From Patescibacteria group bacterium (GTDB lineage Bacteria > Patescibacteriota > Patescibacteriia > XYB2-FULL-38-15), in the NCBI GenBank assembly GCA_041737355.1, contig JBGSRW010000008.1, forward strand, positions 24,466 through 88,465: a DNA stretch of 64,000 bases. The letters are read 5' to 3'. Positions 1-64,000 of this stretch are shown piece after piece. Position 1 is the stretch's first letter; the number at the start of each line of letters is the position of its first letter. Under the pieces are notes generated by a model. It had not been told where the DNA came from. It did no database searches and was given only the letters and a program-made list of their open reading frames with translations. A program made the translations under genes and the position numbers.

Positions 1-234
1 AAAAAGTTTGCCGGCCTAGCATTAAAAATTTTTGTTTACCGTATTCAAAAATATATCGGAGCCTACTCGGCAGTCCTCGGCAAAACTGACGGGGTAGTTT
101 TTACCGGCGGAATAGGGGAGCGGAACCAAACGGTGAGAAATTTAATCGTTAAAAATTTAAAAATTCCTAGTAAGCCAAAAATCTTGGCAATTCCGACCAA
201 CGAGGAATTGATGATCGCGAGAAAAATAAAATAA
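1..234 (+). CDS. ackA: acetate kinase, C-terminal fragment (5' end lies outside the window)
   Basis: Frame 1 is open from nt 1 to TAA at 232-234. The translation ...VFTGGIGERNQTVRN...ILAIPTNEELMIARKIK resembles the conserved acetate/propionate kinase C-terminus. Confidence 0.7.
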   Translation, partial: KKFAGLALKIFVYRIQKYIGAYSAVLGKTDGVVFTGGIGERNQTVRNLIVKNLKIPSKPKILAIPTNEELMIARKIK

Positions 235-237
235 AAA

Positions 238-1866
238 ATGATTAAAAATTTGCTGAACGGAGAATCTAAAACAATTACCGGGGCTGCTCTTCTTTTGGGA
301 GCAGCTTCTTTGGCGTCCCGTTTTTTGGGAGTTATCCGCGACAGGGTTCTGGCCGGACAATTCGGGGCGGGCGATACTCTCGATGTTTATTACGCCGCCT
401 TCCGTATCCCTGATTTTATTTTCAATCTCCTGATTTTGGGCGCTCTCTCGGCCGGCTTCATTCCAATTTTTACCGCGGCGCTTTCTTCAGCGAAAGAGAG
501 GGGGGATAATTTTGGCAAGGCGTGGGATATCGTGAGCGGACTGATAAACATAATGGGCATTCTTTTAATTTTTCTTTGCGGTTTGTTTATCGTTTTAAGC
601 CCTTTTATTGTTCCGGTTATCACTCCTGGTTTTGGCGCGGAAAAAATGGCACTGACCGTGACAATGACCCAGATCATGATGCTTAGTCCGCTTTTTTTGG
701 GTTTGAGCAATATTTTCGGCGGAGTTCTCCAATCCTTCAAAAGATTTTTTATTTATTCCCTGGCTCCTATTTTTTATAATCTCGGTATTATTCTCGGAGC
801 TTTATTTTTTACCAAATGGTGGGGAATTTGCGGTTTGGCGGTCGGGGTAATTCTTGGGGCGATCGCCCATATGCTGATCCAGCTACCGGCTGTTGTTTCC
901 CTGGGTTACCGTTACCGGTGGATTTTCAATCTTGCCGACCAGAATGTCCGGCAAATCGGCCGGCTTATGATTCCCCGGACTCTCGGTCTGGCCGTTTCTC
1001 AAGTCAATCTGGTGGTGATGACAGTTATTGCCTCGACTCTTGTTCCGGGAAGTCTCGCCGTTTTTAATCTTGCCAACAATCTCCAATATTTTCCGATCGG
1101 AATCATCGGTATTTCTTTTGCCGTCGCCGCTTTTCCGGTTTTGGGGGAATGCGCGGCCGGCGGGCGAAAAGAGGAAATGGTTAAAAATTTTTCCCACTCC
1201 GTCCGGCAGATTTTGTTTTTTATCGTTCCAGCCGCTGTTCTGCTTTTGGTCTTGCGTGCCCAAATTGTTCGCGTTATTTTTGGATCGGGTGAATTTGATT
1301 GGGAGGATACGATTTTGACCGCCGATACTTTGGCTTTTTTTGTTACGAGTTTGTTTGCCCAAGCCCTGGTTCCGCTTCTTGCCAGATTTTTTTACGCGTT
1401 GCAAGATACTAAAACGCCCTTTTTTATTGGTTTATTTTCAGCCGTAGTTAATGTTTTTTTAGCAATATATATGGCCGAAAGATGGGGCGTGATCGGCCTG
1501 GCCGCGGCTTTTTCGGCTTCCAGTATTTTAAATTTTTGTCTTCTTTGGATTTTGCTGCGGGTAAAGTTCGGTTCGCTTGATGAGAAAAGGATTCTCGGTT
1601 CGGCATTTAAAATCAGCGTGGCCGCGGTTCTGATGGCGTTCAGTATCCAGGGCATGAAAGCCGCTCTCGCGCCATTCGTTGATATGCAGACTTTTTTGGG
1701 TATTTTTGGTCAAGGTTTGGGAGCCGGCTTGGTTGGCCTTATTGTTTTCGTTATTTCCGGATTTCTCCTCGGTTCAAGGGAAATGTTCGCGGTCCGCGAC
1801 GCGGTGAAGTACAAATTATTCAAAATAAAAAGGCCGATTATTAATGATGAGGAGGGGCAAAGGTAA
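238..1866 (+). CDS. murJ: lipid II flippase MurJ/MviN
   Basis: 542-aa polytopic membrane ORF. The N-terminus ASRFLGVIRDRVLAGQFGAGDTLDVYYAAFRIPDFIFNLL is typical of MurJ. Confidence 0.85.
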   Translation: MIKNLLNGESKTITGAALLLGAASLASRFLGVIRDRVLAGQFGAGDTLDVYYAAFRIPDFIFNLLILGALSAGFIPIFTAALSSAKERGDNFGKAWDIVSGLINIMGILLIFLCGLFIVLSPFIVPVITPGFGAEKMALTVTMTQIMMLSPLFLGLSNIFGGVLQSFKRFFIYSLAPIFYNLGIILGALFFTKWWGICGLAVGVILGAIAHMLIQLPAVVSLGYRYRWIFNLADQNVRQIGRLMIPRTLGLAVSQVNLVVMTVIASTLVPGSLAVFNLANNLQYFPIGIIGISFAVAAFPVLGECAAGGRKEEMVKNFSHSVRQILFFIVPAAVLLLVLRAQIVRVIFGSGEFDWEDTILTADTLAFFVTSLFAQALVPLLARFFYALQDTKTPFFIGLFSAVVNVFLAIYMAERWGVIGLAAAFSASSILNFCLLWILLRVKFGSLDEKRILGSAFKISVAAVLMAFSIQGMKAALAPFVDMQTFLGIFGQGLGAGLVGLIVFVISGFLLGSREMFAVRDAVKYKLFKIKRPIINDEEGQR

Positions 1867-3644
1867 TGCGGGAAAAAATTAGAAATTTTTGTATTATTGC
1901 TCATATTGATCACGGAAAGTCGACTTTAGCCGACCGTCTTTTGGAATTTACCGGAACGGTAGCTAGGCGGGATATGAAAGATCAAATGCTTGACATGATG
2001 GATCTTGAACGCGAAAGGGGAATTACCATCAAGCTTCAGCCGGTGCGCATGGATTACAAAGAACATATTTTAAATTTAATTGATACGCCAGGACACGTCG
2101 ATTTCAACTATGAAGTCTCTAGGTCACTTGCCGCCGTGGAAGGCGCGCTTCTTTTGGTTGATGCGACGCAAGGTGTCCAGGCCCAGACGCTCGGTAATTT
2201 ATATTTGGCACTGGAACAGAATCTAACAATCATTCCGGTAGTCAATAAAATTGATCTTAAAAATGCCGAAGTGGAAAAAACCGTCCAGGAAATTACCGCC
2301 CTGATCGGCTGCAAAAAGGAGGAGGTAATTTTGGCTTCGGGGAAAAGCGGGGCCGGAGTTCCGGAAATTTTGGAAGCAGTTGTTAATAAAGTTCCTTCGC
2401 CAAAAGGAGAAATAAGTAAACCGCTGAGGGCGTTGATTTTCGATTCAAAGTACGACGACTACAAGGGAGTCGTCGCTTATGTCAGAGTTGTGGACGGCGA
2501 AGTAAAAAGGGGGGATAAAATATATTTGGCGGCCACCAAAATCGAAAGCGAAGTTTTAGAGGTTGGATATTTTAAACCAAAGTTTGTTCCGGCCGGAAAA
2601 TTATCAGCCGGGGAAATCGGTTATATTGTGACCGGGCTCAAGGAAATAGAAAGATGCCGGGTCGGCGATACTATAACGGTTCACGATCCGGATCTGACAG
2701 TCCAAAGTTTACCGGGGTATAAAGAAGTTAAACCGATGGTTTTTGCCGGAATTTTTTGCAAGGAAGGGGACGATTTTCCGAAACTGCGCGAAGCAATTTT
2801 AAAATTAAAATTGAACGATGCGGCTCTGACTTTTGAAACCGAGCAGTCCAAGGCGCTCGGCTTCGGTTTTCGCTGCGGTCTTTTGGGTTTGTTGCATCTT
2901 GAAATTGTGGAAGAGCGTCTGCGGCGAGAACATAATCTTGACGTGATTGTTACCGTGCCGTCGGTAGCGTACCGTATTACCAACAATAAGGGAGAAGTGT
3001 TGATTATTAAAAGTCCGTCGGAATTGCCCGACATGAGCCATATCAAATTGATCGAAGAGCCGTGGATTAAAATTGATGTGGTTTCTCCGAGCACCTACAT
3101 CGGCGGTATCATGCAAATGGTGCAGGAAAAGAGGGGAGTATATATCGACACGGAATATTTGGATGCCGACCGGGTTATCTTGCATTATGAAATTCCTCTC
3201 TCGGCAATTCTTGTGGATTTTTACGATAAATTAAAAAGTGTGAGCTCCGGCTATGCTTCATTGAATTACGAATTTTTCGGATATAGGGAGGCCGATGTTT
3301 TGAAAATGGATATTTTGGTGGCGACCGAACCGGTTGAGGCGCTCGCGACAATCGTCTACCGCGACACGGCCCAGGATGTCGGGCGGAGAATTGTCCAGTC
3401 TTTAAAAAAAGTTTTGCCGCGCCAGATGTTTGAAGTTAAAATCCAGGCGGCGCTTGGCGGGAAAATTGTCGCCTCGGAACACTTGCCGGCGATGAAAAAG
3501 GATGTGACAGCCAAGCTTTATGGGGGAGATGTAACAAGAAAGAATAAATTGCTTGAAAAACAGAAAAAGGGCAAGAAAAAGATGAAAGCGTTGGGCAAAG
3601 TTGACATTCCACCTGAGGCATTTTTAGCGGTTCTGAAGAAATAG
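1866..3644 (+). CDS. lepA: translation elongation factor 4 (LepA)
   Basis: 592 aa with a GTPase G1 motif (AHIDHGKST) and DTPGHVDF. The C-terminal LepA-type domain is present. The ATG overlaps the murJ stop (TAATG). Confidence 0.95.
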   Translation: MREKIRNFCIIAHIDHGKSTLADRLLEFTGTVARRDMKDQMLDMMDLERERGITIKLQPVRMDYKEHILNLIDTPGHVDFNYEVSRSLAAVEGALLLVDATQGVQAQTLGNLYLALEQNLTIIPVVNKIDLKNAEVEKTVQEITALIGCKKEEVILASGKSGAGVPEILEAVVNKVPSPKGEISKPLRALIFDSKYDDYKGVVAYVRVVDGEVKRGDKIYLAATKIESEVLEVGYFKPKFVPAGKLSAGEIGYIVTGLKEIERCRVGDTITVHDPDLTVQSLPGYKEVKPMVFAGIFCKEGDDFPKLREAILKLKLNDAALTFETEQSKALGFGFRCGLLGLLHLEIVEERLRREHNLDVIVTVPSVAYRITNNKGEVLIIKSPSELPDMSHIKLIEEPWIKIDVVSPSTYIGGIMQMVQEKRGVYIDTEYLDADRVILHYEIPLSAILVDFYDKLKSVSSGYASLNYEFFGYREADVLKMDILVATEPVEALATIVYRDTAQDVGRRIVQSLKKVLPRQMFEVKIQAALGGKIVASEHLPAMKKDVTAKLYGGDVTRKNKLLEKQKKGKKKMKALGKVDIPPEAFLAVLKK

Positions 3645-3663
3645 ACTTAAAAGTTTAAAAGAG

Positions 3664-3695
3664 AAAAATCACCTGAGAATGGTGATTTTTTGTTT
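3664..3695 (+). terminator. intrinsic terminator after lepA
   Basis: Stem AAAAATCACC (3664-3673) pairs with GGTGATTTTT (3681-3690) and is followed by a T-rich tail. Confidence 0.7.
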
Positions 3696-3766
3696 ATTTA
3701 TGACAATTTATTTTGGCTAAAATAAGCCAAAAGATAGGATTATTTTAGAAATAGTGTCAAAAGCCC

Positions 3767-3795
3767 TTGACAAAATCTAAGATACGTGTTATACT
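3767..3795 (+). promoter_or_regulatory. consensus sigma70-type promoter of the GC-rich island
   Basis: TTGACA (3767-3772), a 17-nt spacer, then TATACT (3790-3795). The -35 context is CTTGACAAAATCT. Confidence 0.7.
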
Positions 3796-3859
3796 TACTT
3801 GTTAAGCTGAAATAGGCTTAAAATAAAAAAAGTGCTTGTCGTGTCAAGTTCTTTACAAA

Positions 3860-4044
3860 GTGCCAGAGAAATTTGGAGGAGGAAGTCTTCGCGGACCATT
3901 TATTGGTAACCGCGTGACTCGGTGTTCGGTTGAGTTAAAGCTCGGTTTTCCCGTTTGGGACTACTAAGATTCAACTCGCCAAAACGCCATTGCTGTTCCA
4001 ATGCTAATTGGAGCGGCGCGCTCACCTCCAAATTCCTCTGGCAC
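3860..4044 (+). promoter_or_regulatory. structured 5' leader domain closed by a 20-bp stem
   Basis: GTGCCAGAGAAATTTGGAGG (3860-3879) pairs with CCTCCAAATTCCTCTGGCAC (4025-4044) at 19 of 20 positions. The stem encloses about 145 nt with several local hairpins (for example CGCGGACCA..TGGTAACCGCG and CCAAT-GCTA-ATTGG). It lies between the promoter and the SD of the 4131 ORF. Confidence 0.55.
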
Positions 4045-4130
4045 ATCTCCGTGAAAAATCGGAGGGCCAAAGGTCAGACTGTGGATGTTCCCGGTCTGAT
4101 TTTAGTAAACGCAAATAAGGAGGTTTTCTG

Positions 4131-5384
4131 ATGGAGAACGGCAGCAAGGAGATTGTGGTTGGCAAGGAGCCGACGGCTACGGCCGAGGCGTTCCTCGAGC
4201 CGCCGAGCGAGGACGACGAGTGGTTGCTCCTGGATTTCAATCCGGCGGCGACCGAGTCCGCGCCGGCCGTGCCCGAGACGCCGAAGCCCAAGCCGCCGCG
4301 CGTCTGCGCGATCTGCCAGCACCCCTCCGGGAATTCGGTGGGCAAGATCAAGCGCGGGCGGATCGCCGAGGTCGAGCACGAAGGGATGAAGCTGCTCACG
4401 CTCGAACCAATCTGCGAACCGTGCGGCGAGAAGTTGCCGCCCGAGGAGCGGAAGAGGCTCTTCAAGGCGGGGTACCTCATCTCCCTGATCGGCGAGAAGA
4501 ACCGCGAGATGCGCGAGTTCGAGGCGGCCAAGGCCTACTGGGCTGCGGTCTTCGCCGGTACGGCAGAGCGGATGCCCGAGGCTCGCAAGACGCCCGAGGA
4601 GATGCTCTCCTGCGGGGTGCCCGGCTGCCCCCGCTGTCACGATCAGGTCGGCCACAAGGTCGGCCACTTCGTGGCGATGACGATCGGCGGCATGCCGACG
4701 CTTCTCGGGGTCTGCTCCTTCCAGGCCGCGGCCTTGGCACAGTGCGGGGTCGAAAAGAAGGGCATCGTCGTGACGACGAAGTTCTCCGTGGCCGCCCCGA
4801 TCGTCGAGGCGGAGAACGCCAGGCTCCAGGCCTTCGAGAAGGCCAAGAGTTTCTGGCTCGCCGTGGCCGAAGGCGAGGCGGCGGTCGAGGCGCGGGCCGA
4901 GAAGACCGAGCGCGGCGACATCTACCGCTGCGGCGTCCCCGGCTGCAAGTGCCGGGAGCACGGCGACCGGCCGGTCGACTACTTCGTGGTCTTGGACGGC
5001 CAGCCCGAGATGCCCATCGCGGGTGTCTGCCGATACCAGTATGCGGCGCTCCGGACCTCCGGGGTGAAGATCTTCGCCGCGAACAACAACGACGGGATGG
5101 GCCTCGCGCGGTGCGCCAAGCACCGCAACTGGCTCCTCGGCCAGGCCAAGAGGGCCATCCGCGACGTCCGGAGGCCGGACGGAATCGGCGGCGGTCTCTC
5201 CCGTTTCCGCTCGCCCGAAGAACAGGCGCGGATCCGCGAGGAGAAGCGCCGGACGTTCGAGGAGCGCGAGGCCAAGCGCCGCTCCCGGCAACTCGAGCGG
5301 GCCAAGGCCTCCTCCAGCAAGGCCGGCTGCGGCAAGAAGGCCAGCAGCAAGAAGGGCGGCAAGGGCGGCGGCAAGAAGCACTAG
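4131..5384 (+). CDS. orphan protein with three tandem Cys/His-rich modules and a Lys/Gly-rich C-terminal tail (gene A)
   Basis: SD AAGGAGG (4117-4123) sits 7 nt before the ATG. Codon third positions are GC-rich in this frame. The ORF has three repeated modules and the tail ...SSSKAGCGKKASSKKGGKGGGKKH. Confidence 0.7.
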   Translation: MENGSKEIVVGKEPTATAEAFLEPPSEDDEWLLLDFNPAATESAPAVPETPKPKPPRVCAICQHPSGNSVGKIKRGRIAEVEHEGMKLLTLEPICEPCGEKLPPEERKRLFKAGYLISLIGEKNREMREFEAAKAYWAAVFAGTAERMPEARKTPEEMLSCGVPGCPRCHDQVGHKVGHFVAMTIGGMPTLLGVCSFQAAALAQCGVEKKGIVVTTKFSVAAPIVEAENARLQAFEKAKSFWLAVAEGEAAVEARAEKTERGDIYRCGVPGCKCREHGDRPVDYFVVLDGQPEMPIAGVCRYQYAALRTSGVKIFAANNNDGMGLARCAKHRNWLLGQAKRAIRDVRRPDGIGGGLSRFRSPEEQARIREEKRRTFEEREAKRRSRQLERAKASSSKAGCGKKASSKKGGKGGGKKH

Positions 5385-5419
5385 CTGGCCGGCCGCTCTC
5401 CCACCAATTTGTTCTTTTC

Positions 5420-5542
5420 TTGGAGCAAGTAGTCTGTGCAATGCAGACACTGTTCGTCAATCACTCTAAGGTGAACGGCGACAGGATCTTGCTCCAAGTC
5501 CTTTTCCTCCAAATCAGCGTAAGTTGGTCTGGAGAAAAGGGA
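5420..5542 (+). repeat. 123-nt structured repeat, copy 1 (R1), just after the gene A stop
   Basis: Identical base for base to 6114-6236. It contains a perfect 10-bp closing helix, TTGGAGCAAG/CTTGCTCCAA, around two hairpins. A second imperfect hairpin of about 12 bp follows (5499-5542). Confidence 0.9.
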
Positions 5543-5597
5543 ATTAGCTCTTTGGCAATTTCGGCGCATAGCGCCGTAGAAAGAAAGGAGATAGTTG

Positions 5598-5930
5598 ATG
5601 GTTCAGGTTCTGATGCTGGCCCTGTTCAGCGTCGCCAAGCGCGACGAACGCGAGGCGAGCGACGAGGGCAGTGAGACCGACGCGGTCGAGCTGCCCGAGG
5701 ATTCGGTCAACTGGCGGGCGGTTCGTTGGCTGGGCGTCGCGAAGATGCCGCGCCGTCGGGGTGGTCGGGCGGCCAACCGTTGCCTTGCCGACATCCCGCC
5801 GCCACCGGTTCGTTTCTCGCGCGAAGGGTTTGACGGACTTCATTCGTGGAAGCGTCAGACTCCGGCCCGCCGTCAGTGGGCCAAGCATCTTCGGAAATCT
5901 TGGGGGCGCGGAAAGAAGGTGGAGGTATGA
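5598..5930 (+). CDS. orphan Arg-rich protein, 110 aa (gene B)
   Basis: SD AAGGAG (5585-5590) sits 7 nt before ATG 5598. Third positions are GC-rich. The stop overlaps the next start (ATGA at 5927-5930). Confidence 0.55.
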   Translation: MVQVLMLALFSVAKRDEREASDEGSETDAVELPEDSVNWRAVRWLGVAKMPRRRGGRAANRCLADIPPPPVRFSREGFDGLHSWKRQTPARRQWAKHLRKSWGRGKKVEV

Positions 5931-6106
5931 AGAAGGAGTGTCGCAAGAGCGTGCCGGAGGTCAAGACGGGAGAGGGTGTTTACATCCTCCGCGTCATGCC
6001 CCAGCCGTCCGTCTGCGCGCACGAGGCGGTCCGTCCCTCCACCCGGCCGATCATACGCTCCGCCATCAAGATCGTCGGCCAGCACGGCCGCGACTGTCTC
6101 CCATAG
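5927..6106 (+). CDS. orphan protein, 59 aa (gene C)
   Basis: ATG 5927 is preceded by GGTGGAGG and overlaps the gene B stop. Third positions are GC-rich. The ORF ends at TAG 6104-6106, directly before repeat copy 2. Confidence 0.5.
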   Translation: MKKECRKSVPEVKTGEGVYILRVMPQPSVCAHEAVRPSTRPIIRSAIKIVGQHGRDCLP

Positions 6107-6113
6107 TTTGTTC

Positions 6114-6236
6114 TTGGAGCAAGTAGTCTGTGCAATGCAGACACTGTTCGTCAATCACTCTAAGGTGAACGGCGACAGGATCTTGCTCCAAGTCCTTTTC
6201 CTCCAAATCAGCGTAAGTTGGTCTGGAGAAAAGGGA
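6114..6236 (+). repeat. 123-nt structured repeat, copy 2 (R2), just after the gene C stop
   Basis: 100% identical to 5420-5542. Weaker similarity extends upstream (CTCCCA..TTTGTTC). Confidence 0.9.
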
Positions 6237-6286
6237 TTCCAAAATTTTTTAGCCATTTTTACGGCTAGTCAGATCCCACGCAAGGG

Positions 6287-6315
6287 CACCGCCAGTTGGC
6301 GGTGTTTTTGTTTTT
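6287..6315 (+). terminator. intrinsic terminator closing the GC-rich island
   Basis: CACCGCC (6287-6293), loop AGTT, GGCGGTG (6298-6304), then TTTTTGTTTTT. Confidence 0.8.
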
Positions 6316-6321
6316 AAAATG

Positions 6322-6330
6322 TGCTATAAT
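6322..6330 (+). promoter_or_regulatory. extended -10 promoter (TGCTATAAT)
   Basis: An exact TGCTATAAT. The same 9-mer recurs at 8646, 16113, 17286, 26872 and 38529. Confidence 0.55.
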
Positions 6331-6360
6331 AGTCCAATATTTATTTTACGTAATGTTTTT

Positions 6361-6459
6361 ATGAAAAAGAAAAATTTGCAGAAAATAGTATGGATAATTG
6401 TCTCAGCTATTGTAGTTTTTTCCATGGTTGTCTGGACAATCGGGCCAATGCTGTATTAG
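6361..6459 (+). CDS. possible small hydrophobic protein (32 aa)
   Basis: ATG..TAG encodes MKKKNLQKIVWIIVSAIVVFSMVVWTIGPMLY, a single transmembrane-like segment, downstream of the 6322 promoter. There is no SD and it is too short for the ORF track. Confidence 0.3.
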   Translation: MKKKNLQKIVWIIVSAIVVFSMVVWTIGPMLY

Positions 6460-6489
6460 CCGCGGAGTTTGTAATTTGTTATTAAAAGT

Positions 6490-8220
6490 ATGAAGTGGAA
6501 AGTCGCCGAACCGATCAGCGAAGAATTCAGAAATAAATTTCCGGAGATCGATCCGGTTATTTTGCAATTACTCGCTAACCGTGGGGTAAAAACCCAGGAA
6601 CAGATTGATGAATTTCTGTATCCAGATTACGGGCCTGATATTCACGATCCGTTTTTATTTTTGGATATGGAAAAAGCGGTCGAGCGGGTTTTCCGGGCGG
6701 TGGAGAAAGGAGAAAAAATTACGGTTCATGGCGATTACGACGCCGACGGAGTTTGCTCGGCATTGATCGTAGTCAGTACGCTCGAAGCCATGGGTGCTAA
6801 AGCCGAGGTTTATCTGCCGCACCGCGAACTCGAAGGGTATGGACTGAATATGCAAACAGTTGAAGAGTTGGGGAAAAGAGGGACAAATCTTATTATTACA
6901 ACCGACTGCGGCATCAGTAATCGGGAAGAGATAAAAAGAGCGGTTGAACTTGGAATGGAAGTAATTGTCACCGACCATCATGCCGAGCCGCTTAATTTGC
7001 CCGAGGCAGCTTTGGCAATTATCAATCCCCATTTGGCGCGAGAAAAGTATCCTTTTAAGGAATTGTCCGGGGCGGGAGTAGCTTTCAAATTCGTTCAGGG
7101 GATTTTACATAAAATAAAAACAACGGCGCCAAAAATAGAATTCAGGGAAGACCCGGAGGGATTTGAAAAATGGCTTCTGGATCTTACGGCTATTGCCACG
7201 ATTGCCGACATCATGCCCCTCTTGGGCGAGAACCGGACGATCGTAAAATACGGCTTGATTGTCCTGAACAAAACCAAACGGCTGGGATTGAAAAAAATGA
7301 TTGATTCGCTGGGCTTGAACAAGGCAAAATTGCTTGACGCAAGAAACGTATCTTTTCAGATTAGTCCGCGGCTGAACGCGGCCGGCCGGATCGACCACGC
7401 CAACCAGGCCTATGAACTTTTAAAAACATCGGACGGGAACGAAGTTGATAAATTGGTCGCGGCCCTGAATAAAACCAACGAAGACAGGCAAGCGCTTTCC
7501 GAGCGCGTAACGGCCGAAGCCAAGGAGAAAATAGGAGAAGAGGTTGGCGAAAGAAAAGTTTTGTTCGCCGTGGGTAAGGGTTGGCCGATAGGTATTGTCG
7601 GATTGGTAGCCGGGAAAATAGCCGATAATTTATGGCGGCCGACTTTTATTATGGCAGAAAAAGAGGGGAACATTATGGGGTCGGGAAGGAGTATTCCGGA
7701 ATTTGATATTATGGAAGGGCTCAGGGAGGCGAAAGAATTTTTGTCACATTACGGCGGACACGCCGGAGCCTGCGGATTTACCCTGAAAAATAAAAAAGAT
7801 CTGAAGAGGTTTGAAAAGACCCTGGAGAAATTTGCTGAAAAAAAATTAGCCGGCTCGGAACTTGTCCCAAGCCTGAATATTGACTCGGAAGTTAAACTGG
7901 AAAAAATAAATTGGGAGCTTTTCGAGCTCTTGGAAAAATTTTCACCATTCGGGAAGGGGAATGAGCGGCCGAGATATTTGGGGAGGGGTTTGACGGTCGA
8001 AAGCTTTGAAGGGGTGGGAAATAATGGAAATCATTTACGCATAAATTTGAGCCACGAAAACGGCCAAAAGAAAAAATTTATAGGTTTTTGTTTTGGAAGC
8101 TGGTGCGAGAAATTAAAAGCGGGAGATAAAATTGATGTAGTTTTTGAAATTGATGTTAATGAATGGAACGGGAACAGGGAACTGCAGATGAAAATTATTG
8201 ATTTAAAACATAGCGAATAA
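6490..8220 (+). CDS. recJ: single-stranded-DNA-specific exonuclease RecJ
   Basis: 576 aa with DHH-family motifs (HGDYDADGVCS, TTDCG, VTDHH) and a DHHA1-like GGHAGACG. Confidence 0.9.
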   Translation: MKWKVAEPISEEFRNKFPEIDPVILQLLANRGVKTQEQIDEFLYPDYGPDIHDPFLFLDMEKAVERVFRAVEKGEKITVHGDYDADGVCSALIVVSTLEAMGAKAEVYLPHRELEGYGLNMQTVEELGKRGTNLIITTDCGISNREEIKRAVELGMEVIVTDHHAEPLNLPEAALAIINPHLAREKYPFKELSGAGVAFKFVQGILHKIKTTAPKIEFREDPEGFEKWLLDLTAIATIADIMPLLGENRTIVKYGLIVLNKTKRLGLKKMIDSLGLNKAKLLDARNVSFQISPRLNAAGRIDHANQAYELLKTSDGNEVDKLVAALNKTNEDRQALSERVTAEAKEKIGEEVGERKVLFAVGKGWPIGIVGLVAGKIADNLWRPTFIMAEKEGNIMGSGRSIPEFDIMEGLREAKEFLSHYGGHAGACGFTLKNKKDLKRFEKTLEKFAEKKLAGSELVPSLNIDSEVKLEKINWELFELLEKFSPFGKGNERPRYLGRGLTVESFEGVGNNGNHLRINLSHENGQKKKFIGFCFGSWCEKLKAGDKIDVVFEIDVNEWNGNRELQMKIIDLKHSE

Positions 8221-8226
8221 TTTTTT

Positions 8227-8637
8227 ATGGCACATAACAAGGTGCAAATTTATACCGACGGCGGGGCGCGGGGTAACCCCGGGCCGGCCGGAATCGGTGT
8301 CGTAATCTGGGATGGCAATAATTTGGTTGGAAGATATAAAAAATATTTGGGTGTGGCAACCAACAATCAGGCCGAATATAAGGCGGTAATTTTGGCGCTC
8401 GAGGAGGCGAAAAAAATCGGCGTTTCGGAATTGGAATTTTTTCTGGATAGTGAACTTGTCGTGAAACAGTTACGCCAGGAATACAAAGTTAAAGACAAGG
8501 AATTGGCGCCACTTTTTGTCCAGGCCTGGAATTTGGGTTTTAGTTTCAAAAAAATCACTTATACACATATCCCGCGGGAAAAAAATAAAGACGCGGATAA
8601 GTTAGTGAATGAGGCGATTGACGGCGGGACGCAATAG
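8227..8637 (+). CDS. rnhA: ribonuclease HI
   Basis: 136 aa with YTDGGARGNPGPAGIGVV...NNQAEYKAVILALEEA...DSELVV..., the RNase H fold catalytic pattern. Confidence 0.85.
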   Translation: MAHNKVQIYTDGGARGNPGPAGIGVVIWDGNNLVGRYKKYLGVATNNQAEYKAVILALEEAKKIGVSELEFFLDSELVVKQLRQEYKVKDKELAPLFVQAWNLGFSFKKITYTHIPREKNKDADKLVNEAIDGGTQ

Positions 8638-8645
8638 TTTTTTTG

Positions 8646-8654
8646 TGCTATAAT
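8646..8654 (+). promoter_or_regulatory. extended -10 promoter (TGCTATAAT), likely giving a leaderless mRNA
   Basis: The 9-mer ends 6 nt before ATG 8661, so the expected transcription start coincides with the start codon. Confidence 0.5.
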
Positions 8655-8660
8655 ATAGCC

Positions 8661-10220
8661 ATGGAAAAGGCAAGAAAAATCCTTGGCAGCAAAATTTTTA
8701 AATTGGCGCTGATTTTATTTTTTGTATTTTTAATCGGCGCTTTTTTGTTAATTAGGGAAAAAGTAAATGAAGTCAGGGCCGGAGAAGACGATAATGTCGG
8801 AGGATGGGCATGGTCGGAAAATTTCGGCTGGTTTTCGGGAAATTGTTCAAATTTGGGATTGTGTCCGGACGATCCGCCACCGCCCTACAATTACGGATTA
8901 AACGTGGACAGCAGCGGAAATGTCACCGGATACCTTTGGTCGGAACATCTGGGATGGGTTCAGTTTGGCGGACTTTCGGGTATGCCCTCTCCTGGGCAGG
9001 CGTTGTTTGACAACGGGAGCGACCGGGTTTCCGGCTGGGCCAAGATTTTAGCTTTGGGTGACGACGGTTGGCTGAAACTCCGGGGTAATATAGCTGCCGC
9101 GGGAGGCGGCCCCTTAAGGCAATGCCTTGATTGCGACGACGTTCTGGACGGGGAAGGGAACCCGATAGATGTCGCTTGCCGGATTTGTTTCAAATCGGAA
9201 AATTACGGAGGGAGCGGAAACATTTGCAATAATTGTTCCGGGTGCGTCCGCGGAGCGGAGACTCAGTGCGGAAATTGTACCGATTGCAGCGTTTACGGGG
9301 TAGCTATTGACCGGCAGACCGGGAAAATGGTCGGATGGGCTTGGAATGGAAATTCTGATCCGGCCGCGGCCGTCGGAGCGGGGTGGGTAAATTTTTCTCC
9401 GACCGCCGGAGGGCTGGGTTTGGCCGCGCCATGGCTTGAAACGATATACGGAGAAATTTACGGTAAGCCATTCGTCCGGTCGCCCTCTGCGTTCGTGGAA
9501 GTACTCGGAAAATACAACGCGACTTACTGCGTCCTCACTACCAGACAGATAACCCATTTCACTAGTAAAGAAGGATGTCTTATCACGCCTTTTGAAAGTT
9601 TTGATTTTCCAAAAACAAGCAATCTTTACACCAATGTTTTCGGAAAAATTGATTTAGCCGGGATTTTAGCCGAAAAATATGGGACGGTGCAGAATATAAA
9701 CGACGAGTCGGGCATCCAGGATGTTTTAGCCGGAAAAGTTTATTTTCGCGACGGGGACTTAACAATTACCGGAAAAACTTTCAACAACGGAACTGGCGGC
9801 CAAAACGGCGCGGGTTTGATTGTGGTTAAGGGAAATTTGAATATTAACGGAGCTATCGCTTACCAAAATGCCGGAGTAACAAATTTGAAAAATTTGGCCT
9901 CGGTGGGATGGCTTGTCGTAAAACGCGATGACGGAACCGGTGGAAATATTATTATAAATCAGAACGTGGAAAATATGATCGGGGCATTTTACGCGGAAAA
10001 TGAGGTGACGACCGGAACCTCTGGCGACTGGCGGACCGATAAAGCATTAACGGTTCGTGGTTTGATTTTGGCCCATAAATTCAATTTTCAGCGTCTTTGG
10101 CAATCGGCAGCCCGCGGTTCGGAACAGATTGTATACGACGGACGGGTCTTGGCCAATACGCCTCCAGGGATGACGGATCTGATAAGAGCCTTACCGACTT
10201 GGCGGGAAGCGGCGCCATAA
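8661..10220 (+). CDS. secreted or surface protein with GW-type repeats and a Cys-rich segment
   Basis: It has an N-terminal TM/signal anchor (IFKLALILFFVFLIGAFLLI). The motif G[WY]xWS..xGW..F recurs several times. A cluster of more than 10 Cys follows (CLDCDD...CRIC...CNNCSGC...CGNCTDC). I chose ATG 8661 rather than the TTG at 8643. Confidence 0.7.
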   Translation: MEKARKILGSKIFKLALILFFVFLIGAFLLIREKVNEVRAGEDDNVGGWAWSENFGWFSGNCSNLGLCPDDPPPPYNYGLNVDSSGNVTGYLWSEHLGWVQFGGLSGMPSPGQALFDNGSDRVSGWAKILALGDDGWLKLRGNIAAAGGGPLRQCLDCDDVLDGEGNPIDVACRICFKSENYGGSGNICNNCSGCVRGAETQCGNCTDCSVYGVAIDRQTGKMVGWAWNGNSDPAAAVGAGWVNFSPTAGGLGLAAPWLETIYGEIYGKPFVRSPSAFVEVLGKYNATYCVLTTRQITHFTSKEGCLITPFESFDFPKTSNLYTNVFGKIDLAGILAEKYGTVQNINDESGIQDVLAGKVYFRDGDLTITGKTFNNGTGGQNGAGLIVVKGNLNINGAIAYQNAGVTNLKNLASVGWLVVKRDDGTGGNIIINQNVENMIGAFYAENEVTTGTSGDWRTDKALTVRGLILAHKFNFQRLWQSAARGSEQIVYDGRVLANTPPGMTDLIRALPTWREAAP

Positions 10221-10272
10221 AAAGTTCTGGGGATATTAATGCTTGCCAGAGTTGGTGGGCGGTCGGTTTTTG

Positions 10273-10281
10273 TGGTATAAT
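10273..10281 (+). promoter_or_regulatory. extended -10 promoter (TGGTATAAT) of the pilus operon
   Basis: TGGTATAAT lies 34 nt upstream of the pilM ATG. Confidence 0.5.
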
Positions 10282-10314
10282 ATTAAAAGTAAATTATCAA
10301 TAGTTAATCGATAT

Positions 10315-11400
10315 ATGCAAAAAAGTTATTTAGGCGTTGACCTCGGGGCAACCAGTATCAAAATCGTCGAATTGAAGGAAGAGGCCGGTCGGCCCAGGCT
10401 TCTTACTTACGGTTATACCGAACAGGCCGCCGGTTATCCGGAAAAAGAATTTACCGATACCCCAGAGAGATCAATCGATCTTATCAAACAGGTTTGCGTC
10501 AAAGCCAGAACCGTCTCGAAGCAAGCGGTTGCCGCACTTCCCTCCGCGTCCGTTTTCAGTTCGGTCATAAATATTCCGGCCGCGCCAGGCAAGGATTTGG
10601 CCGCCGCCGTGCAATGGGAGGCCAAAAAAATTATCCCACTGCCTCTTGAGGAAATGATTTTGGATTGGAAAATTTTAACTCCGGAAGGGGAGACGGCCGG
10701 GACCGCAGCGCCCGCTCCGGTAATACCTACGGTTCAGGCGTCCGCTCCGAAAACAACGCAAGTTTTGCTGACCGCCGCTGCAAAAACAATGGTCAAAAAG
10801 TATTTGGATATTTTTAAAGGTGCCGGGTTGAGCCTTGTCAGTCTTGAAACGGAAACGTTCGCCCTGATCAGATCTCTCGTCGGGATCGACAAGTCCACCG
10901 CGATTCTCGTGGATATGGGGGCGGCGAGTACGACTATTTCAATCGTTGAGAGCGGAATTCCATTTTTGAACCGTTCTTTGAATATCGGCGGACTGACAAT
11001 AACAAAAGAAATAGCGGCAAGTTTGGGTATCGATTTGAATCAGGCTGAACAGATGAAGTACGACGTCGGGATGGCGGGAGCGGGAACGGGCGGAGGAGGC
11101 GTACCAAAAATTATCGAGCGCGCCCTTTCGATGCTTTTGAACGAAATAAAATACTGTACCAATATTTATCAAAGCCAGGACAATACCAGGGGGCGCCGGA
11201 TAGAAAAAATCGTTTTGACCGGAGGAGCCGCCCTTTTGCCCGGTTTTCCGGACTATCTAGCCGGGGCGTTGAATACAAGAGTTTTTATAGGCAATCCCTG
11301 GGCAAGGGTTATTTACCCCGAGGAACTGAGACCAATTTTGGACCAGATCGGTCCTAAATTTTCCGTCGCAATCGGTTTGGCGATGAGGGAAATAGAGTAG
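10315..11400 (+). CDS. pilM: type IV pilus assembly ATPase-fold protein PilM
   Basis: Actin-like fold signature (YLGVDLGATSIKIVEL ... VLTGGAALLPG). It is the first gene of the pilMNO-BC order. The start is taken at MQKSYLG. Confidence 0.8.
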   Translation: MQKSYLGVDLGATSIKIVELKEEAGRPRLLTYGYTEQAAGYPEKEFTDTPERSIDLIKQVCVKARTVSKQAVAALPSASVFSSVINIPAAPGKDLAAAVQWEAKKIIPLPLEEMILDWKILTPEGETAGTAAPAPVIPTVQASAPKTTQVLLTAAAKTMVKKYLDIFKGAGLSLVSLETETFALIRSLVGIDKSTAILVDMGAASTTISIVESGIPFLNRSLNIGGLTITKEIAASLGIDLNQAEQMKYDVGMAGAGTGGGGVPKIIERALSMLLNEIKYCTNIYQSQDNTRGRRIEKIVLTGGAALLPGFPDYLAGALNTRVFIGNPWARVIYPEELRPILDQIGPKFSVAIGLAMREIE

Positions 11401-11435
11401 CCGATAATTCGAGGAAAATTAAAATTTTCGTTTTT

Positions 11436-12416
11436 ATGCCGAACGGCAATAAAAATAACGGAAAGAAGGAGATTGAATTGCTCCCGGCAGAATTCAGGAG
11501 GCCAGAAGAAAAAAAGAGACGGGAGGAAAGGCCGGAAGTGAAATTATTTATTCCTCCGGCGGAAGCTAAATCTCAAAGGGAAACCTTTACGGGGAGGTTT
11601 TTTGGTACAAGAGAAACGCCGAAGCCGGTTGAAAATAAAAATGTTCGTGAAGAAACGGATATGTCGGTCTTCAAAATGCAAAAAGAGCCGAGAAAACCCC
11701 TCCAGCCCCCACCGCCTCCGCCGCCGCCACGTTCGGTTCCGCCTCCGGTCGCTTTGCGCCAAGCTCCTCAGATAAAAAAAGAACCTCTCCCGCCGCCAAA
11801 ATTACCGCCGCAATCAGCCGGAAAAGGTATTGTTTCGTCTAAAAACAGAATGGGAGGGATTACCCTGATTCCCGAAGAAAAAACATCTCCCAAGGAAGCG
11901 GCGAGACCCAAGCAAAAAGTTATTCTTGCGGTAATGGTGATTATTTTGGTCGCCATTTTAGGCGGAGTTTTTGGAATATTGGCGTGGTATTCGGGAGCGG
12001 CAAAAAATGAGTTAGCAAAGATAGAAAAAGATGTCGCCGCGGTAGAACAACAAATCAAAAATTTGGATGAAGCCAAAAATCGCGCCCAGACATTACAAAA
12101 GCAATTTCAAATTGCCGAGAAACTTTTGAATAGCCATGTTTACTGGACCGGGGTTTATTCTTTTCTTGAAAAAAATACCATCCCGGAAGTCTATTTTAAA
12201 AATTTTGTCGGCGGAAGCGACGGGCAGATCAGTATGTCTGGGGTAGCGAAAAGTTACAAGGCGGTTGCCGGCCAGATAGTTTCTTTGCGCGAAGCGGAAA
12301 AAGTGGAAAAAGTTTCCATTACTAGCGCGTCGGCAAGTGTTTCTCCGACAGGGGAGACAGCCGAAGTAAATTTTGACGTCAAATTAAAATTAAATCCGGA
12401 GATATTTTTAAAATAA
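11436..12416 (+). CDS. pilN: PilN-like bitopic pilus assembly protein with a Pro/Lys-rich cytoplasmic region
   Basis: One TM segment (VILAVMVIILVAILGGVFGILAWY) is followed by a coiled-coil. The call rests mainly on its position between pilM and pilO. Confidence 0.55.
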   Translation: MPNGNKNNGKKEIELLPAEFRRPEEKKRREERPEVKLFIPPAEAKSQRETFTGRFFGTRETPKPVENKNVREETDMSVFKMQKEPRKPLQPPPPPPPPRSVPPPVALRQAPQIKKEPLPPPKLPPQSAGKGIVSSKNRMGGITLIPEEKTSPKEAARPKQKVILAVMVIILVAILGGVFGILAWYSGAAKNELAKIEKDVAAVEQQIKNLDEAKNRAQTLQKQFQIAEKLLNSHVYWTGVYSFLEKNTIPEVYFKNFVGGSDGQISMSGVAKSYKAVAGQIVSLREAEKVEKVSITSASASVSPTGETAEVNFDVKLKLNPEIFLK

Positions 12417-12419
12417 AAT

Positions 12420-13004
12420 ATGGCCGAAAAATCGGAAGTAAAAAAAGAAGAAAAATCCAAGGAAAAAACCTCCATCGTTCTTTTTATTTTTTTGGCAGTG
12501 GCGGTTTTCGCAGCTCTTTCATATTTTTTGGTTTGGCCTCAATACGAAAAATTTTCCCAGACTAAAAATAAAATTACGGCGGAAAAGGCTCGGCTTGATG
12601 ACCAAAAAGCAACGCTGGCAAATATAAATAAAATGATTGCCAATTACGAGGCGATCGGTCAGGCGAACCGGGAGAAACTGGCCTCGATGCTGCCGGAAAC
12701 GACAGACGAGCCGGGATTGTTTGTTCTTTTCGAAGCACTGGCAATAAAAAATAAAATGGCGCTTTTGGCCTTGGATATAAGCGAGAAGGACGTTTCGGCT
12801 GATTTAAAAAACTTAGGGGTGAAAGAGGTTAACATCGCCGCCAATCTGACGGGGGGAGGTTACGCCGACTTTAAAAATTTGCTTGCGGATTTGGAAACAA
12901 ATTTAAGGCTTATGGATATTACGGCAATAAATTATACCCCAGACCCTTCTTCGCTGACGCTCAACGTAAAAACTTACCGTCTGAATAATTCTCCGGCTAA
13001 ATAG
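12420..13004 (+). CDS. pilO: type IV pilus assembly protein PilO
   Basis: 194 aa with an N-terminal TM, a coiled-coil, then an alpha/beta domain. Position in the operon supports the call. Confidence 0.6.
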   Translation: MAEKSEVKKEEKSKEKTSIVLFIFLAVAVFAALSYFLVWPQYEKFSQTKNKITAEKARLDDQKATLANINKMIANYEAIGQANREKLASMLPETTDEPGLFVLFEALAIKNKMALLALDISEKDVSADLKNLGVKEVNIAANLTGGGYADFKNLLADLETNLRLMDITAINYTPDPSSLTLNVKTYRLNNSPAK

Positions 13005-13019
13005 ATTTAAGAGGCACAT

Positions 13020-13262
13020 ATGAATAAAAAAATTATTTATTTAGCGGGCTTAGCGTTAATTTTAGGAATTGGCGGCTATTTTTTATATAGCTTGCTTCTT
13101 CCGGGCGGAGATATTCCGGCGACCGGAACGGCTAAAAATTTTGAATTCAAGTTTAAAACAAAGATTTTTTCTGATCAGAAATTTTCTGATCTAAAAAATA
13201 ATATAAATTTACCGGTAAAAGCCGGCGAAAAAGGGAAGACTAACCCGTTCATGAAATTTTAG
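13020..13262 (+). CDS. small membrane-anchored protein of the pilus operon
   Basis: 80 aa with an N-terminal hydrophobic anchor, located between pilO and pilB. Confidence 0.5.
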   Translation: MNKKIIYLAGLALILGIGGYFLYSLLLPGGDIPATGTAKNFEFKFKTKIFSDQKFSDLKNNINLPVKAGEKGKTNPFMKF

Positions 13263-13265
13263 TGT

Positions 13266-14999
13266 ATGGCAAGTCCGTTGCTCAATCTTCTGGTGGAAGA
13301 AAAATTTATAGAGAAGGACACGGCGCAGGCAATTGTTGAAGAGAGCCAGAAAACCGGAAAAAGCGTAGAATCAATCATCGAAGAATCCGGCGCCGTTGAA
13401 GAGGAAAAATTGGCCGAAACAAGGGGCCGGATTTTTAATTTGCCATACGCAAATCTTGTCGGCCGGGAAATAAAATTCGAAGACCTGAATATAATCCCGA
13501 AGGACGTAGCGGAAAATAACCAAGTAATATCTTTTGAACAAATCGACGGGGAAGTCAGTGTCGGCATAGTTGATCCTAAAAATATCTCCGCCATGGAGGC
13601 CTTGCAGTTTTTGGCCAAGGAAAAAAATTTTTCTATAAAATATTTCGCGATATCCCACACAAGTTTCAAGGATGCCGCCAAAAAATATGAAATTTTGAAA
13701 AAAGAGGTTGAAAAAGTTTTGGAAATTGCTAAAGAAAGATTTACGTCGGAGGAAAAGGCTATCGAAGAGGTTCCTTTGGGGCAGATTGAGGAAGTGATCA
13801 AAAAGGCGCCCGTTTCCAAGATGGTCGCGATGATAATGAAGTATGCTGTTGACAATAAGGCGTCGGATATTCACATAGAGCCGGGTTTTAAGGAATCCAG
13901 GGTTCGCTACAGGGTTGATGGTGTTTTGAAAGGGAGATTGGCTCTTCCGGCTTACATTCATGCCGCGGTTGTTGCGAGAATTAAAGTTTTGGCAAATTTG
14001 AAACTGGACGAAACAAGAATTCCCCAAGACGGGAGAATTCGTCAGGCAATCGGAGGGAGGAATGTCGATTTTCGTATTTCAACTCTTCCGTTGATGGATC
14101 AGGAAAAAGTCGTAATGAGGGTGCTCGAAACGGCAAGCCGGGCCGCTTCGCTCGAGAATCTCGGTTTCCGCGGTCGGGCGGTCGAAGTTATTTCGAGAGA
14201 GATAAAAAAACCGCACGGTCTATTGCTTGTGACCGGTCCGACCGGGTCGGGGAAGTCGACAACTCTTTATACGGCCTTAAGCATGGTTAACCGTGAGGGA
14301 ATAAATATAGTAACACTTGAAGATCCTATTGAATATTATATCGAGGGGGTCAACCAATCTCAGATAAGGCCGGAAATCGGTTTTACTTTCGCGGCCGGAC
14401 TCAGGGCGCTTTTGCGCCAGGATCCGAATATTATCATGGTCGGAGAAATCCGCGACAGTGAAACGGCTGAACTCGCGATTCACGCGGCATTAACAGGACA
14501 TTTAATTTTTTCGACTTTGCACACCAACGACGCGGCCGGAGCAATTCCCCGCCTGATTGATATGAAAGTAGAACCATTTTTGCTTTCCTCGACGCTCAAT
14601 GCCATTGTAGCCCAGCGTTTGGTAAGAAAAATTTGCCCTTACTGCAAAGAACAAATCGATGCGCCGGAGGAAGTCGTAGCTGATTTCAGGAAAGAATTGG
14701 TTACTGTGCCAAAAAGATTCGTGCCCAAGGATATAGACATAAGCAAAAAGATTTCTTTATGGCATGGAGTCGGCTGCGCCCGTTGCGGAAACGAGGGATA
14801 CAGCGGACGGGTTGTTATTTCCGAAGTTATTGAAGCAACCGAAAATTTGAGGCAAATCATCGCCACGGGTTTTAATATAAAAAGTCTTAATGAGGAAATG
14901 GAGCGGCAGGGAGTTATTTCCATGAAGCAGGACGGATATCTGAAAGTTCTCGAGGGTTTGACGACAATTGAAGAAGTGATGAGGGCAACCCAGGAATAG
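13266..14999 (+). CDS. pilB: type IV pilus assembly ATPase PilB (GspE family)
   Basis: 577 aa with Walker A (GPTGSGKST), Walker B plus Asp box (IIMVGEIRD), a His box (TGHLIFSTLHTN) and a tetracysteine motif (CPYC...CARC). Confidence 0.9.
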   Translation: MASPLLNLLVEEKFIEKDTAQAIVEESQKTGKSVESIIEESGAVEEEKLAETRGRIFNLPYANLVGREIKFEDLNIIPKDVAENNQVISFEQIDGEVSVGIVDPKNISAMEALQFLAKEKNFSIKYFAISHTSFKDAAKKYEILKKEVEKVLEIAKERFTSEEKAIEEVPLGQIEEVIKKAPVSKMVAMIMKYAVDNKASDIHIEPGFKESRVRYRVDGVLKGRLALPAYIHAAVVARIKVLANLKLDETRIPQDGRIRQAIGGRNVDFRISTLPLMDQEKVVMRVLETASRAASLENLGFRGRAVEVISREIKKPHGLLLVTGPTGSGKSTTLYTALSMVNREGINIVTLEDPIEYYIEGVNQSQIRPEIGFTFAAGLRALLRQDPNIIMVGEIRDSETAELAIHAALTGHLIFSTLHTNDAAGAIPRLIDMKVEPFLLSSTLNAIVAQRLVRKICPYCKEQIDAPEEVVADFRKELVTVPKRFVPKDIDISKKISLWHGVGCARCGNEGYSGRVVISEVIEATENLRQIIATGFNIKSLNEEMERQGVISMKQDGYLKVLEGLTTIEEVMRATQE

Positions 15000-15023
15000 T
15001 TTCCGGAAATTGGCGAAATTTTT

Positions 15024-16109
15024 ATGGCGATAGACATAAATTTGGACAAATATTTGGCGAAAATCCCTTTTTTTAACAGGATTCCGCCGAAAGATTTGGT
15101 TATTTTTTCTCGGCAGTTATCTGTTATGATTTCTGCCGATGTTCCGATTGTTCAGGCCCTCAAGGTTCTTGTCCGCCAAACGGCAAATAATAATTTGAAA
15201 ACGGTAGTGGCTAATCTTGCTGCGGACGTCGAGGGGGGCACAAAATTTTCCGCGGCACTTTCGCGTTATCCCGATACTTTCAGCGATTTTTTCATAAACA
15301 TCGTCCGTTCCGGGGAAACGACGGGAAAACTTGATGAAGTTTTGGACTATTTGGCTACCCAACAGGAAAGAGATTACGATTTATCAAGCAAAATAAAAGG
15401 CGCCATGATTTATCCGGCGTTTATTTTATTTGGGCTTATTGCCGTCGGGACGGTGATGATGATTTTTGTTATCCCTAAATTAACCGATATTTTAAAGGAA
15501 ACGGGAGCGACATTGCCTCTCTCGACGAGAATTTTGATTGGAACTTCCGATATTATGAAAAATTACTGGTGGGCGCTTCTGATCGGTTTGGTAGCTTTTG
15601 TCGGCGGATTAAGATATCTAATTGCCCTGCCCTTGGGCAGGAAATATTGGGACACCATGAAATTAAAGCTTCCGATTTTCGGCCAGCTTTTTAAGAGAAT
15701 TTACATGGTCCGTTTTACGCGCGGACTTTCAACCCTCTTGACCGGAGGGGTGGAAATTGTCGGCAGTTTGAAAATAGCCGGAGCAATTGTTGGCAATGCT
15801 GTTTACCAAGATTTGATTTTACAGACTGTCCGCGAGGTGGAAGACGGCAATCCGATAACTACAGTTTTTGCAAAAAGCAAAGAAATTCCCGTGATGGTAA
15901 CCCAAATGCTCGGCATCGGCGAGCAGACAGGCAAAATCGACGCTATTTTGGCCCGCCTGACGGATTTTTACACCCGCGAAATAGAAAACATGGTCAGAAA
16001 TTTAACGACGATCATGGAACCGCTGATCATGCTTTTCATGGGCGTGGCGGTCGGCATCATGGTTGCGGCGATTATTTTGCCGATGTACAATCTGGCATCG
16101 CAATTTTAG
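15024..16109 (+). CDS. pilC: type IV pilus platform protein PilC (GspF family)
   Basis: 361 aa with a duplicated T2SS-F domain pattern and three TM segments. Confidence 0.85.
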   Translation: MAIDINLDKYLAKIPFFNRIPPKDLVIFSRQLSVMISADVPIVQALKVLVRQTANNNLKTVVANLAADVEGGTKFSAALSRYPDTFSDFFINIVRSGETTGKLDEVLDYLATQQERDYDLSSKIKGAMIYPAFILFGLIAVGTVMMIFVIPKLTDILKETGATLPLSTRILIGTSDIMKNYWWALLIGLVAFVGGLRYLIALPLGRKYWDTMKLKLPIFGQLFKRIYMVRFTRGLSTLLTGGVEIVGSLKIAGAIVGNAVYQDLILQTVREVEDGNPITTVFAKSKEIPVMVTQMLGIGEQTGKIDAILARLTDFYTREIENMVRNLTTIMEPLIMLFMGVAVGIMVAAIILPMYNLASQF

Positions 16110-16112
16110 ACG

Positions 16113-16121
16113 TGCTATAAT
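16113..16121 (+). promoter_or_regulatory. extended -10 promoter (TGCTATAAT) upstream of the major pilin
   Basis: An exact 9-mer 84 nt upstream of ATG 16205. Confidence 0.5.
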
Positions 16122-16204
16122 TTATAAATGTGGATAATTGAATATTTAAATCCTATGCTCGTGACTTAGAAGCTTAAAGCCGCGAGCCGAAAGGAGGTGA
16201 AAGA

Positions 16205-16648
16205 ATGTTTAAAAATAAAAAAGGTTTCACTTTGATCGAATTGTTGGTGGTTATCGCCATCATCGGTCTTCTCTCGACTTTGGCGGTCGTTGCCTTGAGC
16301 AGCGCCAGAACCAAAGCCAGAGACGCGAAAAGAACTGCCGACATGAAGCAGGTTCAGACAGCCATGGAGCTCTATTATAATACTAATAGCGCTTATCCTT
16401 CATGCGCCGCCGGTACATTGGTTTCGGCTTGCGCCGCCTTAGCACCTGATTACTTGCCGGGCGTTTTGACCCTGAAAGATCCGGGTGGAGTTGCCGGTGC
16501 TTGCGCCGATCCGGCAGCAGCGAAATGTAACTACGCCTTTGGTACTGCCGCAGCGAACGAAGGCTATAGAATTACTTTCTGGCTTGAAGGAGCGACCGGA
16601 GATTTGGCTGCCGGAGCCCACAGAGTTACGGCTATGGGAATCCAGTAA
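16205..16648 (+). CDS. pilA: type IV pilin, paralog 1
   Basis: Class III signal peptide KKG|FTLIELLVVIAIIGLL with Glu at +5. SD is AAGGAGGTG. Confidence 0.9.
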   Translation: MFKNKKGFTLIELLVVIAIIGLLSTLAVVALSSARTKARDAKRTADMKQVQTAMELYYNTNSAYPSCAAGTLVSACAALAPDYLPGVLTLKDPGGVAGACADPAAAKCNYAFGTAAANEGYRITFWLEGATGDLAAGAHRVTAMGIQ

Positions 16649-16671
16649 ATTTTGTCTCGAAATTTCGAGAA

Positions 16672-16700
16672 AAACTCCCCGCGAGGGGAGTTTTTGTTTT
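16672..16700 (+). terminator. intrinsic terminator after pilin 1
   Basis: AAACTCCCC, loop GCGA, GGGGAGTTT, then TTGTTTT. Confidence 0.8.
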
Positions 16701-16755
16701 GGGACATTTTGTAGTATAATTAATTTAATATACCAAAAAGAAAGGAGGTGAAAGA

Positions 16756-17217
16756 ATGTTTAAAAATAAAAAAGGTTTCACTTTGATCGAATTGTTGGTG
16801 GTTATCGCCATCATCGGTCTTCTCTCGACTTTGGCGGTCGTTGCCTTGAGCAGCGCGAGAACCAAAGCCAGAGATTCAAAACGCGTGGCCGACATGAAGC
16901 AGGTTCAGACAGCCATGGAAATGGTTTTCAGCGAAGCCAACAGCTACGCCTTGGCTGGATGCACAACGGCCGGTAATAAGGTCAGCCTCTGCACCACGCC
17001 GCTCTCAACTTATTTGCCGAACGTCGCCAATCTTAAGGATCCGAAGGGGTTAAGCGCTTGCGCCGTAGCTTGTGATGGAACAATCACCGCGGCCTGCGAT
17101 TACTCGGTTAAAACCGTGCCGACTGCAAGTACTTACGAGTTTTGTTTCTATTTGGAAACAGCTACGGGCGATTTAGCGGCCGGAGCCCATAAAGTTACGC
17201 CAGCTGGGATTCAATAG
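16756..17217 (+). CDS. pilA: type IV pilin, paralog 2
   Basis: It has the same prepilin N-terminus. The first 101 nt of the CDS plus 16 nt of the RBS are identical to paralog 1. The C-terminal domain diverges. Confidence 0.9.
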   Translation: MFKNKKGFTLIELLVVIAIIGLLSTLAVVALSSARTKARDSKRVADMKQVQTAMEMVFSEANSYALAGCTTAGNKVSLCTTPLSTYLPNVANLKDPKGLSACAVACDGTITAACDYSVKTVPTASTYEFCFYLETATGDLAAGAHKVTPAGIQ

Positions 17218-17285
17218 CCGAATTTTTGATGCATCAAAACAAAAGCCCTTTTATCAGGGTTTTTGTTTTTTTTATAAGGTTTTTG

Positions 17286-17294
17286 TGCTATAAT
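17286..17294 (+). promoter_or_regulatory. extended -10 promoter (TGCTATAAT) upstream of pilD
   Basis: An exact 9-mer. Confidence 0.5.
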
Positions 17295-17305
17295 TTAATA
17301 ATATG

Positions 17306-17437
17306 CCCCGTTAGAAGTCTTTGACGGAAAAATTTTTTAATAAAATTTTTCCTTGTGGCAGAACGGGGATTATACACGAATTTTTTCTTTTTTAAAAGAC
17401 GCAAATAAACATTTAAAATTATAAACTTCTAACGGGG
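17306..17437 (+). promoter_or_regulatory. pilD leader with a 13-bp long-range inverted repeat and an alternative pairing partner
   Basis: CCCCGTTAGAAGT (17306-17318) is the exact reverse complement of ACTTCTAACGGGG (17425-17437), which ends 1 nt before the ATG. A decoy AACGGGG lies at 17362-17368. There is an inner 9-bp hairpin, GGAAAAATT/AATTTTTCC (17326-17352). Confidence 0.5.
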
Positions 17438-17438
17438 T

Positions 17439-18224
17439 ATGGCGCTAATTATCGTCTTTATTTTTGGCTTAGTCATCGGAAGTTTTTTGAATGTCGTAAT
17501 CTGGAGACTGCATACGGGGGAATCGGCTCTAAAAGGCCGCTCTTATTGTCCGAAATGCAAGCACCGCTTGGATTTTTTTGATTTATTTCCGGTCATGAGT
17601 TTTGTAATCCAGGGAGGAAAGTGCCGTTATTGCCGCGAGTCAATTTCCTGGCAATATCCGTTTGTTGAATTGGCTACGGCCGCGCTTTTTGTCATGGCTT
17701 ATGTAATTTCCGATTTTTCCGCCGAAGGAGGATTGGTCTTGGGTAGGCAACTTTTAATTCTGCTGAAGTATTGGTTTGTTGTCTCCGCGATGATTATAGT
17801 TTTTGTTTATGACGCTAAACATTATTTGATTTTGGACAAAGTAATCTATCCCGCGGCAGCCGTCGCGTTTTTTGCCAGTCCGCTTCTTTCGGGAGACGTT
17901 TGGTGGCGGGGAATTCCGGACGGTCTTTTAGCGGCGGCGATCGGCGGCGGATTTTTTCTTTTTCAATATGCCGTGTCAAAAGGAAAATGGATTGGCGGAG
18001 GGGACGTAAAATTGGGATTTTTGATGGGTTTATTTTTAGGTGTTAAGGGTTTGCTTGTGGCTTTCTTTTTTTCTTATTGCCTCGGGGCCGTCGTCGGGCT
18101 TGGTCTTGTCGCGGCCGGCAGAAAAAACATGAAAGGCCAGCTTCCTTTCGGGACTTTTTTGGCCGCCGGAACCCTTATCGCTTTATTTTGGGCCGAACCG
18201 ATCTTGAAATGGTATTTAAATTAA
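17439..18224 (+). CDS. pilD: prepilin peptidase / N-methyltransferase PilD
   Basis: 261-aa polytopic protein with a CPKC...CRYC zinc motif and the peptidase A24 motif GGGDVKL. Confidence 0.9.
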   Translation: MALIIVFIFGLVIGSFLNVVIWRLHTGESALKGRSYCPKCKHRLDFFDLFPVMSFVIQGGKCRYCRESISWQYPFVELATAALFVMAYVISDFSAEGGLVLGRQLLILLKYWFVVSAMIIVFVYDAKHYLILDKVIYPAAAVAFFASPLLSGDVWWRGIPDGLLAAAIGGGFFLFQYAVSKGKWIGGGDVKLGFLMGLFLGVKGLLVAFFFSYCLGAVVGLGLVAAGRKNMKGQLPFGTFLAAGTLIALFWAEPILKWYLN

Positions 18225-18225
18225 A

Positions 18226-18741
18226 ATGAAAAAAGGTTTTACAATAATAGAGCTCCTGGTTGCCCTGGGTGTTTTTGTTGTCGTGACGGCCATGGTCGTT
18301 GCAAATTTCCGGGCCGGCGGCCGGAGCGACGAACTCCGAATCGCCGCCGAGACACTTATTTCCAACCTGAGAAAAGCCCAGAATATGTCCTTAGCCGGCC
18401 AGCTCACGAACGGCGTCAGCCCGCCAGGCGGTTACGGAGTTTATTTCAAATTGTCCGATGCCGATCGATATATTATTTTTTCGGACCTTGACGGAGATTT
18501 GGGATATACCGCGGGCGAAGCTCTTTTAGACGGAACAATAATTTTGCCAAAAGATATCAGAATTTCAAATATCCAGCCGGCAGCCGTCTCAAGTGCAATT
18601 TTTAAACCGCCAAAACCGGTTATTTATATCAATGGGGGAATTTCCGAGGCGACTCTTTCAGTGACCTTACAGCATAATTTGAGTGGCAAGACGCGGACTG
18701 TCACGGTTAAGAGAATTTCGGGACAAATCGGAACCGAATAA
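18226..18741 (+). CDS. minor pilin (GspH/FimT-like)
   Basis: Prepilin-type N-terminus MKKGFTIIELLVALGVF. Confidence 0.75.
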   Translation: MKKGFTIIELLVALGVFVVVTAMVVANFRAGGRSDELRIAAETLISNLRKAQNMSLAGQLTNGVSPPGGYGVYFKLSDADRYIIFSDLDGDLGYTAGEALLDGTIILPKDIRISNIQPAAVSSAIFKPPKPVIYINGGISEATLSVTLQHNLSGKTRTVTVKRISGQIGTE

Positions 18742-18747
18742 TTTTTT

Positions 18748-19350
18748 ATGGATTTTAATTATAAAAATTTAAAGTCTGAGACGGGTCAAAGCTTGGTGGA
18801 AATGATTATTGCCATCGCGATTATTTTAACCGGCTTGATCGGCGCGATTGCCTTGACTATCTCAAATTTAAGCGGATCGGCGGAAGCCGGAACCATGGTT
18901 GTCGCGACAAATTTGGCAAAAGAGGGGATCGAGGTGGCAAGAAATATCAGGGACGCGAATTGGTTAAAAAATTTGGCATGGGACAACGGTTTGTCTTCGG
19001 GCGCGGATTACACGGCAATAGCGGTTTTCAATCCGGCGACAAAACAATGGGGCCTCGATTTTTTACCAAACAGTATTTCCGACGCGGCGGCGAAACTTTA
19101 TCTTTCGGCGGATAATTTATATCTTCAAAACTCAACTCCGCCGGTAGGAAATCAGACGATTTATTCCAGAATTTTGACGTTCGGCCAAATTTGTTTTAAT
19201 ACATCAACTAAAACTGAAACTGTAAGCGACAGTCCTTGTGGAGGGGGAGAAAATAAAATCGGTATAAGAATAAAGGCCGATGTGGCTTGGATTTTGAGCG
19301 GGAAGTCGAGGAGTCTGACGGTTGAAGATAAAATTTACAACTGGCGGTAA
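18748..19350 (+). CDS. minor pilin (PilV-like)
   Basis: Prepilin-like N-terminus ...TGQSLVEMIIAIAIILTGLIG. Confidence 0.65.
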   Translation: MDFNYKNLKSETGQSLVEMIIAIAIILTGLIGAIALTISNLSGSAEAGTMVVATNLAKEGIEVARNIRDANWLKNLAWDNGLSSGADYTAIAVFNPATKQWGLDFLPNSISDAAAKLYLSADNLYLQNSTPPVGNQTIYSRILTFGQICFNTSTKTETVSDSPCGGGENKIGIRIKADVAWILSGKSRSLTVEDKIYNWR

Positions 19351-19351
19351 T

Positions 19352-19924
19352 ATGAATAAAAAGGGATTTACCTTGGTAGAAATGATGGTAGTTCTGGCAA
19401 TTTTTTCGGTTGCCACGGTTGTGGTTGTCGATATTTTTATGATGGCGTCGCGCGCCGAACGCCGGACTTTGGCTATTCAAAAAATCCAGTCCGACGCGCG
19501 TTATTCGCTAGAAGCCATGGCGCGGGAAATCAGGATGGACATGATTGATTACGATTATTACAACGGAACAATAAATGAAGTGCCAAGCGGAACTTTGGCT
19601 TTGCGCGACCAGGACGACAACCAGATAATTTTCAAAAAAAGCAATGGGAATTGTCCGATCGGTACGACGAATTGCCTGGTTGTTTCTTTGGATGGTACAA
19701 ACTGGGAAAGCATCACTGCCCCGGGAATTGATGTGCTTGATCTAAAATTTTATATTGATCCGACGGTTGATCCATTTAAACCTAACGCCGGTTTTACTTA
19801 CGATTCGGATAATCATCCCAGAGTAACGATTGTTCTTGTGTCAAAAGGCGTCGGCGGGCGTCCGGACGAGCAGCAGACAGTATATTTGCAGACGACCGTT
19901 TCAAATAGAATTTATAGAAGATAA
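19352..19924 (+). CDS. minor pilin (PilW-like)
   Basis: MNKKGFTLVEMMVVLAIFSVA prepilin N-terminus. ATG 19352 is used rather than the upstream 19322 start, which overlaps the previous gene. Confidence 0.7.
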   Translation: MNKKGFTLVEMMVVLAIFSVATVVVVDIFMMASRAERRTLAIQKIQSDARYSLEAMAREIRMDMIDYDYYNGTINEVPSGTLALRDQDDNQIIFKKSNGNCPIGTTNCLVVSLDGTNWESITAPGIDVLDLKFYIDPTVDPFKPNAGFTYDSDNHPRVTIVLVSKGVGGRPDEQQTVYLQTTVSNRIYRR

Positions 19925-19930
19925 AAAGCA

Positions 19931-20791
19931 ATGAGAAAAAAAAGATTTAAAAAACAAACGGGCAACGTACTTCTTTTGTCTTTACTCGTCATGGCGGGGA
20001 TTATGACGGCCGGGCTTGGCATTGGTGCGATTATTATAAATGAAATAAGGCAGGCGCGGAATATTGATTTTTCGGCTCTGGCCTATTACGCCGCCGAGTC
20101 GGGAGTCGAACAGGCGCTATACAAACTTCGGAAAGAGGAAGCGCTCCTAAATTGTCCGGCCGGAGTTTGCGGTGGGAACGGTTTTTGCACTACGGGAAAC
20201 CAGGAGCCGTGCTTGAAGAATAGCGAAAATTTGAGTAATCAATCCTCTTGGACAAGAGCCGTAACCGATAAGGAATGGCAAATTTATGGTAAAATCAAAA
20301 AAGACGAAACGCTCCAGGTAGATCTTTACGATCCGGAAGGAACCTCGGCGGCCGGAGTTGAATCGGTCAAGATCCAGTGGACACCGCAATGCGTCCCGCC
20401 GGCCGTTTCAACGATCGAGATTTCCTACATTGCCTGGAATCCGGCAACCGGTTGGTCGCAAGATACGGAAAAGAAATTCAAATATTCCGCCTTGGCAAGC
20501 CCGGTGATTAATAACGGTTTCAGCAACGTTAAATCTTACCGGATGAGAATTAAATCGCTTTACTGCGATATCAGTAATTTGATAGTCACTGCCTGGGGAA
20601 ACGACAATGCCAACGTACCACAGGTACAGATTCCGGCGAGGATTGTTTTGAATTCAACCGGACAGTACAGCAATCTCCGCCAGGCGATTAAAATGACTAT
20701 GCCGCGGAAATCGCCGATGTCGGGATTGTACGACTATGTTTTATTCAGTGAGTGTTCTTTGGTTAAAGGCGAGGCGGCAACTTGTCCGTAA
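19931..20791 (+). CDS. PilX-like pilus-associated protein
   Basis: N-terminal hydrophobic segment GNVLLLSLLVMAGIMTAGLG followed by ALAYYAAESGVEQALYKL, a PilX N-terminal-like pattern. Confidence 0.55.
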   Translation: MRKKRFKKQTGNVLLLSLLVMAGIMTAGLGIGAIIINEIRQARNIDFSALAYYAAESGVEQALYKLRKEEALLNCPAGVCGGNGFCTTGNQEPCLKNSENLSNQSSWTRAVTDKEWQIYGKIKKDETLQVDLYDPEGTSAAGVESVKIQWTPQCVPPAVSTIEISYIAWNPATGWSQDTEKKFKYSALASPVINNGFSNVKSYRMRIKSLYCDISNLIVTAWGNDNANVPQVQIPARIVLNSTGQYSNLRQAIKMTMPRKSPMSGLYDYVLFSECSLVKGEAATCP

Positions 20792-20796
20792 AAATT

Positions 20797-22872
20797 ATGA
20801 ACAAAGAAGAAGCTAAAAAAAGAATAGAAAAATTAAAAGCGGAAATAGATCACCACCGCTATCTTTATCATGTCCTGGACCGTCAGGAGATTTCCGACGC
20901 GGCGTTGGATTCCTTAAAGCACGAATTGTATAAACTGGAGCAGGAATTTCCCGAATTTATAACTTCCGATTCGCCGACCCAAAGAGTCGGAGGCGAACCA
21001 TTGCCGGAATTTAAAAAATGGCAGCATGGAACGCCGATGCTTTCGATCGAGGATGTTTTTAGCGAAGAAGAATTGCTCGACTGGAAAAATCGGATTCAAA
21101 AATTAACACCGAACGAAGAATTCAATTATTACGCGGAAATAAAAATGGACGGCCTGGCCATGTCTTTGGTTTATGAAAAAGGTTACTTGAAAGTCGGTGC
21201 GACGCGGGGAGACGGGAAGACGGGGGAGGATGTGACTAATAATTTGAAAACAATTGAGGCGATTCCCTTGCAGCTTAGAATTCCTGAAGAAAAGGAAATC
21301 GACGAATTTATAAGAAAATTTGGCAAAGACGGTCTGGACGAGAAAAAATTACGCCAGTCTCTTAAAAAATTGCCGGAAAGAGTCGAAGCGCGCGGCGAGG
21401 CTTTCATGACTAAAAAAGTTTTTGACGGATTGAACAAGGCGCAGGAGGCATCCGGTCTTCCGGTTTTTGCCAATCCCCGTAACGCGGCGGCTGGCAGCAT
21501 AAGGCAGCTCGATTCAAAAATTACCGCCAGCCGGAAACTCGATTTTTACGGCTATGCGCTTTTGACTGATTTTGGTCAGACGACTCATGAGCAAATCCAC
21601 GAAATTTTGAAGTTAATTGGCATTAAAGTTAATCCCCTTAACCGATCTTGCAAAAACCTTGATGAAGTCCTGGCTTATCATGAAGAAATCGGCAAAAAGC
21701 GGCCGCATCTCCCGTATTGGACCGACGGGGTGGTTGTGAATATCAATAAAATTAAAACTTTGGAAAAACTGGGCGTAGTCGGCAAAACGCCGCGCGGCAT
21801 GATCGCTTTTAAGTTTCCCCCGGAGCAGGCGACAACAATTGTCCGCGAAGTGGTTTGGCAGGTCGGGCGGACCGGAGCCGTGACGCCGGTTGCGGTTATG
21901 GATCCGGTTTTTATTGCCGGAACGACCGTAACACATTCGACGCTACATAACATGGATGAAATTGAACGGCTCGGCTTGAAAGTAGGGGACACGGTGATTA
22001 TTGAAAAGGCCGGCGATGTGATTCCAAAAGTGGTAAAAGTTCTGCCCAATCTCAGGACCGGAAAGGAAAAGAAAATCAGCCCGCCTGCGGCTTGTCCGCG
22101 TTGCGAAACAAAACTGGTCCATGAAGACGGCGAGGTGGCGATTTATTGTCCTAACAAAAAATGTTTTGCCCGTTCAATGCGGCAGATCAGATATTTCGTT
22201 TCCAAAAAAGCTTTTAACATAGATGGACTGGGTAATAAAATTGTTGAGCGGTTTTTGGACGAAGGATTGATCCGCGACGCGGCCGACATTTTTGAACTGG
22301 AAGCTGGCGATATTTTGCCGCTGGAGAGGTTCGCGGAAAAGTCGGCGGCTAATTTAATCGAAGCGATTGAAAAAAGCAAAAAAATTCCCCTGAGCCGTTT
22401 TATTTTTTCTTTGGGGATACGCCATGTCGGCGAAGAAACCGCGGTTGATCTGGCCAATTATTTCGGCAGTTTGGAAAAGCTCGAAAACGCAAATCTTGAA
22501 ACGCTCCAGGCCGTGCCAAATATCGGCGGAGTAATGGCCGAAAGTATTTTGGAATGGTTCTGCGACAAAGGTAATGAAGATTTTTTAGAGAGATTGCTAA
22601 AACATGTTTCTATTATCAAGCCCGTCGCTACCAAAAAAATTTGGCAGGGCTTGAAATTTGTTCTGACCGGAAGTCTGGAGAGCCTGACCCGCGACCAGGC
22701 CAAAGAAAAAATAAAGATGATGGGCGGCGATGTGGTAAGCTCGGTATCGCGCGAAACCGATTATGTCGTAGCCGGCAGCGATCCGGGGTCAAAATACGAT
22801 TACGCGCAGCGGCTCGGAGTGAAAATAATTGATGAAAAAGAATTTCTAAAAATGCTGGAAAAGGCTGGTTAA
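20797..22872 (+). CDS. ligA: NAD-dependent DNA ligase LigA
   Basis: It has the adenylation motif KMDGLA, a Zn finger (CPRCETKLVHEDGEVAIYCPNKKC), HhH repeats and a C-terminal BRCT domain. ATG 20797 is used. Confidence 0.95.
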   Translation: MNKEEAKKRIEKLKAEIDHHRYLYHVLDRQEISDAALDSLKHELYKLEQEFPEFITSDSPTQRVGGEPLPEFKKWQHGTPMLSIEDVFSEEELLDWKNRIQKLTPNEEFNYYAEIKMDGLAMSLVYEKGYLKVGATRGDGKTGEDVTNNLKTIEAIPLQLRIPEEKEIDEFIRKFGKDGLDEKKLRQSLKKLPERVEARGEAFMTKKVFDGLNKAQEASGLPVFANPRNAAAGSIRQLDSKITASRKLDFYGYALLTDFGQTTHEQIHEILKLIGIKVNPLNRSCKNLDEVLAYHEEIGKKRPHLPYWTDGVVVNINKIKTLEKLGVVGKTPRGMIAFKFPPEQATTIVREVVWQVGRTGAVTPVAVMDPVFIAGTTVTHSTLHNMDEIERLGLKVGDTVIIEKAGDVIPKVVKVLPNLRTGKEKKISPPAACPRCETKLVHEDGEVAIYCPNKKCFARSMRQIRYFVSKKAFNIDGLGNKIVERFLDEGLIRDAADIFELEAGDILPLERFAEKSAANLIEAIEKSKKIPLSRFIFSLGIRHVGEETAVDLANYFGSLEKLENANLETLQAVPNIGGVMAESILEWFCDKGNEDFLERLLKHVSIIKPVATKKIWQGLKFVLTGSLESLTRDQAKEKIKMMGGDVVSSVSRETDYVVAGSDPGSKYDYAQRLGVKIIDEKEFLKMLEKAG

Positions 22873-22902
22873 TTAACAATGACGGTAGTATAATAAGCCA
22901 AT

Positions 22903-23196
22903 ATGAAGTTAGCCAAACAAGAAGTCGAACATATTGCAAAATTGGCGAGGCTGGAGTTGACGGAAAAGGAAAAGGAGAAATTTGCTATTCAGCTTTCTTC
23001 CATTTTAGGTTATGTCCAAAATTTGCAAAAAGTAGATTTGAGCAAGGCGGAGCCCACAGCGCAGGTAACCGGACTCCAAAGTGTCAGCCGGCCGGATGAG
23101 GTTAAAAAATGCGATGAGGAAACAATGAAAAAATTGGTTGAAGCCGCGCCCGAGCGAATTGATAATTTGGTCAAAGTAAAAGCGGTTTTTGAATAA
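22903..23196 (+). CDS. gatC: Asp/Glu-tRNA amidotransferase subunit C
   Basis: 97 aa with VEHIAKLARLELTEKEKEKF... and the GatC length and pattern. It is followed directly by gatA. Confidence 0.85.
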   Translation: MKLAKQEVEHIAKLARLELTEKEKEKFAIQLSSILGYVQNLQKVDLSKAEPTAQVTGLQSVSRPDEVKKCDEETMKKLVEAAPERIDNLVKVKAVFE

Positions 23197-23197
23197 T

Positions 23198-24595
23198 ATG
23201 AAATTGAATGAACTTACAATTAAAGAAGCGCACGAAGGATTGTTGAAGAAAAAATTTACTTCGGTTGAATTGACTGAGGCCTGTTTAGTCGAGATAAAAA
23301 AGCTGAATAAAAAGCTCAACGTTTTTGTTACTGTTACCGAATATGAGGCGATTGAAGCGGCCAAAGCGGTTGATAAAAAAATCGCAAAAGGCGGAAAGAT
23401 AGGAATTCTGGAAGGCATTCCCGCGGCGATCAAAGACAATATTTTGGTCAGAGATATCCGTTGTACGGCGGCCTCAAGGATTTTAGAAAACTATGTCGCT
23501 CCATACGATGCCACGGTTATAGAAAAATTAAAATCGGCCGGGGCAATAATTTTGGGGAAAACCAATCTGGACGAATTTGCCATGGGCGGCTCGACGGAAA
23601 ATTCGTATTTCGGTCCGACAAAAAATCCGCATGATCCGGCGTGCGTTTCCGGCGGATCCTCCGGCGGTTCGGCCGCGGCAGTGGCAGCCAATATGTGCAT
23701 TTGGGCGCTTGGCTCGGACACCGGCGGTTCGGTCCGAGAGCCGGCGTCTTTTTGCGGAGTGACCGGCATGAAGCCGACTTACGGCGCTGTTTCCCGCTAC
23801 GGCCTGATGGCCATGGCTTCGAGTTTGGACCAAATCGGGCCGATTACGAAAAACGCGGAGGACGCGGAGATTATTTTTGAGGCAATCCGGGGCAAGGACA
23901 AGATGGATTCCACAACGGTTGAAAGGGAAATAAAGAAAAATAACAAGATATTAAAAATCGGCTTGCCGAAAGAATATTTTGCCGAAGGGCTGGACAGCAA
24001 AGTGGAAAAGAAAATCAGGGAAGCGGTGGCAAAACTTGAAGGAGTCGGAATAAAAATTCAGGAAGTAAGCTTACCGCACACCGAATATTCGCTGGCGGTT
24101 TATTACTTGATTATGCCGGCCGAGGTTTCCTCAAATCTCGCGCGCTACGACGGGGTAAGATACGGCTACAGCACCAAAAAATCAAAAACACTTCTGGAAA
24201 ATTATTTGAAAAGCCGGGCCGAAGGTTTTGGCGACGAAGCGAAGCGCAGAATCATGCTTGGGACTTACGCCCTTTCGGCCGGATATTATGACGCATATTA
24301 TTTGCAGGCACAAAAGATGCGGACCTTGATTCGGCAGGATTTCGAAAAAGTTTTCAAGGAAGTTGATTGCCTTATCACTCCGACCGCGCCGACAACCGCT
24401 TTCAAAATCGGAGAAAAAATCAATGATCCGCTGACAATGTATCTTGCCGATATTTATACTGTTTCCGCCAATGTTGCCGGAGTCCCGGCCATTTCCGTTC
24501 CCTGCGGCTTAGCCAATAAAATGCCGGTCGGTTTGCAGATTATGGCGTCGTGGTTTAACGAAGAAAAATTATTCCAAGCAGCTAAATTAATTTAA
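23198..24595 (+). CDS. gatA: Asp/Glu-tRNA amidotransferase subunit A
   Basis: It carries the amidase signature (GGSSGGSAAAVAA, DTGGSVR). No gatB follows. Confidence 0.9.
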   Translation: MKLNELTIKEAHEGLLKKKFTSVELTEACLVEIKKLNKKLNVFVTVTEYEAIEAAKAVDKKIAKGGKIGILEGIPAAIKDNILVRDIRCTAASRILENYVAPYDATVIEKLKSAGAIILGKTNLDEFAMGGSTENSYFGPTKNPHDPACVSGGSSGGSAAAVAANMCIWALGSDTGGSVREPASFCGVTGMKPTYGAVSRYGLMAMASSLDQIGPITKNAEDAEIIFEAIRGKDKMDSTTVEREIKKNNKILKIGLPKEYFAEGLDSKVEKKIREAVAKLEGVGIKIQEVSLPHTEYSLAVYYLIMPAEVSSNLARYDGVRYGYSTKKSKTLLENYLKSRAEGFGDEAKRRIMLGTYALSAGYYDAYYLQAQKMRTLIRQDFEKVFKEVDCLITPTAPTTAFKIGEKINDPLTMYLADIYTVSANVAGVPAISVPCGLANKMPVGLQIMASWFNEEKLFQAAKLI

Positions 24596-24599
24596 AAAT

Positions 24600-25187
24600 A
24601 TGCTTAAACCAGCAAGTTTTAAAAAAGGAAAAACAACCAGCCAATATACGCCAAAAAAATCAAAGGCAGACAAGATAACGGCCGGACATACGCCGCGCGT
24701 TGCCCCGAGCTGGTATGAGGCAGAAGTGAAAAAGAAAAAAACGATCCGGCAATGTTCGCGCTGCGGGGCGGTTTATCTTGATAATCATTGGCACACCATT
24801 CCCGATTTTGCGAAAATTTACGCAATGTCTTTGCTCAAAAAAGAAATCATTAAGGAACTATGTGCCGAGTGCAAGTGGGTTGTCGGAGGCAAGAACAAAA
24901 CCGGCTGGGAAGGGGAGTTGATTTTGGAAAATTTGGTTTCCGAAGAAAAAAGTGAAATTTTAAATCTGGCCAGAAATGTTGGGATCCGCGCTACTTTGCG
25001 CGATCCGGAAGACCAAATTATAAAAATTGAAGATACGGGTGATAAAGTCAGGATTACCACCACGGAGAATCAACTGGCAGTCTCGATCGGCAAGCAAATT
25101 GCGAGCGCTTTCAAGGGTGGGAAGTTGGAAATTATTTGGTCCGACGAAGACGCGCCGGCAAGAGTCAGATGGATGAGAAAAAAATAA
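24600..25187 (+). CDS. hypothetical protein with CxxC...CxxC zinc-ribbon-like cysteines
   Basis: 195 aa with CSRCGAVY...CAECKW and native AT-rich composition. Confidence 0.6.
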   Translation: MLKPASFKKGKTTSQYTPKKSKADKITAGHTPRVAPSWYEAEVKKKKTIRQCSRCGAVYLDNHWHTIPDFAKIYAMSLLKKEIIKELCAECKWVVGGKNKTGWEGELILENLVSEEKSEILNLARNVGIRATLRDPEDQIIKIEDTGDKVRITTTENQLAVSIGKQIASAFKGGKLEIIWSDEDAPARVRWMRKK

Positions 25188-25188
25188 A

Positions 25189-25650
25189 ATGGACATAACG
25201 CTTCAATTTAATATTATTACGCTTCTGAAGACGATCGCCGTCGTTGTTGTCGCCGGTATTTTTATTTTTTTTATTTATCGCGGATACAAAGCGATTACAA
25301 TTTTTTTTAAAAGCAAGGAGTATAATCTCGATAAAAAGGGGATTGGGAAAAGGTGGCAGGAGATAGAGGCAATGCTCGGGCAGCCCGGCGAGATGAATTA
25401 TAAATTGGCGGTGATGGAAGCGGACAAACTCCTGGATTTTGTTTTGAAATCAATGTCCATGTCGGGGGGCGATATGGGGCAGAGAATCAGGTTTGCCAGT
25501 TTTAAATATAGACGGCTTAGAAAAGTTTGGTGGGCGCATCTTTTACGGAACCAACTTGTTCATGAAGCGACTTTTTCTCTGAATCACGGTACGGCAAAAA
25601 AAGCGATAAAAACTTTTGAGACGGCTCTTCGGGAGCTGGGTGCGCTATAA
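25189..25650 (+). CDS. hypothetical membrane-anchored protein
   Basis: 153 aa with one N-terminal TM segment (LLKTIAVVVVAGIFIFFIY). Confidence 0.6.
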   Translation: MDITLQFNIITLLKTIAVVVVAGIFIFFIYRGYKAITIFFKSKEYNLDKKGIGKRWQEIEAMLGQPGEMNYKLAVMEADKLLDFVLKSMSMSGGDMGQRIRFASFKYRRLRKVWWAHLLRNQLVHEATFSLNHGTAKKAIKTFETALRELGAL

Positions 25651-25692
25651 AATTATATTATTAGATTTTGAGCAATCTCTGTGAAGTTGAGG

Positions 25693-25723
25693 TTGCATTT
25701 TTTTGGGTTCGTTGCAATATAAA
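25693..25723 (+). promoter_or_regulatory. candidate promoter of the GC-rich kinase-like island
   Basis: TTGCAT (25693-25698) plus an AT-rich -10 region (TGCAATATAAAAT, 25713-25725), followed by the SD GGAGGAAGGAG. Confidence 0.4.
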
Positions 25724-25740
25724 ATGATGGAGGAAGGAGA

Positions 25741-26808
25741 ATGCGAATGCCAAAGGGTAGAAGGCCGCACACTGTGCTTTGCGCTAACCGGCGAGCCGGC
25801 TGGCGCTTTGAACAATGGTCGGAGTTGGACCAGTGGAGCCTCGAGGCCGGCATCAGAACATATGCCCTATCAGAGATCGAAGAGCTCGATCCCGTCATCG
25901 CGAATTTCGATGACGAGACGCTGCTTCTCCTGATTTACGGCGGGGACGGAACCCTGCTTCAGATTATGAACAGCTTGCTCCGGCGCAAACGGCGCAAGGG
26001 CAAGCCAAAGCCGAAAATGCCGATCATTGTGCCCGTCGGAGGAGGCACGATGAAACGCCTGCCGCGCTGGGCGCTTTGGAACGGCACGCCGGCTGAAAAT
26101 GCCATGACAGCCCTTGAACTTTTCGAGGGCAAGCGTCTGCCGTACCTGCCTCTTCCCTTGCTAAAAGTGGAGTGGGGTGGGCAATGCTACTTCGCGGTCA
26201 CTCTCATGGCTGGAGCCTTGGTTCGTATCATGCAGGAGTACTCGCGTTTCAAGACAACGCCGGCAATTGCCGGACTTTTTTCCGCCGGAGCCTTGGCCGC
26301 CGCGGCCTTTGACAGGCCAAAGTTTTTCACCAGACTCTACGGGCAAATCCGGGCCAAGGTGACCTCCGACGGAGAGGTTCTCGGGACCGAACGGTTCATT
26401 GTCGTGATTCGTGACGTTCTCGAGGAATTGATTTTCTCGATCAAACCGTACAAGGGAATCTGCGCGCCGGGCCAGTCCTTCTCTCTGGCCTACGCCATCG
26501 ACTACCACGAGGTGGCGCGAAAGTTTCCTTGGATTGTTGCGGGAGCGGTTCCCGGCAACGACCCCCGGTATTTCAATCGGCCGGCAAGTTTAACCGTAAT
26601 CGAGCCGCACGAGGAGATTCCCTTTACGCTCGACGGCGAATACTTTACGGCCAAGCCGGGCGAGACCATCAAGGTTTCCCAGGGGCCGGAAGTAAGAGTT
26701 GCCGTTAACCCGTTCGTTCATCTGACTCTTCTGAAACGGTTTTTGAATCGCGGCAGAAGCTTGAAGGAGGTCGTGAGTTACATTTTTCCTACGCCGAGAA
26801 AGAACTAG
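25741..26808 (+). CDS. DAGK_cat/NAD-kinase-superfamily protein (GGDGT motif), GC-rich
   Basis: LLLLIYGGDGTLLQIMNSLL...MPIIVPVGGGT matches the diacylglycerol/lipid kinase catalytic-domain pattern. It has a strong SD, and its composition differs clearly from its neighbours. Confidence 0.65.
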   Translation: MRMPKGRRPHTVLCANRRAGWRFEQWSELDQWSLEAGIRTYALSEIEELDPVIANFDDETLLLLIYGGDGTLLQIMNSLLRRKRRKGKPKPKMPIIVPVGGGTMKRLPRWALWNGTPAENAMTALELFEGKRLPYLPLPLLKVEWGGQCYFAVTLMAGALVRIMQEYSRFKTTPAIAGLFSAGALAAAAFDRPKFFTRLYGQIRAKVTSDGEVLGTERFIVVIRDVLEELIFSIKPYKGICAPGQSFSLAYAIDYHEVARKFPWIVAGAVPGNDPRYFNRPASLTVIEPHEEIPFTLDGEYFTAKPGETIKVSQGPEVRVAVNPFVHLTLLKRFLNRGRSLKEVVSYIFPTPRKN

Positions 26809-26822
26809 GCGTGAGGCCGTAT

Positions 26823-26850
26823 AAGCGGATTTGAGGAATCCGCTTTTTTT
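26823..26850 (+). terminator. intrinsic terminator
   Basis: AAGCGGATT, loop TGAGG, AATCCGCTT, then TTTTT. Confidence 0.85.
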
Positions 26851-26871
26851 ATTCCTTGCTGTTGTTTTTTG

Positions 26872-26880
26872 TGCTATAAT
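26872..26880 (+). promoter_or_regulatory. extended -10 promoter (TGCTATAAT)
   Basis: An exact 9-mer 39 nt upstream of ATG 26919. Confidence 0.5.
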
Positions 26881-26918
26881 ATAAATGGATATCTTTATGG
26901 TGATATTATCCGATTTTT

Positions 26919-28322
26919 ATGATCACTATTGATTTTAGTTATTTTGAAACGCTTGGAGCCATGTCGCCCCTCGCGATAATGTGGAGGCTTTTTGCTGACG
27001 GAGGATGGGTAATTGTTTTGTGGGTTTTTGTAGGGGGGTTTTGGGCTATTTTTGTAAACTGGCGGCAGTCTCTTTACGGGGCTAAACGCCGTTTTGTTTA
27101 TTTAGCGGTTGATATTCCCAAAACGTCGGAGGACGAGCCCAGTCAATCTCCTCGTGCTGTAGAAAATATTTTTTCTCATCTAGACGGGGCACATGGCACG
27201 GATACTCTCTGGGAGAAGTACTGGGAGGGAAAGACTCAGGATATTTTTAGTTTGGAAATAGTCAGCATTGAAGGCTACATCCAATTTGTTATCCGCACCC
27301 GCGATAAATATCGCGATTTGGTTGAAGCGGCAATCTATGCGCAATATCCAAACGCGGAAATTACCGAGGTCGTTGACTACACCCAATTCGCGCCTAAAAA
27401 ATTTCCCGATCCGGAATGGGAACTTTTCGGTACCGAGTGGATCAACGTAAAACCCGAGGCTTATCCGCTCCGCACTTACCATGACTTTGAAGATCCGGCG
27501 ACCAAGGAATTCAAAGATCCTCTTGCCGCCATGCTTGAAACCATGTCAAAGATGGGCAAGGGTGAACAAATTTGGTTTCAGATAATTATTACGCCGATCA
27601 GTCAGAAAGAATGGAGTCAAAAGGGAGAAAAATTAGTAAAAAAATTAATCGGCTCCAAAGTCGAATCCAAAAAAACCTGGATGAACACGATTGTTGATTT
27701 GCCGGTTAAAGTTGCCGACACGGCCTTGAACCAGATTTTAAGCAGCGAGGAGGGGGTCAAGAAAAAAGAAGATAAAAAGGAAGCATCTTTGATGCAATAT
27801 CTTTCACCGGGTGATAAAATTATGGTGGAGGAAATTGAAAATAAGATTTCCAAGATTGGTTTTAAGACCAAGATAAGAATGATCTATCTTGCGAAGAAGG
27901 AAATTTTTAAAAAAACACGCGCCGCCCATCCGATGATTGGCGCAATGAAACAGCTCAACACTCTCGACGGCCAAAGCTTGAAACCGGAGTATAAGAAAGT
28001 CGGGACATCTGCTCATTATATCTTGGTTAATAAACGGGTTCAGTGGAAGCAAAACAAAATTTTAAGGGCTTATAAGGGGCGGAGCAACTGGCAGGGTCTG
28101 GGTAAGGGGTTTGTTTTGAATATCGAAGAGCTGGCGACCTTGTGGCACTTCCCGGCGGCCTGGATCAAGGCGCCGTCGGTTAAAACGGTTGAGAGTAAAC
28201 GCGGCGTGCCGCCGGTCAATCTTCCGCTTGAACAACCTAGTTTTATGAAACCGATGACTGAGGTAGAACAGGAGCCCAAGGGAAAACCGGAAGAAGTACC
28301 GCCAGAGCTGCCGGTTGTTTAA
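26919..28322 (+). CDS. membrane protein, partner of the downstream coupling-type ATPase
   Basis: 467 aa with two N-terminal TM segments and then a large soluble domain. It ends 9 nt before the ATPase gene. Confidence 0.65.
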   Translation: MITIDFSYFETLGAMSPLAIMWRLFADGGWVIVLWVFVGGFWAIFVNWRQSLYGAKRRFVYLAVDIPKTSEDEPSQSPRAVENIFSHLDGAHGTDTLWEKYWEGKTQDIFSLEIVSIEGYIQFVIRTRDKYRDLVEAAIYAQYPNAEITEVVDYTQFAPKKFPDPEWELFGTEWINVKPEAYPLRTYHDFEDPATKEFKDPLAAMLETMSKMGKGEQIWFQIIITPISQKEWSQKGEKLVKKLIGSKVESKKTWMNTIVDLPVKVADTALNQILSSEEGVKKKEDKKEASLMQYLSPGDKIMVEEIENKISKIGFKTKIRMIYLAKKEIFKKTRAAHPMIGAMKQLNTLDGQSLKPEYKKVGTSAHYILVNKRVQWKQNKILRAYKGRSNWQGLGKGFVLNIEELATLWHFPAAWIKAPSVKTVESKRGVPPVNLPLEQPSFMKPMTEVEQEPKGKPEEVPPELPVV

Positions 28323-28331
28323 AAATACAAT

Positions 28332-30329
28332 ATGAGTCATGAGGAAATAGCACTTTTTGCCGAAACAAATTTCCGCGGTGAGCGGAAGCGTTTCGGTATA
28401 AAGACCGACGACCGCCGCCGGCACGTTTATATTATTGGTAAAACCGGTATGGGAAAATCAACCATGCTGGAGAATTTTATTATTTCCGATATCAGAGCGG
28501 GGCACGGCGTCGGCGTGGTTGATCCGCACGGCGATTTGGCTGAGAAAATTTTGGATTTTATTCCTCCGAACAGGGTGAACGACGTGGTTTATTTTAATCC
28601 GGCAGATCTCGATTGGCCGATTGCTTTTAATATTTTGGAGTCAATCGACCCGAGATATAAGCATCTTGTCGCCTCCGGCATGATGGGAGTCTTCAAAAAA
28701 ATCTGGCCCGATGTCTGGTCGGCCAGAATGGAATATATTTTGAATAATACGATTCTCGCGCTTTTGGATTGTCCGGGGTCAACAATGCTCGGGATTAACA
28801 GAATGTTGGCTGACAAAGATTACCGGAAGAAAGTCATTCTTAAATTAAAAGATCCGGTGGTCAAAGCTTTTTGGGTTGATGAGTTTGCCAAATACAACGA
28901 GCGGTTTGCTACCGAAGCCATCGCTCCAATCCAAAATAAGGTTGGCCAATTCCTCTCGGCATCCATTGTCAGAAATATTGTCGGTCAGGTGAAGTCAACG
29001 ATTGACATGCGCGAGATCATGGATAACCAGAAAATTTTTATAATGAATCTTGCGAAAGGAAGAATTGGTGAAGATGCGAGCGCTCTGTTGGGTAATATGC
29101 TTGTTACAAGACTGCAGCTTGCGGCCATGGCACGGGTCGATGTTCCGGAACCGAAGAGAAAAGATTTCTATCTCTACGTTGATGAATTTCAAAATTTTGC
29201 CACTATAAGTTTTGCCAATATTTTATCTGAGGCGAGAAAATACCGCCTGAATCTTATTTTAGCCCATCAATATATTGAACAGCTGGCTGAAGAAGTCGCC
29301 GCTGCCGTTTTCGGAAACGTCGGCACGATTGCTTCTTTTAGGGTCGGGGCGGCCGACGCTGAAGTTTTGGAAAAAGAATTCTCCCCGACTTTCACGGCCG
29401 AAGACCTGGTAAACCTCACAAAATATGATATGTATTTAAAATTGATGATTGACGGCGTGTCTTCATCGCCGTTCTCTGCTATAGGCTTGCCTCCGGTAAT
29501 CGGTTCGACCGGCAACAGGGATAAAGTGATCAGGGTTTCCCGGGAGAGATACGCCAAACCCAAAGAAATTGTTGAAGAAAAAATTATCCGCTGGAGCGGG
29601 GTGCAGATTGCCGGGGAAGAAGAAAAATCAGACGAAGAGATTGAAGCGGAAATTAAAAAATCCATTGGAGAACAAAAAAAGACGGCAGGGGAATTAATGG
29701 AAAAAAGAACAGAAAAAGGAAGTCATGAAGTGTCCGGAGCCGAACTGGAGGCGCGGGCGATTACCGCCCGTGAGGCGATTCTTGAACGGAATAAAGTCCA
29801 AGCTGTTGATTTTCTAAGCCATTTGGAAGAAAAAAAAGAACCGGCCCCTCCGCAAATAATAGTTGAGCCTGCCCCCGTATTTATCCGTCCAACCAATAAA
29901 GTTGATATTAAGCTCGAGCTTAAAAATGAGGTGACTCCGCCAAAAGAGGAACCAAAAAGAGAACCGGCGCCAATCGTGGAAAAAGAAGTGAAGTCATCGC
30001 CGGTCCAAGTGCTTCCGAAAAAAATAGAAGAACCAAAAACTGCCGTCGTCGCACCGGCGGTTATTCCACAATCAAAAACAACGCAAGCGCCGGCCGCCGG
30101 GCAAAATAAGAAAACCCGCGAAGAACTTTTTCCTTACGAAATTAAATGTTCCGCCTGCGGCAAGCCGGACAGGGTTTCCTTCAACCCCGATCCCAACAGA
30201 CCGGTCTACTGTAAGGATTGTCTGAAAATAGAAAGAGAAAAAGAGAGGCTGGCCAAGAAGAATAAAAACGGACCGGGCGGACCGCCAAAAAAGACGGAAG
30301 AAAAATCAGTGGATAATATAAAAGTATAA
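28332..30329 (+). CDS. VirD4/TraG/TraD-like P-loop ATPase with a C-terminal CxxC-CxxC zinc ribbon
   Basis: Walker A (IIGKTGMGKST), Walker B (FYLYVDEFQNFAT), a long low-complexity linker and the terminal motif CSACGKPDRVSFNPDPNRPVYCKDC. Confidence 0.7.
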   Translation: MSHEEIALFAETNFRGERKRFGIKTDDRRRHVYIIGKTGMGKSTMLENFIISDIRAGHGVGVVDPHGDLAEKILDFIPPNRVNDVVYFNPADLDWPIAFNILESIDPRYKHLVASGMMGVFKKIWPDVWSARMEYILNNTILALLDCPGSTMLGINRMLADKDYRKKVILKLKDPVVKAFWVDEFAKYNERFATEAIAPIQNKVGQFLSASIVRNIVGQVKSTIDMREIMDNQKIFIMNLAKGRIGEDASALLGNMLVTRLQLAAMARVDVPEPKRKDFYLYVDEFQNFATISFANILSEARKYRLNLILAHQYIEQLAEEVAAAVFGNVGTIASFRVGAADAEVLEKEFSPTFTAEDLVNLTKYDMYLKLMIDGVSSSPFSAIGLPPVIGSTGNRDKVIRVSRERYAKPKEIVEEKIIRWSGVQIAGEEEKSDEEIEAEIKKSIGEQKKTAGELMEKRTEKGSHEVSGAELEARAITAREAILERNKVQAVDFLSHLEEKKEPAPPQIIVEPAPVFIRPTNKVDIKLELKNEVTPPKEEPKREPAPIVEKEVKSSPVQVLPKKIEEPKTAVVAPAVIPQSKTTQAPAAGQNKKTREELFPYEIKCSACGKPDRVSFNPDPNRPVYCKDCLKIEREKERLAKKNKNGPGGPPKKTEEKSVDNIKV

Positions 30330-30330
30330 A

Positions 30331-30356
30331 AACAAGCCCTTGAAGGGCTTGTTTTT
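30331..30356 (+). terminator. intrinsic terminator
   Basis: AACAAGCCC / GGGCTTGTT stem followed by a T-run. Confidence 0.85.
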
Positions 30357-30359
30357 ATG

Positions 30360-30368
30360 TGGTAGGAT
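30360..30368 (+). promoter_or_regulatory. extended -10 promoter (TGGTAGGAT), near-leaderless queH
   Basis: The TGnTAGGAT ends 8 nt before ATG 30377, and there is no SD. Confidence 0.4.
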
Positions 30369-30376
30369 AGGCTGAT

Positions 30377-30928
30377 ATGAATATCGGAAAACCAAAATTA
30401 TTGCTTCATGTTTGCTGCGGAGTTTGCGGATCGTGGGTTATAAAAAAACTTTCCCGCGATTTCGAAACCTGCCTTTATTTTTTTAATCCGAATATCCATC
30501 CCGAAGAAGAGTATAGGCGGAGGCTTGACGCGGTAAAAAGGGTAGCCGACGAAATTGGCGCGGAATTGGTTTTGGGGAAATACCAGCCCGACGGATGGCT
30601 TACCTTGGTGCGCGGCCGGGAAGCCGACCCGGAAGGCGGTGAGCGCTGCGAAATGTGTTTTGGCCTTCGCCTCGGCGAGGCGGCAAAATATGCCAAAGAA
30701 CACGGTTTTGAATATTTTGCCTCAACATTGACGGTCGGGAGAAATAAAAAGGCATCAGTGATAAATCCGCTGGGTGAAAAATGGGCAAAACAGTTCGGTC
30801 TCACGTTCTTGGCGGAAGATTTCAAAAAACGCGGCGGGCAGGAAAAGACGCACGAAGAATCGCACCGCCTTAATTTATACCGTCAAAATTATTGCGGCTG
30901 TCTCTACTCAATGAGAAAAGGTGCTTGA
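30377..30928 (+). CDS. queH: epoxyqueuosine reductase QueH (DUF208)
   Basis: LLLHVCCGVCGSW..., CEMCFGLRL and YCGCLYS are the conserved Cys pattern of DUF208/QueH. Confidence 0.8.
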   Translation: MNIGKPKLLLHVCCGVCGSWVIKKLSRDFETCLYFFNPNIHPEEEYRRRLDAVKRVADEIGAELVLGKYQPDGWLTLVRGREADPEGGERCEMCFGLRLGEAAKYAKEHGFEYFASTLTVGRNKKASVINPLGEKWAKQFGLTFLAEDFKKRGGQEKTHEESHRLNLYRQNYCGCLYSMRKGA

Positions 30929-30953
30929 CAAAATAAATTTTTTAATATAAAAC
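30925..30953 (+). promoter_or_regulatory. promoter of a small GC-enriched orphan gene
   Basis: TTGACA (30925-30930, overlapping the queH stop) in the context CTTGACAAAAT. The -10 is TATAAA or TAAAAC, 15-17 nt downstream. The SD GGAGGAGGGAG follows. Confidence 0.5.
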
Positions 30954-30971
30954 TCTTCGGAGGAGGGAGAA

Positions 30972-31271
30972 ATGTGGGACGAGGATATTACCGACGAAAA
31001 GTCGGTACGTTGGAAGGATTCCAAAAACGCCGAAATTTTCGGCAGCGATCAGGAACCGTTTCCAGTCGCAAGGGTGCGGGAAGATGAATGCGTTCCCGTC
31101 TGTACTTGCGCCGGCAGGGGCGGCAGTTTATTCAACGGCGGACATAGTCCGCGTTGTGAAATCCGGACGAAAAAAGTCGTGGGGACTTTCGTAACGGTTT
31201 TGATGAACGGCCGGCACCGGTCGTTTCCCGAGGAATTGTTTGAAGTCGCGCCCAGACCGTGGGGGAAATAG
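30972..31271 (+). CDS. orphan protein, 99 aa
   Basis: It has a strong SD, its own promoter and its own terminator. I recognised no family. Confidence 0.55.
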   Translation: MWDEDITDEKSVRWKDSKNAEIFGSDQEPFPVARVREDECVPVCTCAGRGGSLFNGGHSPRCEIRTKKVVGTFVTVLMNGRHRSFPEELFEVAPRPWGK

Positions 31272-31276
31272 TTTTC

Positions 31277-31305
31277 GCGATGGCTTAAGCGCCGTCGCTT
31301 TTTTT
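31277..31305 (+). terminator. intrinsic terminator
   Basis: GCGATGGC / GCCGTCGC stem (one G-U pair) followed by TTTTTTT. Confidence 0.75.
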
Positions 31306-31344
31306 ATTTACAAACAAAAGAATTTATTGTAAGATTAGATAAAT

Positions 31345-32406
31345 ATGAAAGAAAAAAAAGGAAAAGTAATAGTTGCTATGTCGGGCGGAGTTGATTCCTC
31401 GGTCGCGGCCGCACTTTTGAAAAAACAAGGGTTTGACGTTGTCGGAATTTTTATGCGGTTTTGGGCGGCGCCGGACGAGGAAGCTTCCGAAGCCACAAAC
31501 AAATGTTGTTCTCTGGAGGCATATAATGATGCGCGGCGGGTGGCGAATAAACTCGGCATTCCGCTTTATACGTTGAACATGAAAGTCCCGTTCAAGAAAT
31601 TGGTTGTCGATTATTTTTTAAAAGAATACCAGGCAGGCCGAACGCCGAATCCTTGTGTGGAATGCAATAGGTTTATAAAATTAGGCGAACTATTGCGCAA
31701 GGCAAAGGCGCTAGGCGCGGATTATGTTGCTACCGGACATTACGCAAAAGTCCGCGGCAAAAAATTGTTGAAAGGAAGAGACCGGGAAAAAGATCAGTCA
31801 TATTTTTTGTATACTTTGACGCAAGATAAACTGAAACATATTCTTTTTCCGGTAGGGGATTATGTGAAACCAAAAGTAAGGCAAATAGCAAAAAATTTCG
31901 GTTTGCCGGTCCACGCCAAAAAAGATAGCCAGGAAGTTTGCTTTGTCGGAGCGAGTTTAAAAAATTTCTTGAAAAAATATTTGAAGGTTAAGAGTGGAAA
32001 AATTTTGGAGACGGCAACTGGTAAAGTTCTTGGTGATCATGATGGACTTCCGTTTTACACAATCGGCCAGAGAAAAGGATTGAAGCTTGGCGGCGGGCCG
32101 TGGTATGTGGTTAGTATGGATAGGAAGCGGAACGCGCTTTTTGTTGGCCGTGACGAAAGGAAGCTGTTGGTAAAAGAACTAACAACTGGAAAAGTGAATT
32201 GGATCGCGGGCGGGGAGCCCAAGCTGCCGCTTCGCGTGAAAGTGAAAATTAGGTACAAACATAAAGAAGCGCCGTGCGTAATCAAAAAAATAAAAAATAA
32301 TTATAAAATAATTTTTAGCAAACCGCAGAGAGCCGTCACGCCCGGCCAGTCGGCTGTATTTTATCGCGGCGACGAGGTACTCGGCGGGGGAATTATAAAG
32401 GGTTAA
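31345..32406 (+). CDS. mnmA: tRNA 2-thiouridine(34) synthase MnmA
   Basis: It has the PP-loop VAMSGGVDSSVAA, CC...NPC.ECN motifs and a typical length of 353 aa. Confidence 0.9.
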   Translation: MKEKKGKVIVAMSGGVDSSVAAALLKKQGFDVVGIFMRFWAAPDEEASEATNKCCSLEAYNDARRVANKLGIPLYTLNMKVPFKKLVVDYFLKEYQAGRTPNPCVECNRFIKLGELLRKAKALGADYVATGHYAKVRGKKLLKGRDREKDQSYFLYTLTQDKLKHILFPVGDYVKPKVRQIAKNFGLPVHAKKDSQEVCFVGASLKNFLKKYLKVKSGKILETATGKVLGDHDGLPFYTIGQRKGLKLGGGPWYVVSMDRKRNALFVGRDERKLLVKELTTGKVNWIAGGEPKLPLRVKVKIRYKHKEAPCVIKKIKNNYKIIFSKPQRAVTPGQSAVFYRGDEVLGGGIIKG

Positions 32407-32486
32407 AACCCTGTGTTATCTGCGCTCGTTCGGAAATGGAATTAATATTTCATTTCCCTCGCTCGCTTGATAATAAAATAAAATCT

Positions 32487-34232
32487 ATGACAGCTTCAGA
32501 ACTTAGAAAAAAATATCTGGATTTTTTTAAAGAAAAGAAGCACTCCGTGCTGCCTTCGGCACCTTTGATTCCGGAAAACGATCCGACTGTTTTATTTACT
32601 ACCGCCGGTATGCATCCCTTGGTCCCGTTTTTACTCGGCGAAAAACATCCGGCAGGCAAACGTTTGGCGAGCGTGCAGAAATGCATTCGCACCGGCGATA
32701 TTGATGAGGTTGGAGACAATTGGCATTTAACCTTTTTTGAAATGCTTGGTAACTGGTCGCTTGGCGATTATTTTAAAGAAGAGGCAATTAAATGGAGTTG
32801 GGAGTTTTTAACCGATAAAAAATGGCTTGGGCTTGATCAGAAAAATTTGGCAGTTTCGGTTTTTGCCGGAGACGAAGACGCTCCTTTCGATAATGAAGCG
32901 TACGACCTTTGGCGCGATTTGGGTATTTCCGAAGGGAGAATCGCCAAATTGGGGAAGGAAGATAATTGGTGGGGACCGGCCGGAAAAACCGGGCCGTGCG
33001 GGCCGGATACGGAAATGTTTTATTGGGCAGGCGTTGGCGAAGCTCCGAAGAATTTTGATCCGCAAAATAAAAATTGGGTGGAGATATGGAACGATGTTTT
33101 TATGCAATACAACAAAACCGCCGAAGGAAAATACGAACCGCTGGCTCAGAAGAATATTGATACCGGGATGGGGCTTGAGCGGACAATCGCGGTTTTAGGA
33201 GGTAAAAAAAATATTTACGAAACTGAAATTTTAGCGCCGCTTGTGGCCGAAATTAGAAGAATGGCCGGAGGGGGCGGGGAAGAAAAATCAATCAGAATTC
33301 TTGCCGATCATGTCCGGGCGGCAACTTTTGTGCTTGGCGATCCGATCGGAGTCGTTCCATCAAATATCGGTCAGGGGTACATTTTGCGCCGGTTTATCCG
33401 CCGGGCAATCCGCCATGCCAAAAAACTCGGAATCGACACTAAAGAAAATGTAGCCGTGCCTTTAGCCGAGATAGTGATTGATCTTTACAAGGATGATTAT
33501 CCAGAATTGGCGGAGAAAAAAGATAAAATTTTAAATGAACTGCAGAAAGAAGAGGATAAATTTGATAAAACTCTGGAAAAAGGGCTTAAAGAATTCGAGA
33601 GGTTAGAAAAAATTACCGGCAAAGATGCCTTTAATCTTTTTACCACTTATGGTTTCCCCCTGGAGTTAACAACGGAATTAGCAAAAGATAAGGGCGTGCA
33701 AGTTGATGTTAAAGAGTTTGAAGAAGAATTTAAGAAGCATCAGGAACTTTCGCGTACCGCTTCGGCCGGACAATTCAAGGGAGGTCTGGCTGATTCGTCG
33801 GATGAAGTGAAACGGCTGCATACGGCAGCGCACTTAATGCTCGCGGCCTTGCGTAAAGTTTTAGGCGATCATGTGGAGCAGAGAGGCAGTAACATTACGG
33901 CCGAACGGCTGCGCTTTGATTTTTCCCATCCGCAAAAAATGACGCCGGAAGAAATTAAAAAAGTTGAAGATTTGGTCAATGAGCAAATAAAAAATAATGT
34001 CCCGATTGTTTGTGAAGTCACGACTGTCGATGAGGCCAAGAAAAAAGGCGCGATGGGAATTTTTGGAAATAAGTATGGCGAAAAAGTGAAGGTTTATTCG
34101 GCTGGAGATTTCAGCAAAGAAATCTGCGGCGGGCCGCATGCCAATAGTACCGGGGAGTTGGGGCAATTCAAAGTTATCAAGGAAGAGGCCTCAAGCGCCG
34201 GAATAAGGAGAATTAAAGCCATTTTGTCATAA
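32487..34232 (+). CDS. alaS: alanyl-tRNA synthetase, short form without the C-Ala domain
   Basis: MTASELRKKYLDFFKEKKHSVLPSAPLIPENDPTVLFTTAGMHP..., with the editing-domain motif HTAAHLMLAALR. It is 581 aa from ATG 32487. Confidence 0.9.
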   Translation: MTASELRKKYLDFFKEKKHSVLPSAPLIPENDPTVLFTTAGMHPLVPFLLGEKHPAGKRLASVQKCIRTGDIDEVGDNWHLTFFEMLGNWSLGDYFKEEAIKWSWEFLTDKKWLGLDQKNLAVSVFAGDEDAPFDNEAYDLWRDLGISEGRIAKLGKEDNWWGPAGKTGPCGPDTEMFYWAGVGEAPKNFDPQNKNWVEIWNDVFMQYNKTAEGKYEPLAQKNIDTGMGLERTIAVLGGKKNIYETEILAPLVAEIRRMAGGGGEEKSIRILADHVRAATFVLGDPIGVVPSNIGQGYILRRFIRRAIRHAKKLGIDTKENVAVPLAEIVIDLYKDDYPELAEKKDKILNELQKEEDKFDKTLEKGLKEFERLEKITGKDAFNLFTTYGFPLELTTELAKDKGVQVDVKEFEEEFKKHQELSRTASAGQFKGGLADSSDEVKRLHTAAHLMLAALRKVLGDHVEQRGSNITAERLRFDFSHPQKMTPEEIKKVEDLVNEQIKNNVPIVCEVTTVDEAKKKGAMGIFGNKYGEKVKVYSAGDFSKEICGGPHANSTGELGQFKVIKEEASSAGIRRIKAILS

Positions 34233-34281
34233 GGCGTTGGGGGAGTATTTGACATTAAATTGGATATCCACTAAAATAAGC

Positions 34282-34310
34282 TTGACACCTTTTAAGGGAG
34301 ATAATATAAT
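34282..34310 (+). promoter_or_regulatory. consensus promoter of the infA/ribosomal-protein block
   Basis: TTGACA (34282-34287), a 17-nt spacer, TATAAT (34305-34310). Confidence 0.75.
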
Positions 34311-34496
34311 AGTTTCAGCGGTAAAACAACTGAATTTTTTGGAACTGGGGACTCGAAAAGAGGATTCCGGGTTCTGCGGTTTTTGTTTTAGTTATCAAAG
34401 ATAAAGAGTATCAAACTCTGTGTTGACGGCGCTCGCCGTCCGCCTCAGGCGGATCTCGCTCGCTTGTCAATAAAATTAAAAAAAGCAAACCGCCTT

Positions 34497-34721
34497 ATGG
34501 TTCAAGACAAAAGTAAGGAGTTTATCGAAGTTACCGGCCAGGTTGAGGAACTTTTGCCGGCTGCCACTTTTAAAATTAAATTGGACGACGGCCACGTGAT
34601 TTTGGGGCATCTTTCGGGAAAGATGAGATTGCACAAAATCAGGCTTCTTCCCGGAGATAAAGTGAAAGTGGAGATGACCCCGTACGACTTAACCAAGGGA
34701 AGGGTTGTTTACAGATTTTAA
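34497..34721 (+). CDS. infA: translation initiation factor IF-1
   Basis: 74 aa from ATG 34497 with an S1-like OB fold sequence ([34 protein letters not shown]...). Confidence 0.9.
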
Positions 34722-34728
34722 TAAAATT

Positions 34729-34842
34729 ATGAAAGTCAGAGCTTCAGTCAAAAAAATTTGCCCAGCTTGTAAGATTGTTAAACGCGGAAAGCGCATTTTT
34801 GTAATTTGTAAAACCCCTAAACATAAGCAACGACAAGGTTAA
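34729..34842 (+). CDS. rpmJ: 50S ribosomal protein L36
   Basis: Hand-translated: [37 protein letters not shown] (37 aa). It is below the ORF-track cutoff. Confidence 0.9.
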
Positions 34843-34853
34843 TTATCATACTT

Positions 34854-35246
34854 ATGGTTGTAAGAATAGCGGGATTAATTATCCCTCCGAACAAAAGAAT
34901 AGAAATTGCCCTGGCCTACCTTTACGGGATTGGTCCGTCTCAGGCAAAGAAAATTTTAGCTTCAGCCAAAATAAACCCTGATACGAGAACACAGGCCCTG
35001 ACCGAAGATGAGGTCGGGAAACTGAGAGAAATTATAGAAAAAAATTATAAGGTAGAGGGAGATTTAAAAAGAGATGTTTTTAGCAATATAAAACGGTTGA
35101 AAGAAATCGGATCATATCGGGGCATGAGACACGCCCGCAGCCTTCCGGTCCGCGGCCAGCGTACGAAAACTAATTCACGGACAGTCCGTGGCAACGTCAG
35201 AAGAACAATGGGCAGCGGCAGAAAACCGGCCGGACAAAAAACATAA
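34854..35246 (+). CDS. rpsM: 30S ribosomal protein S13
   Basis: [33 protein letters not shown]... in the conserved operon position. Confidence 0.95.
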
Positions 35247-35256
35247 TTTATAATTT

Positions 35257-35730
35257 ATGACAGACGAACAAGTAAAAAATAATGAAGCGGTGAACACCGA
35301 GGAAAAAAAAGCCTCAGGCAAGGCCGAAACCGCCGAAACAAAAGTCAAGACCGCCAAACCAAGAAAGAAAAAAGTCGTCAGACATGTTCCGATCGGCAGG
35401 GCTTATATTCAGGCAACATACAATAACACTATAGTTACTTTAACCGATCAAAACGGCAATGTGCTCAGCTGGTCGAGTTCCGGAATGTGCGGGTTTAAGG
35501 GACCGAAAAAATCCACCCCATATGCTTCTGGCATTGTGGTTAAAGACGCGGCCGATAAGGTTATTGATTACGGGCTTAAGGAACTAATTGTTTTCGTTAA
35601 AGGCGTCGGCCAGGGCCGGGAAGCGGCTGTAAGAGCTTTGAACGCCAACGGGTTCAATATTTTATCCATTAAAGATATGACTCCGATACCGCATAACGGT
35701 TGTCGGTCTCCTAAACCTAGGAGAGTATAA
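35257..35730 (+). CDS. rpsK: 30S ribosomal protein S11 with a Lys/Glu-rich N-terminal extension
   Basis: The core is [28 protein letters not shown]..., preceded by about 35 extra residues. Confidence 0.95.
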
Positions 35731-35737
35731 CAGAAAT

Positions 35738-36367
35738 ATGGCAAGAAATTTAAAAGCAAGATGCGCAAGATGCCGTAGGGAGGGAGAAAAGCTCTTTTTG
35801 AAGGGTGAGCGTTGCTATATGACAAAATGCGGCGCTGTCCGCCGGCCATTTCCTCCGGGAATGCATGGACCTAAGGGAAAAATCAGGTTAACCGGTTACG
35901 GAATACAGCTCCGGGAAAAACAAAAGGCGAAACAAATTTACGGAATTCTGGAAAGACAATTCAGAAATTATTTTGATAAATCAAGTAAAAAGACCGGCGA
36001 TACGAGCGAATTTTTGCTTCAGCTTTTGGAGATGAGGCTTGATAACACTGTTTATCGCTTGGGTTTTGGAAAATCGCGCCAGCAGGCCAGACAGCTTGTC
36101 AACCACGGCCTTTTCTTTGTAAACGGAAAAAAGGTTTCAATTCCTGCTTATCAGGTTAAGGTTGGCGATATAATCTCAATAAAGCCGAGCGCGGCCAACA
36201 AGAAAGTTTTTCAGAATTTGCCGCAAACTCTTCAAAAATACGAAGCTCCCATCTGGCTTTCCTTGGATACCACCAAGCTTGAGGGCAAGGTTGTCCGCAA
36301 GCCGACCAAGGAAGACGTTAAAACTCAATTTGATATCAAAGTGATCATTGAATTTTATTCTCGCTAA
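35738..36367 (+). CDS. rpsD: 30S ribosomal protein S4
   Basis: The N-terminal Zn-ribbon form (CARCRREGEKLFLKGERC) and an S4 RNA-binding domain. Confidence 0.95.
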   Translation: MARNLKARCARCRREGEKLFLKGERCYMTKCGAVRRPFPPGMHGPKGKIRLTGYGIQLREKQKAKQIYGILERQFRNYFDKSSKKTGDTSEFLLQLLEMRLDNTVYRLGFGKSRQQARQLVNHGLFFVNGKKVSIPAYQVKVGDIISIKPSAANKKVFQNLPQTLQKYEAPIWLSLDTTKLEGKVVRKPTKEDVKTQFDIKVIIEFYSR

Positions 36368-36397
36368 TAAATTAAAAGAGTTTTTAAAAATTTTATT

Positions 36398-37216
36398 ATG
36401 GAGCCAATCATTTTACCCTCCAAAATAGAAATCAAAAAGGGAAAACTTCCGAACGAAGCGGTTGTTACTGTTGAACCGTGTTATTACGGTTACGGAACAA
36501 CTTTGGGCAACGCTCTCAGGCGCGTTATTATTTCCAGTTTGCCTGGAGCGGCAGCAACAGCGGTTAAAATCAAAGGGGTCCAGCATGAGTTTTCCACTAT
36601 TCCGCACGTCAAAGAAGACGTGATAGAAGTTCTTCTCAACTTGAAACAATTGAGAATGAAAGTCTATTCGACGGAGCCAGTAAGATTGGTTCTTAAAGCC
36701 AAGGGGGAAAAAGAAGTTACGGCCAAGGATATAGAAGATTCGGCCGACGTGGAGATAATCAATAAAGATCTGCACATCGCCGAAATGACAAGCAAAAACG
36801 CCGATCTGGAAATGGAAATTTTTGTAAGCCAGGGCCGCGGATATGTTCCGGTAGAGGCCAGAGAAAAGGAAAAATTGGAGCTTGGGGCGATTGCTATCGA
36901 TTCCATTTTTACTCCGATCAAAAATATCGGCTATAAGGTTGAGAATGTCCGCGTTGGCGATATAACAAACTACGACAAATTAACTTTGAATATTGAAACG
37001 GACGGAACTATTGCGCCGGAGGAAGCCTTGGAACAGGGGGTCAAGCTCTTAACCGATCATTTCAATCTTTTTCTTGGCAAGCCCGCGGCGGAAGAGGAAT
37101 CGGTTAAAGAGGAAACCGCCGAGGAGACTGAGCCGGCTGAAGAAAAAGAAGAGAAAGCGGATGACGCCGGAGAAAAGGCTAAGAAAAAAAGAGGAAGGCC
37201 AAAAAAGGCAAAATAG
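36398..37216 (+). CDS. rpoA: RNA polymerase alpha subunit: NTD only, with an acidic linker and a terminal AT-hook-like motif
   Basis: An alpha-NTD sequence up to about aa 227 (GTTLGNALRRVIISSLPGAA...). The 45-aa tail ends KKKRGRPKKAK. No HhH-type alpha-CTD is visible. Confidence 0.9.
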   Translation: MEPIILPSKIEIKKGKLPNEAVVTVEPCYYGYGTTLGNALRRVIISSLPGAAATAVKIKGVQHEFSTIPHVKEDVIEVLLNLKQLRMKVYSTEPVRLVLKAKGEKEVTAKDIEDSADVEIINKDLHIAEMTSKNADLEMEIFVSQGRGYVPVEAREKEKLELGAIAIDSIFTPIKNIGYKVENVRVGDITNYDKLTLNIETDGTIAPEEALEQGVKLLTDHFNLFLGKPAAEEESVKEETAEETEPAEEKEEKADDAGEKAKKKRGRPKKAK

Positions 37217-37239
37217 TCCCCGGTACGTAACTAAACCTT

Positions 37240-37590
37240 ATGAGACACAGAAAAAAAGGAAAAACTTTAGACAGGAAAGTCGGACCGCGCAAGGCATTGC
37301 TCAGGAACCTGGCGGTCAGCTTGATTTTGTATGAAAAAATACAAACAACTAAGGCAAAAGCTAAAACGATAAAACCGATCGTAGAAAGATTAATCACCAA
37401 GGGAAAGGTTAATACGCTTGTGGCGAGACGTAATCTTTTGAAATATTTGTACAAGGAGGCTGCCGTGAAAAAGATTCTTGAAGATATCGGACCCAGGTAT
37501 AAAGATAGAAAAGGCGGTTATACGAGAATTTTAAATCTTGGCCGGCGAGCGGGGGACGCGGCGGAAATTGTCCAAATTGAATTAGTGTAA
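37240..37590 (+). CDS. rplQ: 50S ribosomal protein L17
   Basis: MRHRKKGKTLDRKVGPRKALLRNLAVSLILYEKIQTT... in the conserved position after rpoA. Confidence 0.95.
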   Translation: MRHRKKGKTLDRKVGPRKALLRNLAVSLILYEKIQTTKAKAKTIKPIVERLITKGKVNTLVARRNLLKYLYKEAAVKKILEDIGPRYKDRKGGYTRILNLGRRAGDAAEIVQIELV

Positions 37591-37594
37591 ATTT

Positions 37595-37960
37595 ATGCCG
37601 AAAGCAACAATAAAAAGACAAACCCATACGATAGACGCGTCCGAGTTTACTCTCGGCAGATTGGCGGCAAAAGTCGCCCTACTTTTGCGTGGTAAGGGAA
37701 GGGCTTCTTTCCGTTTTGATCTTGATCAGGGAGACTTTGTCAATGTTATTAACGCCGCAAAAGTAAAATTTACGGGAAAAAAGTTTGTCCAGAAAAAATA
37801 TTTTTGGCATACATTTTATCCGGGCGGAGTAAAACAGCCTACCTTGAAAGAACTTTTTGAAAAAAGTCCGAAAAGAGTTATCTGGAAAGCGGTTTGGGGC
37901 ATGATTCCGAAGAACAGAACGCGAGAGAAAATAATCAAGAGGTTAAAAATCACTGAATAG
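37595..37960 (+). CDS. rplM: 50S ribosomal protein L13
   Basis: IDASEFTLGRLAAKVALLLRGK...FVNVINAAKVKFTGKK..., paired with S9. Confidence 0.9.
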   Translation: MPKATIKRQTHTIDASEFTLGRLAAKVALLLRGKGRASFRFDLDQGDFVNVINAAKVKFTGKKFVQKKYFWHTFYPGGVKQPTLKELFEKSPKRVIWKAVWGMIPKNRTREKIIKRLKITE

Positions 37961-37967
37961 ATAAAAT

Positions 37968-38519
37968 ATGACAGCGGAAACTAAAAAACCAAAAAAGACA
38001 ATAAAGGCGGTAAAAGCGGTAAAACCGGCGAAGAAAGCCGTGAAGAAAAAAATAATTCCGGCTAAAGCGGAAGTGGTTGAAGAAAAAGAAATAATACTTG
38101 AAGAAGAAAAAATGACCGAAGAAAAAAAATCTGGATATCTTTACGCGGTCGGCAGGAGAAAACAGGCGATTGCCACCGTTAAACTTCATAAAAATGGTAA
38201 GGGCAAAATAACCGTTAACGGAAAATTTTATACAGAATATTTCCCGACAGACGATTTAGAGCAGATTGTTTCCGCGCCTCTGAAATCGGTAGGCCAGGCA
38301 GATAAAGTCGATATTGAAGCAAAAGTTTTATCCGGCGGTAAGCACGGCCAAGCCGAAGCGGTCCGTTTGGGAATTTCCAGAGCTTTGGTGCTTCTAAACA
38401 TTAATTTTAAAAAAAATTTGAGAAAAGCCGGATTTTTGACCCGCGATCCGAGATCCAAAGAAAGAAAGAAACCGGGTTTAAAGAAGGCAAGGCGGGCGCC
38501 ACAATGGCAGAAACGTTAA
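37968..38519 (+). CDS. rpsI: 30S ribosomal protein S9 with a 55-aa Lys-rich N-terminal extension
   Basis: The core starts at YLYAVGRRKQAIATVKL and has the C-terminal ...KKARRAPQWQKR. Confidence 0.95.
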   Translation: MTAETKKPKKTIKAVKAVKPAKKAVKKKIIPAKAEVVEEKEIILEEEKMTEEKKSGYLYAVGRRKQAIATVKLHKNGKGKITVNGKFYTEYFPTDDLEQIVSAPLKSVGQADKVDIEAKVLSGGKHGQAEAVRLGISRALVLLNINFKKNLRKAGFLTRDPRSKERKKPGLKKARRAPQWQKR

Positions 38520-38528
38520 AGAAAAAAA

Positions 38529-38537
38529 TGCTATAAT
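38529..38537 (+). promoter_or_regulatory. extended -10 promoter (TGCTATAAT) for queA, embedded next to the upstream terminator
   Basis: An exact 9-mer. The predicted transcription start (about 38544) falls inside the 5' arm of the 38541-38560 hairpin. Confidence 0.45.
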
Positions 38538-38540
38538 AAA

Positions 38541-38565
38541 AGGGACGTTAATCCGTCCCTTTTTC
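38541..38565 (+). terminator. intrinsic terminator of the ribosomal-protein block
   Basis: AGGGACG (38541-38547) / CGTCCCT (38554-38560) followed by TTTTT. It ends 3 nt before the queA ATG. Confidence 0.7.
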
Positions 38566-38567
38566 GT

Positions 38568-39584
38568 ATGAAGCTATCCGAATTTGATTTTAATCTCCCG
38601 AAAAATTTGATTGCCCAAAAACCGGCCTCGCCGCGCGATGCCTGCCGGCTCATGGTGCTTGACCGTGAAAGGGAAACTATCCGGCACGATCGGTTTTATA
38701 ATCTCGGGAAATATTTGCAGCAAGGCGATGTTCTAGTTTTAAATAATTCCAAGGTTCTGCCGGCAAGATTATTGGGTAAAAAAGCGACGGGCGGCAAGGT
38801 GGAAATATTACTCCTGAAACAAGTTTCGTCGGCCACGTGGCAGTGTTTGGTCGGTTTTGTGCCGATAACTAAACAGGTTGGTTTGAAAATAAAGTTTAGC
38901 GGAAAATTAAGCGGTGAAATTATCAAAAGAGCAGGGGATACGGCCGTTATTAAATTTAATTTGAGCGGTACGAAATTAATGGAGAAAATTTTTGAAATCG
39001 GCCAGCCGCCGACCCCGCCGTATATAAAACGATTGGCTAAAAGTGCGGAATATCAAACTGTTTACGCGGAAAAGTTAGGATCGGTTGCCGCGCCAACCGC
39101 TGGAATGCATTTTACGAAACCCTTGATGAATCAATTAAAAAAGATGGGTGTGCAGATCGAATATATAACACTCCATGTCGGACTTGGCACTTTTCAACCG
39201 GTGAAAGAGGAAGATATTACGAAACACAAAATTCATAGCGAATATTTTGAACTAGATAAAAAAACCGCCGAGCGGCTGAACGAGGCCAAGCGCGCCGGCC
39301 GACGGATTATTGCCTGCGGAACAACTACAGTGCGGGTTTTGGAATCGAGCGTTCGCAGCGGAAAATTACGCGCCAAAAGCGGTGAAACAAGTATCTTCAT
39401 TTACCCCGGCTACAAATTAAAAGTCATCGACGCTTTAATTACAAATTTTCACGTGCCAAAATCAACGCTCATCATGCTCGTCGCCGCTTTCGCCGGAAAG
39501 AAATTCGTTGATTGTGCTTACCAAACCGCCATTAAGAAAAAATATAGATTCTATTCCTTCGGCGATTCAATGCTAATTTTATAA
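38568..39584 (+). CDS. queA: S-adenosylmethionine:tRNA ribosyltransferase-isomerase QueA
   Basis: MKLSEFDFNLPKNLIAQKPASPRDACRLMVL..., AAPTAGMHFT and TNFHVPKSTL. Confidence 0.9.
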   Translation: MKLSEFDFNLPKNLIAQKPASPRDACRLMVLDRERETIRHDRFYNLGKYLQQGDVLVLNNSKVLPARLLGKKATGGKVEILLLKQVSSATWQCLVGFVPITKQVGLKIKFSGKLSGEIIKRAGDTAVIKFNLSGTKLMEKIFEIGQPPTPPYIKRLAKSAEYQTVYAEKLGSVAAPTAGMHFTKPLMNQLKKMGVQIEYITLHVGLGTFQPVKEEDITKHKIHSEYFELDKKTAERLNEAKRAGRRIIACGTTTVRVLESSVRSGKLRAKSGETSIFIYPGYKLKVIDALITNFHVPKSTLIMLVAAFAGKKFVDCAYQTAIKKKYRFYSFGDSMLIL

Positions 39585-39585
39585 A

Positions 39586-39615
39586 TTGACTAATACGCAG
39601 AAATAGTTCTAAATA
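39586..39615 (+). promoter_or_regulatory. candidate promoter of the GC-rich island d
   Basis: TTGACT (39586-39591), an 18-nt spacer, TAAATA (39610-39615). The SD AGGAGGG follows. Confidence 0.4.
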
Positions 39616-39635
39616 AAACTAGAAGGAGGGTAGCT

Positions 39636-39821
39636 ATGGCAGAAGAAAATAGCGGGAAACCGCGGGATGATCGAAGTGATCGCGACCGTGATGTTCCAGG
39701 AATGCCCAAGGGATGGCGGCCCGGAGACCTGATCGTGATTCCGCTTGGACCTGAAGACGAATTTCCTGAGAGCAGGATGGATTTCTCTCTCCCGTTCTGG
39801 GTGGGAACGCCCGTGGAGTAG
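39636..39821 (+). CDS. orphan acidic/charged small protein, 61 aa
   Basis: SD GAAGGAGGG sits 6 nt before the ATG, and the gene has its own terminator. The GC-rich region is open in several frames, so the frame choice rests on the SD and start codon. Confidence 0.45.
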   Translation: MAEENSGKPRDDRSDRDRDVPGMPKGWRPGDLIVIPLGPEDEFPESRMDFSLPFWVGTPVE

Positions 39822-39856
39822 CTCGGCCCAATCTCCACTACTGCTTGTGCCATCAT

Positions 39857-39887
39857 CGGCGCCGAGCTCCGCTCGCGCCGTTTTTTT
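39857..39887 (+). terminator. intrinsic terminator
   Basis: CGGCGCCGAGC, loop TCC, GCTCGCGCCG (one bulge), followed by TTTTTTT. Confidence 0.8.
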
Positions 39888-39892
39888 ATCCA

Positions 39893-39920
39893 TTGATTTT
39901 TTATATTAGTATGGTAAGGT
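39893..39920 (+). promoter_or_regulatory. candidate promoter of the 39948 gene
   Basis: TTGATT (39893-39898), a 16-nt spacer, TAAGGT (39915-39920), with TG at 39912-39913 (extended -10). Confidence 0.45.
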
Positions 39921-39947
39921 AAATCGATTTCCTAAAGGAGGGAGGGA

Positions 39948-40814
39948 ATGCAAAAAAAGGAGATGTCTCCTGAAAGTGTGAGCGAGTGCGCTCGTCTGAC
40001 TGAAGCGGAACTGGCCAACTTGGGCGTTGTCCTTTCCGCCTACCGTTCTTTCCGAGGCGACCGGCGTCGACATATCGCCTACGTCACGATGCCGATCACG
40101 ACCGGCCGGCGGTTGCGCGACATCCTGACAACGCGCCACGCGAAGAGCGCCGCAGAACTTGCGGCCAAAATCGGCAGAGAGGCCTTTTTTGACCTCGTGA
40201 TCAGACCAAACATCGCGGAGGGAATTGCTTTTGCCGACAGAGTCGCAGCAAGGGATTCACTGCTTTGCGTTGCGCCTTCGGTGTTCAGTGCCAGGTGCTG
40301 GCAATGGTCGCAGGATGCCTACATGTCCCTTTGGTACCGCGTTCTGGGAGAAATGGCCGGAGCGCATTATCTCATGGACGGCTGGGAATACTCCGTCGGC
40401 GGCGTGAAAGAAGCGATGTTTTCCATGGCCATGCAGTGGCGCATCTTCCGGCGCTACAACATCCACAAGATGGCGCAGGCCTGGGGTCTAGAGAATTTTC
40501 ATCCCGGCATGAGCCCGCAAGCGGAAATAGCCGAGCTTGAGCGCATGTGGAGCATCCGCCTTTACGACGAACAGGGCAAGGAACTTCGCATCGATCAAAT
40601 CCTGGCGATGGTTGTTCGCGCAATCAAGGAGCTGGCAAAAAACGGCTTGCCGTACGAGGATCTGCTCGGCCCCGCCCGGAACCTGAAGGGGATGCCCATA
40701 CTGTCACCGCTTATCGGCGGCGGCAACCGGTATGACGAGCCGTTTGTTCCGGAAGTGACGGATGCGTACGTGATGGCGGCAGATGAGCTCGTGGCATTCG
40801 AGGCCGCCCATTAA
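39948..40814 (+). CDS. nucleoside 2-deoxyribosyltransferase-like (DUF4406-like) domain protein with an unknown C-terminal domain, GC-rich
   Basis: IAYVTMPITTG ... W.QDAYMSLWYRVLGEMAGAHYLMDGWEYSVGGVKEAMFSMAM fits my recollection of the DUF4406 pattern (hYhAGPhoG ... GWE.S.G...E...A). SD is AAAGGAGGGAGGG. Confidence 0.55.
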   Translation: MQKKEMSPESVSECARLTEAELANLGVVLSAYRSFRGDRRRHIAYVTMPITTGRRLRDILTTRHAKSAAELAAKIGREAFFDLVIRPNIAEGIAFADRVAARDSLLCVAPSVFSARCWQWSQDAYMSLWYRVLGEMAGAHYLMDGWEYSVGGVKEAMFSMAMQWRIFRRYNIHKMAQAWGLENFHPGMSPQAEIAELERMWSIRLYDEQGKELRIDQILAMVVRAIKELAKNGLPYEDLLGPARNLKGMPILSPLIGGGNRYDEPFVPEVTDAYVMAADELVAFEAAH

Positions 40815-40842
40815 CGCGGCAGGAGTCGCTCATAGTCGAGAT

Positions 40843-40876
40843 AACGACGCGGACAGCAGTTTGCGTCGTTCTTTTT
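40843..40876 (+). terminator. intrinsic terminator
   Basis: AACGACGC (40843-40850) / GCGTCGTT (40863-40870) followed by CTTTTT. Confidence 0.75.
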
Positions 40877-40877
40877 A

Positions 40878-40906
40878 TTGATTTTTTCTATAAATCGCGG
40901 TAAAAT
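40878..40906 (+). promoter_or_regulatory. promoter of the flippase/glycosyltransferase pair
   Basis: TTGATT (40878-40883), a 17-nt spacer, TAAAAT (40901-40906). The ATG lies 14 nt downstream with no SD, so the mRNA is near-leaderless. Confidence 0.5.
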
Positions 40907-40919
40907 TGGATAATTACTT

Positions 40920-42401
40920 ATGGCGTATGAACCCGGAAAAATAGCGAAAAATACGATATACCTGACGATTGCCACAGTCGGACAGAAAGTCCTGGCTTTT
41001 TTGTATTTTATAATGATTGCTCGCCTCGCCGGAGTTGAAGGCACGGGCAAGTATTTTTTCGTTGTTTCCTTTACGACGATTTTTTCTATTTTTGTAGATC
41101 TCGGACTATCCTCGGTTCTCATTCGTGAAACAGCCAAAAACAGGGAAGTGGCCGGAAAATATTTGGGAAATATCTTAGGGGCTAAATTGATTCTTGGCGT
41201 TTTTACTTATCTGGCGGTTGTTTTGACAATCAATATAATGGACTATCCGTCAGCGACTAAATTGATGGTTTATCTTTCCGGTATCGTTATGTTATTAGAT
41301 TCGTTTAATGTAACTTTTTACGCCATTTTCCGCGGCCGGCAGAATTTGCGTTACGAATCGGTCGGAGTTGTCGCGAGTGAAGCTTTAATTATAATTTTCG
41401 GCGCCGCGAGTTTATTTCTTCACGCGCCTTTATATTTTTTGCTTCTTGCCCTGATGTCGGGAAGCATTTTTAATTTCTGTTTTTCTCTGATTTTACTTTT
41501 TAAAAAAACCGACGTCCGGCCACATTTTTCTTGGGATAAAAGTATTTTGATGACGTTGTTTAAAATCGCTTATCCCTTCGCCTTGGCCGGTCTCTTCGTG
41601 AAAATTTATTCTTATCTCGATTCGGTGCTGCTTTCAAAAATGGTTGGCGACACGGCGGTCGGTTTTTGGAGCGTGGCTTATAAACTCACTTATTCTTTTC
41701 AATTTATCCCTATGGCTTTTGCCGCGGCGATGTTCCCGGCTATGAGCGCCTATTTTTGCTACGACAAAAGCCGGCTGAAACAGACTTTCGAGCGGGCGAC
41801 TTTTTATCTGGCTCTTTTGGCTGTTCCTATCGCTTTTGGGATTTTTTCCCTGGCAAGACCGATCGTTCTGACTCTTTACGGATCAGATTACCTATCTTCG
41901 GTTTTACCGCTCCGGGTTGCCGTTTTTACCGTAATTTTTATCTTTTTGAATTATCCGGTGGGCTCGCTCCTTAACGCCTGCGACAGGCAAATGACGAACA
42001 CTCTGATCATGGGGGCGAGCATGGTCTTGAATATTATTTTGAATCTTGTTCTGATTCCGCGTTTAAGTTTTGTCGGGGCGGCAGTTTCCACTCTTGTTTC
42101 CCATTCGTTTCTCTATATTTTGGGGATGATTTTTGCCAATAAGATTGTGGTTTACGGGAAAAGTTTTATTTTTGGATCGTTGGCTAAAATAATTTTTTCA
42201 GCCAGTTTGATGAGCGCATTAATTATATTTTTGAATAAATTTATTTCTTTCTGGTTTTTGGTTCCAATTGGCGGGGCGGTTTACTTCGGATTTCTTTATA
42301 TTTTGCGGGGTATTAGTAAAGAAGATTTCTCGGGAATTTTAAAGTCTTTGAAGAAAAAGCCGGCCGCGGAAATGATCGAAGGAGAAAAGGAAAAAGTATG
42401 A
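40920..42401 (+). CDS. MOP-superfamily polysaccharide/oligosaccharide flippase (Wzx-like)
   Basis: 493 aa with about 12-14 TM segments and the N-terminal pattern typical of polysaccharide biosynthesis protein families. Confidence 0.75.
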   Translation: MAYEPGKIAKNTIYLTIATVGQKVLAFLYFIMIARLAGVEGTGKYFFVVSFTTIFSIFVDLGLSSVLIRETAKNREVAGKYLGNILGAKLILGVFTYLAVVLTINIMDYPSATKLMVYLSGIVMLLDSFNVTFYAIFRGRQNLRYESVGVVASEALIIIFGAASLFLHAPLYFLLLALMSGSIFNFCFSLILLFKKTDVRPHFSWDKSILMTLFKIAYPFALAGLFVKIYSYLDSVLLSKMVGDTAVGFWSVAYKLTYSFQFIPMAFAAAMFPAMSAYFCYDKSRLKQTFERATFYLALLAVPIAFGIFSLARPIVLTLYGSDYLSSVLPLRVAVFTVIFIFLNYPVGSLLNACDRQMTNTLIMGASMVLNIILNLVLIPRLSFVGAAVSTLVSHSFLYILGMIFANKIVVYGKSFIFGSLAKIIFSASLMSALIIFLNKFISFWFLVPIGGAVYFGFLYILRGISKEDFSGILKSLKKKPAAEMIEGEKEKV

Positions 42402-43528
42402 AAAAATTATTAATTGCGACAATAGAATTCCCGCCGCAAAGAGGGGGTGTGGCAAATTACTTGGCTGGATTAGCTGGGGCGCTGCCGTGCGATAAAGTGG
42501 CGGTTTTAGCGCCCAAAGCGGTTGGTGTTGAACAATCCGACAATGCCAGGCCTTATAAAATTTATAGAAAAAATTTGATAAGCCGTTTGCCATTTATTTG
42601 GCCAAGATGGTTGCCGTTATTTTTTCATCTTTGGCGGACAGCGCGCCGTGAAAAAGTTGAAGCGATTTTTGCCGGACAGGTTTTGCCTGTCGGCACGGCA
42701 GCGTATTTGCTCAATAAGATTTTTGTTTTGCGATATTTTATTTCCTGTCACGGTATGGATATTTTAACCGCCGCCGGGTCGCCACGCAAGAAAAAGTTGA
42801 TGAATAAAATTTTTGAACAAGCATCGGGTATCATAGCGAACAGTGAATTTACAAAAAAAGAACTTATAAAAATAGGTATTCCGGAAAATAAAATCACGAT
42901 TATCTATCCCTGTCCCGGCGAAGAAGAGGGGATTGGCCAAGAAAAAGTTGAGGAAATTAGAAAAAAACTTGGTTTAGCCGATAAAAAAATAATCCTTACC
43001 GTCGGCCGGCTTGTGGCGAGAAAGGGGCACGACAGACTAATCGAGGCGATACCGCAAATTTTGGCGCGCGTACCAAACGTGATTTACGTTATAATCGGCG
43101 ATGGTCCGGAACGGGAAAGGTTGCAAGCCATAAGTTCCAAATTACAAATTGAAAATAATATTTTATTTACCGGAGAAATTTCAGAAGCTAAAAAGACGGC
43201 GTTTTATCAGCTCTGTGACGTTTTTGCCATGATTCCTCGCCAGATCGGACAGGACGTGGAAGGTTTTGGTACGGTCTATCTAGAAGCAAACCATTTTGGC
43301 AAACCGGTTATTGCCGGCCGAAGCGGCGGCGTAGCCGAAGCGGTACTTAATGGAGTTACGGGATTAGTTGTTGATCCGGAAAATACAGATCAGGTTGTCG
43401 AAGCAGTTATTAAATTATTGATAGATAAAGAATTGGCTAATAAATTTGGAGAACAGGGAAAAACAAGGATTGAAAAAGAATTTAATTGGAAAACACAGAC
43501 AGCAAAATTGGAAAAGCTGATTGGTTAA
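42398..43528 (+). CDS. GT4-family glycosyltransferase
   Basis: 376 aa with the C-terminal GT-B pattern (...EGFGTVYLEANHFGKPVIAGRSGGVAEAV..G.TGLVV). It overlaps the flippase gene by 4 nt. Confidence 0.85.
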   Translation: MKKLLIATIEFPPQRGGVANYLAGLAGALPCDKVAVLAPKAVGVEQSDNARPYKIYRKNLISRLPFIWPRWLPLFFHLWRTARREKVEAIFAGQVLPVGTAAYLLNKIFVLRYFISCHGMDILTAAGSPRKKKLMNKIFEQASGIIANSEFTKKELIKIGIPENKITIIYPCPGEEEGIGQEKVEEIRKKLGLADKKIILTVGRLVARKGHDRLIEAIPQILARVPNVIYVIIGDGPERERLQAISSKLQIENNILFTGEISEAKKTAFYQLCDVFAMIPRQIGQDVEGFGTVYLEANHFGKPVIAGRSGGVAEAVLNGVTGLVVDPENTDQVVEAVIKLLIDKELANKFGEQGKTRIEKEFNWKTQTAKLEKLIG

Positions 43529-43544
43529 TTAGTAATTAAATAAA

Positions 43545-43578
43545 ATAAAAAACCTCCCTGCGTTTGGGAGATTTTTTA
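43545..43578. terminator. bidirectional terminator between convergent genes
   Basis: CTCCC/GGGAG stem flanked by an A-run upstream and a T-run downstream. Confidence 0.5.
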
Positions 43579-43587
43579 TTTATAAAG

Positions 43588-44540
43588 TTAGCCTTTGATA
43601 ATCAGGAAGGCAACGTAAGCAATATAGATAAAAATAAAGAGCACGCCCTGCCATCGTTCAAGCAGCTTTTTTTTGCCAATAAACATAAAAGCAAAGAGAG
43701 CTAAACTTGCAGCGATGGTCATGAGAATATCGATATTGTTGCTTATACTGAAAGGAAGAGGCCGGATAATCGAGCTTACTCCAAGAATCAGAAAAATATT
43801 AAAAATATTTGAACCGACAATATTTCCGACCGCGATGTCGGCATTCTTTTTGTAAGCGGCGACTGCCGAGGTGGCCAGTTCCGGAAGCGAGGTCCCAGCC
43901 GCGACAATTGTCAGGCCGATTAACGATTCGCTGACGCCTAATGAGATTGCAAGCTGTACTGCGCCATCAACAATCCATTTTCCTCCTAAGACTAGACATG
44001 TTACACCAAGCCCAATAAGCAATAACGATTTTTGAATCGATATTTCTTTTATTGGCACCTCTTCTTCGTCGCCGCCCTTGGATATGCCGTAAATATACCA
44101 CATGAAAATAGCGAAGAATGCCAAAAGCATCAGGCCGTCGATTCTCGTTATGGCTGATGAATTAGCGTGATCTATCAGGGCGTCGTTGGCCATAAGGCCG
44201 ATAGTAATTGCCGCCAGGAGGGAAAGGGGAATTTCTTTCCAAACGGTATTTTTTTGACGGCGAGGGGAAAGATAATAGCCGAAATGCCGAGAATTAGGAA
44301 GATATTAAAAATGTTGCTGCCCAGGATGTTACCGATGGCGATGTCCGTCCGTCCCTGGGCGCTCGCGAAAATATTAACGACCATTTCCGGAGCTGAAGTC
44401 CCGAAAGCGACAATTGTTAGGCCGATCACAATAACTGGAATTTTTAATTTTTTAGCTAGAGACGAGGCTCCGTCAACCAGCCAATCCGCGCCCCTGATCA
44501 GGATTCCGAAACCGACAATAAAAAGCAGATAAGTGAGCAT
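43588..44540 (-). pseudogene. Ca2+/cation antiporter (CaCA/YrbG family) interrupted by a frameshift in an A7 tract
   Basis: Two overlapping ORFs (44175-44540 and 43588-44193) each carry an alpha-repeat (GTSAPEMVV, GTSLPELATS). The frames rejoin if one A is added to the A7 run at 44249-44255 (FPLAVKK|NTVWKEIPLSLLAAITIG). Confidence 0.75.
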
Positions 44541-44555
44541 AGTTAAGATTATTTA

Positions 44556-45503
44556 TTATTTCTTTTTAGCAAAATAAATATCCGCTTCAATCATTTTATC
44601 ATCCTTGAAAAAATGATGTGTGAAATAAACATTTCCTTCGTTGTCGGTTGAAGCTTCTCCCGCCAGGGGGGAGAACATCAATTCAGGCTTTTGCCATTCT
44701 CCGTTATTTTTTTTCGATCTCCATATTCCGTAGTCTCTTGTAATCCAAAGTTCGCTGTTGTCGGGGCTTAGGGCCGGATAACCGTCATCTCTTTCGGTAT
44801 TAACAGCCGAGACATTGGCGGGCTCTTGCCATTCTCCGTTTACTTTTTTTGACATCCAAATATCCCTGCCCCCCTTTCCACCGGCCTTGTTATCCGCGTG
44901 AAAATATAATTCCTGGCCGTCGCTTGATATATGTAACTCTCCCGTTTTGTATTCTTCGGTTTTTAGTTCTTCGTCGGCAATCCTCCAGTTTTGCCATTTC
45001 CCGTTAATATAATCAGCTTTGAACCAATGAATTCCCTCGTACCCCTCTCTAACGGTGCAAAAATACATTAGGTCATTTTGGACAAATTCACAGCCGTCCC
45101 CGTTTGCCTTATTGGCTTTTTGCAAAAGCACTCTTTCTGGTTTTTGCCACTCTCCATTGATTTTTTTTGCAAAATAGATTCCGGTTACGTTATCCGAAAC
45201 TTGTTTTTCGACAGGAACTCTTACGTCCGGAGTGAAAAAGAAATAAAGCGTTTGGCCGTCCGGCATAATAAAAGCTGAATCCTCGGCACCAGCCGTATTG
45301 ACCGGTGAGGGAAGGGGAGCGGGATCTTCGTAATCCGCAGAGAGCGACTTTACCGGAGCGGCGTCGGTTTTGGGAGTCATTTTGACCGCTTCGACGGGAA
45401 TTTTACTTTCTCGGGTTGGCAATTCGGTTGGCGTTTGTTCACATCCGGCGCCAAGAGCGGCGACGCTGATTATCGCGGCGCAAAGCGATAAGAGTTTATT
45501 CAT
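44556..45503 (-). CDS. secreted or lipoprotein-like beta-propeller (PD40/TolB-like repeat) protein
   Basis: The signal peptide MNKLLSLCAAIISVAALGAGC precedes a repeated NGEWQKPE-type motif. ATG 45503 is preferred; it overlaps the upstream gene stop. Confidence 0.65.
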   Translation of the reverse strand: MNKLLSLCAAIISVAALGAGCEQTPTELPTRESKIPVEAVKMTPKTDAAPVKSLSADYEDPAPLPSPVNTAGAEDSAFIMPDGQTLYFFFTPDVRVPVEKQVSDNVTGIYFAKKINGEWQKPERVLLQKANKANGDGCEFVQNDLMYFCTVREGYEGIHWFKADYINGKWQNWRIADEELKTEEYKTGELHISSDGQELYFHADNKAGGKGGRDIWMSKKVNGEWQEPANVSAVNTERDDGYPALSPDNSELWITRDYGIWRSKKNNGEWQKPELMFSPLAGEASTDNEGNVYFTHHFFKDDKMIEADIYFAKKK

Positions 45504-45963
45504 TTTTTGATTTTTCGTATTTATATTTAAATTTATTGAATTCTTCTTCATATGCATCGTCGCTGATTTTTTTAAAACCGGCTCGCTCGTGGGAAACAAT
45601 TGACGGGCGGTTTTTTCTATCGATGGTAGCTATTAATGTGTTTAACCCCTCTTTGCTCATCAGCGCTTCGTAGAATTTTGGCACCAGCTCCTTACCGCGG
45701 TGTTTCGGGTCAATGACAATATGGGTAACATTTTGTTCATCTTCGGTATCGTAAACGCCAACAATGCCAAGTTTTTCTCCATCCTCGCCGATAACCGTGT
45801 GGTACTTCTGGTTTTTGCAGTTTTCCTGGCCAAGAGCAATCCAGCCATCTTCTCCTTCGAGAGTTTTAAAATAGTCCGCATCGAAATCAGCCAGTTCTTC
45901 AACTTTTATTTCTTTTTTTTCTTGCATTTCTATCGTCGGTCCGTTTGCTTCAGGATTTGTCAT
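45496..45963 (-). CDS. GNAT-family N-acetyltransferase
   Basis: 155 aa with a motif-A-like IVIDPKHRGKELVPKFYEAL and a C-terminal ...HERAGFKK. Confidence 0.65.
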   Translation of the reverse strand: MTNPEANGPTIEMQEKKEIKVEELADFDADYFKTLEGEDGWIALGQENCKNQKYHTVIGEDGEKLGIVGVYDTEDEQNVTHIVIDPKHRGKELVPKFYEALMSKEGLNTLIATIDRKNRPSIVSHERAGFKKISDDAYEEEFNKFKYKYEKSKNE

Positions 45964-45964
45964 A

Positions 45965-46345
45965 TTATTTGATTTTTAGAAATGACTTAACTTTGGCGAA
46001 TAGAAGGGGATAGGTTTTCTTAATTCGCGGAGCGGACAAGACCTTCTTGATTGATACAGCGGTTCCTTTTGGAATGATGACGTTTTTTGGGAATTGGTCG
46101 CTGGTAAAATCAATTTCTTTACCGTTTGGCAGGCGATTCCAGAAGTGGGACATAAACGGCCGTTTTCTGATGACGGCGTAAAGGATTTTTCCGCCAAGTA
46201 ATTTTTGGACAACCGCAGAGGTTACCCGGCATTGGTCGGCGGCAGGATTTTTAGGATTAAACCTTCCGGTCCAGGAAGTTTCTTTGCCCCAAGAGGCCCG
46301 AAGCGCCAGACCAAGTTTTTTTTGATTTATTTTTCCAGAAGCCAT
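45965..46345 (-). CDS. hypothetical protein (YunG-like by recollection)
   Basis: 126 aa with WGKETSW..., QCRVTSAVVQKLLGGKILY and HFWNRLPNGKEIDFTSDQF. Confidence 0.5.
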   Translation of the reverse strand: MASGKINQKKLGLALRASWGKETSWTGRFNPKNPAADQCRVTSAVVQKLLGGKILYAVIRKRPFMSHFWNRLPNGKEIDFTSDQFPKNVIIPKGTAVSIKKVLSAPRIKKTYPLLFAKVKSFLKIK

Positions 46346-46361
46346 TTAAAAATATAATTAA

Positions 46362-46390
46362 TTGACCTTTAAATTTAAATTTGCTATAGT
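46362..46390 (+). promoter_or_regulatory. promoter of the GC-rich RNA gene
   Basis: TTGACC (46362-46367), a 17-nt spacer, TATAGT (46385-46390). Confidence 0.65.
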
Positions 46391-46396
46391 TTAATC

Positions 46397-46651
46397 AACT
46401 TGGAGCAGTCAGACTGGCAAGGGCTGCTCGCGCGCCGCGAAGCATGTTTCGGGCGCCAAGTTCTGCTAACCACCAGTTGCGGGGCTAAGTAGCGACGAGC
46501 GAAAAGCCTGCAATACCGCCCGCAGCGACCCGCTGAACCTCGCGGATCGCGAGCCGAGCATCCCTGCGCACCATGGGTAAAGTCCGACGTCACGTCGACG
46601 CGGTACCGTGGCTGAGCGCGAACTAATGCTCACTGGTGGTTTATTTTTTTT
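46397..46651 (+). ncRNA. unassigned GC-rich structured RNA, about 255 nt
   Basis: It has its own promoter. There is no SD-led ORF longer than 17 aa. A 5' domain is closed by AACTTGG/CCAAGTT (46398-46404 / 46456-46462). A second domain is closed by a 10-bp helix, AACCACCAGT/ACTGGTGGTT (46468-46477 / 46632-46641), followed by T8. Many GC hairpins lie inside (CTCGCG-GAT-CGCGAG, CAGCG-ACC-CGCTG, CGACG-TCA-CGTCG). Confidence 0.6.
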
Positions 46652-46670
46652 GGCTTAATTAAAATTTTTA

Positions 46671-46679
46671 TGTTATGAT
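46671..46679 (+). promoter_or_regulatory. extended -10 promoter (TGTTATGAT) of the helicase gene
   Basis: A TGnTATGAT 43 nt upstream of ATG 46722. Confidence 0.4.
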
Positions 46680-46721
46680 TTCTTAAAGAATTTTAGCAAA
46701 AATCAGGCTAAAAAGCAATTT

Positions 46722-49640
46722 ATGGCCGAGGATTTGTTGAAGGATTTAAACCAGGCGCAAAAGGAGGCGGTATCCCATGAAGAGGGGCCGCTTTTGATTG
46801 TGGCCGGCGCGGGGACAGGGAAAACAACCGTCATCACGCGGCGGCTGGCTTTTTTGATTTTGGAAAAGAAAATAAAGCCGGACGAAGTATTGGCACTCAC
46901 TTTTACGGAAAAGGCGGCCGGAGAAATGGAAGAGCGGGCCGACCAGCTTTTGCCTTACGGTTATGTTGATCTCTGGATTTCAACTTTTCATTCTTTTTGC
47001 GAGCGGATTTTAAAAGACCACGCGATCGAGATCGGTTTGCCGGGTGATTTTAAATTATTAAACCAGACCGGGCAATGGTTGCTCGTGCGCCAGAATCTGG
47101 AAAGGTTCAATCTTGATTATTACCGGCCGCTCGGCAATCCGACAAAATTTATCCATACCCTACTGAAACATTTTAGTCGGGCCAAGGATGAAGAGATCTG
47201 GCCGGAAAATTATCTTGATTACGCGGAAAATTTAAAACTTAATAAAGACAGCGCAATTGCCGAAGACAAAGACCGCCTCCTTGAAGTTGCGAGCGCCTAT
47301 CACGCTTACCAGCAATTGCTTTTGGAAAATAATGCCTTGGATTTTGGCGACCTGATAAATTATACCTTAAAACTTTTTCGTACCCGGCCGGCTATTTTGG
47401 AAAAATACCGGCAAAAGTTTAAGTATATTTTGGTCGACGAATTTCAGGATACCAATTGGGCGCAGTACGAGCTGATTAAAATGCTTGCCGCGCCCAAGAA
47501 CAATTTAACCGTGGTGGGCGACGACGATCAGTCGATTTATAAATTCCGTGGCGCCTCTATTTCCAATATTTTGCAATTTAAAAACGATTATCCGGATTGC
47601 CGAGAAATTATTATCACCGACAATTATCGCAACAAACAGAATATTCTCGATCTGGCTTATAAATTTATCAAACAAAATAACCCCAACCGGCTTGAGGCAA
47701 AATTGGGAATTGTAAAAAAGCTTGAGGCGAAGAGAGGGGGGGAGGGAATTGTTGAACATCTTCACGCCAAGACGGCCGACCAGGAGGCACGTACCGTTGC
47801 CGAAAAGATTTTGGAACTTAAAAAATCCGATAATTCTATAGGCTGGCAGGATTTTGCTATTTTGGTCCGGGCGAATAATCAGGCCGAAGCTTTCATGCAA
47901 GTTCTTGATCAATACGGAATTCCGTATCACTTTCTGGCTTCAGCCGGGCTTTATTCCAAGCCGGTGATTCTGGACATCATCGCTTATTTGAAAATGCTGG
48001 ATAATTATCACGAATCGACCGCGCTTTACAGAATTTTAAATATGCCGCTCGTCGATCTGCCTTATGACGATATTGTCGCCCTGAATTATTCTGTACGAAA
48101 AAAGAATTGGTCGCTGTATGAGGCGATGAAAAACGCCGCGGTGGTCGGAGTTTCCGGGGAAAGTTTGCGGAAAATCAATAAACTTCTCGGATTTGTTGAA
48201 CGGCATACGGGAATTGTCCGCGAACACGGCGTGAGTAAAGTGGTTTTCAAGTTTTTGGAGGATTTTAATTATTTGGCCAGTTTGACTAAAAAAGCGGAAA
48301 AAGACGATTTACGGGCGGTGGAAAAAATAAGTTATATCAATCAATTTTTAAAAAAGATAGATGACTTCGAACGGGTAAATACAGATAAATCCGTTAAAAA
48401 TTTTATTCTTGAACTTGAGATGGCGCTTGAATCCGGAGAGGAGGGATCACTGGCTTCGGAATTCGACGAGGGACCTGAAACCGTAAAAATCCTGACGGTT
48501 CACGGGGCAAAGGGTCTGGAATTCAAATATGTTTTTATTGTTAATCTAGTGGACCTTCGTTTTCCGTCTACCGACCGGAAAGAGCCGATAGAATTGCCGA
48601 ACGCCCTGGTAAAAGAAGTCTTGCCCGAGGGTGATATTCATCTTGAGGAAGAGCGTAGATTATTTTATGTCGCCGTGACTCGTGCTAAGGATGGAATATT
48701 TTTTACTTCGGCGGCCGATTACGGCGGCCAGCGGAAAAAGAAATTGTCCCGCTTCCTGGTCGAGCTTGGATTTGTCGCGCCGGAAATAAAAAATCCGACC
48801 GGCAATGTTTATTTCGACGAGGATACTGCCGTAAAGACAGAGGGCGTGGTCAAAAAAAGAATCTGGATTCCAAGCAAGTTCAGCTTTACCCAGCTTAAGG
48901 CGTTTGAAACCTGTCCGCTGCAATACAAATTCGCCCACGTGTTGGTCGTGCCGACGCGCGGTAAGTTTACTTTCAGTTTTGGGAAAACCATGCACGGGAC
49001 CTTGCAGAAATTTTTCGACCAGATAATTAAAAAAACAAATCATCAGCAGACAAGCTTGTTCGGAGAAGTTCCGGCGGAAGAAACAAACGGGTTATCGGTT
49101 GAAAGTCTTATTAAGCTTTACGATGAAAGCTGGATCGGCGATTGGTATGAAAGCAAAAGCCACGAAGAGGAATATAGGAAACTTGGCCGGGACAAACTCA
49201 AGGAATTTTATAAAATTCACGAAGGCAAATGGCCAAAAACAAAATTCCTAGAAAAGGGATTTAATCTTAAGATAGGGGATTACACGGTGCGTGGCGTGAT
49301 TGACCGGATTGACGAGATTCCCGGCGGCGTAGAAATTGTTGATTATAAAACTGGCAGCGTGCCCAAGGACGAAAAATTTTTGGATAAAGACCAGCTTTTG
49401 ATTTATCAGGCCGCAGCGAGCGAAGTATTGGGCGAAAAGCCGGCTCTTTTGAGTTATTATTATCTTGGAGCAAATCAAAAAATGTCTTTTATCGGCACGG
49501 ATGAGGAAGTCGGGGAAATAAAAGAAAAAATAATTGAAACTATCGAGGAAATTAAAAAAAGCGATTTTTCTCCCAAGCCGAGCTTGTTCAGCTGCAAGAA
49601 TTGCGATTTTAAGGATATTTGCGAACATCGAATCCTCTAA
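46722..49640 (+). CDS. UvrD/PcrA-type helicase fused to a C-terminal PD-(D/E)XK (Cas4/AddB-like) nuclease domain
   Basis: It has Walker A (AGAGTGKTT), DEFQDT and other SF1 motifs. The C-terminal region has ...CPLQYKF..., IDRID...VEIVDYKTG and CKNCDFKDIC (a 1+3 Cys pattern). Confidence 0.85.
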   Translation: MAEDLLKDLNQAQKEAVSHEEGPLLIVAGAGTGKTTVITRRLAFLILEKKIKPDEVLALTFTEKAAGEMEERADQLLPYGYVDLWISTFHSFCERILKDHAIEIGLPGDFKLLNQTGQWLLVRQNLERFNLDYYRPLGNPTKFIHTLLKHFSRAKDEEIWPENYLDYAENLKLNKDSAIAEDKDRLLEVASAYHAYQQLLLENNALDFGDLINYTLKLFRTRPAILEKYRQKFKYILVDEFQDTNWAQYELIKMLAAPKNNLTVVGDDDQSIYKFRGASISNILQFKNDYPDCREIIITDNYRNKQNILDLAYKFIKQNNPNRLEAKLGIVKKLEAKRGGEGIVEHLHAKTADQEARTVAEKILELKKSDNSIGWQDFAILVRANNQAEAFMQVLDQYGIPYHFLASAGLYSKPVILDIIAYLKMLDNYHESTALYRILNMPLVDLPYDDIVALNYSVRKKNWSLYEAMKNAAVVGVSGESLRKINKLLGFVERHTGIVREHGVSKVVFKFLEDFNYLASLTKKAEKDDLRAVEKISYINQFLKKIDDFERVNTDKSVKNFILELEMALESGEEGSLASEFDEGPETVKILTVHGAKGLEFKYVFIVNLVDLRFPSTDRKEPIELPNALVKEVLPEGDIHLEEERRLFYVAVTRAKDGIFFTSAADYGGQRKKKLSRFLVELGFVAPEIKNPTGNVYFDEDTAVKTEGVVKKRIWIPSKFSFTQLKAFETCPLQYKFAHVLVVPTRGKFTFSFGKTMHGTLQKFFDQIIKKTNHQQTSLFGEVPAEETNGLSVESLIKLYDESWIGDWYESKSHEEEYRKLGRDKLKEFYKIHEGKWPKTKFLEKGFNLKIGDYTVRGVIDRIDEIPGGVEIVDYKTGSVPKDEKFLDKDQLLIYQAAASEVLGEKPALLSYYYLGANQKMSFIGTDEEVGEIKEKIIETIEEIKKSDFSPKPSLFSCKNCDFKDICEHRIL

Positions 49641-49646
49641 AACAAT

Positions 49647-49943
49647 ATGTCATTCACTCCGCTCAGAAGTATTTTAGCCCAGAACGTCCGCGAGGCGGGA
49701 ATCGGCCACCAGGTTTTAGCCGCCCGGATAATTGAAACATTCAATCAAATTATTGAAGAAACTTTCGGATTGGGATTTTCAAAAAAAGCCAAGGCCATGT
49801 CTTTGCGCAGCAAGACTTTGGCTGTTAGTTGTCTTTCCTCGGTTATTGCTCAGGAAATCTATCTGAAACGCAATAAAATTATCAGGGAGTTGAACCGGCG
49901 GGTCGGCGGGGAAGCAGTAGAGGCGCTAAAATTTAAGATGTAG
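49647..49943 (+). CDS. DUF721/DciA-like small protein
   Basis: 98 aa. The pattern ...AKAMSLRSKTLAVSCLSSVIAQEIYLKRNKIIRELNRRVG resembles DUF721. Assignment is from memory. Confidence 0.5.
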   Translation: MSFTPLRSILAQNVREAGIGHQVLAARIIETFNQIIEETFGLGFSKKAKAMSLRSKTLAVSCLSSVIAQEIYLKRNKIIRELNRRVGGEAVEALKFKM

Positions 49944-49949
49944 AAAGGG

Positions 49950-49978
49950 TTGACAAAGAGTCAAAAATATGTTAGATT
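49950..49978 (+). promoter_or_regulatory. promoter with an extended -10
   Basis: TTGACA (49950-49955), a 17-nt spacer, TAGATT (49973-49978), with TG at 49970-49971. Confidence 0.55.
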
Positions 49979-50096
49979 TATATAAGGCATAATTAAGTGC
50001 CAAAAAGTCTTTTTTAACTTAAAATAACACTAATTGTCACGCCGGCTCGATCTTCGCTATAAGCGATTTTCAGGCCAAAATGTGACTTATAAAATT

Positions 50097-50432
50097 ATGA
50101 GAGAAGGAATGGGAACGTCTGAACGAGTAAGGGAGCAGATGGGCTTGCCTAAAGACGCCGAAGAAACGGTTAAAATGTTAAGGGAGGCGTTTGAGGGCCC
50201 AGAGTCGAAACGAGAGCAAAGAGTCCAAATTTTGAAAGAACAAATTGACAATTTACTGGAATCGGCTTTTGATACGAATTCCGGTTTGAATGATGGACAG
50301 AGAAATAGTCTCAAAACGACAGCGAAAGAGTTGCAAGATCAGCTGGATGGCGAAGAGCAAAAATGGAATGATCTCAAAAATCAACTTACGGAAATAGGGT
50401 GGTTTGGAGAAGAAGGGCACACTCTTCACTAA
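50097..50432 (+). CDS. hypothetical coiled-coil protein, 111 aa
   Basis: The first in-frame ATG of the 50034-50432 ORF. No family recognised. Confidence 0.45.
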   Translation: MREGMGTSERVREQMGLPKDAEETVKMLREAFEGPESKREQRVQILKEQIDNLLESAFDTNSGLNDGQRNSLKTTAKELQDQLDGEEQKWNDLKNQLTEIGWFGEEGHTLH

Positions 50433-50440
50433 AAGAATTT

Positions 50441-50484
50441 AAAAAAAGAGAGGCGTTTGTCTTACGGGACAGGCGCCTCTTTTG
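50441..50484. terminator. bidirectional intrinsic terminator
   Basis: A7 run, then AGAGGCG (50449-50455) / CGCCTCT (50474-50480), then TTTT. It lies between convergent genes. Confidence 0.7.
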
Positions 50485-50502
50485 TTGCGCTATTTCTACC
50501 TC

Positions 50503-50931
50503 CTAATGTACTTCTTGCCGCAGGAAAATTCGAAGTTTTTCGTCGCACAGGACGAAATGAAGACGTTCTCTTTCACCTTCGGCTGCGATATCGATGCAGT
50601 TGACGGCCTCTTCCCTGAGGTCAGTCCAGAGTTTTTCTTCGTGTCCGGGACTCGGCGTCAGGCCGAGGAAAAACCATTTCCGTTTGATCTCCTTCACTTT
50701 GTCGACGTTGCAGACGATTGTCGTGCCGTCGGCCAGCCAGAGGGTCACGAGAAAACCCTCGAACCAATCGAGCGGAAAGATTTCACCGTCTCGTTCGAGG
50801 CGGACGATGAGTTCTTTGATTGCGCCGCCGGTGCGAACAGAAAACATCAATCTATCGATGAGTTTCCCGCCGATCCATTCGGCTCTCTTTTGAGGGAGGG
50901 TTTTCTGCCCTTTGAAGATATTTCGGCTCAT
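50503..50931 (-). CDS. orphan GC-rich protein, 142 aa
   Basis: On the minus strand, SD AAGGAGGTG precedes the ATG and there are a promoter and a terminator. Third positions are GC-rich in this frame. The antisense ORF 50482-51078 has no such signals. Confidence 0.6.
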   Translation of the reverse strand: MSRNIFKGQKTLPQKRAEWIGGKLIDRLMFSVRTGGAIKELIVRLERDGEIFPLDWFEGFLVTLWLADGTTIVCNVDKVKEIKRKWFFLGLTPSPGHEEKLWTDLREEAVNCIDIAAEGERERLHFVLCDEKLRIFLRQEVH

Positions 50932-51022
50932 CGCACACCTCCTTGCGGTGGGCGCGATGCGTATTTCCTGGCTGAAGATTCCCCCTTGACTTCAGTCAAA
51001 GCCACACGCTTCGCAGCCGTTT

Positions 51023-51051
51023 ACCTTATATTATATCAAAGATTTTGTCAA
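51023..51051 (-). promoter_or_regulatory. promoter of the 50931 gene (minus strand)
   Basis: On the minus strand: TTGACA, a 17-nt spacer, TAAGGT. The -35 context CTTGACAAAATCT is identical to the 3766 promoter. Confidence 0.5.
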
Positions 51052-51086
51052 GAGATGAGGTGCGATTTGCGGAAATAGCTTTATTT

Positions 51087-51095
51087 TGCTATACT
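51087..51095 (+). promoter_or_regulatory. extended -10 promoter (TGCTATACT)
   Basis: A TGnTATACT 33 nt upstream of ATG 51129. Confidence 0.4.
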
Positions 51096-51128
51096 TTTTA
51101 TGAAATATAACTGTAAACTTAAGGCTTT

Positions 51129-51509
51129 ATGACCCTAAGGCAATATTTGATTTTAATGACAATCAGCGCCATTTTTTGCTGGGCTATCTGGATTTTCGTT
51201 CTTTTCACCATCGATCCGACAACAGCCGGGGTTTTGGGCTTTAGCTTCTTCTATCTTAGTTTATTTTTATCGCTCGCCGGGACGATGTCCGTTTTGGGGC
51301 TGATTTTCCGGATGAAATTCGGAAAAGATGAAGCTGTTTTCCGGACGGTGACAACCTCTTTCCGCCAAGCAACAATGCTCAGTCTTTTGCTAATCGGCGG
51401 ATTGTTTTTGAAGAGTAAAAATCTTCTGGCCTGGTGGAATATAATTCTTTTGGTTTTAGCCCTGACTATCCTGGAGATGTTTTTTGTCTCATACCAAAAA
51501 AGGAAATAA
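51129..51509 (+). CDS. small integral membrane protein (4 TM)
   Basis: 126-aa hydrophobic ORF. Confidence 0.6.
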   Translation: MTLRQYLILMTISAIFCWAIWIFVLFTIDPTTAGVLGFSFFYLSLFLSLAGTMSVLGLIFRMKFGKDEAVFRTVTTSFRQATMLSLLLIGGLFLKSKNLLAWWNIILLVLALTILEMFFVSYQKRK

Positions 51510-51529
51510 TTTATTTTAAATAAGTTAAA

Positions 51530-52786
51530 ATGCTACAATCAAAACTTTTTTATAAAACGTCGAAAGAAATTTCTGGGGAAGAAAAAAGCGCGAACGCCCA
51601 GCTTCTGGTTCGGGCCGGGTTTGTTGATAAATTGATGGCCGGAGCCTATACATATCTGCCGCTCGGGCTTAGGGTTTTGGATAAAATAAAAAAAATTATC
51701 CGCGAGGAAATGAACGCTATCGGCGGTCAAGAGATTTTAATGCCGGCGCTTACTCCTAAGGAAAATTGGATGAAGACGGGACGCTGGGAGGGGATCGATG
51801 TTCTCTTCAGATTCAAAGGGGCGGGAGACAAGGAGTATGCCCTGGGTTCAACTCATGAAGAAATAGTTACGCCTCTTGTTAAAAAAATGATAAATTCCTA
51901 CAAAGATTTGCCGGTGGCTGTTTATCAGATTCAGGATAAATTTAGGGACGAGCCGAGAGCTAAATCCGGTTTACTTCGCGGGCGGGAATTCTCCATGAAA
52001 GATCTTTACAGTTTCCATTCCGACGAGGCCGATCTCGATGTTTATTACGAAAAAGTAAAAGAATCATATCTCAGAATTTTTAAACGCTGCAATCTTGACG
52101 CCATCGTTACCGAGGCTTCGGGAGGAACTTTTTCAAAATATTCTCACGAGTTCCAGATTTTGACGGAAAGCGGTGAAGATATTATTTTTTATTGTAAAAA
52201 ATGCTTCTACGCCCAAAACAGGGAAGTCGCCGAGTACAAAAAAGGAGACAATTGTCCGAAATGTGGCGGTGAAATGGATGAGGGCAAGGCTATAGAAATA
52301 GGAAATATTTTTAAATTGAAAACAAAATTTTCCGAAGCCTTTGATTTGAATTTTTTGGATAAAGAAGGTAAAAAAAGGTTGGCAATCATGGGTTGTTATG
52401 GCATAGGGCCGAGCCGGGTGATGGGCAGTATTGTGGAGGTTTCACATGACGACAGGGGAATTATTTGGCCGGAAGAGATAGCCCCTTTTGACGTTCACCT
52501 CATTGCCCTTTATGGCAAAAATGAGAAAAGCAACGGGGAGATAAGAAAGCAGGCAGAAAGACTTTTTGAGTCTTTACAAAAAGAGGGTTTTGACGTATTA
52601 TATGATGATCGCGAAGAAGTAAGCGCCGGGGTAAAATTCGGCGAAGCCGACCTTTTCGGCATTCCGTTGAGGCTTGTAATAAGCGAAAAAACCTTGTCCG
52701 CGGAAAGCGTTGAACTGAAGAAAAGATCCGGTCTTGAGCCGGAAATAGTAAAGCTAAGTCAGATTATAAAGAAAATAAAAAAATAA
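51530..52786 (+). CDS. proS: prolyl-tRNA synthetase, short form lacking the INS editing domain
   Basis: It has class II motifs (REFSMKDLYSF, GCYGIGPSRV) and an anticodon-binding domain. A CxxC...CxxC mini-insert sits where INS would be. Confidence 0.85.
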   Translation: MLQSKLFYKTSKEISGEEKSANAQLLVRAGFVDKLMAGAYTYLPLGLRVLDKIKKIIREEMNAIGGQEILMPALTPKENWMKTGRWEGIDVLFRFKGAGDKEYALGSTHEEIVTPLVKKMINSYKDLPVAVYQIQDKFRDEPRAKSGLLRGREFSMKDLYSFHSDEADLDVYYEKVKESYLRIFKRCNLDAIVTEASGGTFSKYSHEFQILTESGEDIIFYCKKCFYAQNREVAEYKKGDNCPKCGGEMDEGKAIEIGNIFKLKTKFSEAFDLNFLDKEGKKRLAIMGCYGIGPSRVMGSIVEVSHDDRGIIWPEEIAPFDVHLIALYGKNEKSNGEIRKQAERLFESLQKEGFDVLYDDREEVSAGVKFGEADLFGIPLRLVISEKTLSAESVELKKRSGLEPEIVKLSQIIKKIKK

Positions 52787-52787
52787 C

Positions 52788-53843
52788 ATGTTTAACAAGC
52801 TGCTGGGCCGGTTTTCCCGCGATTTAGGGATAGATCTCGGTACGGCCAATACAAAGGTATATGTTAAAGACAAGGGTATCGTCATCAACGAACCCTCGGT
52901 TGTCGCGGTGAATACCCGGACCGGACAGATTTTGGCGATAGGCGAAGACGCAAAGAAAATGTTGGGAAAAACTCCTCCCCATATTGTCGCTTCGCGTCCG
53001 ATTGTTGATGGTATTATTTCCGATTTTGAAGTAACGGAAAAAATGCTCAAATATTTTATAGACAAAGTTCATCAGGATGGATTTACAATTTTGCCGCGTC
53101 CTCGGGTGGCGATCGGCATACCGCTTGACATTACCGAAGTTGAGAGAAAAGCGGTTGAAGATGCGGCTCTTTCCGCCGGCGCCCGTGAAGTTTTTCTGAT
53201 TGAAAAATCAATGGCCTCGGCAATCGGCGCAAGGTTACCAATAGCCGATGCCATAGGCAATATTATTATTGATATTGGGGAGGGAACTACGGAAATAGCG
53301 ATTATAGCTCTTTCGGGAGTTGTTACCTGGAAAACCTTGAGAATCGCCGGCGAGGAAATGAACAAAAATATTATTCAATATGGCCGGGACGTTTTTAGCC
53401 TGCTTCTGGGGGAGAAGATGGCCGAAGAAATTAAAATTAAAATTGGTTCAGCTTCGGAGCTCAAGGAACCAATGGCGACGGAAATGCGCGGAAGAGATCT
53501 GATAACCGGTTTACCGAAATCAGTAACCGTGAACGATCATCAAATTAGGGATGCTCTCGGTCGGTCGACCAAGCAAATTATTGATGGAATCAAAGCGACC
53601 CTGGAAGTAACTCCGCCTGAACTTTTAGCCGATATTTTTGAAAGAGGTATGGTTCTGACCGGCGGAGGAGCTTTGCTTCGCGGAATTGACCAGGCCATCA
53701 CCCGGGCAACCGGTATCCCGGTCAGGATTGCCGACGATCCGGTAACTTGTACCGTGCGGGGGACCGGTCTACTTTTAGAAAATTTGCCCCTGTTGCAAGA
53801 GATCGCCATCCCTTCAACCCAAGAAGAGGGAAAGAGAAGGTAG
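52788..53843 (+). CDS. mreB: rod-shape protein MreB
   Basis: DLGIDLGTANTKVYVKDKGIVINEPSVVA..., DIGEGTTEIA and VLTGGGALLRGID. Confidence 0.95.
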   Translation: MFNKLLGRFSRDLGIDLGTANTKVYVKDKGIVINEPSVVAVNTRTGQILAIGEDAKKMLGKTPPHIVASRPIVDGIISDFEVTEKMLKYFIDKVHQDGFTILPRPRVAIGIPLDITEVERKAVEDAALSAGAREVFLIEKSMASAIGARLPIADAIGNIIIDIGEGTTEIAIIALSGVVTWKTLRIAGEEMNKNIIQYGRDVFSLLLGEKMAEEIKIKIGSASELKEPMATEMRGRDLITGLPKSVTVNDHQIRDALGRSTKQIIDGIKATLEVTPPELLADIFERGMVLTGGGALLRGIDQAITRATGIPVRIADDPVTCTVRGTGLLLENLPLLQEIAIPSTQEEGKRR

Positions 53844-53912
53844 TTTTACATATTTAATTTTTTTACGCAGTTGTCTAATATCTTTGATTATTAGGTTTTT
53901 TTATTTATAAGT

Positions 53913-54707
53913 ATGCGGTGGAAAATTCCAAAATCTGGTTTAATCGTCTTGCTTTTTTTAGTGAGTATTTTAATTCTGTATTACAGCGGAATACTTGTTC
54001 CCGCAGAGAATTTGGCGATAAAAATATTGAGCCCCGTGGGTGGTATTTTTTACCGTTTTGGACAAAAAGTGGAGTCTTTATGGACGCCTCGTATTTCGGA
54101 AGAAGATTACGCCAAGCTTGAATCGGAGAGAAACAAACTTACGGCAAAAAATGTAGAACTGCAATTTCTAAGCCAAGAGAACGAAGAATTGAGAAAAGCT
54201 CTGGCTTTTTCCAAGGAAAACCAAAATAAATTCCTTATAGCCGATATAATCGGGAGGGATCCTCTCTCTGCGGGTTATTTTGTTCTGAATATAGGTCGGG
54301 ACAACGGAGTGCTGGAAAATTATCCAGTTGTTTCGCCGGAGGGAATATTGGTCGGTAAGATTGTCAAGGCCGAAGCGTCCGTTTCCGTTTTTTTGGTTCC
54401 TACGGATATGAATTTTCAAACCGCCGCCACGATTCTCGGCAAATCAAAAAGGGGAACCTCTGGGCTGGTTAAGGGGGAAAAGGGGTTGGGTATAAGCATG
54501 GAGTTTATTCCTCAGGATGAATCAGTAGAAAAGGGAGACATTGTCGCTACCTCAGGCATAGAGCTTAACATGCCGAAAGGGCTTGTTATTGGGCAAGTCG
54601 CCGACGTCCAGAAAGAGGCCAGAGATATTTTTGGCAGAGCAACGATTAGCCCGATGCTTACTTACAATAATCTGAGCATTGTGATGGTTATAGTTCCGCA
54701 GCAATAA
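53913..54707 (+). CDS. mreC: rod-shape protein MreC
   Basis: An N-terminal TM, a coiled-coil and a beta-barrel domain pattern. It sits after mreB. Confidence 0.8.
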   Translation: MRWKIPKSGLIVLLFLVSILILYYSGILVPAENLAIKILSPVGGIFYRFGQKVESLWTPRISEEDYAKLESERNKLTAKNVELQFLSQENEELRKALAFSKENQNKFLIADIIGRDPLSAGYFVLNIGRDNGVLENYPVVSPEGILVGKIVKAEASVSVFLVPTDMNFQTAATILGKSKRGTSGLVKGEKGLGISMEFIPQDESVEKGDIVATSGIELNMPKGLVIGQVADVQKEARDIFGRATISPMLTYNNLSIVMVIVPQQ

Positions 54708-54716
54708 TATTTTTTT

Positions 54717-55265
54717 ATGCCAAGAATGGAAAGATTAGAACATTTTTTAAGAATTTTGTGGAACGCCCTTGGCGTTATTTTTTTTGGGATAATGCAGGCG
54801 GGGTTTTTGCAAGCCTTGCCTTGGCCGTTCGACTATTTGAATATAGTTTTTCTAGCGGGTGTTTTTATAACTTTTGCCATAGGATATAGCCAAGGTTTAT
54901 GGTTCGCCTTTTTTTGCGGTCTAGCTATGGATTTTTTTTCCTATCTGCCTTTCGGTACAATGACGCTGTTACAGGTACTCTCGGTTATCGCCATCAATTT
55001 TATGTTCATTAATTTTTTTACGAACCGTTCGTTGTACTCTTTGATTTTTCTTGGTTTTTTGGGAAATATAATCTATATAATCGGTTTGCTGACGTTTAAC
55101 TTTATTTTTTTCGTTTTGAATTTGAATAACAATTTGGATAAATTTTTACTATGGCCAAATTTGGCGGGACTGATGTGGCAAATTTTATTCAGCGTTATTG
55201 TTTTGGGAATATCCTTTTTCGTTTTTAGTTTTTTTGGTAAAAAAATAAAAAAAATCTTCTACTAA
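54717..55265 (+). CDS. mreD: rod-shape protein MreD
   Basis: Polytopic 182-aa protein following mreC. Confidence 0.7.
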   Translation: MPRMERLEHFLRILWNALGVIFFGIMQAGFLQALPWPFDYLNIVFLAGVFITFAIGYSQGLWFAFFCGLAMDFFSYLPFGTMTLLQVLSVIAINFMFINFFTNRSLYSLIFLGFLGNIIYIIGLLTFNFIFFVLNLNNNLDKFLLWPNLAGLMWQILFSVIVLGISFFVFSFFGKKIKKIFY

Positions 55266-55281
55266 AATATCACTGGGGAAT

Positions 55282-57261
55282 ATGGATATATTTAAGAAAA
55301 AAAATATAAAAAATTACGGAGACCCGTTCGTGATACAGGATGTTTCCGGAAACGGTTTGCGTCTCGGGGACGACAGAAATTTGGATTGGGTTGAGGACAA
55401 TATGGAATTTGGCAGCGCCGAAAAGGAAACGGGGGGAGGAATCGAGGGGCGCCAAACCAAGGAGTTTTTAGGTTTAGCCCTGAGTGCTAAACGACTGATG
55501 TTTTTTCTACTTTTTATAATTGGAGTGCTCGCAATTTTATTGGGCAAGGCGGCCTACCTGCAGATTGTCAGAGGGGGATATTATAAGGATATTGCCGAAG
55601 GAAACAGGATCAGAACAATACCAATCGGCGCTGAACGAGGTATTATTTATGATAAAAATATGAAGCCGCTCGTTTATAACGTTCCGACTTTTTCGTTATA
55701 TCTGATTCCCAGTGATTTTCCTAAAAAGGAAACCGATCGTCTATCGGCGGTTGGCCGTTTGGCTGAAGTAATAAAAATCGATCCAGTGGAAATTGAAAAA
55801 GTTTTGTCGGAAGCTTCCCCGTACTCGTACGCCCCGGTTTTACTCAGAGAAAATATCGATTACGAAGAAGCAATCAGACTTAAAATTGAAAGTTCGCTCT
55901 TGTCCGGCGTCGATCTGAAACTCGAAAGCAGGCGTGAATATCTGAAGGGTGACAACGACAGTGTCAAAAGTTTATCCCATATTCTTGGCTATGTCGGAAA
56001 AATTAGTGACAAGGAACTCGAAGAACGGAAAGATTATAGTTCGACTGATTCCGTAGGCAAAACCGGCCTGGAACTATTTTATGAAGATTTATTGAGAGGA
56101 AAAATTGGTAAAAAACAGATAGAAGTCGACGCCCTCGGAAAGGAAAAGAGTGTTATTGCCAAAGAAGATCCAGTTGCCGGAAAAAATATAATTTTGACAA
56201 TCGACGCTGATTTGCAGAAAAAGACCGAAGAAATTTTGGTCCGCCATCTCGTGAGCTGGAAGAAAACGCGCGGAGCCATGATTGTTATGAATCCGCAGAA
56301 CGGAAAAATTCTATCCATGGTCAGTTTGCCGGCGTTTGATAATAATCTTTTCGCCAGAGGCATTTCTTTGAAAGATTATGAGTCCCTGATAAACAATCCG
56401 GACAATCCTTTGTTCAACAGAGCGGTAATGGGTGAATATCCATCCGGCTCAACCATAAAACCGGTAATCGCTTCCGCCGCCCTAGAAGAGGGAATTATAA
56501 AAAAAAGCACCTCATTTTTGAGCACTGGCGGCCTTCGGGTTTCTAGCTGGTTTTTCCCGGACTGGAAGGCCGGGGGGCACAGTTGGACAAATGTTACCCG
56601 GGCTATTGCCGAATCAGTTAATACTTTTTTCTACATCATTGGTGGCGGTTATGAGGATTTTCAGGGTCTTGGCGTGGAAAAAATCGTTGAATACGCCAGA
56701 CTGTTCGGTTTCGGCGGAAAGTTGGGAATAGACTTACCAAGCGAAGCGGAAGGTTTTTTGCCGAGCAAGGAATGGAAAGAAAAAACAAAGGGTGAGCAAT
56801 GGTATATCGGCGATACTTACCATTTAGCCATCGGCCAGGGAGATCTTACTGTTACCCCTCTTCAAATTTGTGCTGCCACGGCGGTTTTTGCAAACGAAGG
56901 AACTCTCCATGAGCCTCATTTTTTTGACGCGGTTGAATTGGCGGATGTTCCGGAAAAAGATTATTCGATCAGAAAAGATTTTATCAAAAAAGATAATATC
57001 GATATCGTGCGGGCGGGGATGCGTCAGACGGTTGTTTCGGGAAGCGCCCAGAAATTGCTTGATTTGCCGGTTACTTCCGCCGCAAAAACCGGTACGGCCC
57101 AGTGGCAGACGGATAAGCCGCCTCATGCCTGGTTTACCGCTTTTGCCCCCTTTGAAAACCCCGAAGTTGTAGTTACGGTCCTGGTTGAGGAGGGGGAAGA
57201 GGGGAGCCGCGTGTCGCTTGATGTGGCCCATGAATTTTTACAATGGTATTTCAGCCGGTGA
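55282..57261 (+). CDS. mrdA: penicillin-binding protein 2 (class B transpeptidase)
   Basis: SxxK (STIKP), SxN (SVN) and KTG (AKTGTA) motifs are present, and it sits after mreBCD. Confidence 0.9.
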   Translation: MDIFKKKNIKNYGDPFVIQDVSGNGLRLGDDRNLDWVEDNMEFGSAEKETGGGIEGRQTKEFLGLALSAKRLMFFLLFIIGVLAILLGKAAYLQIVRGGYYKDIAEGNRIRTIPIGAERGIIYDKNMKPLVYNVPTFSLYLIPSDFPKKETDRLSAVGRLAEVIKIDPVEIEKVLSEASPYSYAPVLLRENIDYEEAIRLKIESSLLSGVDLKLESRREYLKGDNDSVKSLSHILGYVGKISDKELEERKDYSSTDSVGKTGLELFYEDLLRGKIGKKQIEVDALGKEKSVIAKEDPVAGKNIILTIDADLQKKTEEILVRHLVSWKKTRGAMIVMNPQNGKILSMVSLPAFDNNLFARGISLKDYESLINNPDNPLFNRAVMGEYPSGSTIKPVIASAALEEGIIKKSTSFLSTGGLRVSSWFFPDWKAGGHSWTNVTRAIAESVNTFFYIIGGGYEDFQGLGVEKIVEYARLFGFGGKLGIDLPSEAEGFLPSKEWKEKTKGEQWYIGDTYHLAIGQGDLTVTPLQICAATAVFANEGTLHEPHFFDAVELADVPEKDYSIRKDFIKKDNIDIVRAGMRQTVVSGSAQKLLDLPVTSAAKTGTAQWQTDKPPHAWFTAFAPFENPEVVVTVLVEEGEEGSRVSLDVAHEFLQWYFSR

Positions 57262-57346
57262 AACGCTTGCCTAGATTTTTTAAATAGTTTATACTTACCA
57301 ATATTAAAACCTAAGGGGGTCCCTTTTTCGGGATTAAAAGCAAACT

Positions 57347-57811
57347 ATGCAAGATCAAAAAATGTACGTTTCTAAGGAAGGTTTGGAAAAGTTTAAACAG
57401 GAACTGAGCGAATTAATAAATGTTAAGCGCGGAGAAATTATTGAACGTATTGAGAGAGCCAAAGAATTAGGAGATCTTTCGGAAAACGCCGAATATTCGG
57501 CGGCCAAAGACGAGCAGGCTTTCACAGAGGGAAGAATCATCGAGTTGCAGGAAATGGTTTCCAAAGCGGAAATTATCAACGGTGGTGGCAGGATAGACAA
57601 TGTCCACGTCGGTTCAAAAGTAAAAGTGAAAAGCGACGGAACCGAAGCGGAGTATGAAATTGTCGGCGTTGCTGAAGCGGACCCACTGACCGGAAAAATT
57701 TCCAACGAATCTCCCCTCGGCCGGGCATTCCTTGGCCGTAAGGTAGGGGACAAAGTGCAGATTCAGATTCCCAAGGGAATGGTTGTTTATACGATTTTAG
57801 AAATAAAATAA
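57347..57811 (+). CDS. greA: transcription elongation factor GreA
   Basis: ELGDLSENAEYSAAKDEQAFTEGRIIELQ...; 154 aa. Confidence 0.9.
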   Translation: MQDQKMYVSKEGLEKFKQELSELINVKRGEIIERIERAKELGDLSENAEYSAAKDEQAFTEGRIIELQEMVSKAEIINGGGRIDNVHVGSKVKVKSDGTEAEYEIVGVAEADPLTGKISNESPLGRAFLGRKVGDKVQIQIPKGMVVYTILEIK

Positions 57812-57827
57812 GAGTAACGAATAATTT

Positions 57828-57852
57828 GCCAGGCCGTAAGGCCTGGCTTTTG
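57828..57852 (+). terminator. intrinsic terminator after greA
   Basis: GCCAGGCC, loop GTAA, GGCCTGGC, then TTTT. Confidence 0.85.
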
Positions 57853-57858
57853 TTATAC

Positions 57859-57887
57859 TTGACAAAAAGGCGTAAATGTTTTAAGTT
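57859..57887 (+). promoter_or_regulatory. promoter of a GC-rich orphan gene
   Basis: TTGACA (57859-57864, in the context CTTGACAAAA), a 17-nt spacer, TAAGTT. Confidence 0.45.
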
Positions 57888-57930
57888 ATAAAATCCTCAA
57901 TTTCGAGGAAAAGAAGTAGGAAGGGAAAAG

Positions 57931-58257
57931 ATGGGACCGGAAATTGCGATCCAGTTGGCCTTGCGCCAGAAGCTGGCAGCTTTCGGCATCAGGAACCACG
58001 TCGAGCCGGAGGTGATTCCGAACGCTTTGAATGCGGTTCGACTTCTGGGTCACAGCCAGATTCTTGTCTTGGGTAGCTGTAGCGCGTCTTCTCCATGGTC
58101 AAAGACCACGGATGAGCCGATCGTGGCTCTGACTTGCAGGATGATCACGGACATGCAGCTCAAGGGAGAGAGGATCGAAATCACAACCACGCCCGACACG
58201 TCCGAGGAACGCGAGAAGACTGGCTTCCGCCGGATCGACCTGCGCCTCAAGAAGTAG
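57931..58257 (+). CDS. orphan GC-rich protein, 108 aa
   Basis: An SD-like AGGAAGGG precedes the ATG. Third positions are GC-rich. It lies between greA and lysS and has its own promoter. Confidence 0.55.
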   Translation: MGPEIAIQLALRQKLAAFGIRNHVEPEVIPNALNAVRLLGHSQILVLGSCSASSPWSKTTDEPIVALTCRMITDMQLKGERIEITTTPDTSEEREKTGFRRIDLRLKK

Positions 58258-58319
58258 ACGGCCCGCGCGCCGCTTTCCCGGAAACCCGACACAGACCACA
58301 AATCGGTGTCTTTTTTATT

Positions 58320-58348
58320 TTGACATTAATTTATTTTTAAGTTAAAAT
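58320..58348 (+). promoter_or_regulatory. lysS promoter
   Basis: TTGACA (58320-58325), a 17-nt spacer, TAAAAT (58343-58348). Confidence 0.6.
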
Positions 58349-58382
58349 TAAGGCAACAAATTACTTTAAAACCAAATAAAAT

Positions 58383-59855
58383 ATGGAAAAATCAACCGAC
58401 GAACGGCAAGCCAGATTGGAAAAATTAAAAGAAATTAAGGGCCAGAAAGTCAATCCTTATCCTTCGGCCGGCAAGAGAACCCATACGGTTGCCGAAGCTT
58501 TGGGCGATTTCGATAAACTGGTCGAAAAAAAGAAGACTGTTTCCCTTGTTGGACGCCTGAAAAGCGTCCGGCTTCATGGCGGATTGGCTTTTGCCAATCT
58601 GGAAGACGAAAGTGGGACAATCCAGGTAATGTTGAAAAAAGACGCGGTCGGCGATAAGGTTTATAATTTTTTTGAGAATCTCGTCGACATGGGCGATTTT
58701 ATTCTGGTCAAAGGCACGCTTTTTATTACTAAAACCGGGGAAAAAACGGTTGTTGTTGAATCGCTGAAGCTACTAACCAAAACTCTGGCGCCGCTGCCCG
58801 AGAAATGGCACGGCCTTTCCGACGTCGAGGTCCGTTACCGCCAGCGATATTTGGATTTGATAGCCAACCCCAGCGTCCGAGAGATTTTCAAAAAACGCAG
58901 CCTTATTGTCAAAACCATCCGGGAATTTTTTGAGAAAGAAGGGTTTATGGAGGTGGAAACTCCGATACTCCAGCCGATTCCCGGCGGAGCCACGGCCAGG
59001 CCATTTATAACACATCATAACGCCCTTGATTCGGATTTCTATCTCCGCATTGCCCCAGAACTTTATTTGAAGCGTCTGGTTGCCGGCGGATTCGAAGGAG
59101 TTTACGAAATTGCCAGATGTTTCAGAAATGAAGGAATTGATTGGTCGCATAACCCGGAATTTACCCAGATCGAACTTTATAAAGCTTATGCCGATTACAA
59201 CGACTTGATGAAAATGATGGAAAAATTTTTCGTTCACCTCATGAAAAAAATAAGCGACGGAGAAATGAAGGTGGCATACGAAAAAATGTCGATTGATTTT
59301 ACTCCGCCGTACGAGAGGATTTCTTTCCGGGATATTTTAATGAAGCTCGGCAATTGCGATATTGAAAAATATCCTGACCGCGAGAGTATTGCGAAAAAGG
59401 CGCGGGAGCTTGGTCTTGATATTTTGCCGTCCGACGACCGAGGAAAAATTATTGACGAAATTTTTAAAAAGATTGTCCGGCCAAAAATTATCAATCCTAT
59501 TTTTGTAATCAACCATCCGATTGAACTTTCGCCCTTGGCCAAAAAAATTCCGGAAGATCCGCGCTATACGGAAAGGTTTCAAATTCTTGTGGCCGGCACG
59601 GAATTGGCTAATGCTTTTTCCGAGCTTAACGATCCTTTAGACCAGCGCGAGAGATTCGTTGCCCAACAGCAAATGCGCGAGGCCGGAGACGCTGAAGCCA
59701 TGCGAATCGACGAGGATTTTATCACGGCGCTTGAACACGGGATGCCTCCAACCGCCGGACTCGGTATGGGAATAGACAGATTGACCGCGCTTTTGACCAA
59801 TTCGCATAATATTAAAGAAGTTATTTTATTTCCAACTCTTAAGCCGGAAAAATAA
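58383..59855 (+). CDS. lysS: lysyl-tRNA synthetase (class II)
   Basis: An OB anticodon-binding domain plus class II motifs (FMEVETPILQ, CFRNEG, GLGMGIDRL). Confidence 0.95.
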   Translation: MEKSTDERQARLEKLKEIKGQKVNPYPSAGKRTHTVAEALGDFDKLVEKKKTVSLVGRLKSVRLHGGLAFANLEDESGTIQVMLKKDAVGDKVYNFFENLVDMGDFILVKGTLFITKTGEKTVVVESLKLLTKTLAPLPEKWHGLSDVEVRYRQRYLDLIANPSVREIFKKRSLIVKTIREFFEKEGFMEVETPILQPIPGGATARPFITHHNALDSDFYLRIAPELYLKRLVAGGFEGVYEIARCFRNEGIDWSHNPEFTQIELYKAYADYNDLMKMMEKFFVHLMKKISDGEMKVAYEKMSIDFTPPYERISFRDILMKLGNCDIEKYPDRESIAKKARELGLDILPSDDRGKIIDEIFKKIVRPKIINPIFVINHPIELSPLAKKIPEDPRYTERFQILVAGTELANAFSELNDPLDQRERFVAQQQMREAGDAEAMRIDEDFITALEHGMPPTAGLGMGIDRLTALLTNSHNIKEVILFPTLKPEK

Positions 59856-59857
59856 TT

Positions 59858-60733
59858 ATGATAGACAGAGAAACATCGTTTGCCGAGTCTGAGGCGAGAG
59901 AACAATTTATAGCCGATCGCTTTCTGCGCGCCGGCCTGGATATTCGTTCTTATCCCGATTTATTTGACAGGTTCAATCGTTTACACGGTCCGGAGTCGCG
60001 TCATTTTGAAGATGCGGCGCAAATGGCGGAAATTATCGACGCGATTTGGCCCGAGCTCGAGGCCGAACTTCCTTTCAAATTAGACAAAGAAAAACTTTTG
60101 CAGGCGACTCTTTTGCATGATGTTGGCAAATCAGGACCGAACGAAGCTTCACCCGAAGAACAAGAACTGGTTATCTCGCTTTTTAATCCAAATCATTACT
60201 CGAAAATCAAGGAGTCCGGAAGACGGATAGAACAAATGACGGTAATTGATGTTCTAAAGGAATCGGACCTCGATTTGTCTTTGCAGGTTAGGATTGCCAA
60301 TTATTTGAAACAATTGGATATTAATTTCGAAACGGAAAAAATGATCGATCTTTGGCGGCGCCATGCCGATTGGACATTTGATGTATTGTCGCAAGTTAAT
60401 GATGAGAGAATAACAAAAGAACTTATTGCCGCTGCCGCATCGCACCACATTCTAGATGGTAAAAATCCCGCTCAGCTTAACCCGGAGAATATTCCCGGAG
60501 AAGCAAAGACACTCGAGATTGCCGAGTCCTATGAGATTCTAACAGTTGTTGATAAATTTCAGGCATTTGTAGCGAGGAGTGGTTTATCCCACGTTGAATC
60601 CGTAGTTGTTTTGCGTAAGATAGTTGATCAGCAAAAGCTGCCAGATAAAGTAAAAAGTGATTACAGGGCCATTATAGGTGTTATCGAACGATCAGGGGAT
60701 AAACTACGGAATATTTTAAGAGGACAGCCATGA
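59858..60733 (+). CDS. HD-domain phosphohydrolase-like protein
   Basis: LLHDVGK... and AASHHILDG fit an HD-superfamily metal-binding pattern. Confidence 0.6.
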   Translation: MIDRETSFAESEAREQFIADRFLRAGLDIRSYPDLFDRFNRLHGPESRHFEDAAQMAEIIDAIWPELEAELPFKLDKEKLLQATLLHDVGKSGPNEASPEEQELVISLFNPNHYSKIKESGRRIEQMTVIDVLKESDLDLSLQVRIANYLKQLDINFETEKMIDLWRRHADWTFDVLSQVNDERITKELIAAAASHHILDGKNPAQLNPENIPGEAKTLEIAESYEILTVVDKFQAFVARSGLSHVESVVVLRKIVDQQKLPDKVKSDYRAIIGVIERSGDKLRNILRGQP

Positions 60734-61128
60734 AAAAAGTAATGGTTTTTGGCACGTTTGCGATTTTGCACCCAGGCCATCTTTATTTTTTTAATCAGGC
60801 GAAAAAACACGGAGACTATTTAATCGCGGTGATAGGGAGAGACTCAACCGTAGAAAAGATAAAAGGCGCTAAACCAAAGATGGACGAGAATGCCCGCCGT
60901 CAAATGGTTGAGGCTTTAAAAATTATTAATAAGGCAGTTCTCGGGGATAAAAAAGATTGGTATAAATTAATTGTAAAATATAAACCAGATATAATTTGTC
61001 TAGGGTATGATCAGACTGAGCCGGAAAATTTTCGAGAAGAGCTAGGGAAGAGGGGAGTGGCGGCAAAGGTTATAAGGCTGAAAGATTATCAGCCAAAAAA
61101 ATATAAATCATCGAAAATTTTAAAATAA
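60730..61128 (+). CDS. cytidylyltransferase-family nucleotidyltransferase (RibL/FAD-synthase-like)
   Basis: VFGTFAILHPGHLYFF (HxGH motif) ...IAVIGRDSTV.... It overlaps the upstream gene by 4 nt. Confidence 0.65.
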   Translation: MKKVMVFGTFAILHPGHLYFFNQAKKHGDYLIAVIGRDSTVEKIKGAKPKMDENARRQMVEALKIINKAVLGDKKDWYKLIVKYKPDIICLGYDQTEPENFREELGKRGVAAKVIRLKDYQPKKYKSSKILK

Positions 61129-61136
61129 AATAATTT

Positions 61137-62426
61137 ATGATGGACATAAAATTTATCCGGGAAAACGCAGAATTAATTAAGGAGGTTGCAAAAAATAAAA
61201 ATAGCAAGGTCGATATTGGCAAATTGCTGGCGGTTGACGATAAGCGCCGTAGTCTGATTTCCGAAGTAGAAAATCTTAAAGCGGATTTGAATAAAAGATC
61301 GAAAACCAAACCTGGTCCGGAGGAAATTTCCGCACTGAAAGAGTTAAGTACCAAAATAAAAGAGCTGGACGCCGAGCTTGTCGGGGTGGAAAAAGAATAC
61401 CGAGATTTGATGTTTTTGGTGCCGAATATTTATTCAAAGGATACTCCGGTCGGCGCCGACGAAACCGCCAATAAAGAAATTTCCCGCTGGGGCAAGCCGC
61501 CAAAGTTTGATTTTGCGCCGAAAGACCACATTGCTCTCGGTAAAGAGTTGGATATTTTTGATCTTGAGGCAGGGGCTAAAACTTCCGGCTACCGCGGCTA
61601 TTATCTGAAAAACGAGGCCGTGCTGCTTCATTTTGCCGTTTTATGGCACGCAATCAATAAAATGAAGGAAAAGGGCTTTACTTTGATGTTAACCCCGACT
61701 TTACTTCGCGAATTTGCGCTGGAAGGAAGCGGACATTTTCCGGAGGGCAAGGATGAGATATACCAGATTGGAAATCCTGGACGGCTGGCCGATGGAAGCG
61801 CCAAGGAACAAATGTTTTTAGGCGGAACATCGGAGCCGTCATTACTCGCTTATTTTGCCGACAAAACTCTAAAAGAAGAGGATCTCCCGGCAAAAGTTTG
61901 TGGATTTTCACAATGTTACCGTTCGGAAATCGGCAGTTACGGCAAAGATACGAAAGGACTTTACCGCATCCACGAATTTATGAAAGTTGAACAGGTAGTT
62001 TTGTGTAAAAACGATCTCATTGAATCGAATAAATGGCTCGAAACTTTCAGGGAAATCGCCGAAGAGGTTTTGCAGGATTTGGAACTTCCTTATCGGGTAA
62101 TTCAGCTTTGTACCGGCGATATGGGTACGGGAAAATATAAAATGTACGATCTGGAAACGTACATGCCATCAATGGCGTCAAAGAATTTTTACGGTGAGAC
62201 ACATTCGGATTCTAATTTAACCGACTGGCAGGCGCGTCGGATGAACATTAAATACAAAACTAAAGAAGGGAAAACAGAGTTTGTTTACACCCTGAACAAT
62301 ACGGTTATTGCTTCGCCAAGAATTTTAATTGCCATTTTGGAAAATTATCAGCAAAAAGACGGCAGCGTAAAAATTCCAAAAGTTTTGCAAAAATATTGCG
62401 GAGTGAAGGTTATCAAGAAAAAATAA
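61137..62426 (+). CDS. serS: seryl-tRNA synthetase
   Basis: An N-terminal coiled-coil arm plus a class II core (FSQCYRSEIGSYGKDTKGLYRIHEF, GETHS). Confidence 0.95.
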   Translation: MMDIKFIRENAELIKEVAKNKNSKVDIGKLLAVDDKRRSLISEVENLKADLNKRSKTKPGPEEISALKELSTKIKELDAELVGVEKEYRDLMFLVPNIYSKDTPVGADETANKEISRWGKPPKFDFAPKDHIALGKELDIFDLEAGAKTSGYRGYYLKNEAVLLHFAVLWHAINKMKEKGFTLMLTPTLLREFALEGSGHFPEGKDEIYQIGNPGRLADGSAKEQMFLGGTSEPSLLAYFADKTLKEEDLPAKVCGFSQCYRSEIGSYGKDTKGLYRIHEFMKVEQVVLCKNDLIESNKWLETFREIAEEVLQDLELPYRVIQLCTGDMGTGKYKMYDLETYMPSMASKNFYGETHSDSNLTDWQARRMNIKYKTKEGKTEFVYTLNNTVIASPRILIAILENYQQKDGSVKIPKVLQKYCGVKVIKKK

Positions 62427-62434
62427 AATAAATT

Positions 62435-63562
62435 ATGAAAACGTGGGTTGAAGTCAGCCGGGAGGCTTTGAATTATAATTTGGACCAGTTTAGAAAATTG
62501 GTTGGTGTAAAACCTAAAATCATGGGCGTGGTCAAGGCTAACGCCTATGGGCACGGCCTCACCGAAGTGGCTGGCGTTATTTCGGACCAAATTGATTGGT
62601 TTGGGGTTGACTCTTTGCCGGAAGCCTTAAAATTGCGCGAAATTGGCATTAAAAAGCCAATTTTAATTTTGGGTTATTCCGAACTTGCTGATTTACGGGA
62701 AGCAGTAAAAAATAACATCAGTTTGACGGTTTATAACAAAGAAACAATCGAACGGCTGGGGAGGATCCAAATACAAAATCCCAATTTAAATCCCAAGATT
62801 CATATCAAGGTGGAAACCGGCACATCAAGGCAGGGTGTTCCGGAGTCAGAAATTTTAGATTTTATAAAATACGTAAAGGGTTATCCGTCAATAGAAATTC
62901 AAGGACTCTCCACTCACTACGCAAACATTGAGGATACGACCGATTCGAGTTTTGCCATGATGCAGCTTGAAACTTTTTCCCGCGTGATGGAAATTTTTAA
63001 AAAAGAAGGCGTGGAGCTGCTCCGGCACACGGCCTGTTCAGCGGCAACAATTTTATTTCCCGAAACTCATTTTGATATGGTCCGGCTCGGGATCAGTATG
63101 TATGGGCTCTGGTCTTCCAAAGAAGCGCAAGCCGTGGCGAAAAATAAAGGAATTGATTTTGATCTTAAGCCGGTTTTGACTTGGAAAACGATTGTAGCCC
63201 AAATAAAAAACGTAAAAGCGGGCACTCCAATAGGCTACGGCCTGACCGAGCGTACGAGCAGGGATTCGAAAATAGGCATTTTGCCAATAGGTTATTACGA
63301 CGGATATGACAGAAAACTTTCGGGCGTCGGAAATATTCTGATCCGCGGCAGGCGTTGCAAAATTTTGGGTAGAGTCTGCATGAATATGGTTATAGTTGAC
63401 CTGACCGACTTGGAAAAAGTTGAATTGGAAGACGAAGCCGTTTTACTCGGTCGGCAGGGGAGGGAAGGAATAAGCGCTGAAGAGTTAGCCCAAAAAATTG
63501 GGACAATTAATTACGAGATTGCTACAAGAATTAACCCATTAACTCCGAGAATTGCCGAATAG
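62435..63562 (+). CDS. alr: alanine racemase
   Basis: The PLP lysine motif VVKANAYGHG, plus C-terminal ...GYYDGY... and RVCMNM. Confidence 0.9.
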   Translation: MKTWVEVSREALNYNLDQFRKLVGVKPKIMGVVKANAYGHGLTEVAGVISDQIDWFGVDSLPEALKLREIGIKKPILILGYSELADLREAVKNNISLTVYNKETIERLGRIQIQNPNLNPKIHIKVETGTSRQGVPESEILDFIKYVKGYPSIEIQGLSTHYANIEDTTDSSFAMMQLETFSRVMEIFKKEGVELLRHTACSAATILFPETHFDMVRLGISMYGLWSSKEAQAVAKNKGIDFDLKPVLTWKTIVAQIKNVKAGTPIGYGLTERTSRDSKIGILPIGYYDGYDRKLSGVGNILIRGRRCKILGRVCMNMVIVDLTDLEKVELEDEAVLLGRQGREGISAEELAQKIGTINYEIATRINPLTPRIAE

Positions 63563-63606
63563 CCAGAGATGGGTGCCTCTATATTTTACGACGTATAATC
63601 TATCTT

Positions 63607-64000
63607 ATGAGGAGGATCAAGGACTACCATCGGAAAAAATACAATAATCCTTTTTTTCAAAGACGCTCCGGTCGTGGATATAATTTTCGTTTAGCTAAAA
63701 GGTCAATATCGTGGCGGGGAAAATTTATTTTTATTTTTTTGCTGGCTGTTTTGGGCGGTGGAATATATTTTATCTTTTACTCTCCATACTTTTCTATAAA
63801 TAAAATTGAAGTATTGGGAACAGAAAGGATAAAATCAGAAGATGTGAGAAGCACCGTTGAGGAACATCTATCCAAACAGAGGTTCTTGTTTTTTTTGCAA
63901 AGGAATATCTTTATTTTTGACGAAAATTCAGCTGGAGAAAATATCAACGATAAATATGTTCTCAAATCATGGAAGATAGACAAGAGACTGCCCGGGACAC
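63607..64000 (+). CDS. ftsQ: FtsQ/DivIB-like cell-division protein, N-terminal part (runs off the window)
   Basis: Hand-translated from ATG 63607: a basic N-terminus, a TM segment (FIFIFLLAVLGGGIYFIF), then a POTRA-like INKIEVLGTERIKSEDV. No stop occurs before nt 64000, so it is absent from the ORF track. Confidence 0.6.
   Translation, partial: MRRIKDYHRKKYNNPFFQRRSGRGYNFRLAKRSISWRGKFIFIFLLAVLGGGIYFIFYSPYFSINKIEVLGTERIKSEDVRSTVEEHLSKQRFLFFLQRNIFIFDENSAGENINDKYVLKSWKIDKRLPGT

Follow-up and report, generated by a model that had tools for sequence, protein, structure and literature searches.

The gap between lepA and recJ in the 64-kb window, i.e. the whole 64,000-nucleotide stretch of DNA that has been analysed, holds a transcription unit whose parts match no described family. 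We tentatively regard this island as a clade-specific, vertically inherited unit, whose conserved core may be RNA rather than protein: its RNA elements are better conserved than its fast-evolving, GC-rich protein genes, with identities to the related locus L001 of 95% for the leader core (the best-conserved segment of the region), ~85% for R1, ~83% for the housekeeping flanks and 57-77% for the gene A reading frame. The features of the island are listed in Table 1.

Table 1. Features of the lepA-recJ island, with positions in the window.
Feature	Position	Strand	Description
Upstream conserved region	3700..3766	+	palindrome TTGGCTAAAATAAGCCAA, TGACA/TGTCA repeats; inverted repeat I7
Promoter	3767..3795	+	TTGACA-17-TATACT, extended -10 (TG); 11/12 consensus matches
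Leader 5' part	3796..3859	+	small hairpin 3804-3819 and variable segment
Leader core RNA	3860..4044	+	four-way junction, 20-bp P1 closing helix
Small hairpin	4047..4064	+	CUCCG-UGAAAAAU-CGGAG, conserved A-rich loop
T1 terminator-like hairpin	4070..4108	+	4070-4081 pairs with 4092-4103; UUUU end
Gene A and SD	4117..5384	+	SD AAGGAGG 4117-4123; ORF 4131-5384, 417 aa
R1	5419..5542	+	R family: three-way junction and hairpin P4
R1-to-B spacer	5543..5597	+	conserved hairpin CGGCGC-AUA-GCGCCG 5562-5576; purine tract AGAAAGAAAGGAG with the SD of B
Gene B	5598..5930	+	110 aa, Arg-rich; conserved C-terminal half REGFDGLHSWKRQTPARRQWAKHLRKSWGRGKK
Gene C	5927..6106	+	59 aa; ATGA overlap with B; GC3 0.87
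R2	6113..6236	+	second R copy, 100% identical to R1 here
3' end	6250..6316	+	hairpin UAGCC...GGCUA, then intrinsic terminator stem 6280-6305 with UUUUUGUUUUU

The island, which is surrounded by genes for MurJ, LepA, RecJ and RNase H, occurs at the identical lepA-recJ site in 11 diverged lineages or versions, from at least 15 independent assemblies (JGI, ENA, Logan and NCBI sources), and the cargo of this site always belongs to the same gene family. Copies of the island in phages, plasmids and the IMG/VR viral collection have been searched for and not found; its distribution is not patchy, as would be expected of a mobile element or prophage remnant, and no mobility genes accompany it. The first-pass annotation of this DNA had named a selfish cassette among several possibilities; a self-contained foreign or selfish cassette is not supported, given the occupation of one site in all of these lineages. 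The annotation's statement that the island contains no integrase, transposase, reverse transcriptase or nuclease holds. No rRNA or tRNA genes are located in the 64-kb window. One related contig carries the label Gammaproteobacteria. Across the lineages, the events at the locus comprise cassette loss, one fusion and gene conversion; the A-R order is conserved, and B-C are missing from three lineages that keep A and a single R.

The window has a GC content of 45%, and the island forms a block with 62-72% GC (0.62-0.72 over 4051-6150); a recount has given the values reported earlier, 39 of 60 at positions 4141-4200 against 23 of 60 at 241-300. The difference in composition is confined to the ORFs; the promoter and the RNA parts have a host-like GC content. 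By a crude census, 38 of the 49 long ORFs in the window lack an SD-like motif, in agreement with the annotation, which had also assigned a GGAGG-type SD to every ORF of the island: this is correct for A and C, but B has only AAGGAG. The consensus promoter, the reading frames of A, B and C with the ATGA overlap, and the final hairpin with its U-run have all been recovered as annotated (Table 1).

The conserved region upstream of the promoter, a possible operator, is kept in all loci that extend that far, among them those of the distant allele classes L017 and L019. The same promoter is present in L001 and visible in all loci; it is the single promoter found by the scan, with none separate for A, and transcription would start near 3802. 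The 5' part of the leader carries insertions of 40-90 nt in relatives. Next to it, two 20-nt arms (3860-3879 and 4025-4044), 95% complementary, enclose a 185-nt domain, as previously described; 17 of the 20 pairs of this P1 helix are invariant, UUGGAGG/CCUCCAA among them. The fold of the leader is far more stable than those of shuffled sequences (z = -8.9; 0 of 100 shuffles as good), 97% of the alignment cells are paired, and double changes occur at 18 of 76 pairs, whereas shuffles give 9.2 +/- 2 and slid controls 1-5. Because the leader contains invariant G-U pairs, its structure is strand-specific.

Two further hairpins are located between the leader core and gene A. In the small hairpin, compensatory changes are seen in four of the five stem pairs (alignment columns 210-214 with 223-227). 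The T1 hairpin (4070-4103), just 5' of the SD of A, is absent from the first-pass annotation; it is retained in 7/7 sequences, with one-sided changes only. T1 is 27 nt from the ATG of A, which leaves no room for a separate A promoter, and its spacing to the SD is conserved. It has just four U's, and a simple terminator scan gives no call, L001 included, so that its role as a terminator, putatively an attenuator, is one that we infer.

The R elements constitute a second RNA family. Their P1 helix, UUGGAGCA/UGCUCCAA, is the same in all 16 copies, with covariation in P2-P4; P2 has a conserved GCAAU loop, P3 often a GNRA loop, and P4 is the hairpin UCCUUUUCC.../...GGAGAAAAGGGA. The R alignment is 96.8% paired, with double changes at 24 of 40 pairs against 11.3 +/- 1.8; R1 scores 131.9 bits with the covariance model, i.e. 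132 bits on the sense strand against 28 bits on the opposite strand. Only two R occurrences are found in the 64-kb window, and no credible match in viral contigs. The exact repeat spans 126 nt (5417-5542 and 6111-6236, 100% identity), so that the two copies are indeed identical, as had been noted, but not 123 nt long. In relatives, R1 and R2 are ~70% alike, their identity being peculiar to this genome; both copies in the window are of the R1 type, and the R1-type sequence at R2 indicates gene conversion. In the minimum-energy fold, the purine tract AGAAAGAAAGGAG is paired with a U/C tract 5' of R1.

The three structured elements noticed earlier are thus two families (the leader, and R in two copies), both conserved on the sense strand and both with compensatory changes. 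Neither is in Rfam: the leader and R region (3000-7000) has no match at E <= 1, the whole window has none at the gathering threshold, and five diverged loci give noise matches only, with riboswitches, T-box, 6S, RNase P, SRP, tmRNA, EAR, ribozymes, OLE/GOLLD/ROOL/raiA and others among the families covered. Outside the lepA-recJ clade, the leader family is not found: the distant A homologue P0026 lacks this leader and has another 5' UTR, which implies that A became linked to R earlier than to the leader. In an unrelated assembly, the distant A homologue P0013 is followed by an R-like match that is weaker (37 bits, E = 3e-8); the linkage of A with R is old.

Protein A consists, from the N- to the C-terminus, of an acidic variable N-terminus, a CxxC...CxxC zinc ribbon, two CGVPGCxC...GxC..Q.AAL domains that represent an internal duplication (37% identity, E = 1e-15), a coiled coil and a Lys/Gly-rich tail; the Cys clusters are conserved, the tail is basic, and the core is predicted with pLDDT 85-91. 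The orphan status that had been claimed for A, B and C is borne out by searches of Pfam, PHROGs, PADLOC, NCBIfam, PDB and BFVD, which give no match. Fold comparison detects no similarity of protein A to RNA-binding folds, nor to a ToxN/AbiQ-like or other nuclease fold; it looks like a zinc-finger scaffold and not like an enzyme. DUF6788 (PF20586) was considered for the orphans and rejected, at 15.7 bits over 17 residues against a gathering threshold of 27.2 bits; even a weak match is seen in only 2/19 members of that family. Gene B is 46-71% identical in seven loci and is fused in frame to A in L015/P0008, while gene C is poorly conserved, with the motif QP.VCAHE. The 3' end is conserved in all loci, and in L001 the terminator scan calls the homologous site; the small ORF and recJ that follow have their own -10 element right after the final terminator.

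The evolution of gene A is rapid, and its composition keeps a GC3 bias. Its dN is 6-10 times that of lepA, and its alleles are 25-57% identical among genomes with ~90% identical LepA; they fall into three classes (25-37% identity) that do not follow the tree of the flanking LepA and RecJ. Gene A has a GC3 of 0.93; in every allele class, and also in a distant homologue from another genome, GC3 is 0.87-0.94, third-position A is just 1-3%, and A/T runs do not exceed 5 nt. Native A coding sequences form more stable folds than their synonymous-codon shuffles do (z = -2.0, -2.1 and -5.3).

From this sequence anatomy, we put forward, as a possibility rather than a firm model, an RNA-framed and probably self-regulating operon, in which zinc-finger and basic proteins would bind the invariant UUGGAG:CUCCAA helices. 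The strong promoter would produce a ~330-nt leader, comprising the very stable four-way-junction RNA, the small hairpin and T1. As the only promoter is upstream and T1 lies in the leader, transcription of A, and then of B and C, would depend on read-through of leader and T1. Each coding unit (A, and B-C where present) is followed by one copy of R, which would most likely serve in processing, stabilisation or protein binding, between cistrons or at the 3' end. The probable partners are A, with its three zinc modules and basic tail, and the Arg-rich B, which would recognise the helices that never vary, i.e. leader P1, R P1 and the base of R P4, all of which share the UUGGAG:CUCCAA box, although this box is short. 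The feedback would act on read-through, processing or stability of the operon's own GC-rich, highly structured mRNA. Several observations do not favour this operon model: A resembles no RNA-binding fold, T1 has few U's and no call in the terminator scan, the leader family is limited to the lepA-recJ clade, a closing helix of 20 bp is found more typically in stable stand-alone RNAs than in switchable leaders, and the model does not account for the GC3 of ~0.9. A more radical reading, which we consider improbable, would make the whole ~2.5-kb transcript, and not only its UTRs, the functional object: its coding regions would be under nucleotide-level selection or unusually strong local GC-biased conversion, bracketed by the UUGGAG:CUCCAA helices of the two RNA families, and together with zinc-finger A and Arg-rich B it might form a bacterial ribonucleoprotein of a new kind, e.g. 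a nuclease-resistant, stored, packaged or exported mRNA particle.

The closing helix also bears on an alternative that we judge unlikely, in which the leader would end at T1 and act in trans as an abundant, independent small RNA, or belong to another ribonucleoprotein as its RNA subunit, with the ORFs as low-level read-through passengers, R as a generic 3' stabiliser and no dedicated RNA-protein partnership. The high conservation of the leader core, the near-consensus promoter followed by the 20-bp helix and then by a hairpin with a U-run, and the lack of the leader at P0026 all fit this alternative; however, no other promoter is available to A, T1 keeps a conserved spacing to the SD, R is found 3' of A even at a distant homologue, no Rfam housekeeping RNA matches, and the four-way junction is unlike the shapes of 6S, SRP and RNase P RNA.

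A conflict module (toxin-antitoxin or anti-phage defence) of a type III-like kind, in which a terminator sets the ratio of a structured RNA to a protein effector, is rather improbable, even though arms-race selection would explain the hypervariable alleles. In type III toxin-antitoxin systems, direct RNA repeats of 34-45 nt, arrayed in tandem 5' of the toxin gene, serve as the antitoxin, a Rho-independent terminator separates RNA and toxin ORF, and the toxin is a ToxN/AbiQ/CptN-type endoribonuclease. The island resembles ToxIN/CptIN in its order of promoter, structured non-coding RNA, terminator-like hairpin (conserved and with UUUU, but not flagged by the scan) and protein gene, in the likely excess of RNA over protein mRNA, and in its fast-evolving protein; the high dN of A, its three allele classes off the LepA/RecJ tree, and the cassette loss, fusion and gene conversion at the locus point in the same direction. 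Against this, the leader is not a repeat array (Tandem Repeats Finder reports none there, its only calls being three short repeats in gene A, each with about two copies), no such endoribonuclease or nuclease signature is found among A, B and C, there is no PADLOC, Pfam or PHROG match, A has the character of a scaffold, the locus is fixed in every relative found, and extra R modules lie 3' of the ORFs.

A role of R1, R2 and perhaps the leader as signals for processive antitermination in the manner of lambda nut, HK022 put or EAR, with B as an N-like protein driving read-through of T1 and of the final terminator into the small ORF and recJ, is very unlikely. The island does share with these systems two near-identical copies of one RNA element in a single terminator-containing unit, a small Arg-rich protein, and terminator-like hairpins 3' of the leader and of R2. 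Lambda nut consists of boxA (CGCUCUUA-like) and then the boxB hairpin; no boxA-like match occurs in 3600-6500, Rfam gives no EAR or other match, B is dispensable in the three lineages that keep A and one R, and the small ORF and recJ have a -10 element of their own.

A DNA-level cassette system, integron-like or based on homologous recombination, with R as the recombination site and the ORFs as exchangeable cargo from a GC-rich pool, is scarcely credible. Integrons have an IntI tyrosine recombinase beside attI, and attC sites with the cores R'' RYYYAAC and R' GTTRRRY, the Vibrio VCR attC being ~123-126 nt long. The ORF-R-ORFs-R layout, with a ~125-nt structured repeat after each ORF unit, the loss of B-C from single-R lineages, the conversion of R2, the A alleles that do not track the flanks and the unusual ORF composition are all cassette-like; however, no IntI-type ORF (by Pfam) or other recombinase lies between lepA and recJ, neither strand of the two R-containing intergenic regions contains attC cores, the G-U pairs, GNRA loops and strand asymmetry of the covariance score are those of a sense-strand RNA, the cargo family is constant, and phage, plasmid and viral collections hold no copies. 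A chimeric assembly, or a recent horizontal transfer with a high-GC donor, would be suggested by a GC of 0.69 and a GC3 of 0.93 in a 0.45 GC genome and by an SD usage unlike that of most host genes. Both are effectively refuted: the same junctions recur in the independent assemblies, the alleles are deeply diverged yet all GC-rich, and the promoter and RNA parts are of host-like composition.

The lineage is a poorly studied one, and the island adds to it two structured RNA families that are new and well supported by covariation, as well as a new family of zinc-binding proteins without detectable fold relatives; the locus may also be a new RNA-protein regulatory or conflict module. Its constraint is inverted, with a conserved RNA, a hypervariable protein and synonymous sites that are pinned to G/C in a genome of 45% GC. 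This pattern is explained neither by ordinary mutational equilibrium nor by simple horizontal transfer, which makes the locus a clean natural test case, where two alternatives are testable: selection that acts on the sequence or structure of the mRNA, and a bacterial recombination hotspot with GC-biased gene conversion. Being self-contained within 2.5 kb, the unit is easily synthesised and can be tested in a heterologous host.

Further known systems share single traits with the operon that we favour. Like IscB/IsrB-omegaRNA loci, it has a ~200-300-nt structured RNA directly 5' of, and in the same orientation as, a ~400-aa ORF with CxxC motifs, but it has no RuvC, HNH or PLMP domain in Pfam, PDB and fold searches (the best Foldseek match to Cas9 has E = 1.3) and no transposon ends. 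Diversity-generating retroelements combine a reverse transcriptase with a TR/VR pair that differs at adenines; here, the only Pfam RVT_3 match is the RNase H gene downstream of recJ, no reverse transcriptase is found, and R1 and R2 are identical and non-coding. With ribosomal-protein operons and other protein-binding 5' leaders, the island has in common a structured leader directly 5' of the SD, a gene for a basic, probably nucleic-acid-binding protein, and RNA that is better conserved than usual intergenic DNA; it differs in its leader, which is much larger, has a 20-bp closing helix and matches no r-protein leader family, and in its orphan proteins, whose evolution is 6-10 times faster than that of the neighbours. 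Finally, as in the intercistronic RNase III processing hairpins and 3' stabilisers of T7 and lambda, structures are repeated between and after the cistrons of one transcript, and long perfect helices occur (20 bp in the leader), but R is distinguished from a simple irregular hairpin by its three-way junction plus hairpin, its invariant P1 and its conserved GCAAU loop.

The DNA between lepA and recJ contains two new families of structured RNA, referred to as the leader and R, as well as three coding sequences, A, B and C (B being Arg-rich); the structured elements proposed in the first-pass annotation are supported by covariation in both families, in 7 leader and 16 R sequences. The GC-rich block, or island, that was described at this site is indeed present: the GC content rises to 0.62-0.72 over about 4050-6150 against a window mean of 45%, dropping again at either end. 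The predicted consensus promoter TTGACA-17-TATACT was recovered, with a -10 element that is extended by TG, and is the sole strong sense-strand promoter match in the region; the arms of the 20-bp leader stem are 95% complementary, B and C are joined by an ATGA overlap, and a terminator is located 3' of R2. Two claims stand in part: the identical repeat pair is an exact copy (5417-5542 = 6111-6236), of 126 nt rather than 123 nt, and GGAGG-type Shine-Dalgarno (SD) sequences precede A and C, while B has AAGGAG. Most native genes lack such a signal, as had been stated, with no SD-like motif in 38 of 49 long window ORFs in a crude census. The coordinates of all features are collected in the table, where the names of the genes around the island are the Pfam labels of syntenic genes.

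Features of the island, its surroundings and related loci (positions in the window unless a related locus is named)
Feature	Locus	Positions	Remarks
lepA	window	1866-3644	left neighbour of island
Conserved upstream DNA	window	3700-3766	palindrome TTGGCTAAAATAAGCCAA and TGACA/TGTCA repeats
Promoter	window	3767-3795
Leader core	window	3860-4044	arms 3860-3879 / 4025-4044
T1	window	4070-4103	terminator-like hairpin
A	window	4131-5384	417 aa
R1	window	5419-5542	after A
B	window	5598-5930	110 aa
C	window	5927-6106	59 aa
R2	window	6113-6236	after B-C
31-aa ORF	window	6321-6459	conserved; MKKKNLQKIVWII...VWTIGPMLY; between island terminator and recJ
recJ	window	6490-8220	right neighbour of island
Other raised-GC single-gene island	window	25741-26808	GGAGG SD; weak DAGK_cat match
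Other raised-GC single-gene island	window	39948-40814	GGAGG SD; orphan
Other raised-GC single-gene island	window	57931-58257	AAGG-type SD match only; orphan
Variable 40-90-nt hairpin insertion	L001	5640-5715	between promoter-proximal hairpin and leader core; none in window
Variable 40-90-nt hairpin insertion	L004	5640-5720	as in L001; equivalent in L015/L008
REP/MITE-like palindromic element	L015	2936-3028	GTCATTGCGAG...CTCGCAATGAC, inserted beside R; absent from window's island
REP/MITE-like palindromic element	L016	1035-1079	beside R
REP/MITE-like palindromic element	L141	1090-1160	beside R
REP/MITE-like palindromic element	L019	1-35	beside R
DUF559/MTES_1575 gene (Vsr-like endonuclease fold)	L004	7790-8125	between island terminator and recJ, in a lineage that lost B-C

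The fold of the 340-nt leader has a z-score of -8.9. In the consensus, helix P1 closes a four-way junction, beyond which lie a small hairpin and then a hairpin with UUUU at its end. In the leader alignment, 97% of the cells are paired, and both-sided changes occur in 18 pairs, compared with 9.2 +/- 2 after column shuffling and 1-5 with slid partners; 17 of the 20 pairs of P1 never vary, and the structure is specific to the sense strand because it contains invariant G-U pairs. Comparison with the related locus L001 gives 95% identity for the leader core and about 83% for the housekeeping flanks. The T1 hairpin ends 27 nt 5' of the A start codon, the SD lying within this interval; as this spacing is retained in all loci and the promoter scan found no further promoter for A, A is transcribable only through the leader and T1. 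T1 has four U's, is missed by a simple terminator scan, and would act as a terminator. Upstream of the promoter, the DNA is unusually conserved in all allele classes and could be the operator of a DNA-binding regulator.

The R consensus combines a three-way junction with a hairpin: P1 reads UUGGAGCA/UGCUCCAA, the P2 loop is GCAAU, the P3 loops are often GAAA, GCAA or GUAA, and P4 is the additional hairpin. Paired cells make up 96.8% of the alignment and double changes occur in 24 of 40 pairs vs 11.3 +/- 1.8; P1 is the same in 16/16 copies, while every P2 pair and nearly all of P3 covary. The R covariance model scores 132 bits on the sense strand and 28 bits on the antisense strand, and finds only two copies in the 64-kb window, one after each coding unit. 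It also gives a weaker, R-like match (37 bits, E = 3e-8) on an unrelated short contig, immediately 3' of P0013, a distant homologue of A. In IMG/VR, the leader pattern has no match, and the 120 loci retrieved with a loose R P1 pattern are chance matches, scoring <=24 bits with the R covariance model.

Both alignments are drawn from one clade, and their covariation is therefore convincing though phylogenetically shallow. At permissive thresholds, Rfam returns nothing for the leader or R in the island, the whole window or five diverged loci; at the gathering threshold, the window (1-64000) contains no Rfam family, and no tRNA genes. A UGGAG/CUCCA core is common to three invariant or near-invariant helices, i.e. 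the two P1 helices (of the leader and of R) and the base of R P4; such unvarying helices amid free covariation suggest sequence-specific recognition or alternative pairing partners. The 79% complementarity of leader positions 3871-3889 to the 5' strand of R P4 is a lead to possible partners of this kind.

The encoded proteins belong to no known family, as had been surmised: A, B and C have no match in Pfam, PHROGs, PADLOC or NCBIfam, the Pfam search having also taken in 19 A-family members, and the sole match in all of these searches is a sub-threshold one of 17 residues to DUF6788. The N-terminus of A is acidic and variable; it is followed by a CxxC...CxxC ribbon, two units of ~100 aa (helix FEAAKxYW, CGVPGCxC, HFVV, GxC..Q.AAL) that are 37% identical to each other (E = 1e-15), helices and a Lys/Gly-rich tail. 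Only nine proteins resembling A were found among 5.8 billion. When 1.8 billion representatives were searched exhaustively by HMM, 18 A-family proteins emerged and no more; these carry one to three copies of the unit and a similar tail. With the A profile, only one locus was detected in genomes and two in metagenomes, and a profile built from distant homologues of A yielded no more than two short contigs.

Between the window and alleles of the same class, the dN of A is 0.37-0.45, compared with 0.05-0.08 for lepA between the same genomes, whose lepA dS is 1.0-2.2. The NG86 dS of A (about 0.5) is underestimated, since its third positions are effectively two-state; with the dS of the flanks, dN/dS (omega) is roughly 0.2-0.5 for A and 0.04 for lepA. 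On these estimates, A is weakly constrained or diversifying, with its Cys skeleton conserved.

The GC bias is concentrated in the coding sequences. The codon-position GC of A is 0.64/0.49/0.93, and GC3 is 0.87 in C and 0.73 in B, against about 0.48 in lepA, recJ and murJ; across versions of A, third positions are 1-3% A and 3-10% T. The longest A/T run is 5 nt in A and 18 nt in lepA; TA dinucleotides occur at 0.32 of expectation. Native A coding sequences are more stably folded than their synonymous-codon shuffles, with total z values of -2.0, -2.1 and -5.3 and a negative z in each segment. Overlapping genes at 4074-5450 (-), 4220-5674 (+) and 4477-5460 (-) were considered and rejected; these long alternative frames have few or no stops because the third positions of A are nearly always C or G. 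The distant homologue P0026, one of the 18 A-family proteins, occurs in a different neighbourhood with a flank GC of about 42%, has a GC of 0.665, a GC3 of 0.87 and a CTTGACAAAATC-type promoter, and therefore the bias travels with the A gene family. These data are compatible with selection for a structured, AU-poor, perhaps RNase-resistant mRNA, and equally with strong GC-biased conversion at a recombining locus. The three other raised-GC islands of the window have GC 0.57-0.58 and GC3 0.68-0.74, each with its own promoter-like and terminator-like signals; the GC-rich, SD-bearing signature is common to a subset of genes in the source genome.

Of the nine A-like proteins, all those on sufficiently long contigs (JGI, ENA, Logan and NCBI) are encoded between lepA and recJ, which effectively rules out a chimera or a recent insertion, and the same position is taken by two more homologues, with only 24-25% identity to A. 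The flanking proteins are 88-93% (LepA), 78-90% (RecJ) and 74-87% (MurJ) identical to those of the relatives, while the identity of A is 51-57% among alleles of its own class and falls to 37% for L016 and to 24-25% for L017 and L019; the GC spike is kept in all versions. L004, L016 and L017 have A and a single R, with no B-C, and L015 has an in-frame A-B fusion followed by C, R and a second B start. By LepA (dS 0.83) and RecJ, the closest relative of L004 is L017, but A is 28% identical between the two: the A allele classes are discordant with the flanking genes, the R copies after A group by A class, the leader is a mosaic, and the locus recombines. The R1 and R2 of relatives are separate paralogues with about 70% identity; the two copies in the window both belong to the R1 type (95% identical to L001 R1, 70% to L001 R2), and gene conversion has therefore overwritten R2 here. 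The 31-aa ORF beyond the island terminator has its own TGTGCTATAAT -10 element, is found in all related loci that extend that far, and likely encodes a single transmembrane helix. L008 (CAYZNO010000064.1) shows murJ-lepA-leader-A synteny and was deposited as 'uncultured Gammaproteobacteria', probably a binning or label error.

Our preferred reading, held tentatively, is an RNA-framed operon, in which the leader and T1 would gate transcription, the R modules would mark the ends of cistrons, and the zinc-finger and basic proteins would probably bind the invariant helices, resulting in autoregulation. That the locus is instead an independent small RNA, with the ORFs as passengers, is rather unlikely; a type-III-like conflict module is more doubtful, and nut/put-like antitermination is improbable. 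We give little credence to a recombination cassette system. Transfer or chimera is scarcely credible, given the shared lepA-recJ site and the failure of donor transfer as a source of the GC bias, since the promoter, leader and R are host-like in GC and the bias persists in every deeply diverged allele. The remaining probability belongs to some explanation outside those conceived so far.

Compared with known systems, the island shows no defining feature of the named families, wherever such a feature is computable, apart from T1 as a candidate counterpart of the terminator between RNA and toxin gene in type III toxin-antitoxin loci, and it has no match in phage and plasmid collections. R is rejected as a self-cleaving ribozyme, as its junction nucleotides are not conserved, and tRNA-like RNA and Y RNA were considered and dropped. 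The resemblance to RNase P RNA is limited to GAGGAAGUC, which recalls CR-I without a P4 partner, and the leader differs from the rod-shaped 6S RNA in being built around a four-way junction.

Follow-up and report, generated by a model that had tools for sequence, protein, structure and literature searches.

Seven short GC-rich islands lie between core genes in the 64,000-nt stretch of a Patescibacteria contig analysed here (the window), and they raise the question of whether single genes were repeatedly taken up from outside the lineage or whether the islands belong to the lineage itself. A first-pass annotation of the same DNA had suggested that single genes were acquired time and again from a donor that is GC-rich and uses SDs. 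We therefore examined the composition and expression signals of the islands, their occurrence in relatives and possible sources of their genes.

Composition and expression signals of the cassettes

The seven GC-rich islands were confirmed: GC content was 0.568 within the seven spans (6,703 bp in total, 10.5% of the window; single islands 0.51–0.61) versus 0.438 outside, and the excess was present at the level of ORFs. Native genes of the window have a GC content of about 0.41–0.49 and a GC3 of about 0.45–0.52, and the coding sequences of the cassettes look foreign, with GC3 values of 0.6–0.93, more Arg than Lys and a richness in Trp. The GC step falls at the start and stop codons of the cassettes; the 100 nt upstream and downstream of their ORFs are native-like or AT-richer, so that the excess is restricted to the translated region, and the interleaved non-coding RNAs (leaders, 3′ RNAs) have the native composition of ~45% GC. 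Because ribosomal-protein genes showed no GC3 enrichment, the GC3 of the cassettes does not reflect the ordinary expression-linked codon bias of the genome.

The extended −35 context that had been noted in four cassettes was recovered. CTTGACAAAA has four matches in the window (3766, 30924, 51043–51052 on the minus strand, and 57858), all of them in cassette promoters, compared with 0.29 expected by chance, and four matches were reached in 0 of 100 shuffles. The 13-mer CTTGACAAAATCT at 3766–3778 and on the minus strand at 51040–51052, as well as both −10 sites TAAGGTAAA (39915–39923, and minus-strand 51020–51028), were found where the first-pass annotation had placed them. This common motif corresponds to the −35 consensus of the sigma-70 type, extended by an A-rich stretch, and TTGACA-N17-TAnnnT is also used by native operons; the cassettes are at most a putative co-regulated regulon. 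A GGAGG-type SD, mostly absent from native genes, had been ascribed to every protein cassette, and this held for I1a, I2, I3, I4a, I4b and I6, but not for I1b, which has AAGGAGA, or for I7, which has just GGAAGGG. The only native genes with an upstream GGAGG are two pilin paralogs and lepA, the latter probably by chance. About half of Parcubacteria reportedly have no 16S anti-SD (PMC9297842). SDs and high GC went together mostly in the close relatives.

Terminators consisting of a hairpin and a T-run could be read directly from the sequence (Table 1), including the weak one that had been pointed out for the cassette at 57931, and the flanking gene names lepA, recJ, queH, mnmA, queA, flippase and greA were correct. 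Island 4, previously taken as a single cassette, consists of two, I4a and I4b. With this change, the earlier description stands: the islands are autonomous cassettes of accessory type that lie between core genes, differ from them in composition and have a common promoter type. Of their products, I2 carries a weak DAGK/YegS-like kinase signal (GC 0.57, GC3 0.68), I3 a Cys/His motif (GC 0.54), and the N-terminal half of I4b is weakly DUF4406-like; the weak plasmid matches of I4b are annotated as DUF4406.

Table 1. Coordinates of the cassettes and of the parts of island 1 within the window
Feature	Position	Strand	Description
Island 1 promoter	3766–3795	+	CTTGACAAAATCT, 17-nt spacer, TG-TATACT
Island 1 structured 5′ leader	3802–4130	+	Multi-helix domain 3860–4044; terminator-like hairpin and U-run 4070–4103; SD 4118–4122
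I1a	4131–5384	+	417-aa orphan protein; GC 0.69, GC3 0.93
3′ RNA element, copy 1	5405–5550	+	Four helices, 146 nt; CM R1 154 bits
I1b	5598–5930	+	110-aa basic orphan protein, Trp/Arg-rich; AAGGAGA SD; GC 0.65
I1c	5927–6106	+	59-aa orphan protein; GC 0.65; start overlaps I1b stop (ATGA)
3′ RNA element, copy 2	6099–6244	+	CM R1 150.8 bits
Island 1 intrinsic terminator	6287–6315	+	CACCGCC-AGTT-GGCGGTG, then T5GT5
Island 2	25693–26850	+	I2 ORF 25741–26808 (355 aa); GGAGG SD; terminator 26824–26850
Island 3	30924–31305	+	CTTGACAAAAT promoter; GGAGGAGGG SD; I3 ORF 30972–31271 (99 aa); terminator 31277–31305
Island 4a	39586–39890	+	Own promoter; AGGAGGG SD; I4a ORF 39636–39821 (61 aa, GC 0.56); terminator about 39846–39888
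Island 4b	39893–40878	+	TTGATT-N16-TAAGGT promoter; AAAGGAGGGAGGG SD; I4b ORF 39948–40814 (288 aa, GC 0.58); terminator about 40845–40878
Island 5	46362–46655	+	TTGACC-N17-TATAGT promoter; GC-rich ORF-less transcript of about 260 nt; closing helix and U-run, terminator about 46626–46655
Island 6	50484–51052	−	CTTGACAAAATCT-N-TAAGGT promoter; structured leader; AAGGAGGTGTGCGATG start region; I6 ORF 50503–50931 (142 aa, GC 0.52); terminator about 50447–50483
Island 7	57858–58320	+	CTTGACAAAA-N-TAAGTT promoter; weak SD GGAAGGG; I7 ORF 57931–58257 (108 aa, GC 0.57, GC3 0.74); weak 5-bp terminator about 58295–58320

Operon and structured RNAs of island 1

Island 1 is a three-gene operon (I1a, I1b, I1c) with long structured non-coding parts. 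Within the first 20 kb, no sigma-70-like match is better than its promoter, which agrees at 11 of 12 positions and has the TG; this promoter is kept in the relatives L001, L004, L172 and L177, and the terminator of the island is kept in L001, L004 and L177. I1a contains three zinc-ribbon-like Cys/His-rich repeats with conserved CxxC motifs and a basic tail, KKGGKGGGKK; it had no match in Pfam, NCBIfam, PADLOC or PHROG, and its AF2 model (pLDDT 73.7) no fold match in PDB. I1b shows 44–57% amino acid identity between relatives, with homologues after I1a in L001 and L172, and I1c shows 29–44%.

The island holds two covariation-supported RNA motifs that match no described family, a ~330-nt leader and a 146-nt 3′ element. 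The multi-helix domain of the leader (about 185 nt) is closed by GCCAGAGAAAUUUGGAGG / CCUCCAAAUUCCUCUGGC, and the leader is 91% identical in nucleotides to that of L001, compared with about 83% for core genes. Of the 93 predicted pairs of the leader fold, 23 carry compensatory changes across five lineages, and none of 4,227 Rfam families matched. A terminator-like hairpin follows the multi-helix domain just 5′ of the SD, and this order of elements suggests that the leader works by attenuation. The two copies of the 3′ element form an exact repeat (126 nt at 100% identity). Both sides had changed in a compensatory manner in 21 of its 47 pairs, with 96% of cells paired, compared with 9.2 ± 1.8 changed pairs in shuffles (0/500 reached the observed count) and at most 6 when the structure was slid. 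CM R1 detected a previously unseen copy in L177 (127.7 bits) and nothing beyond island-1 loci, and the element has no counterpart in Rfam.

Long covarying 5′ domains with a hairpin and U-run before the SD are also seen in riboswitches, attenuators and the autoregulatory leaders of ribosomal proteins, and the downstream proteins of island 1 are likewise small and basic and could, judging from their sequences, bind the leader. Unlike known leaders, island 1 has a second RNA motif 3′ of the ORFs, in two copies. We propose that island 1 would be a leader-controlled operon in which the basic, zinc-ribbon-like proteins I1a, I1b and I1c would bind the leader and 3′ RNAs, for autoregulation and/or as an RNA–protein complex.

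Cassettes in relatives and the search for a donor

The comparison with relatives covered islands 1–6, with island 7, whose I7 is a singleton protein cluster, outside it. Core genes are at synonymous saturation in this comparison (dS about 0.8–1.5, dN/dS 0.04–0.09). The lepA/recJ junction carries island 1 in L001, L004, L172 and L177; I2 has a homologue at the same junction in L176 (89% amino acid identity, dN/dS 0.13, GC3 0.68 and 0.74); I3 has GC-rich homologues in the queH/mnmA slot of L170, L174, L175 and L176 (43–57% identity); a 64% identical homologue of I4a occupies the queA/flippase slot of L174; and I4b, with a homologue in L168 (77–78% identity, dN/dS 0.16), is missing from L170, L174 and L175. 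Comparison with sister genomes, which the first-pass annotation had suggested as a check, showed turnover of some cassettes: slots 5 and 6 and I4b vary and relatives bear additional cassettes that are not in the window, but islands 1, 2, 3, 4a and 4b are at shared junctions, and these five cassettes are not strain-specific insertions.

Slot 6 of L087 and L088 has kept everything from the promoter through the leader and SD to the ATG, but the ORFs are unrelated, which indicates that the expression signals outlast the ORFs; the unrelated ORFs could reflect replacement rather than divergence. In L174 slot 5 is empty, whereas in L170 it contains a protein gene (a cassette of 120 aa), and the relatives that were readable had no homologue of island 5. 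Island 5 had been called an RNA gene. It is indeed bounded by a promoter and a terminator and contains no ORF or period-3 signal, as in GC-rich structured ncRNA genes of AT-rich genomes, but unlike those it matched no Rfam family and its folding z-score of −1.41 was not significant. An RNA gene is plausible; because the same slot carries a protein cassette in a relative, island 5 may instead be a decayed cassette.

I1a evolves about eight times faster than core proteins (dN about 0.35–0.42, dN/dS about 0.73–0.87), and its GC3 is 0.93–0.96 across five lineages. At synonymous third positions 23–36% differ between lineages, and 51–65% of these differences are G↔C exchanges, compared with about 5–10% in lepA and recJ. 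Because GC3 stays at this level despite fast evolution and with mostly G↔C synonymous changes, the composition of I1a appears to be held in place and is not a remnant of transfer. Pairwise identities of I1a are star-like and track those of lepA only weakly.

The I1a family comprises 17 clusters in 1.84 billion representatives, every one named ‘hypothetical’, and all members with readable DNA context occupy one and the same chromosomal slot on AT-rich Patescibacteria contigs; I1a had no homologue in a donor, a phage or a plasmid. Searches of phages and IMG/VR yielded no relatives of the cassettes, and the plasmid search yielded none for I2 and only weak DUF4406-like matches for I4b. Because the global homologue search was made with I1a, and the other proteins were searched in plasmid and phage libraries and 90%-identity clusters, the lack of a donor mainly rests on I1a and on these libraries and clusters. 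The islands contained neither a tRNA nor an integrase, and no direct repeats flanked them.

Origin and maintenance of the cassettes

A splicing of GC-rich fragments from another organism into the assembly or bin, to which the sharp changes of composition in seven places could point, has a negligible probability, and is refuted by an independent Logan assembly, which shows 100% identity along 12,571 bp that include island 4 and its junctions; moreover, at least six relatives assembled independently (JGI, Logan, NCBI) have the same architecture, and each ORF is framed by a promoter and terminator of native composition. Fairly recent, repeated acquisition of single genes from a GC-rich, SD-using donor (perhaps a host), followed by wiring to a common promoter, would fit the foreign-looking codon and amino acid usage, the strong SDs where most genes of the genome have none and the variable presence of cassettes. 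Genes of the type IV pilus/competence type and one for a VirD4-like ATPase are also present. We regard this origin as unlikely. Because islands 1, 2, 3, 4a and 4b are conserved in place and composition in relatives at synonymous saturation, it mostly fails on the grounds that the first-pass annotation had itself named; in addition, the third positions of I1a have turned over and are still G or C, the GC step coincides with ORF boundaries next to native-like RNAs, and neither out-of-clade homologues of I1a nor marks of integration were seen. The cassettes may still have an ancient horizontal origin, preceding the divergence of the clade.

Continuing allelic replacement, in which homologous recombination anchored in conserved leader and terminator flanks overwrites the ORFs from a GC-rich gene pool (such as related lineages, or a virus or mobile element of the clade that has escaped sampling), would keep GC high and swap the contents of slots. 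It accounts for flanks that are more conserved than ORFs, for the unrelated ORFs behind identical start regions in slots 5 and 6 and for the star-like identities of I1a, but no GC-rich source sequence was found, the I1a homologues with readable context share one slot in AT-rich genomes, and I2 and I4b evolve as ordinary vertical genes, so we consider it doubtful. GC-biased gene conversion at recombination-prone slots, without selection on composition, is an improbable sole cause. High GC3 combined with raised dN/dS, as in the fast-evolving I1a, is reportedly the classical signature of this process in bacteria (attributed to Lassalle et al. 2015); against it, I2 and I4b evolve slowly although they are GC-rich, and the enrichment ends at start and stop codons next to RNAs of ordinary GC, which strong purifying selection on the RNAs could mask.

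Known systems resemble the cassettes in part. Phage ‘morons’, which are transcribed independently and lie between conserved genes of phages (PMC3594210), share with the cassettes one or few genes with their own promoter and terminator, conserved neighbours, a differing composition, presence or absence among relatives and usually an accessory or unassigned function. Unlike morons, the cassettes are flanked by housekeeping genes of a cellular chromosome (lepA/recJ, queH/mnmA, queA/flippase, greA/lysS) rather than located in a prophage, and most have long been vertical in fixed slots, with no horizontal source found and a composition that is maintained rather than decaying. Like taxonomically restricted (ORFan) genes and small genomic islets, they encode short, fast-evolving proteins that lack homologues beyond a narrow clade and have no assigned function. 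Bacterial ORFans are typically AT-richer than their own genome, whereas the cassettes are 8–25 points GC-richer, persistently so through synonymous saturation of the core, and have the strongest expression signals of the region. Single genes and turnover of content at defined sites recall integron gene cassettes, but integrase and attC are absent, each cassette has its own promoter and the slots are scattered instead of forming an array.

On balance, we find it reasonably likely that the islands represent accessory genes of an endogenous class that is clade-wide in a Parcubacteria-type (Patescibacteria) lineage and located in conserved expression slots, rather than recent imports. Each island would be an autonomous unit in a fixed intergenic slot, with a sigma-70-type promoter close to consensus (in many cases bearing the extended −35 CTTGACAAA), an often structured 5′ leader, a GGAGG-type SD that core genes mostly lack and an intrinsic terminator. 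Slots and expression signals would pass vertically under purifying selection; the ORFs of I2 and I4b are held like ordinary proteins, I1a, I1b, I1c and I3 evolve about 5–10 times faster than core proteins, the ORFs of slots 5 and 6 would be replaced or diverged past recognition, and other ORFs would be gained or lost. The GC enrichment of the translated region would be actively held, either by GC-biased conversion or by selection that acts on the composition of codons or mRNA; ongoing gene flow from a GC-rich pool could also keep GC3 high. We infer that the cassettes as a class would encode factors that are strongly expressed, evolve fast and serve in interactions with a host or parasite.

Anatomy of the GC-rich cassettes

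The window is compact (∼44% GC), carries nearly all of its genes on the + strand and has no tRNA gene along its whole length, and its closest named relatives are MAGs labelled 'Patescibacteria group' or Parcubacteria. Its genes include murJ, lepA, recJ, type IV pilus genes, gatCA, queH, mnmA, alaS, infA, a ribosomal-protein/rpoA block, queA, a flippase gene, a UvrD/PD-(D/E)XK helicase gene, genes for aminoacyl-tRNA synthetases, greA and lysS. The seven GC-rich islands recognized among them by the first-pass annotation are real and amount to 6,703 bp, or 10.5% of the window, with a GC content of 0.568 inside versus 0.438 outside. Island ORFs have GC of 0.52–0.69 and GC3 of 0.55–0.93, compared with ∼0.41–0.49 and ∼0.45–0.52 in native genes, and the excess is bounded by the start and stop codons, the flanking 100 nt on each side being native-like or AT-richer. 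Compared with core proteins, the cassette proteins prefer Arg to Lys, are enriched in Trp and are depleted in Ile, Asn and Lys.

These islands had been described as seven single mini-cassettes, each with its own promoter, strong Shine-Dalgarno-type sequence (SD) and terminator. The units hold up, but island 4 comprises two cassettes (encoding I4a and I4b) and island 1 is a three-gene operon (I1a, I1b and I1c) with ∼0.9 kb of structured non-coding RNA. A hairpin followed by a T-run is readable at every 3′ end, that of island 7 being weak, as reported. GGAGG-type SDs precede I1a, I2, I3, I4a, I4b and I6, and the SD of I1b is AAGGAGA, but I7 has a weaker GGAAGGG. Native genes mostly lack an SD, as had been noted: the GGAGG type was found only at two pilin paralogs and at lepA, where it is probably incidental. 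The pilin-like genes, which are tandem type IV paralogs sharing a 180-nt 5′ repeat that is 95% identical (family D1), have the identical SD AAAGGAGGTGAAAGA and are the only strong-SD genes at near-native GC (0.50–0.51). This suggests that the SD is functional for highly expressed genes in this organism.

The promoter motif CTTGACAAAA occurs four times in the window, each time at a reported cassette promoter, compared with 0.29 occurrences expected, and none of 100 shuffles reached four; the 13-mer and TAAGGTAAA lie exactly where the first-pass annotation had placed them. The extended −35 element (C)TTGACAAA recurs at cassette promoters both in the window and in relatives. TTGACA-N16-18-TAnnnT serves native operons too (listed in the table). 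On the simplest reading of these sequences, the cassette promoters would be strong housekeeping-type promoters, though they may also belong to a dedicated regulon, as the first-pass annotation had suggested; the cassettes are presumably strongly expressed. Between islands 2 and 3 lie genes for a DUF8128 protein and a VirD4/TrwB-like coupling ATPase with a C-terminal CxxC-x17-CxxC domain, a pair that is kept in loci L170, L174, L175 and L176 of relatives.

Coordinates of features in the window and in loci of relatives (L-numbers)
Feature	Locus	Position	Strand
Island 1 leader (structured 5′ RNA)	window	∼3802–4130	
Multi-helix domain of leader	window	3860–4044	
Terminator-like hairpin and U-run of leader	window	4070–4103	
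3′ element of island 1, two copies	window	5405–5550 and 6099–6244	
Start of 3′ element, CUUGGAGCAAGUAGUCUG	window	5420–5450	
Promoter of 32-aa ORF, TGTGCTATAAT	window	∼6321–6333	
32-aa membrane ORF, MKKKNLQKIVWIIVSAIVVFSMVVWTIGPMLY	window	6362–6460	+
32-aa membrane ORF	L001	12497–12593	
32-aa membrane ORF	L004	∼8808–8903	
32-aa membrane ORF	L177		
Pilin-like paralogs	window	16205–16648 and 16756–17217	+
Empty slot ligA|gatC	window	22872|22903	
DUF8128 protein	window	26919–28322	+
VirD4/TrwB-like ATPase	window	28332–30329	+
Empty slot after I3	window		
Native promoters before infA/ribosomal-protein genes	window	34249 and 34282	
I4b residues 12–159	window	39948–40424	
Empty slot glycosyltransferase|Na/Ca exchanger	window	43528|43588	
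Island 5 transcript start, CUUGGAGCAGUCAGACUGG	window	46395–46425	
Native promoter carrying TTGACAAAG	window	49950	
Island 6 start hairpin	window	50926–50975	−
Native promoter before lysS	window	58320	
3′ element copy with loop insertion	L001	11386–11436	
Additional cassette	L176	1607–2377	
Additional cassette	L168	17803–18240	
Additional cassette	L175	16725–17009	
Additional cassette	L176	11867–12721	
Additional cassettes	L168	580–1407 and 1523–1741	

Conserved slots and their turnover

Relatives were found through homologues of I1a and RpoA and by exact-sequence look-ups, and islands 1–6 were compared, island 7 being known from the window alone. Scanning genome contigs with AlaRS returned, among the matches listed, distant genomes throughout (≤64% identity), and the close contigs from a metagenome scan with a class II aaRS were short and covered slot 6, a slot being a fixed intergenic site between core genes that houses a cassette. 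In the JGI contig Ga0315286_10000005 (L001, L168, L176) core proteins are 85–93% identical to those of the window, and in OZ246416.1, a complete-looking NCBI genome (L175, L177), RpoA is 76% identical.

Island 1 sits between lepA and recJ in all four relatives compared (L001, L004, L172 and OZ246416.1), at ∼70% GC versus a background of 43–47%. I2 is found at the same junction in L176 (89% amino acid identity, dN/dS 0.13, GC3 0.74 in L176), and I3 occupies the queH|mnmA slot in L170, L174, L175 and L176 at 43–57% amino acid identity, its homologues having GC of 0.53–0.54 versus 0.40–0.46. A 64% identical homologue of I4a lies in the queA|flippase slot of L174, and I4b is present in L168 (77–78% identical, dN/dS 0.16) and missing from L170, L174 and L175. 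Between island 1 and recJ there is also a conserved ORF for a small membrane protein of 32 aa with its own promoter.

Where slots 5 and 6 are occupied in relatives, their content differs. In L170, slot 5 houses an SD-led cassette of 120 aa, and in L174 nothing occupies it. In slot 6 of L087 and L088 the promoter CTTGACAAA-N17-TAAGGT, the first transcribed bases, the start region AAGGAGGTG(T/C)GCGATG and the SD-enclosing hairpin are all kept, and the ORFs have no similarity to I6 or to one another. The stem of this hairpin pairs CATCGC with GCGATG, with the AUG forming part of it and the SD lying in the loop, and its persistence in three lineages (the window, L087 and L088) despite unrelated ORFs means that it may be a translational control hairpin. 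Proposed homologies between same-slot ORFs (I6 and L088, I4a and the 126-aa ORF of L168, I3 and the 72-aa ORF of L168, and island 5 in six frames and the 120-aa ORF of L170) were rejected at z-scores ≤1.8. Additional cassettes exist only in relatives, in the ligA|gatC, glycosyltransferase|Na/Ca-exchanger and post-I3 slots; every one has GC of 0.58–0.62 and is led by a GGAGG SD, and a TTGACAAA promoter precedes several of them. Two of their proteins, of 145 aa in L168 and 94 aa in L175, are apparently homologous to each other. The association of an SD with excess GC is concentrated in close relatives and rare in more distant Patescibacteria loci.

RNAs of island 1 and the cassette proteins

The island 1 promoter, TTGACA-17-TG-TATACT, is the top sigma-70-like match within the first 20 kb. 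The leader that follows is 91% identical to that of L001, versus ∼83% for core coding sequence, and folds into a multi-helix domain, then a small hairpin, then a terminator-like hairpin with a U-run before the SD. The helix closing the domain is invariant over 18 bp and pairs an SD-like GGAGGAGG with an anti-SD-like CACCUCC. Among 93 predicted pairs, 23 show compensatory changes across five lineages, and the intrinsic-terminator hairpin and U-run GGUCAGAC...GGUCUGAUUUU between domain and SD is kept in 5/5 lineages. A structured domain supported by covariation is combined with a terminator-like hairpin ahead of the SD; the predicted layout is that of an attenuator or riboswitch, and the leader may act by attenuation.

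The 3′ element is an RNA of 146 nt and four helices, with one copy after I1a and one after I1c. It has 47 pairs, with 96% of cells paired, and changes on both sides of a pair number 21, compared with 9.2 ± 1.8 in shuffles (0/500 reaching the observed value) and ≤6 in slid controls. The covariance model R1, built from seven copies, recovered an unseen copy in L177 (127.7 bits, E ∼1e-30), and a search of ∼1 Mb of related sequence with R1 gave no copy outside island-1 loci, so the idea that other cassettes also carry the element was rejected. Against Rfam 15, the leader, the 3′ element and island 5 gave no match at gathering score over the whole window, and matches at E up to 10 were at chance level. 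In L004 and L177, island 1 consists only of I1a and one 3′ element, and in one L001 copy of the element the loop of helix four contains a (ATGCGAAT)n-like insertion. Island 5 is a putative RNA gene whose transcript begins much like the 3′ element, which is probably coincidence, as R1 gives it no score.

I1a is a genuine protein family, in which three repeats carry conserved CxxC/CGVPGCxxC/HFVV/GxCxxQxAAL motifs and the basic tail is rich in Lys and Gly, and it is small: nine word-index matches, and 17 clusters among 1.84 billion representatives. It has no annotation in Pfam, NCBIfam, PADLOC or PHROGs, and its model (pLDDT 73.7, usable) matched no solved fold. In a metagenomic homologue, P0008, I1a and I1b are fused in frame, and both the 3′ element and the third repeat are missing. 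The small proteins I1b and I1c are basic (pI 10.8 and 9.8), and the sequences of all three proteins suggest that they could bind RNA. Searches of the island proteins against the same four databases gave nothing beyond a weak signal of the DAGK_cat/YegS lipid-kinase family in I2, which scored 21.2 bits against DAGK_cat (PF00781; cut-off 23.6) and 19.8 bits against TIGR00147 (cut-off 118.65) and had no sequence match in the PDB. Residues 12–159 of I4b show weak tblastn similarity (27–31% identity, E 7e-5 to 2e-4) to Rhizobium and Sinorhizobium plasmid genes annotated DUF4406, which hints at a nucleoside 2-deoxyribosyltransferase-like fold in the N-terminal half; I4b matched nothing in Pfam even at E up to 10, and its single-sequence AF2 model, with a pLDDT of 37.6, was unusable.

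Origin and maintenance of the cassettes

Core genes of the window differ from those of L001, L004 or L168 by a dS of ∼0.8–1.5, sometimes saturated, with dN/dS of 0.04–0.09. I1a has dN of 0.35–0.42, ∼8 times the core value, dN/dS of 0.73–0.87, and pairwise amino acid identities of 51–57% in a star-like pattern. Its GC3 in five lineages is nevertheless 0.93, 0.96, 0.94, 0.93 and 0.93. At codons for conserved amino acids, 23–36% of I1a third positions differ between lineages, and G↔C changes make up 51–65% of these differences, versus ∼5–10% in lepA and recJ; hence the synonymous sites have turned over yet stayed G or C. By a back-of-envelope two-state model, at least 0.5 synonymous substitutions per site in each lineage would shrink a GC3 excess under no constraint by about half or more, and that of I1a appears to have lost none. 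Ribosomal-protein genes are rich in A-ending codons and not GC3-rich, and thus expression-linked codon bias was rejected as the source, the cassette GC3 not being the genome's ordinary codon adaptation. We probably see in the cassettes endogenous, vertically inherited accessory expression units in fixed slots, whose signals are under purifying selection and whose GC-rich coding composition is actively held. The data establish the anatomy of the units, their conserved place and composition, their evolutionary rates and RNA structures, and the lack of a detectable donor. At one end the ORFs would be ordinary (I2, I4b), at the other they would evolve very fast or be replaced, and they may have a role in host or parasite interaction. 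GC-biased gene conversion, which could also hold sites at G or C, strikes us as improbable, and continuing allelic replacement of cassette ORFs from an unsampled GC-rich pool, which the unrelated ORFs of slot 6 bring to mind, as unlikely.

The first-pass annotation had proposed repeated acquisition from a GC-rich donor, and the composition of the islands does depart from that of the host genome, as a recently acquired island would (GC 0.52–0.69 versus ∼0.44, distinct codon and amino acid usage). Recent import is contradicted for islands 1–4, however, and we hold it very unlikely overall: I1, I2, I3, I4a and I4b lie at the same junctions in relatives rather than being strain-specific insertions, and a global search, made with I1a, placed all members with readable context within the clade. 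Phage, IMG/VR and plasmid libraries gave nothing apart from the weak DUF4406-like matches of I4b; there is no tRNA gene and no flanking repeat, and the island proteins contain no integrase-like domain. The cassettes lack any integron or island hallmark; unlike integron cassettes, they show no repeated attC-like inverted repeats, and no integrase was found among the window ORFs checked. In anatomy the nearest parallel is with phage morons (PMC3594210), where, as in the cassettes, an accessory gene is framed by its own promoter and terminator, but the cassettes are chromosomal, fixed in place and old, with no PHROG matches and with lepA, recJ, queH, mnmA, alaS, ribosomal-protein genes, rpoA, queA, greA and lysS as neighbours. 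They resemble ORFan genes but are GC-richer, not AT-richer, than their genome. An assembly artefact has next to no probability, since an independent Logan assembly (SRR28170473) is 100% identical over 12,571 bp spanning island 4.

Going beyond endogenous inheritance, it is conceivable, if rather doubtful, that selection maintains in this clade a second 'coding dialect', with GC3 up to 0.96 plus a strong SD, marking fast-evolving accessory genes with a translation regime unlike that of the SD-less AT-rich core, and that island 1 is a new RNA–protein system in which the two RNA motifs are better conserved than the proteins. In the extreme form, the cassettes might be read by other translation machinery, for example that of a GC-rich host cell into which they had been transferred, which is worth raising because the 16S anti-SD is reportedly missing in a subgroup, about half, of Parcubacteria (PMC9297842).

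Transferred DNA has been estimated at up to 13% of length in some Patescibacteria genomes, mostly from Patescibacteria sources (PMC12455944), and composition-based calls would take in cassettes such as these, labelling ∼10% of this region foreign. The comparison with relatives shows instead that a gene class can stably inherit an unusual composition, which calls for care when island predictors are applied to Patescibacteria. I1a evolves fast and its third positions turn over, yet its GC3 stays at ∼0.95 in a genome of 44% GC; it thereby offers a clean natural case in which to ask whether GC content is kept up by selection on mRNA or codons or by biased conversion. Both the leader and the 3′ element are well-supported candidates for new RNA families, and very few regulatory RNAs have been characterised in this phylum. 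Moreover, with SD-led cassettes beside SD-less core genes, translation start in Parcubacteria becomes directly testable.

Follow-up and report, generated by a model that had tools for sequence, protein, structure and literature searches.

A conserved stem-closed RNA domain in the 5′ mRNA leader of an orphan operon from a Patescibacteria group bacterium

Upstream of an orphan operon (genes A, B, and C), a 185-nt domain closed by a long stem (positions 3860–4044) is a real, evolutionarily conserved folded RNA, a conclusion we hold with high confidence. The domain is the core of a 5′ untranslated leader of ~330 nt overall and lies in a 64-kb stretch of DNA from a Patescibacteria group bacterium, the whole of which was analyzed and is called the window here. 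We are likewise highly confident that the leader RNA acts in cis. It is a previously undescribed RNA family within a known kind, the structured mRNA leader, and has atypical features. Regulatory RNAs are hardly known from such lineages, and the leader represents a new structured-RNA class from an uncultured one, accompanied by a companion class at the 3′ ends of ORFs. Table 1 lists the features of the locus.

Table 1. Features of the leader and its operon, in window coordinates.
Feature	Position	Strand	Evidence or remark
lepA	1866–3644	+	ends in terminator 3663–3691
Sigma-70-type promoter TTGACA-17-TATACT, extended −10 TG	3767–3795	+	11 of 12 matches, near-consensus
Leader 5′ part: hairpin UAAGCU-GAAAUA-GGCUUA (3803–3820), A-rich linker, conserved GUGCUUGUCGUG, small hairpin	3803–3854	+	whole-leader fold
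P1, 5′ strand, with SD-like UUGGAGGAGG	3860–3882	+	fold, covariation
P2, hairpin arm of two stacked helices with 3-nt bulge	3885–3918	+	two-sided changes in 8 of 11 pairs
P3, long hairpin arm; its internal loops UUAA, GGU/UUACUAA, and CCAAAA are conserved	3921–3988	+	consensus fold, covariation
P4, hairpin arm	3992–4017	+	two-sided changes in 4 of 9 pairs
P1, 3′ strand, with anti-SD-like CACCUCC	4022–4044	+	fold, covariation
Pa, small hairpin CUCCG-UGAAAAAU-CGGAG	4047–4064	+	folding
Terminator-like hairpin UCAGACUG...CGGUCUGA, then UUUU; possible attenuator	4074–4103	+	
Shine-Dalgarno AAGGAGG (4117–4123) and gene A ATG (4131)	4117–4133	+	
Gene A, 417 aa, three Cys4 modules, Lys/Gly-rich tail	4131–5384	+	69% GC, GC3 0.93
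3′ module copy 1: three-way junction closed by CUUGGAGCAAG/CUUGCUCCAAG, then hairpin CCUUUUCC...GGAGAAAAGGG	5417–5542	+	
Gene B, 111 aa, Arg-rich (14% Arg)	5595–5930	+	
Gene C, 59 aa, ATGA overlap with gene B	5927–6106	+	
3′ module copy 2, 126 nt	6111–6236	+	100% identical to copy 1 here
Conserved trailer GGGAUU...hairpin...AAUCCC and operon terminator CACCGCC...GGCGGUG, then UUUUUGUUUUU	6233–6310	+	

The two arms of the domain, GTGCCAGAGAAATTTGGAGG (3860–3879) and CCTCCAAATTCCTCTGGCAC (4025–4044), are complementary at 19 of 20 positions (95%) and enclose 145 nt, exactly as an earlier note on this DNA had described. They are the sole pair of inverted repeats of at least 20 nt at 95% or better in the window at spacings up to 400 nt, and the window holds no third copy of the arm sequence at up to three mismatches. 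By our own estimate, ~10⁻³ such repeats would be expected by chance (~5.5 × 10⁻¹¹ per pair of 20-mers with at most one mismatch, over ~2 × 10⁷ position pairs). The folding energy of 3860–4044 is −90.9 kcal/mol, as compared with −52.1 ± 4.1 kcal/mol for shuffled sequences (z = −9.5; 0 of 200 shuffles as good). The entire leader (3803–4140) has a z of −9.2, with P1 present in its minimum-energy structure. Energy alone does not give the strand, because the complement of the domain folds almost equally well (z = −9.3).

The consensus structure, obtained with RNAalifold from 8–10 sequences, is a four-way junction in which P1 (3860–3882 with 4022–4044) is joined by the arms P2, P3, and P4. The closing stem proposed in the earlier note (3860–3879 with 4025–4044) is therefore real, but the consensus helix runs further, and the interior contains three arms in place of the four or more local hairpins counted there. 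The positions of the domain relative to its surroundings were also revised in part. We place the start of transcription near 3802–3803 because the promoter sits at 3767–3795, which puts the domain ~57 nt downstream, in agreement with the ~60 nt given previously; the Shine-Dalgarno sequence (SD), however, begins 73 nt after the stem rather than ~85 nt, and the ATG follows at 87 nt.

Covariation was counted in an alignment of ten distinct leaders, the outcome of a homologue search that the earlier note had recommended. Standard pairs occupy 94.5% of the cells of this alignment, as compared with 29–51% when the pairing partners are slid. Of 63 pairs, 24 change on both sides, whereas column shuffling yields 13.7 ± 2.0 (no shuffle of 500 gets to 24) and sliding the partners yields 0–8. 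Most of the covariation is carried by P2, P3, and P4; within P3, two-sided changes occur in 9 of 22 pairs, and one G-U pair is invariant. P1 is more static in sequence: 17 of its 21 pairs never vary, and three covary. Two of these three are the outermost pairs, which alternate between G-C/U-A and A-U/C-G, and the third changes from G-C to A-U in the relative L038. In this same relative the conserved A·C mismatch of P1 becomes A-U, yielding a perfect 20-bp helix. Invariant columns make up 14 of 64 unpaired positions as compared with 64 of 126 paired positions, some of which invariance may reflect limited sampling because all ten sequences come from one narrow clade. Among the unpaired columns, the signal for pseudoknot or tertiary covariation was too noisy to read in ten related sequences.

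A covariance model built from this alignment gives 136–203 bits on the + strand and 46–57 bits on the − strand, and detects the domain exactly once in each locus. These scores indicate that the + strand is transcribed, and the promoter agrees. The model found no match in the rest of the window, among chance pattern hits, or upstream of gene A in the distant relatives L040 and L041. The description of the segment as a structured leader RNA is thus borne out by covariation, by the transcribed strand, and by its place in a conserved 5′ untranslated region.

The gene A family is very rare, with nine clusters among 5.8 billion proteins; a profile search returned 17 family representatives among 1.84 billion proteins. 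Relatives with visible flanks have the order murJ-lepA-leader-gene A-(B, C)-recJ-rnhA throughout, except for L040 and L041, in which gene A lies in other genomic contexts with different leaders. The leader was found once per locus in ten distinct metagenomic loci of the form lepA-[leader-gene A]-recJ, always with gene A downstream. Three of the loci (L014, L021, and L023), in which gene A is much more diverged, were recovered with a DNA pattern of both P1 strands, and L038 and L042 add two more diverged leaders. The metagenome pattern scan gave 19 hits, of which five were true leaders, the others having no covariance-model match. Pairwise identity among the ten leaders is 61–94%. Between the same genomes, LepA is ~90% identical as a protein, with fourfold sites 36–59% identical and synonymous sites near saturation, and the gene A protein is 35–58% identical. 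The leader is therefore conserved far beyond both neutral sites and the protein encoded by gene A. Its fold is real, strand-specific, under purifying selection, and strictly tied to this operon.

These same data bear on a reading at the level of DNA, by which the segment would be either a MITE bounded by terminal inverted repeats or a promoter-proximal switch that inverts between its 20-bp inverted repeats. The segment is short, AT-richer, and bounded by a 20-bp inverted repeat, as in MITEs, and genuine MITE-like elements do exist in the clade, at 17303–17440 of the window and as inserts in L001, L011, L012, and L042. The domain, however, is present as a single copy in the window and once per locus, occupies the same syntenic site in all ten diverged loci, and is flanked by ...TTTACAAA and ATCTCCG..., with no target-site duplication. 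Its interior covaries as RNA, includes G-U pairs, and has a strong strand bias. Nor is there sign of inversion: all ten assemblies share one orientation, and the neighbors (murJ, lepA, recJ, and rnhA) include no recombinase gene. Copy number, flanks, synteny, covariation, and orientation already contradict either form of this reading, which we consider highly improbable. A phage or plasmid origin likewise found no support: phages gave no matching protein, plasmids gave no matching DNA, and two pattern scans of viral contigs returned nothing or chance hits only.

A search of Rfam 15 at gathering thresholds gave no hit in the window, nor in L038, L042, L014, or L007. The families covered include TPP, SAM, FMN, cobalamin, lysine, glmS, T-box, ykkC, ZTP, and c-di-GMP riboswitches and leaders, as well as Y RNA, 6S RNA, ribozymes, and others. 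Relaxing the threshold to E ≤ 10 over 3640–4200 brought up weak hits at 3660–3752 and 4071–4133, none of which overlaps 3860–4044. ARAGORN found no tRNA or tmRNA gene in the window. The earlier note had recognized no riboswitch class by eye and had named two findings that would count against a functional RNA of a new kind, namely a match to a known family and recurrence as a MITE; we found neither.

Outside the junction, the leader is a succession of smaller elements. L001 and L021 have the same promoter, and it can be seen in every orthologous intergenic region inspected. In the 5′ part of the leader (3803–3854), some relatives have a variable extra hairpin; for the conserved segment GUGCUUGUCGUG of this part, no pairing partner was found on the + strand. 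Downstream of P1, the stem of Pa differs in sequence among relatives yet still pairs (UCCGU/ACGGA, UCCGUU/AACGGA, UCCCGA/UCGGGA, and CCCGG/CCGGG), and is missing in L042. The next hairpin, at 4074–4103, is conserved in position together with a short U run in 10 of 10 loci. Its counterparts in nine orthologues have energies of −11.7 to −14.6 kcal/mol with 5–6 T in the next 8 nt, and that in L042 has −11.0 kcal/mol and is followed by TTGTTTTTT. This hairpin is placed like an attenuator, but a step of attenuation is only plausible, because a simple terminator scan did not call the hairpin in the window, nor its counterparts in L001 and L021. No promoter for gene A itself was found between 4044 and 4131, and the gene would therefore depend on read-through. 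A leader-peptide attenuator was ruled out, as no conserved leader peptide exists: leader ORFs of at least 20 aa vary in frame, start, and length among orthologues.

We consider it unlikely that the leader is a metabolite or ion riboswitch, in which the junction would be the aptamer and its ligand would alter termination at 4074–4103 or access to the SD. Such a reading would account for a conserved, complex, covarying multi-helix domain in the 5′ untranslated region of a downstream gene, for the conserved internal loops of P3, and for the order of the parts, in which the junction is succeeded first by a U-run hairpin and then by the SD, much as in classical riboswitches. However, P1 has 20–23 bp and is nearly invariant, making it far too stable for a switching helix. 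The earlier note had already called a 20-bp closing helix atypical of riboswitches, and the near-invariance of its sequence and the poor conservation of unpaired positions reinforce that view. At 14 of 64 invariant in ten sequences of one clade, a sample too small for a firm reading, the unpaired and junction positions would be the opposite of a typical ligand pocket. We found no conserved pairing between P1 and the downstream hairpins that would be mutually exclusive with P1, as in a riboswitch expression platform; P1 is present in every minimum-energy fold, and the only conserved alternative to compete with it is a short pairing of CCUCC with the SD. The regulated genes encode orphan, nonmetabolic proteins, the leader is distributed over one locus in one clade, and no Rfam family matches it.

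One close comparison is to the orphan structured leaders and candidate riboswitches that comparative genomics has brought to light, which similarly lie in the 5′ untranslated region between promoter and SD and consist of a covarying multi-helix junction with a U-run hairpin behind it. The present leader differs from these in matching no model of Rfam 15, in a P1 of 20–23 bp that is invariant in sequence, and in junction and loop bases that are poorly conserved. It is also known from only ~10 loci of one clade, and the downstream genes encode orphan proteins rather than enzymes or transporters. The long invariant helix, the built-in SD/anti-SD pairing, and the poor conservation of unpaired positions argue for recognition or processing outside the standard riboswitch scheme.

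Since P1 is too long and invariant, the unpaired bases are poorly conserved, and no conserved competing structure was found, we tentatively favor over a riboswitch a static leader scaffold that is recognized by a factor or processed, and that would gate read-through, stability, and translation. According to this proposal, the leader would be transcribed on the + strand from the promoter at 3767–3795, and its core would be a stable four-way junction with a P1 of 20–23 bp that is folded constitutively and not operated by a metabolite. A macromolecule would recognize the domain, the likeliest candidates being a basic, zinc-ribbon, or Arg-rich protein of the operon itself or a double-strand-specific RNase. 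Recognition would then set the amount of transcript that passes the hairpin at 4074–4103 as well as the lifetime of the mRNA. The 3′ modules after genes A and C would be companion signals on the same polycistronic RNA.

Translation may be coupled to the scaffold through P1, in which the SD-like GGAGG on the 5′ side would keep the anti-SD-like CCUCC on the 3′ side locked in a helix. When P1 is formed in the predicted folds, the true SD at 4117–4123 is mostly unpaired; when the 5′ strand of P1 is withheld, CCUCC pairs with the SD of gene A in 5 of 5 orthologues folded. With CCUCC held in P1, the SD would be open as long as P1 is intact and masked if P1 is opened or cut. This pairing with the SD comprises 5–7 bp, and any anti-SD-like pentamer could form it. 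The arrangement resembles that of anti-SD/anti-anti-SD switches, which have the same set of three partners (a 5′ GGAGG, a 3′ CCUCC, and the true SD GGAGG). Here, in contrast, the helix is embedded in the 20-bp P1, which should never open spontaneously, and an external agent would thus be needed.

As to which macromolecule might recognize the scaffold, there are parallels to the autoregulatory protein-binding leaders of ribosomal-protein operons, where a stable, conserved leader structure also precedes genes for basic proteins. Proteins A (Cys4 modules and a Lys/Gly-rich tail) and B (14% Arg) may bind nucleic acid, as judged by their composition. Unlike the ribosomal proteins, the candidate binders have no known RNA-binding domain, none being recognizable in protein A, B, or C, and there is no known cellular RNA for the leader to mimic. 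Searches of Pfam, PADLOC, PHROGs, and NCBIfam returned nothing for gene A, and its protein had no fold match.

A double-strand-specific RNase leads to a related explanation, in which the leader would be mainly an element of RNA processing and stability. P1 would be an RNase III-type substrate, and cuts in the leader and in the modules between cistrons would release stable pieces. Cutting of polycistronic RNA by RNase III-type enzymes occurs in phage T7 early mRNA and in the E. coli rnc and pnp leaders, which, like the operon studied here, combine a leader helix of ~20 bp with structured modules at cistron boundaries. P1 spans about two turns, has a conserved A·C mismatch, and provides the largely uninterrupted helix of at least 20 bp of an RNase III substrate (19 of 20 positions paired, extendable to 21 pairs), and the structured modules stand exactly at the cistron boundaries after genes A and C. 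On the other hand, a plain processing stem has no need of 145 nt of conserved, covarying arms, and the sequence of P1 is invariant even though RNase III requires little sequence specificity. The known processed leaders differ from this one in just these respects, the helix here being conserved in sequence and closing a conserved three-arm domain, and cleavage is only putative. We regard processing as unlikely to be the main role of the leader; this reading overlaps the static scaffold and does not exclude it.

The conserved hairpin before the SD might instead mark the 3′ end of a stand-alone small RNA of ~300 nt, terminating at 4074–4103 and acting in trans or as the RNA component of a particle that includes proteins A, B, and C; read-through into gene A would then be secondary. 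The leader has its own strong promoter, the hairpin with its U run precedes the SD in all ten loci (with TTGTTTTTT in L042), and the two ends of the domain form a long closing stem, as is typical of stable noncoding RNAs. Gene A, however, has no promoter of its own and relies on read-through, the leader is never seen without gene A downstream, and no target complementarity was found. A separate small RNA is, in our judgment, quite unlikely.

Each locus has the 3′ module, a second covarying RNA with 17 of 37 pairs covarying across 13 copies, at its cistron boundaries, one copy behind gene A and another behind gene C. In L001, L007, and L008 these copies are not identical to one another. The closing helix of the 3′ module and P1 of the leader share UUGGAG:CUCCAA. 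Sequence common to leader and 3′ modules mostly stays within what shuffles yield, and only copy 2 of L007 stands out, with 12 nt (1 of 300 shuffles). A common recognition box is not established, since with this one exception shared k-mers do not rise above shuffles. An integron cassette with the 126-nt repeats as attC sites was considered and rejected, as no integrase was seen in the flanking genes and the repeats are branched and covary as RNA. Orthologues of genes B and C, which are 65% GC, were called in L001, L007, L008, and L010. Downstream of the operon trailer lie a 32-aa ORF and then recJ.

The ORFs of the operon are the stranger part of the locus, and the leader offers a natural experimental entry to the puzzle of their GC content. 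Genes A–C have 65–69% GC in a genome of 45% GC, and the GC3 of the operon ORFs is 0.73–0.93; that of gene A is 0.93 as compared with 0.48 for lepA and recJ. This extreme, foreign-looking codon composition is kept in every relative, whereas ordinary mutational amelioration should erase it. Kept high GC3 is not easily explained by recent transfer or drift.

A more speculative reading takes this composition as its starting point. The leader and the two 3′ modules would serve in cis as signals of a gene cassette of a type not yet described, marking the transcript for a dedicated fate and not for ordinary regulation. Such a fate could be packaging into a particle with the encoded basic proteins, evasion of an RNase of the host or of its own, or use outside the encoding cell; the GC-rich coding parts would also evade that RNase. 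The reading is based on ORFs that evolve fast (35–58% amino acid identity, against 90% for LepA) and yet keep their GC3, and we consider it improbable. High GC3 in the ORFs (~0.8–0.93) is held across saturation of synonymous sites, in genomes of roughly 41–49% GC. In L040 and L041, where gene A is distantly related and sits in unrelated genomic contexts, GC3 is 0.80–0.87 between flanks of 41–46% GC; in L042 it is 0.78.

The three ORFs of the orphan operon between lepA and recJ (genes A, B, and C, window 4131–6106) have a GC content of 65–69%, as compared with a genome background of 45%. The GC3 of gene A is 0.93 and that of gene B 0.73 (background, 0.48), and the edges of the GC-rich tract are abrupt and match the ends of the ORFs. 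The high-GC bias persists in the measured syntenic relatives, although synonymous divergence in the neighboring genes is saturated. It is likewise retained by distant members of the gene A family in other genomic contexts (GC3 0.78–0.87). L043, a related locus, departs from this pattern (GC3 0.58). Besides the window, the loci noted for GC bias are L001, L004, L007, L014, L038, L040, L041, and L042. Gene A evolves rapidly, with amino acid identities of 35–58% versus ~90% for lepA.

Two further single-gene islands of elevated GC occur in the window. The leader of gene A is absent from both, as is the second structured RNA of the operon, the 3' module, as judged by a search for the pattern of its closing helix. 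These islands look like ordinary horizontally acquired genes.

The 3' module folds into a three-way junction with a closing helix (CUUGGAGCAAG/CUUGCUCCAAG), plus a hairpin, and is found after the GC-rich ORFs in all related loci. Covariation was seen at 17 of its 37 base pairs. The module has no match in Rfam; across the whole 64 kb (1–64000), no Rfam family reaches the gathering threshold and there is no tRNA gene. Loci L001, L007, and L008 each have two copies of the module that are not identical to each other, and the window genome has therefore either homogenized or recently duplicated its own two copies.

Features of the window and of related loci (L numbers), with their positions.
Feature	Position	Description
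3' module, two copies	5417–5542; 6111–6236	Perfect 126-nt direct repeat
Trailer	6233–6310	Conserved; GGGAUU...hairpin 6250–6267...AAUCCC, plus strong terminator
Small ORF region	6361–6459	32 amino acids, hydrophobic, conserved (MKKKNLQKIVWIIVSAIVVFSMVVWTIGPMLY); own -10 box; ahead of recJ
GC islands	25741–26808; 39948–40814	GC 57–58%, GC3 0.68–0.69
Conserved leader segment GUGCUUGUCGUG	3832–3851	Also in L001, L004, L012, L014
Palindromic element GTCATTGCGAG...CTCGCAATGAC	L011 ~1056–1080; L012 ~2940–3030; L042 ~2120–2145; L043 ~1095–1165	
MITE-like element	17303–17440; copy in L001 ~8361–8493	16-nt terminal inverted repeats ATGCCCCGTTAGAAGT/ACTTCTAACGGGGTAT
Direct repeat	16189–16368; 16740–16919	180 nt, 95% identity; copies 551 nt apart

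The order of modules differs between relatives (L012 2693–3370 versus window 5385–6240). In L012, gene A is followed by a C-like ORF, the 3' module, and then a B-like ORF. Only gene A and a single 3' module are present in L004, L011, L014, and L038. This reshuffling suggests that modules have been gained, lost, or rearranged in the manner of cassettes. Directly upstream of the 3' module, several relatives have a palindromic element; no such insert occurs at this location in the window.

The 5' part of the leader contains a conserved segment, and in some relatives a variable additional hairpin of 40–75 nt lies between GUGCUUGUCGUG and UCAAGUUCC. A search of the operon for a complementary partner of the conserved segment found none.

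At the other end of the operon, the trailer, terminator, -10 box, and small ORF are present in all relatives whose sequence extends that far. In L001, a copy of the window's MITE-like element is located directly ahead of the small ORF.
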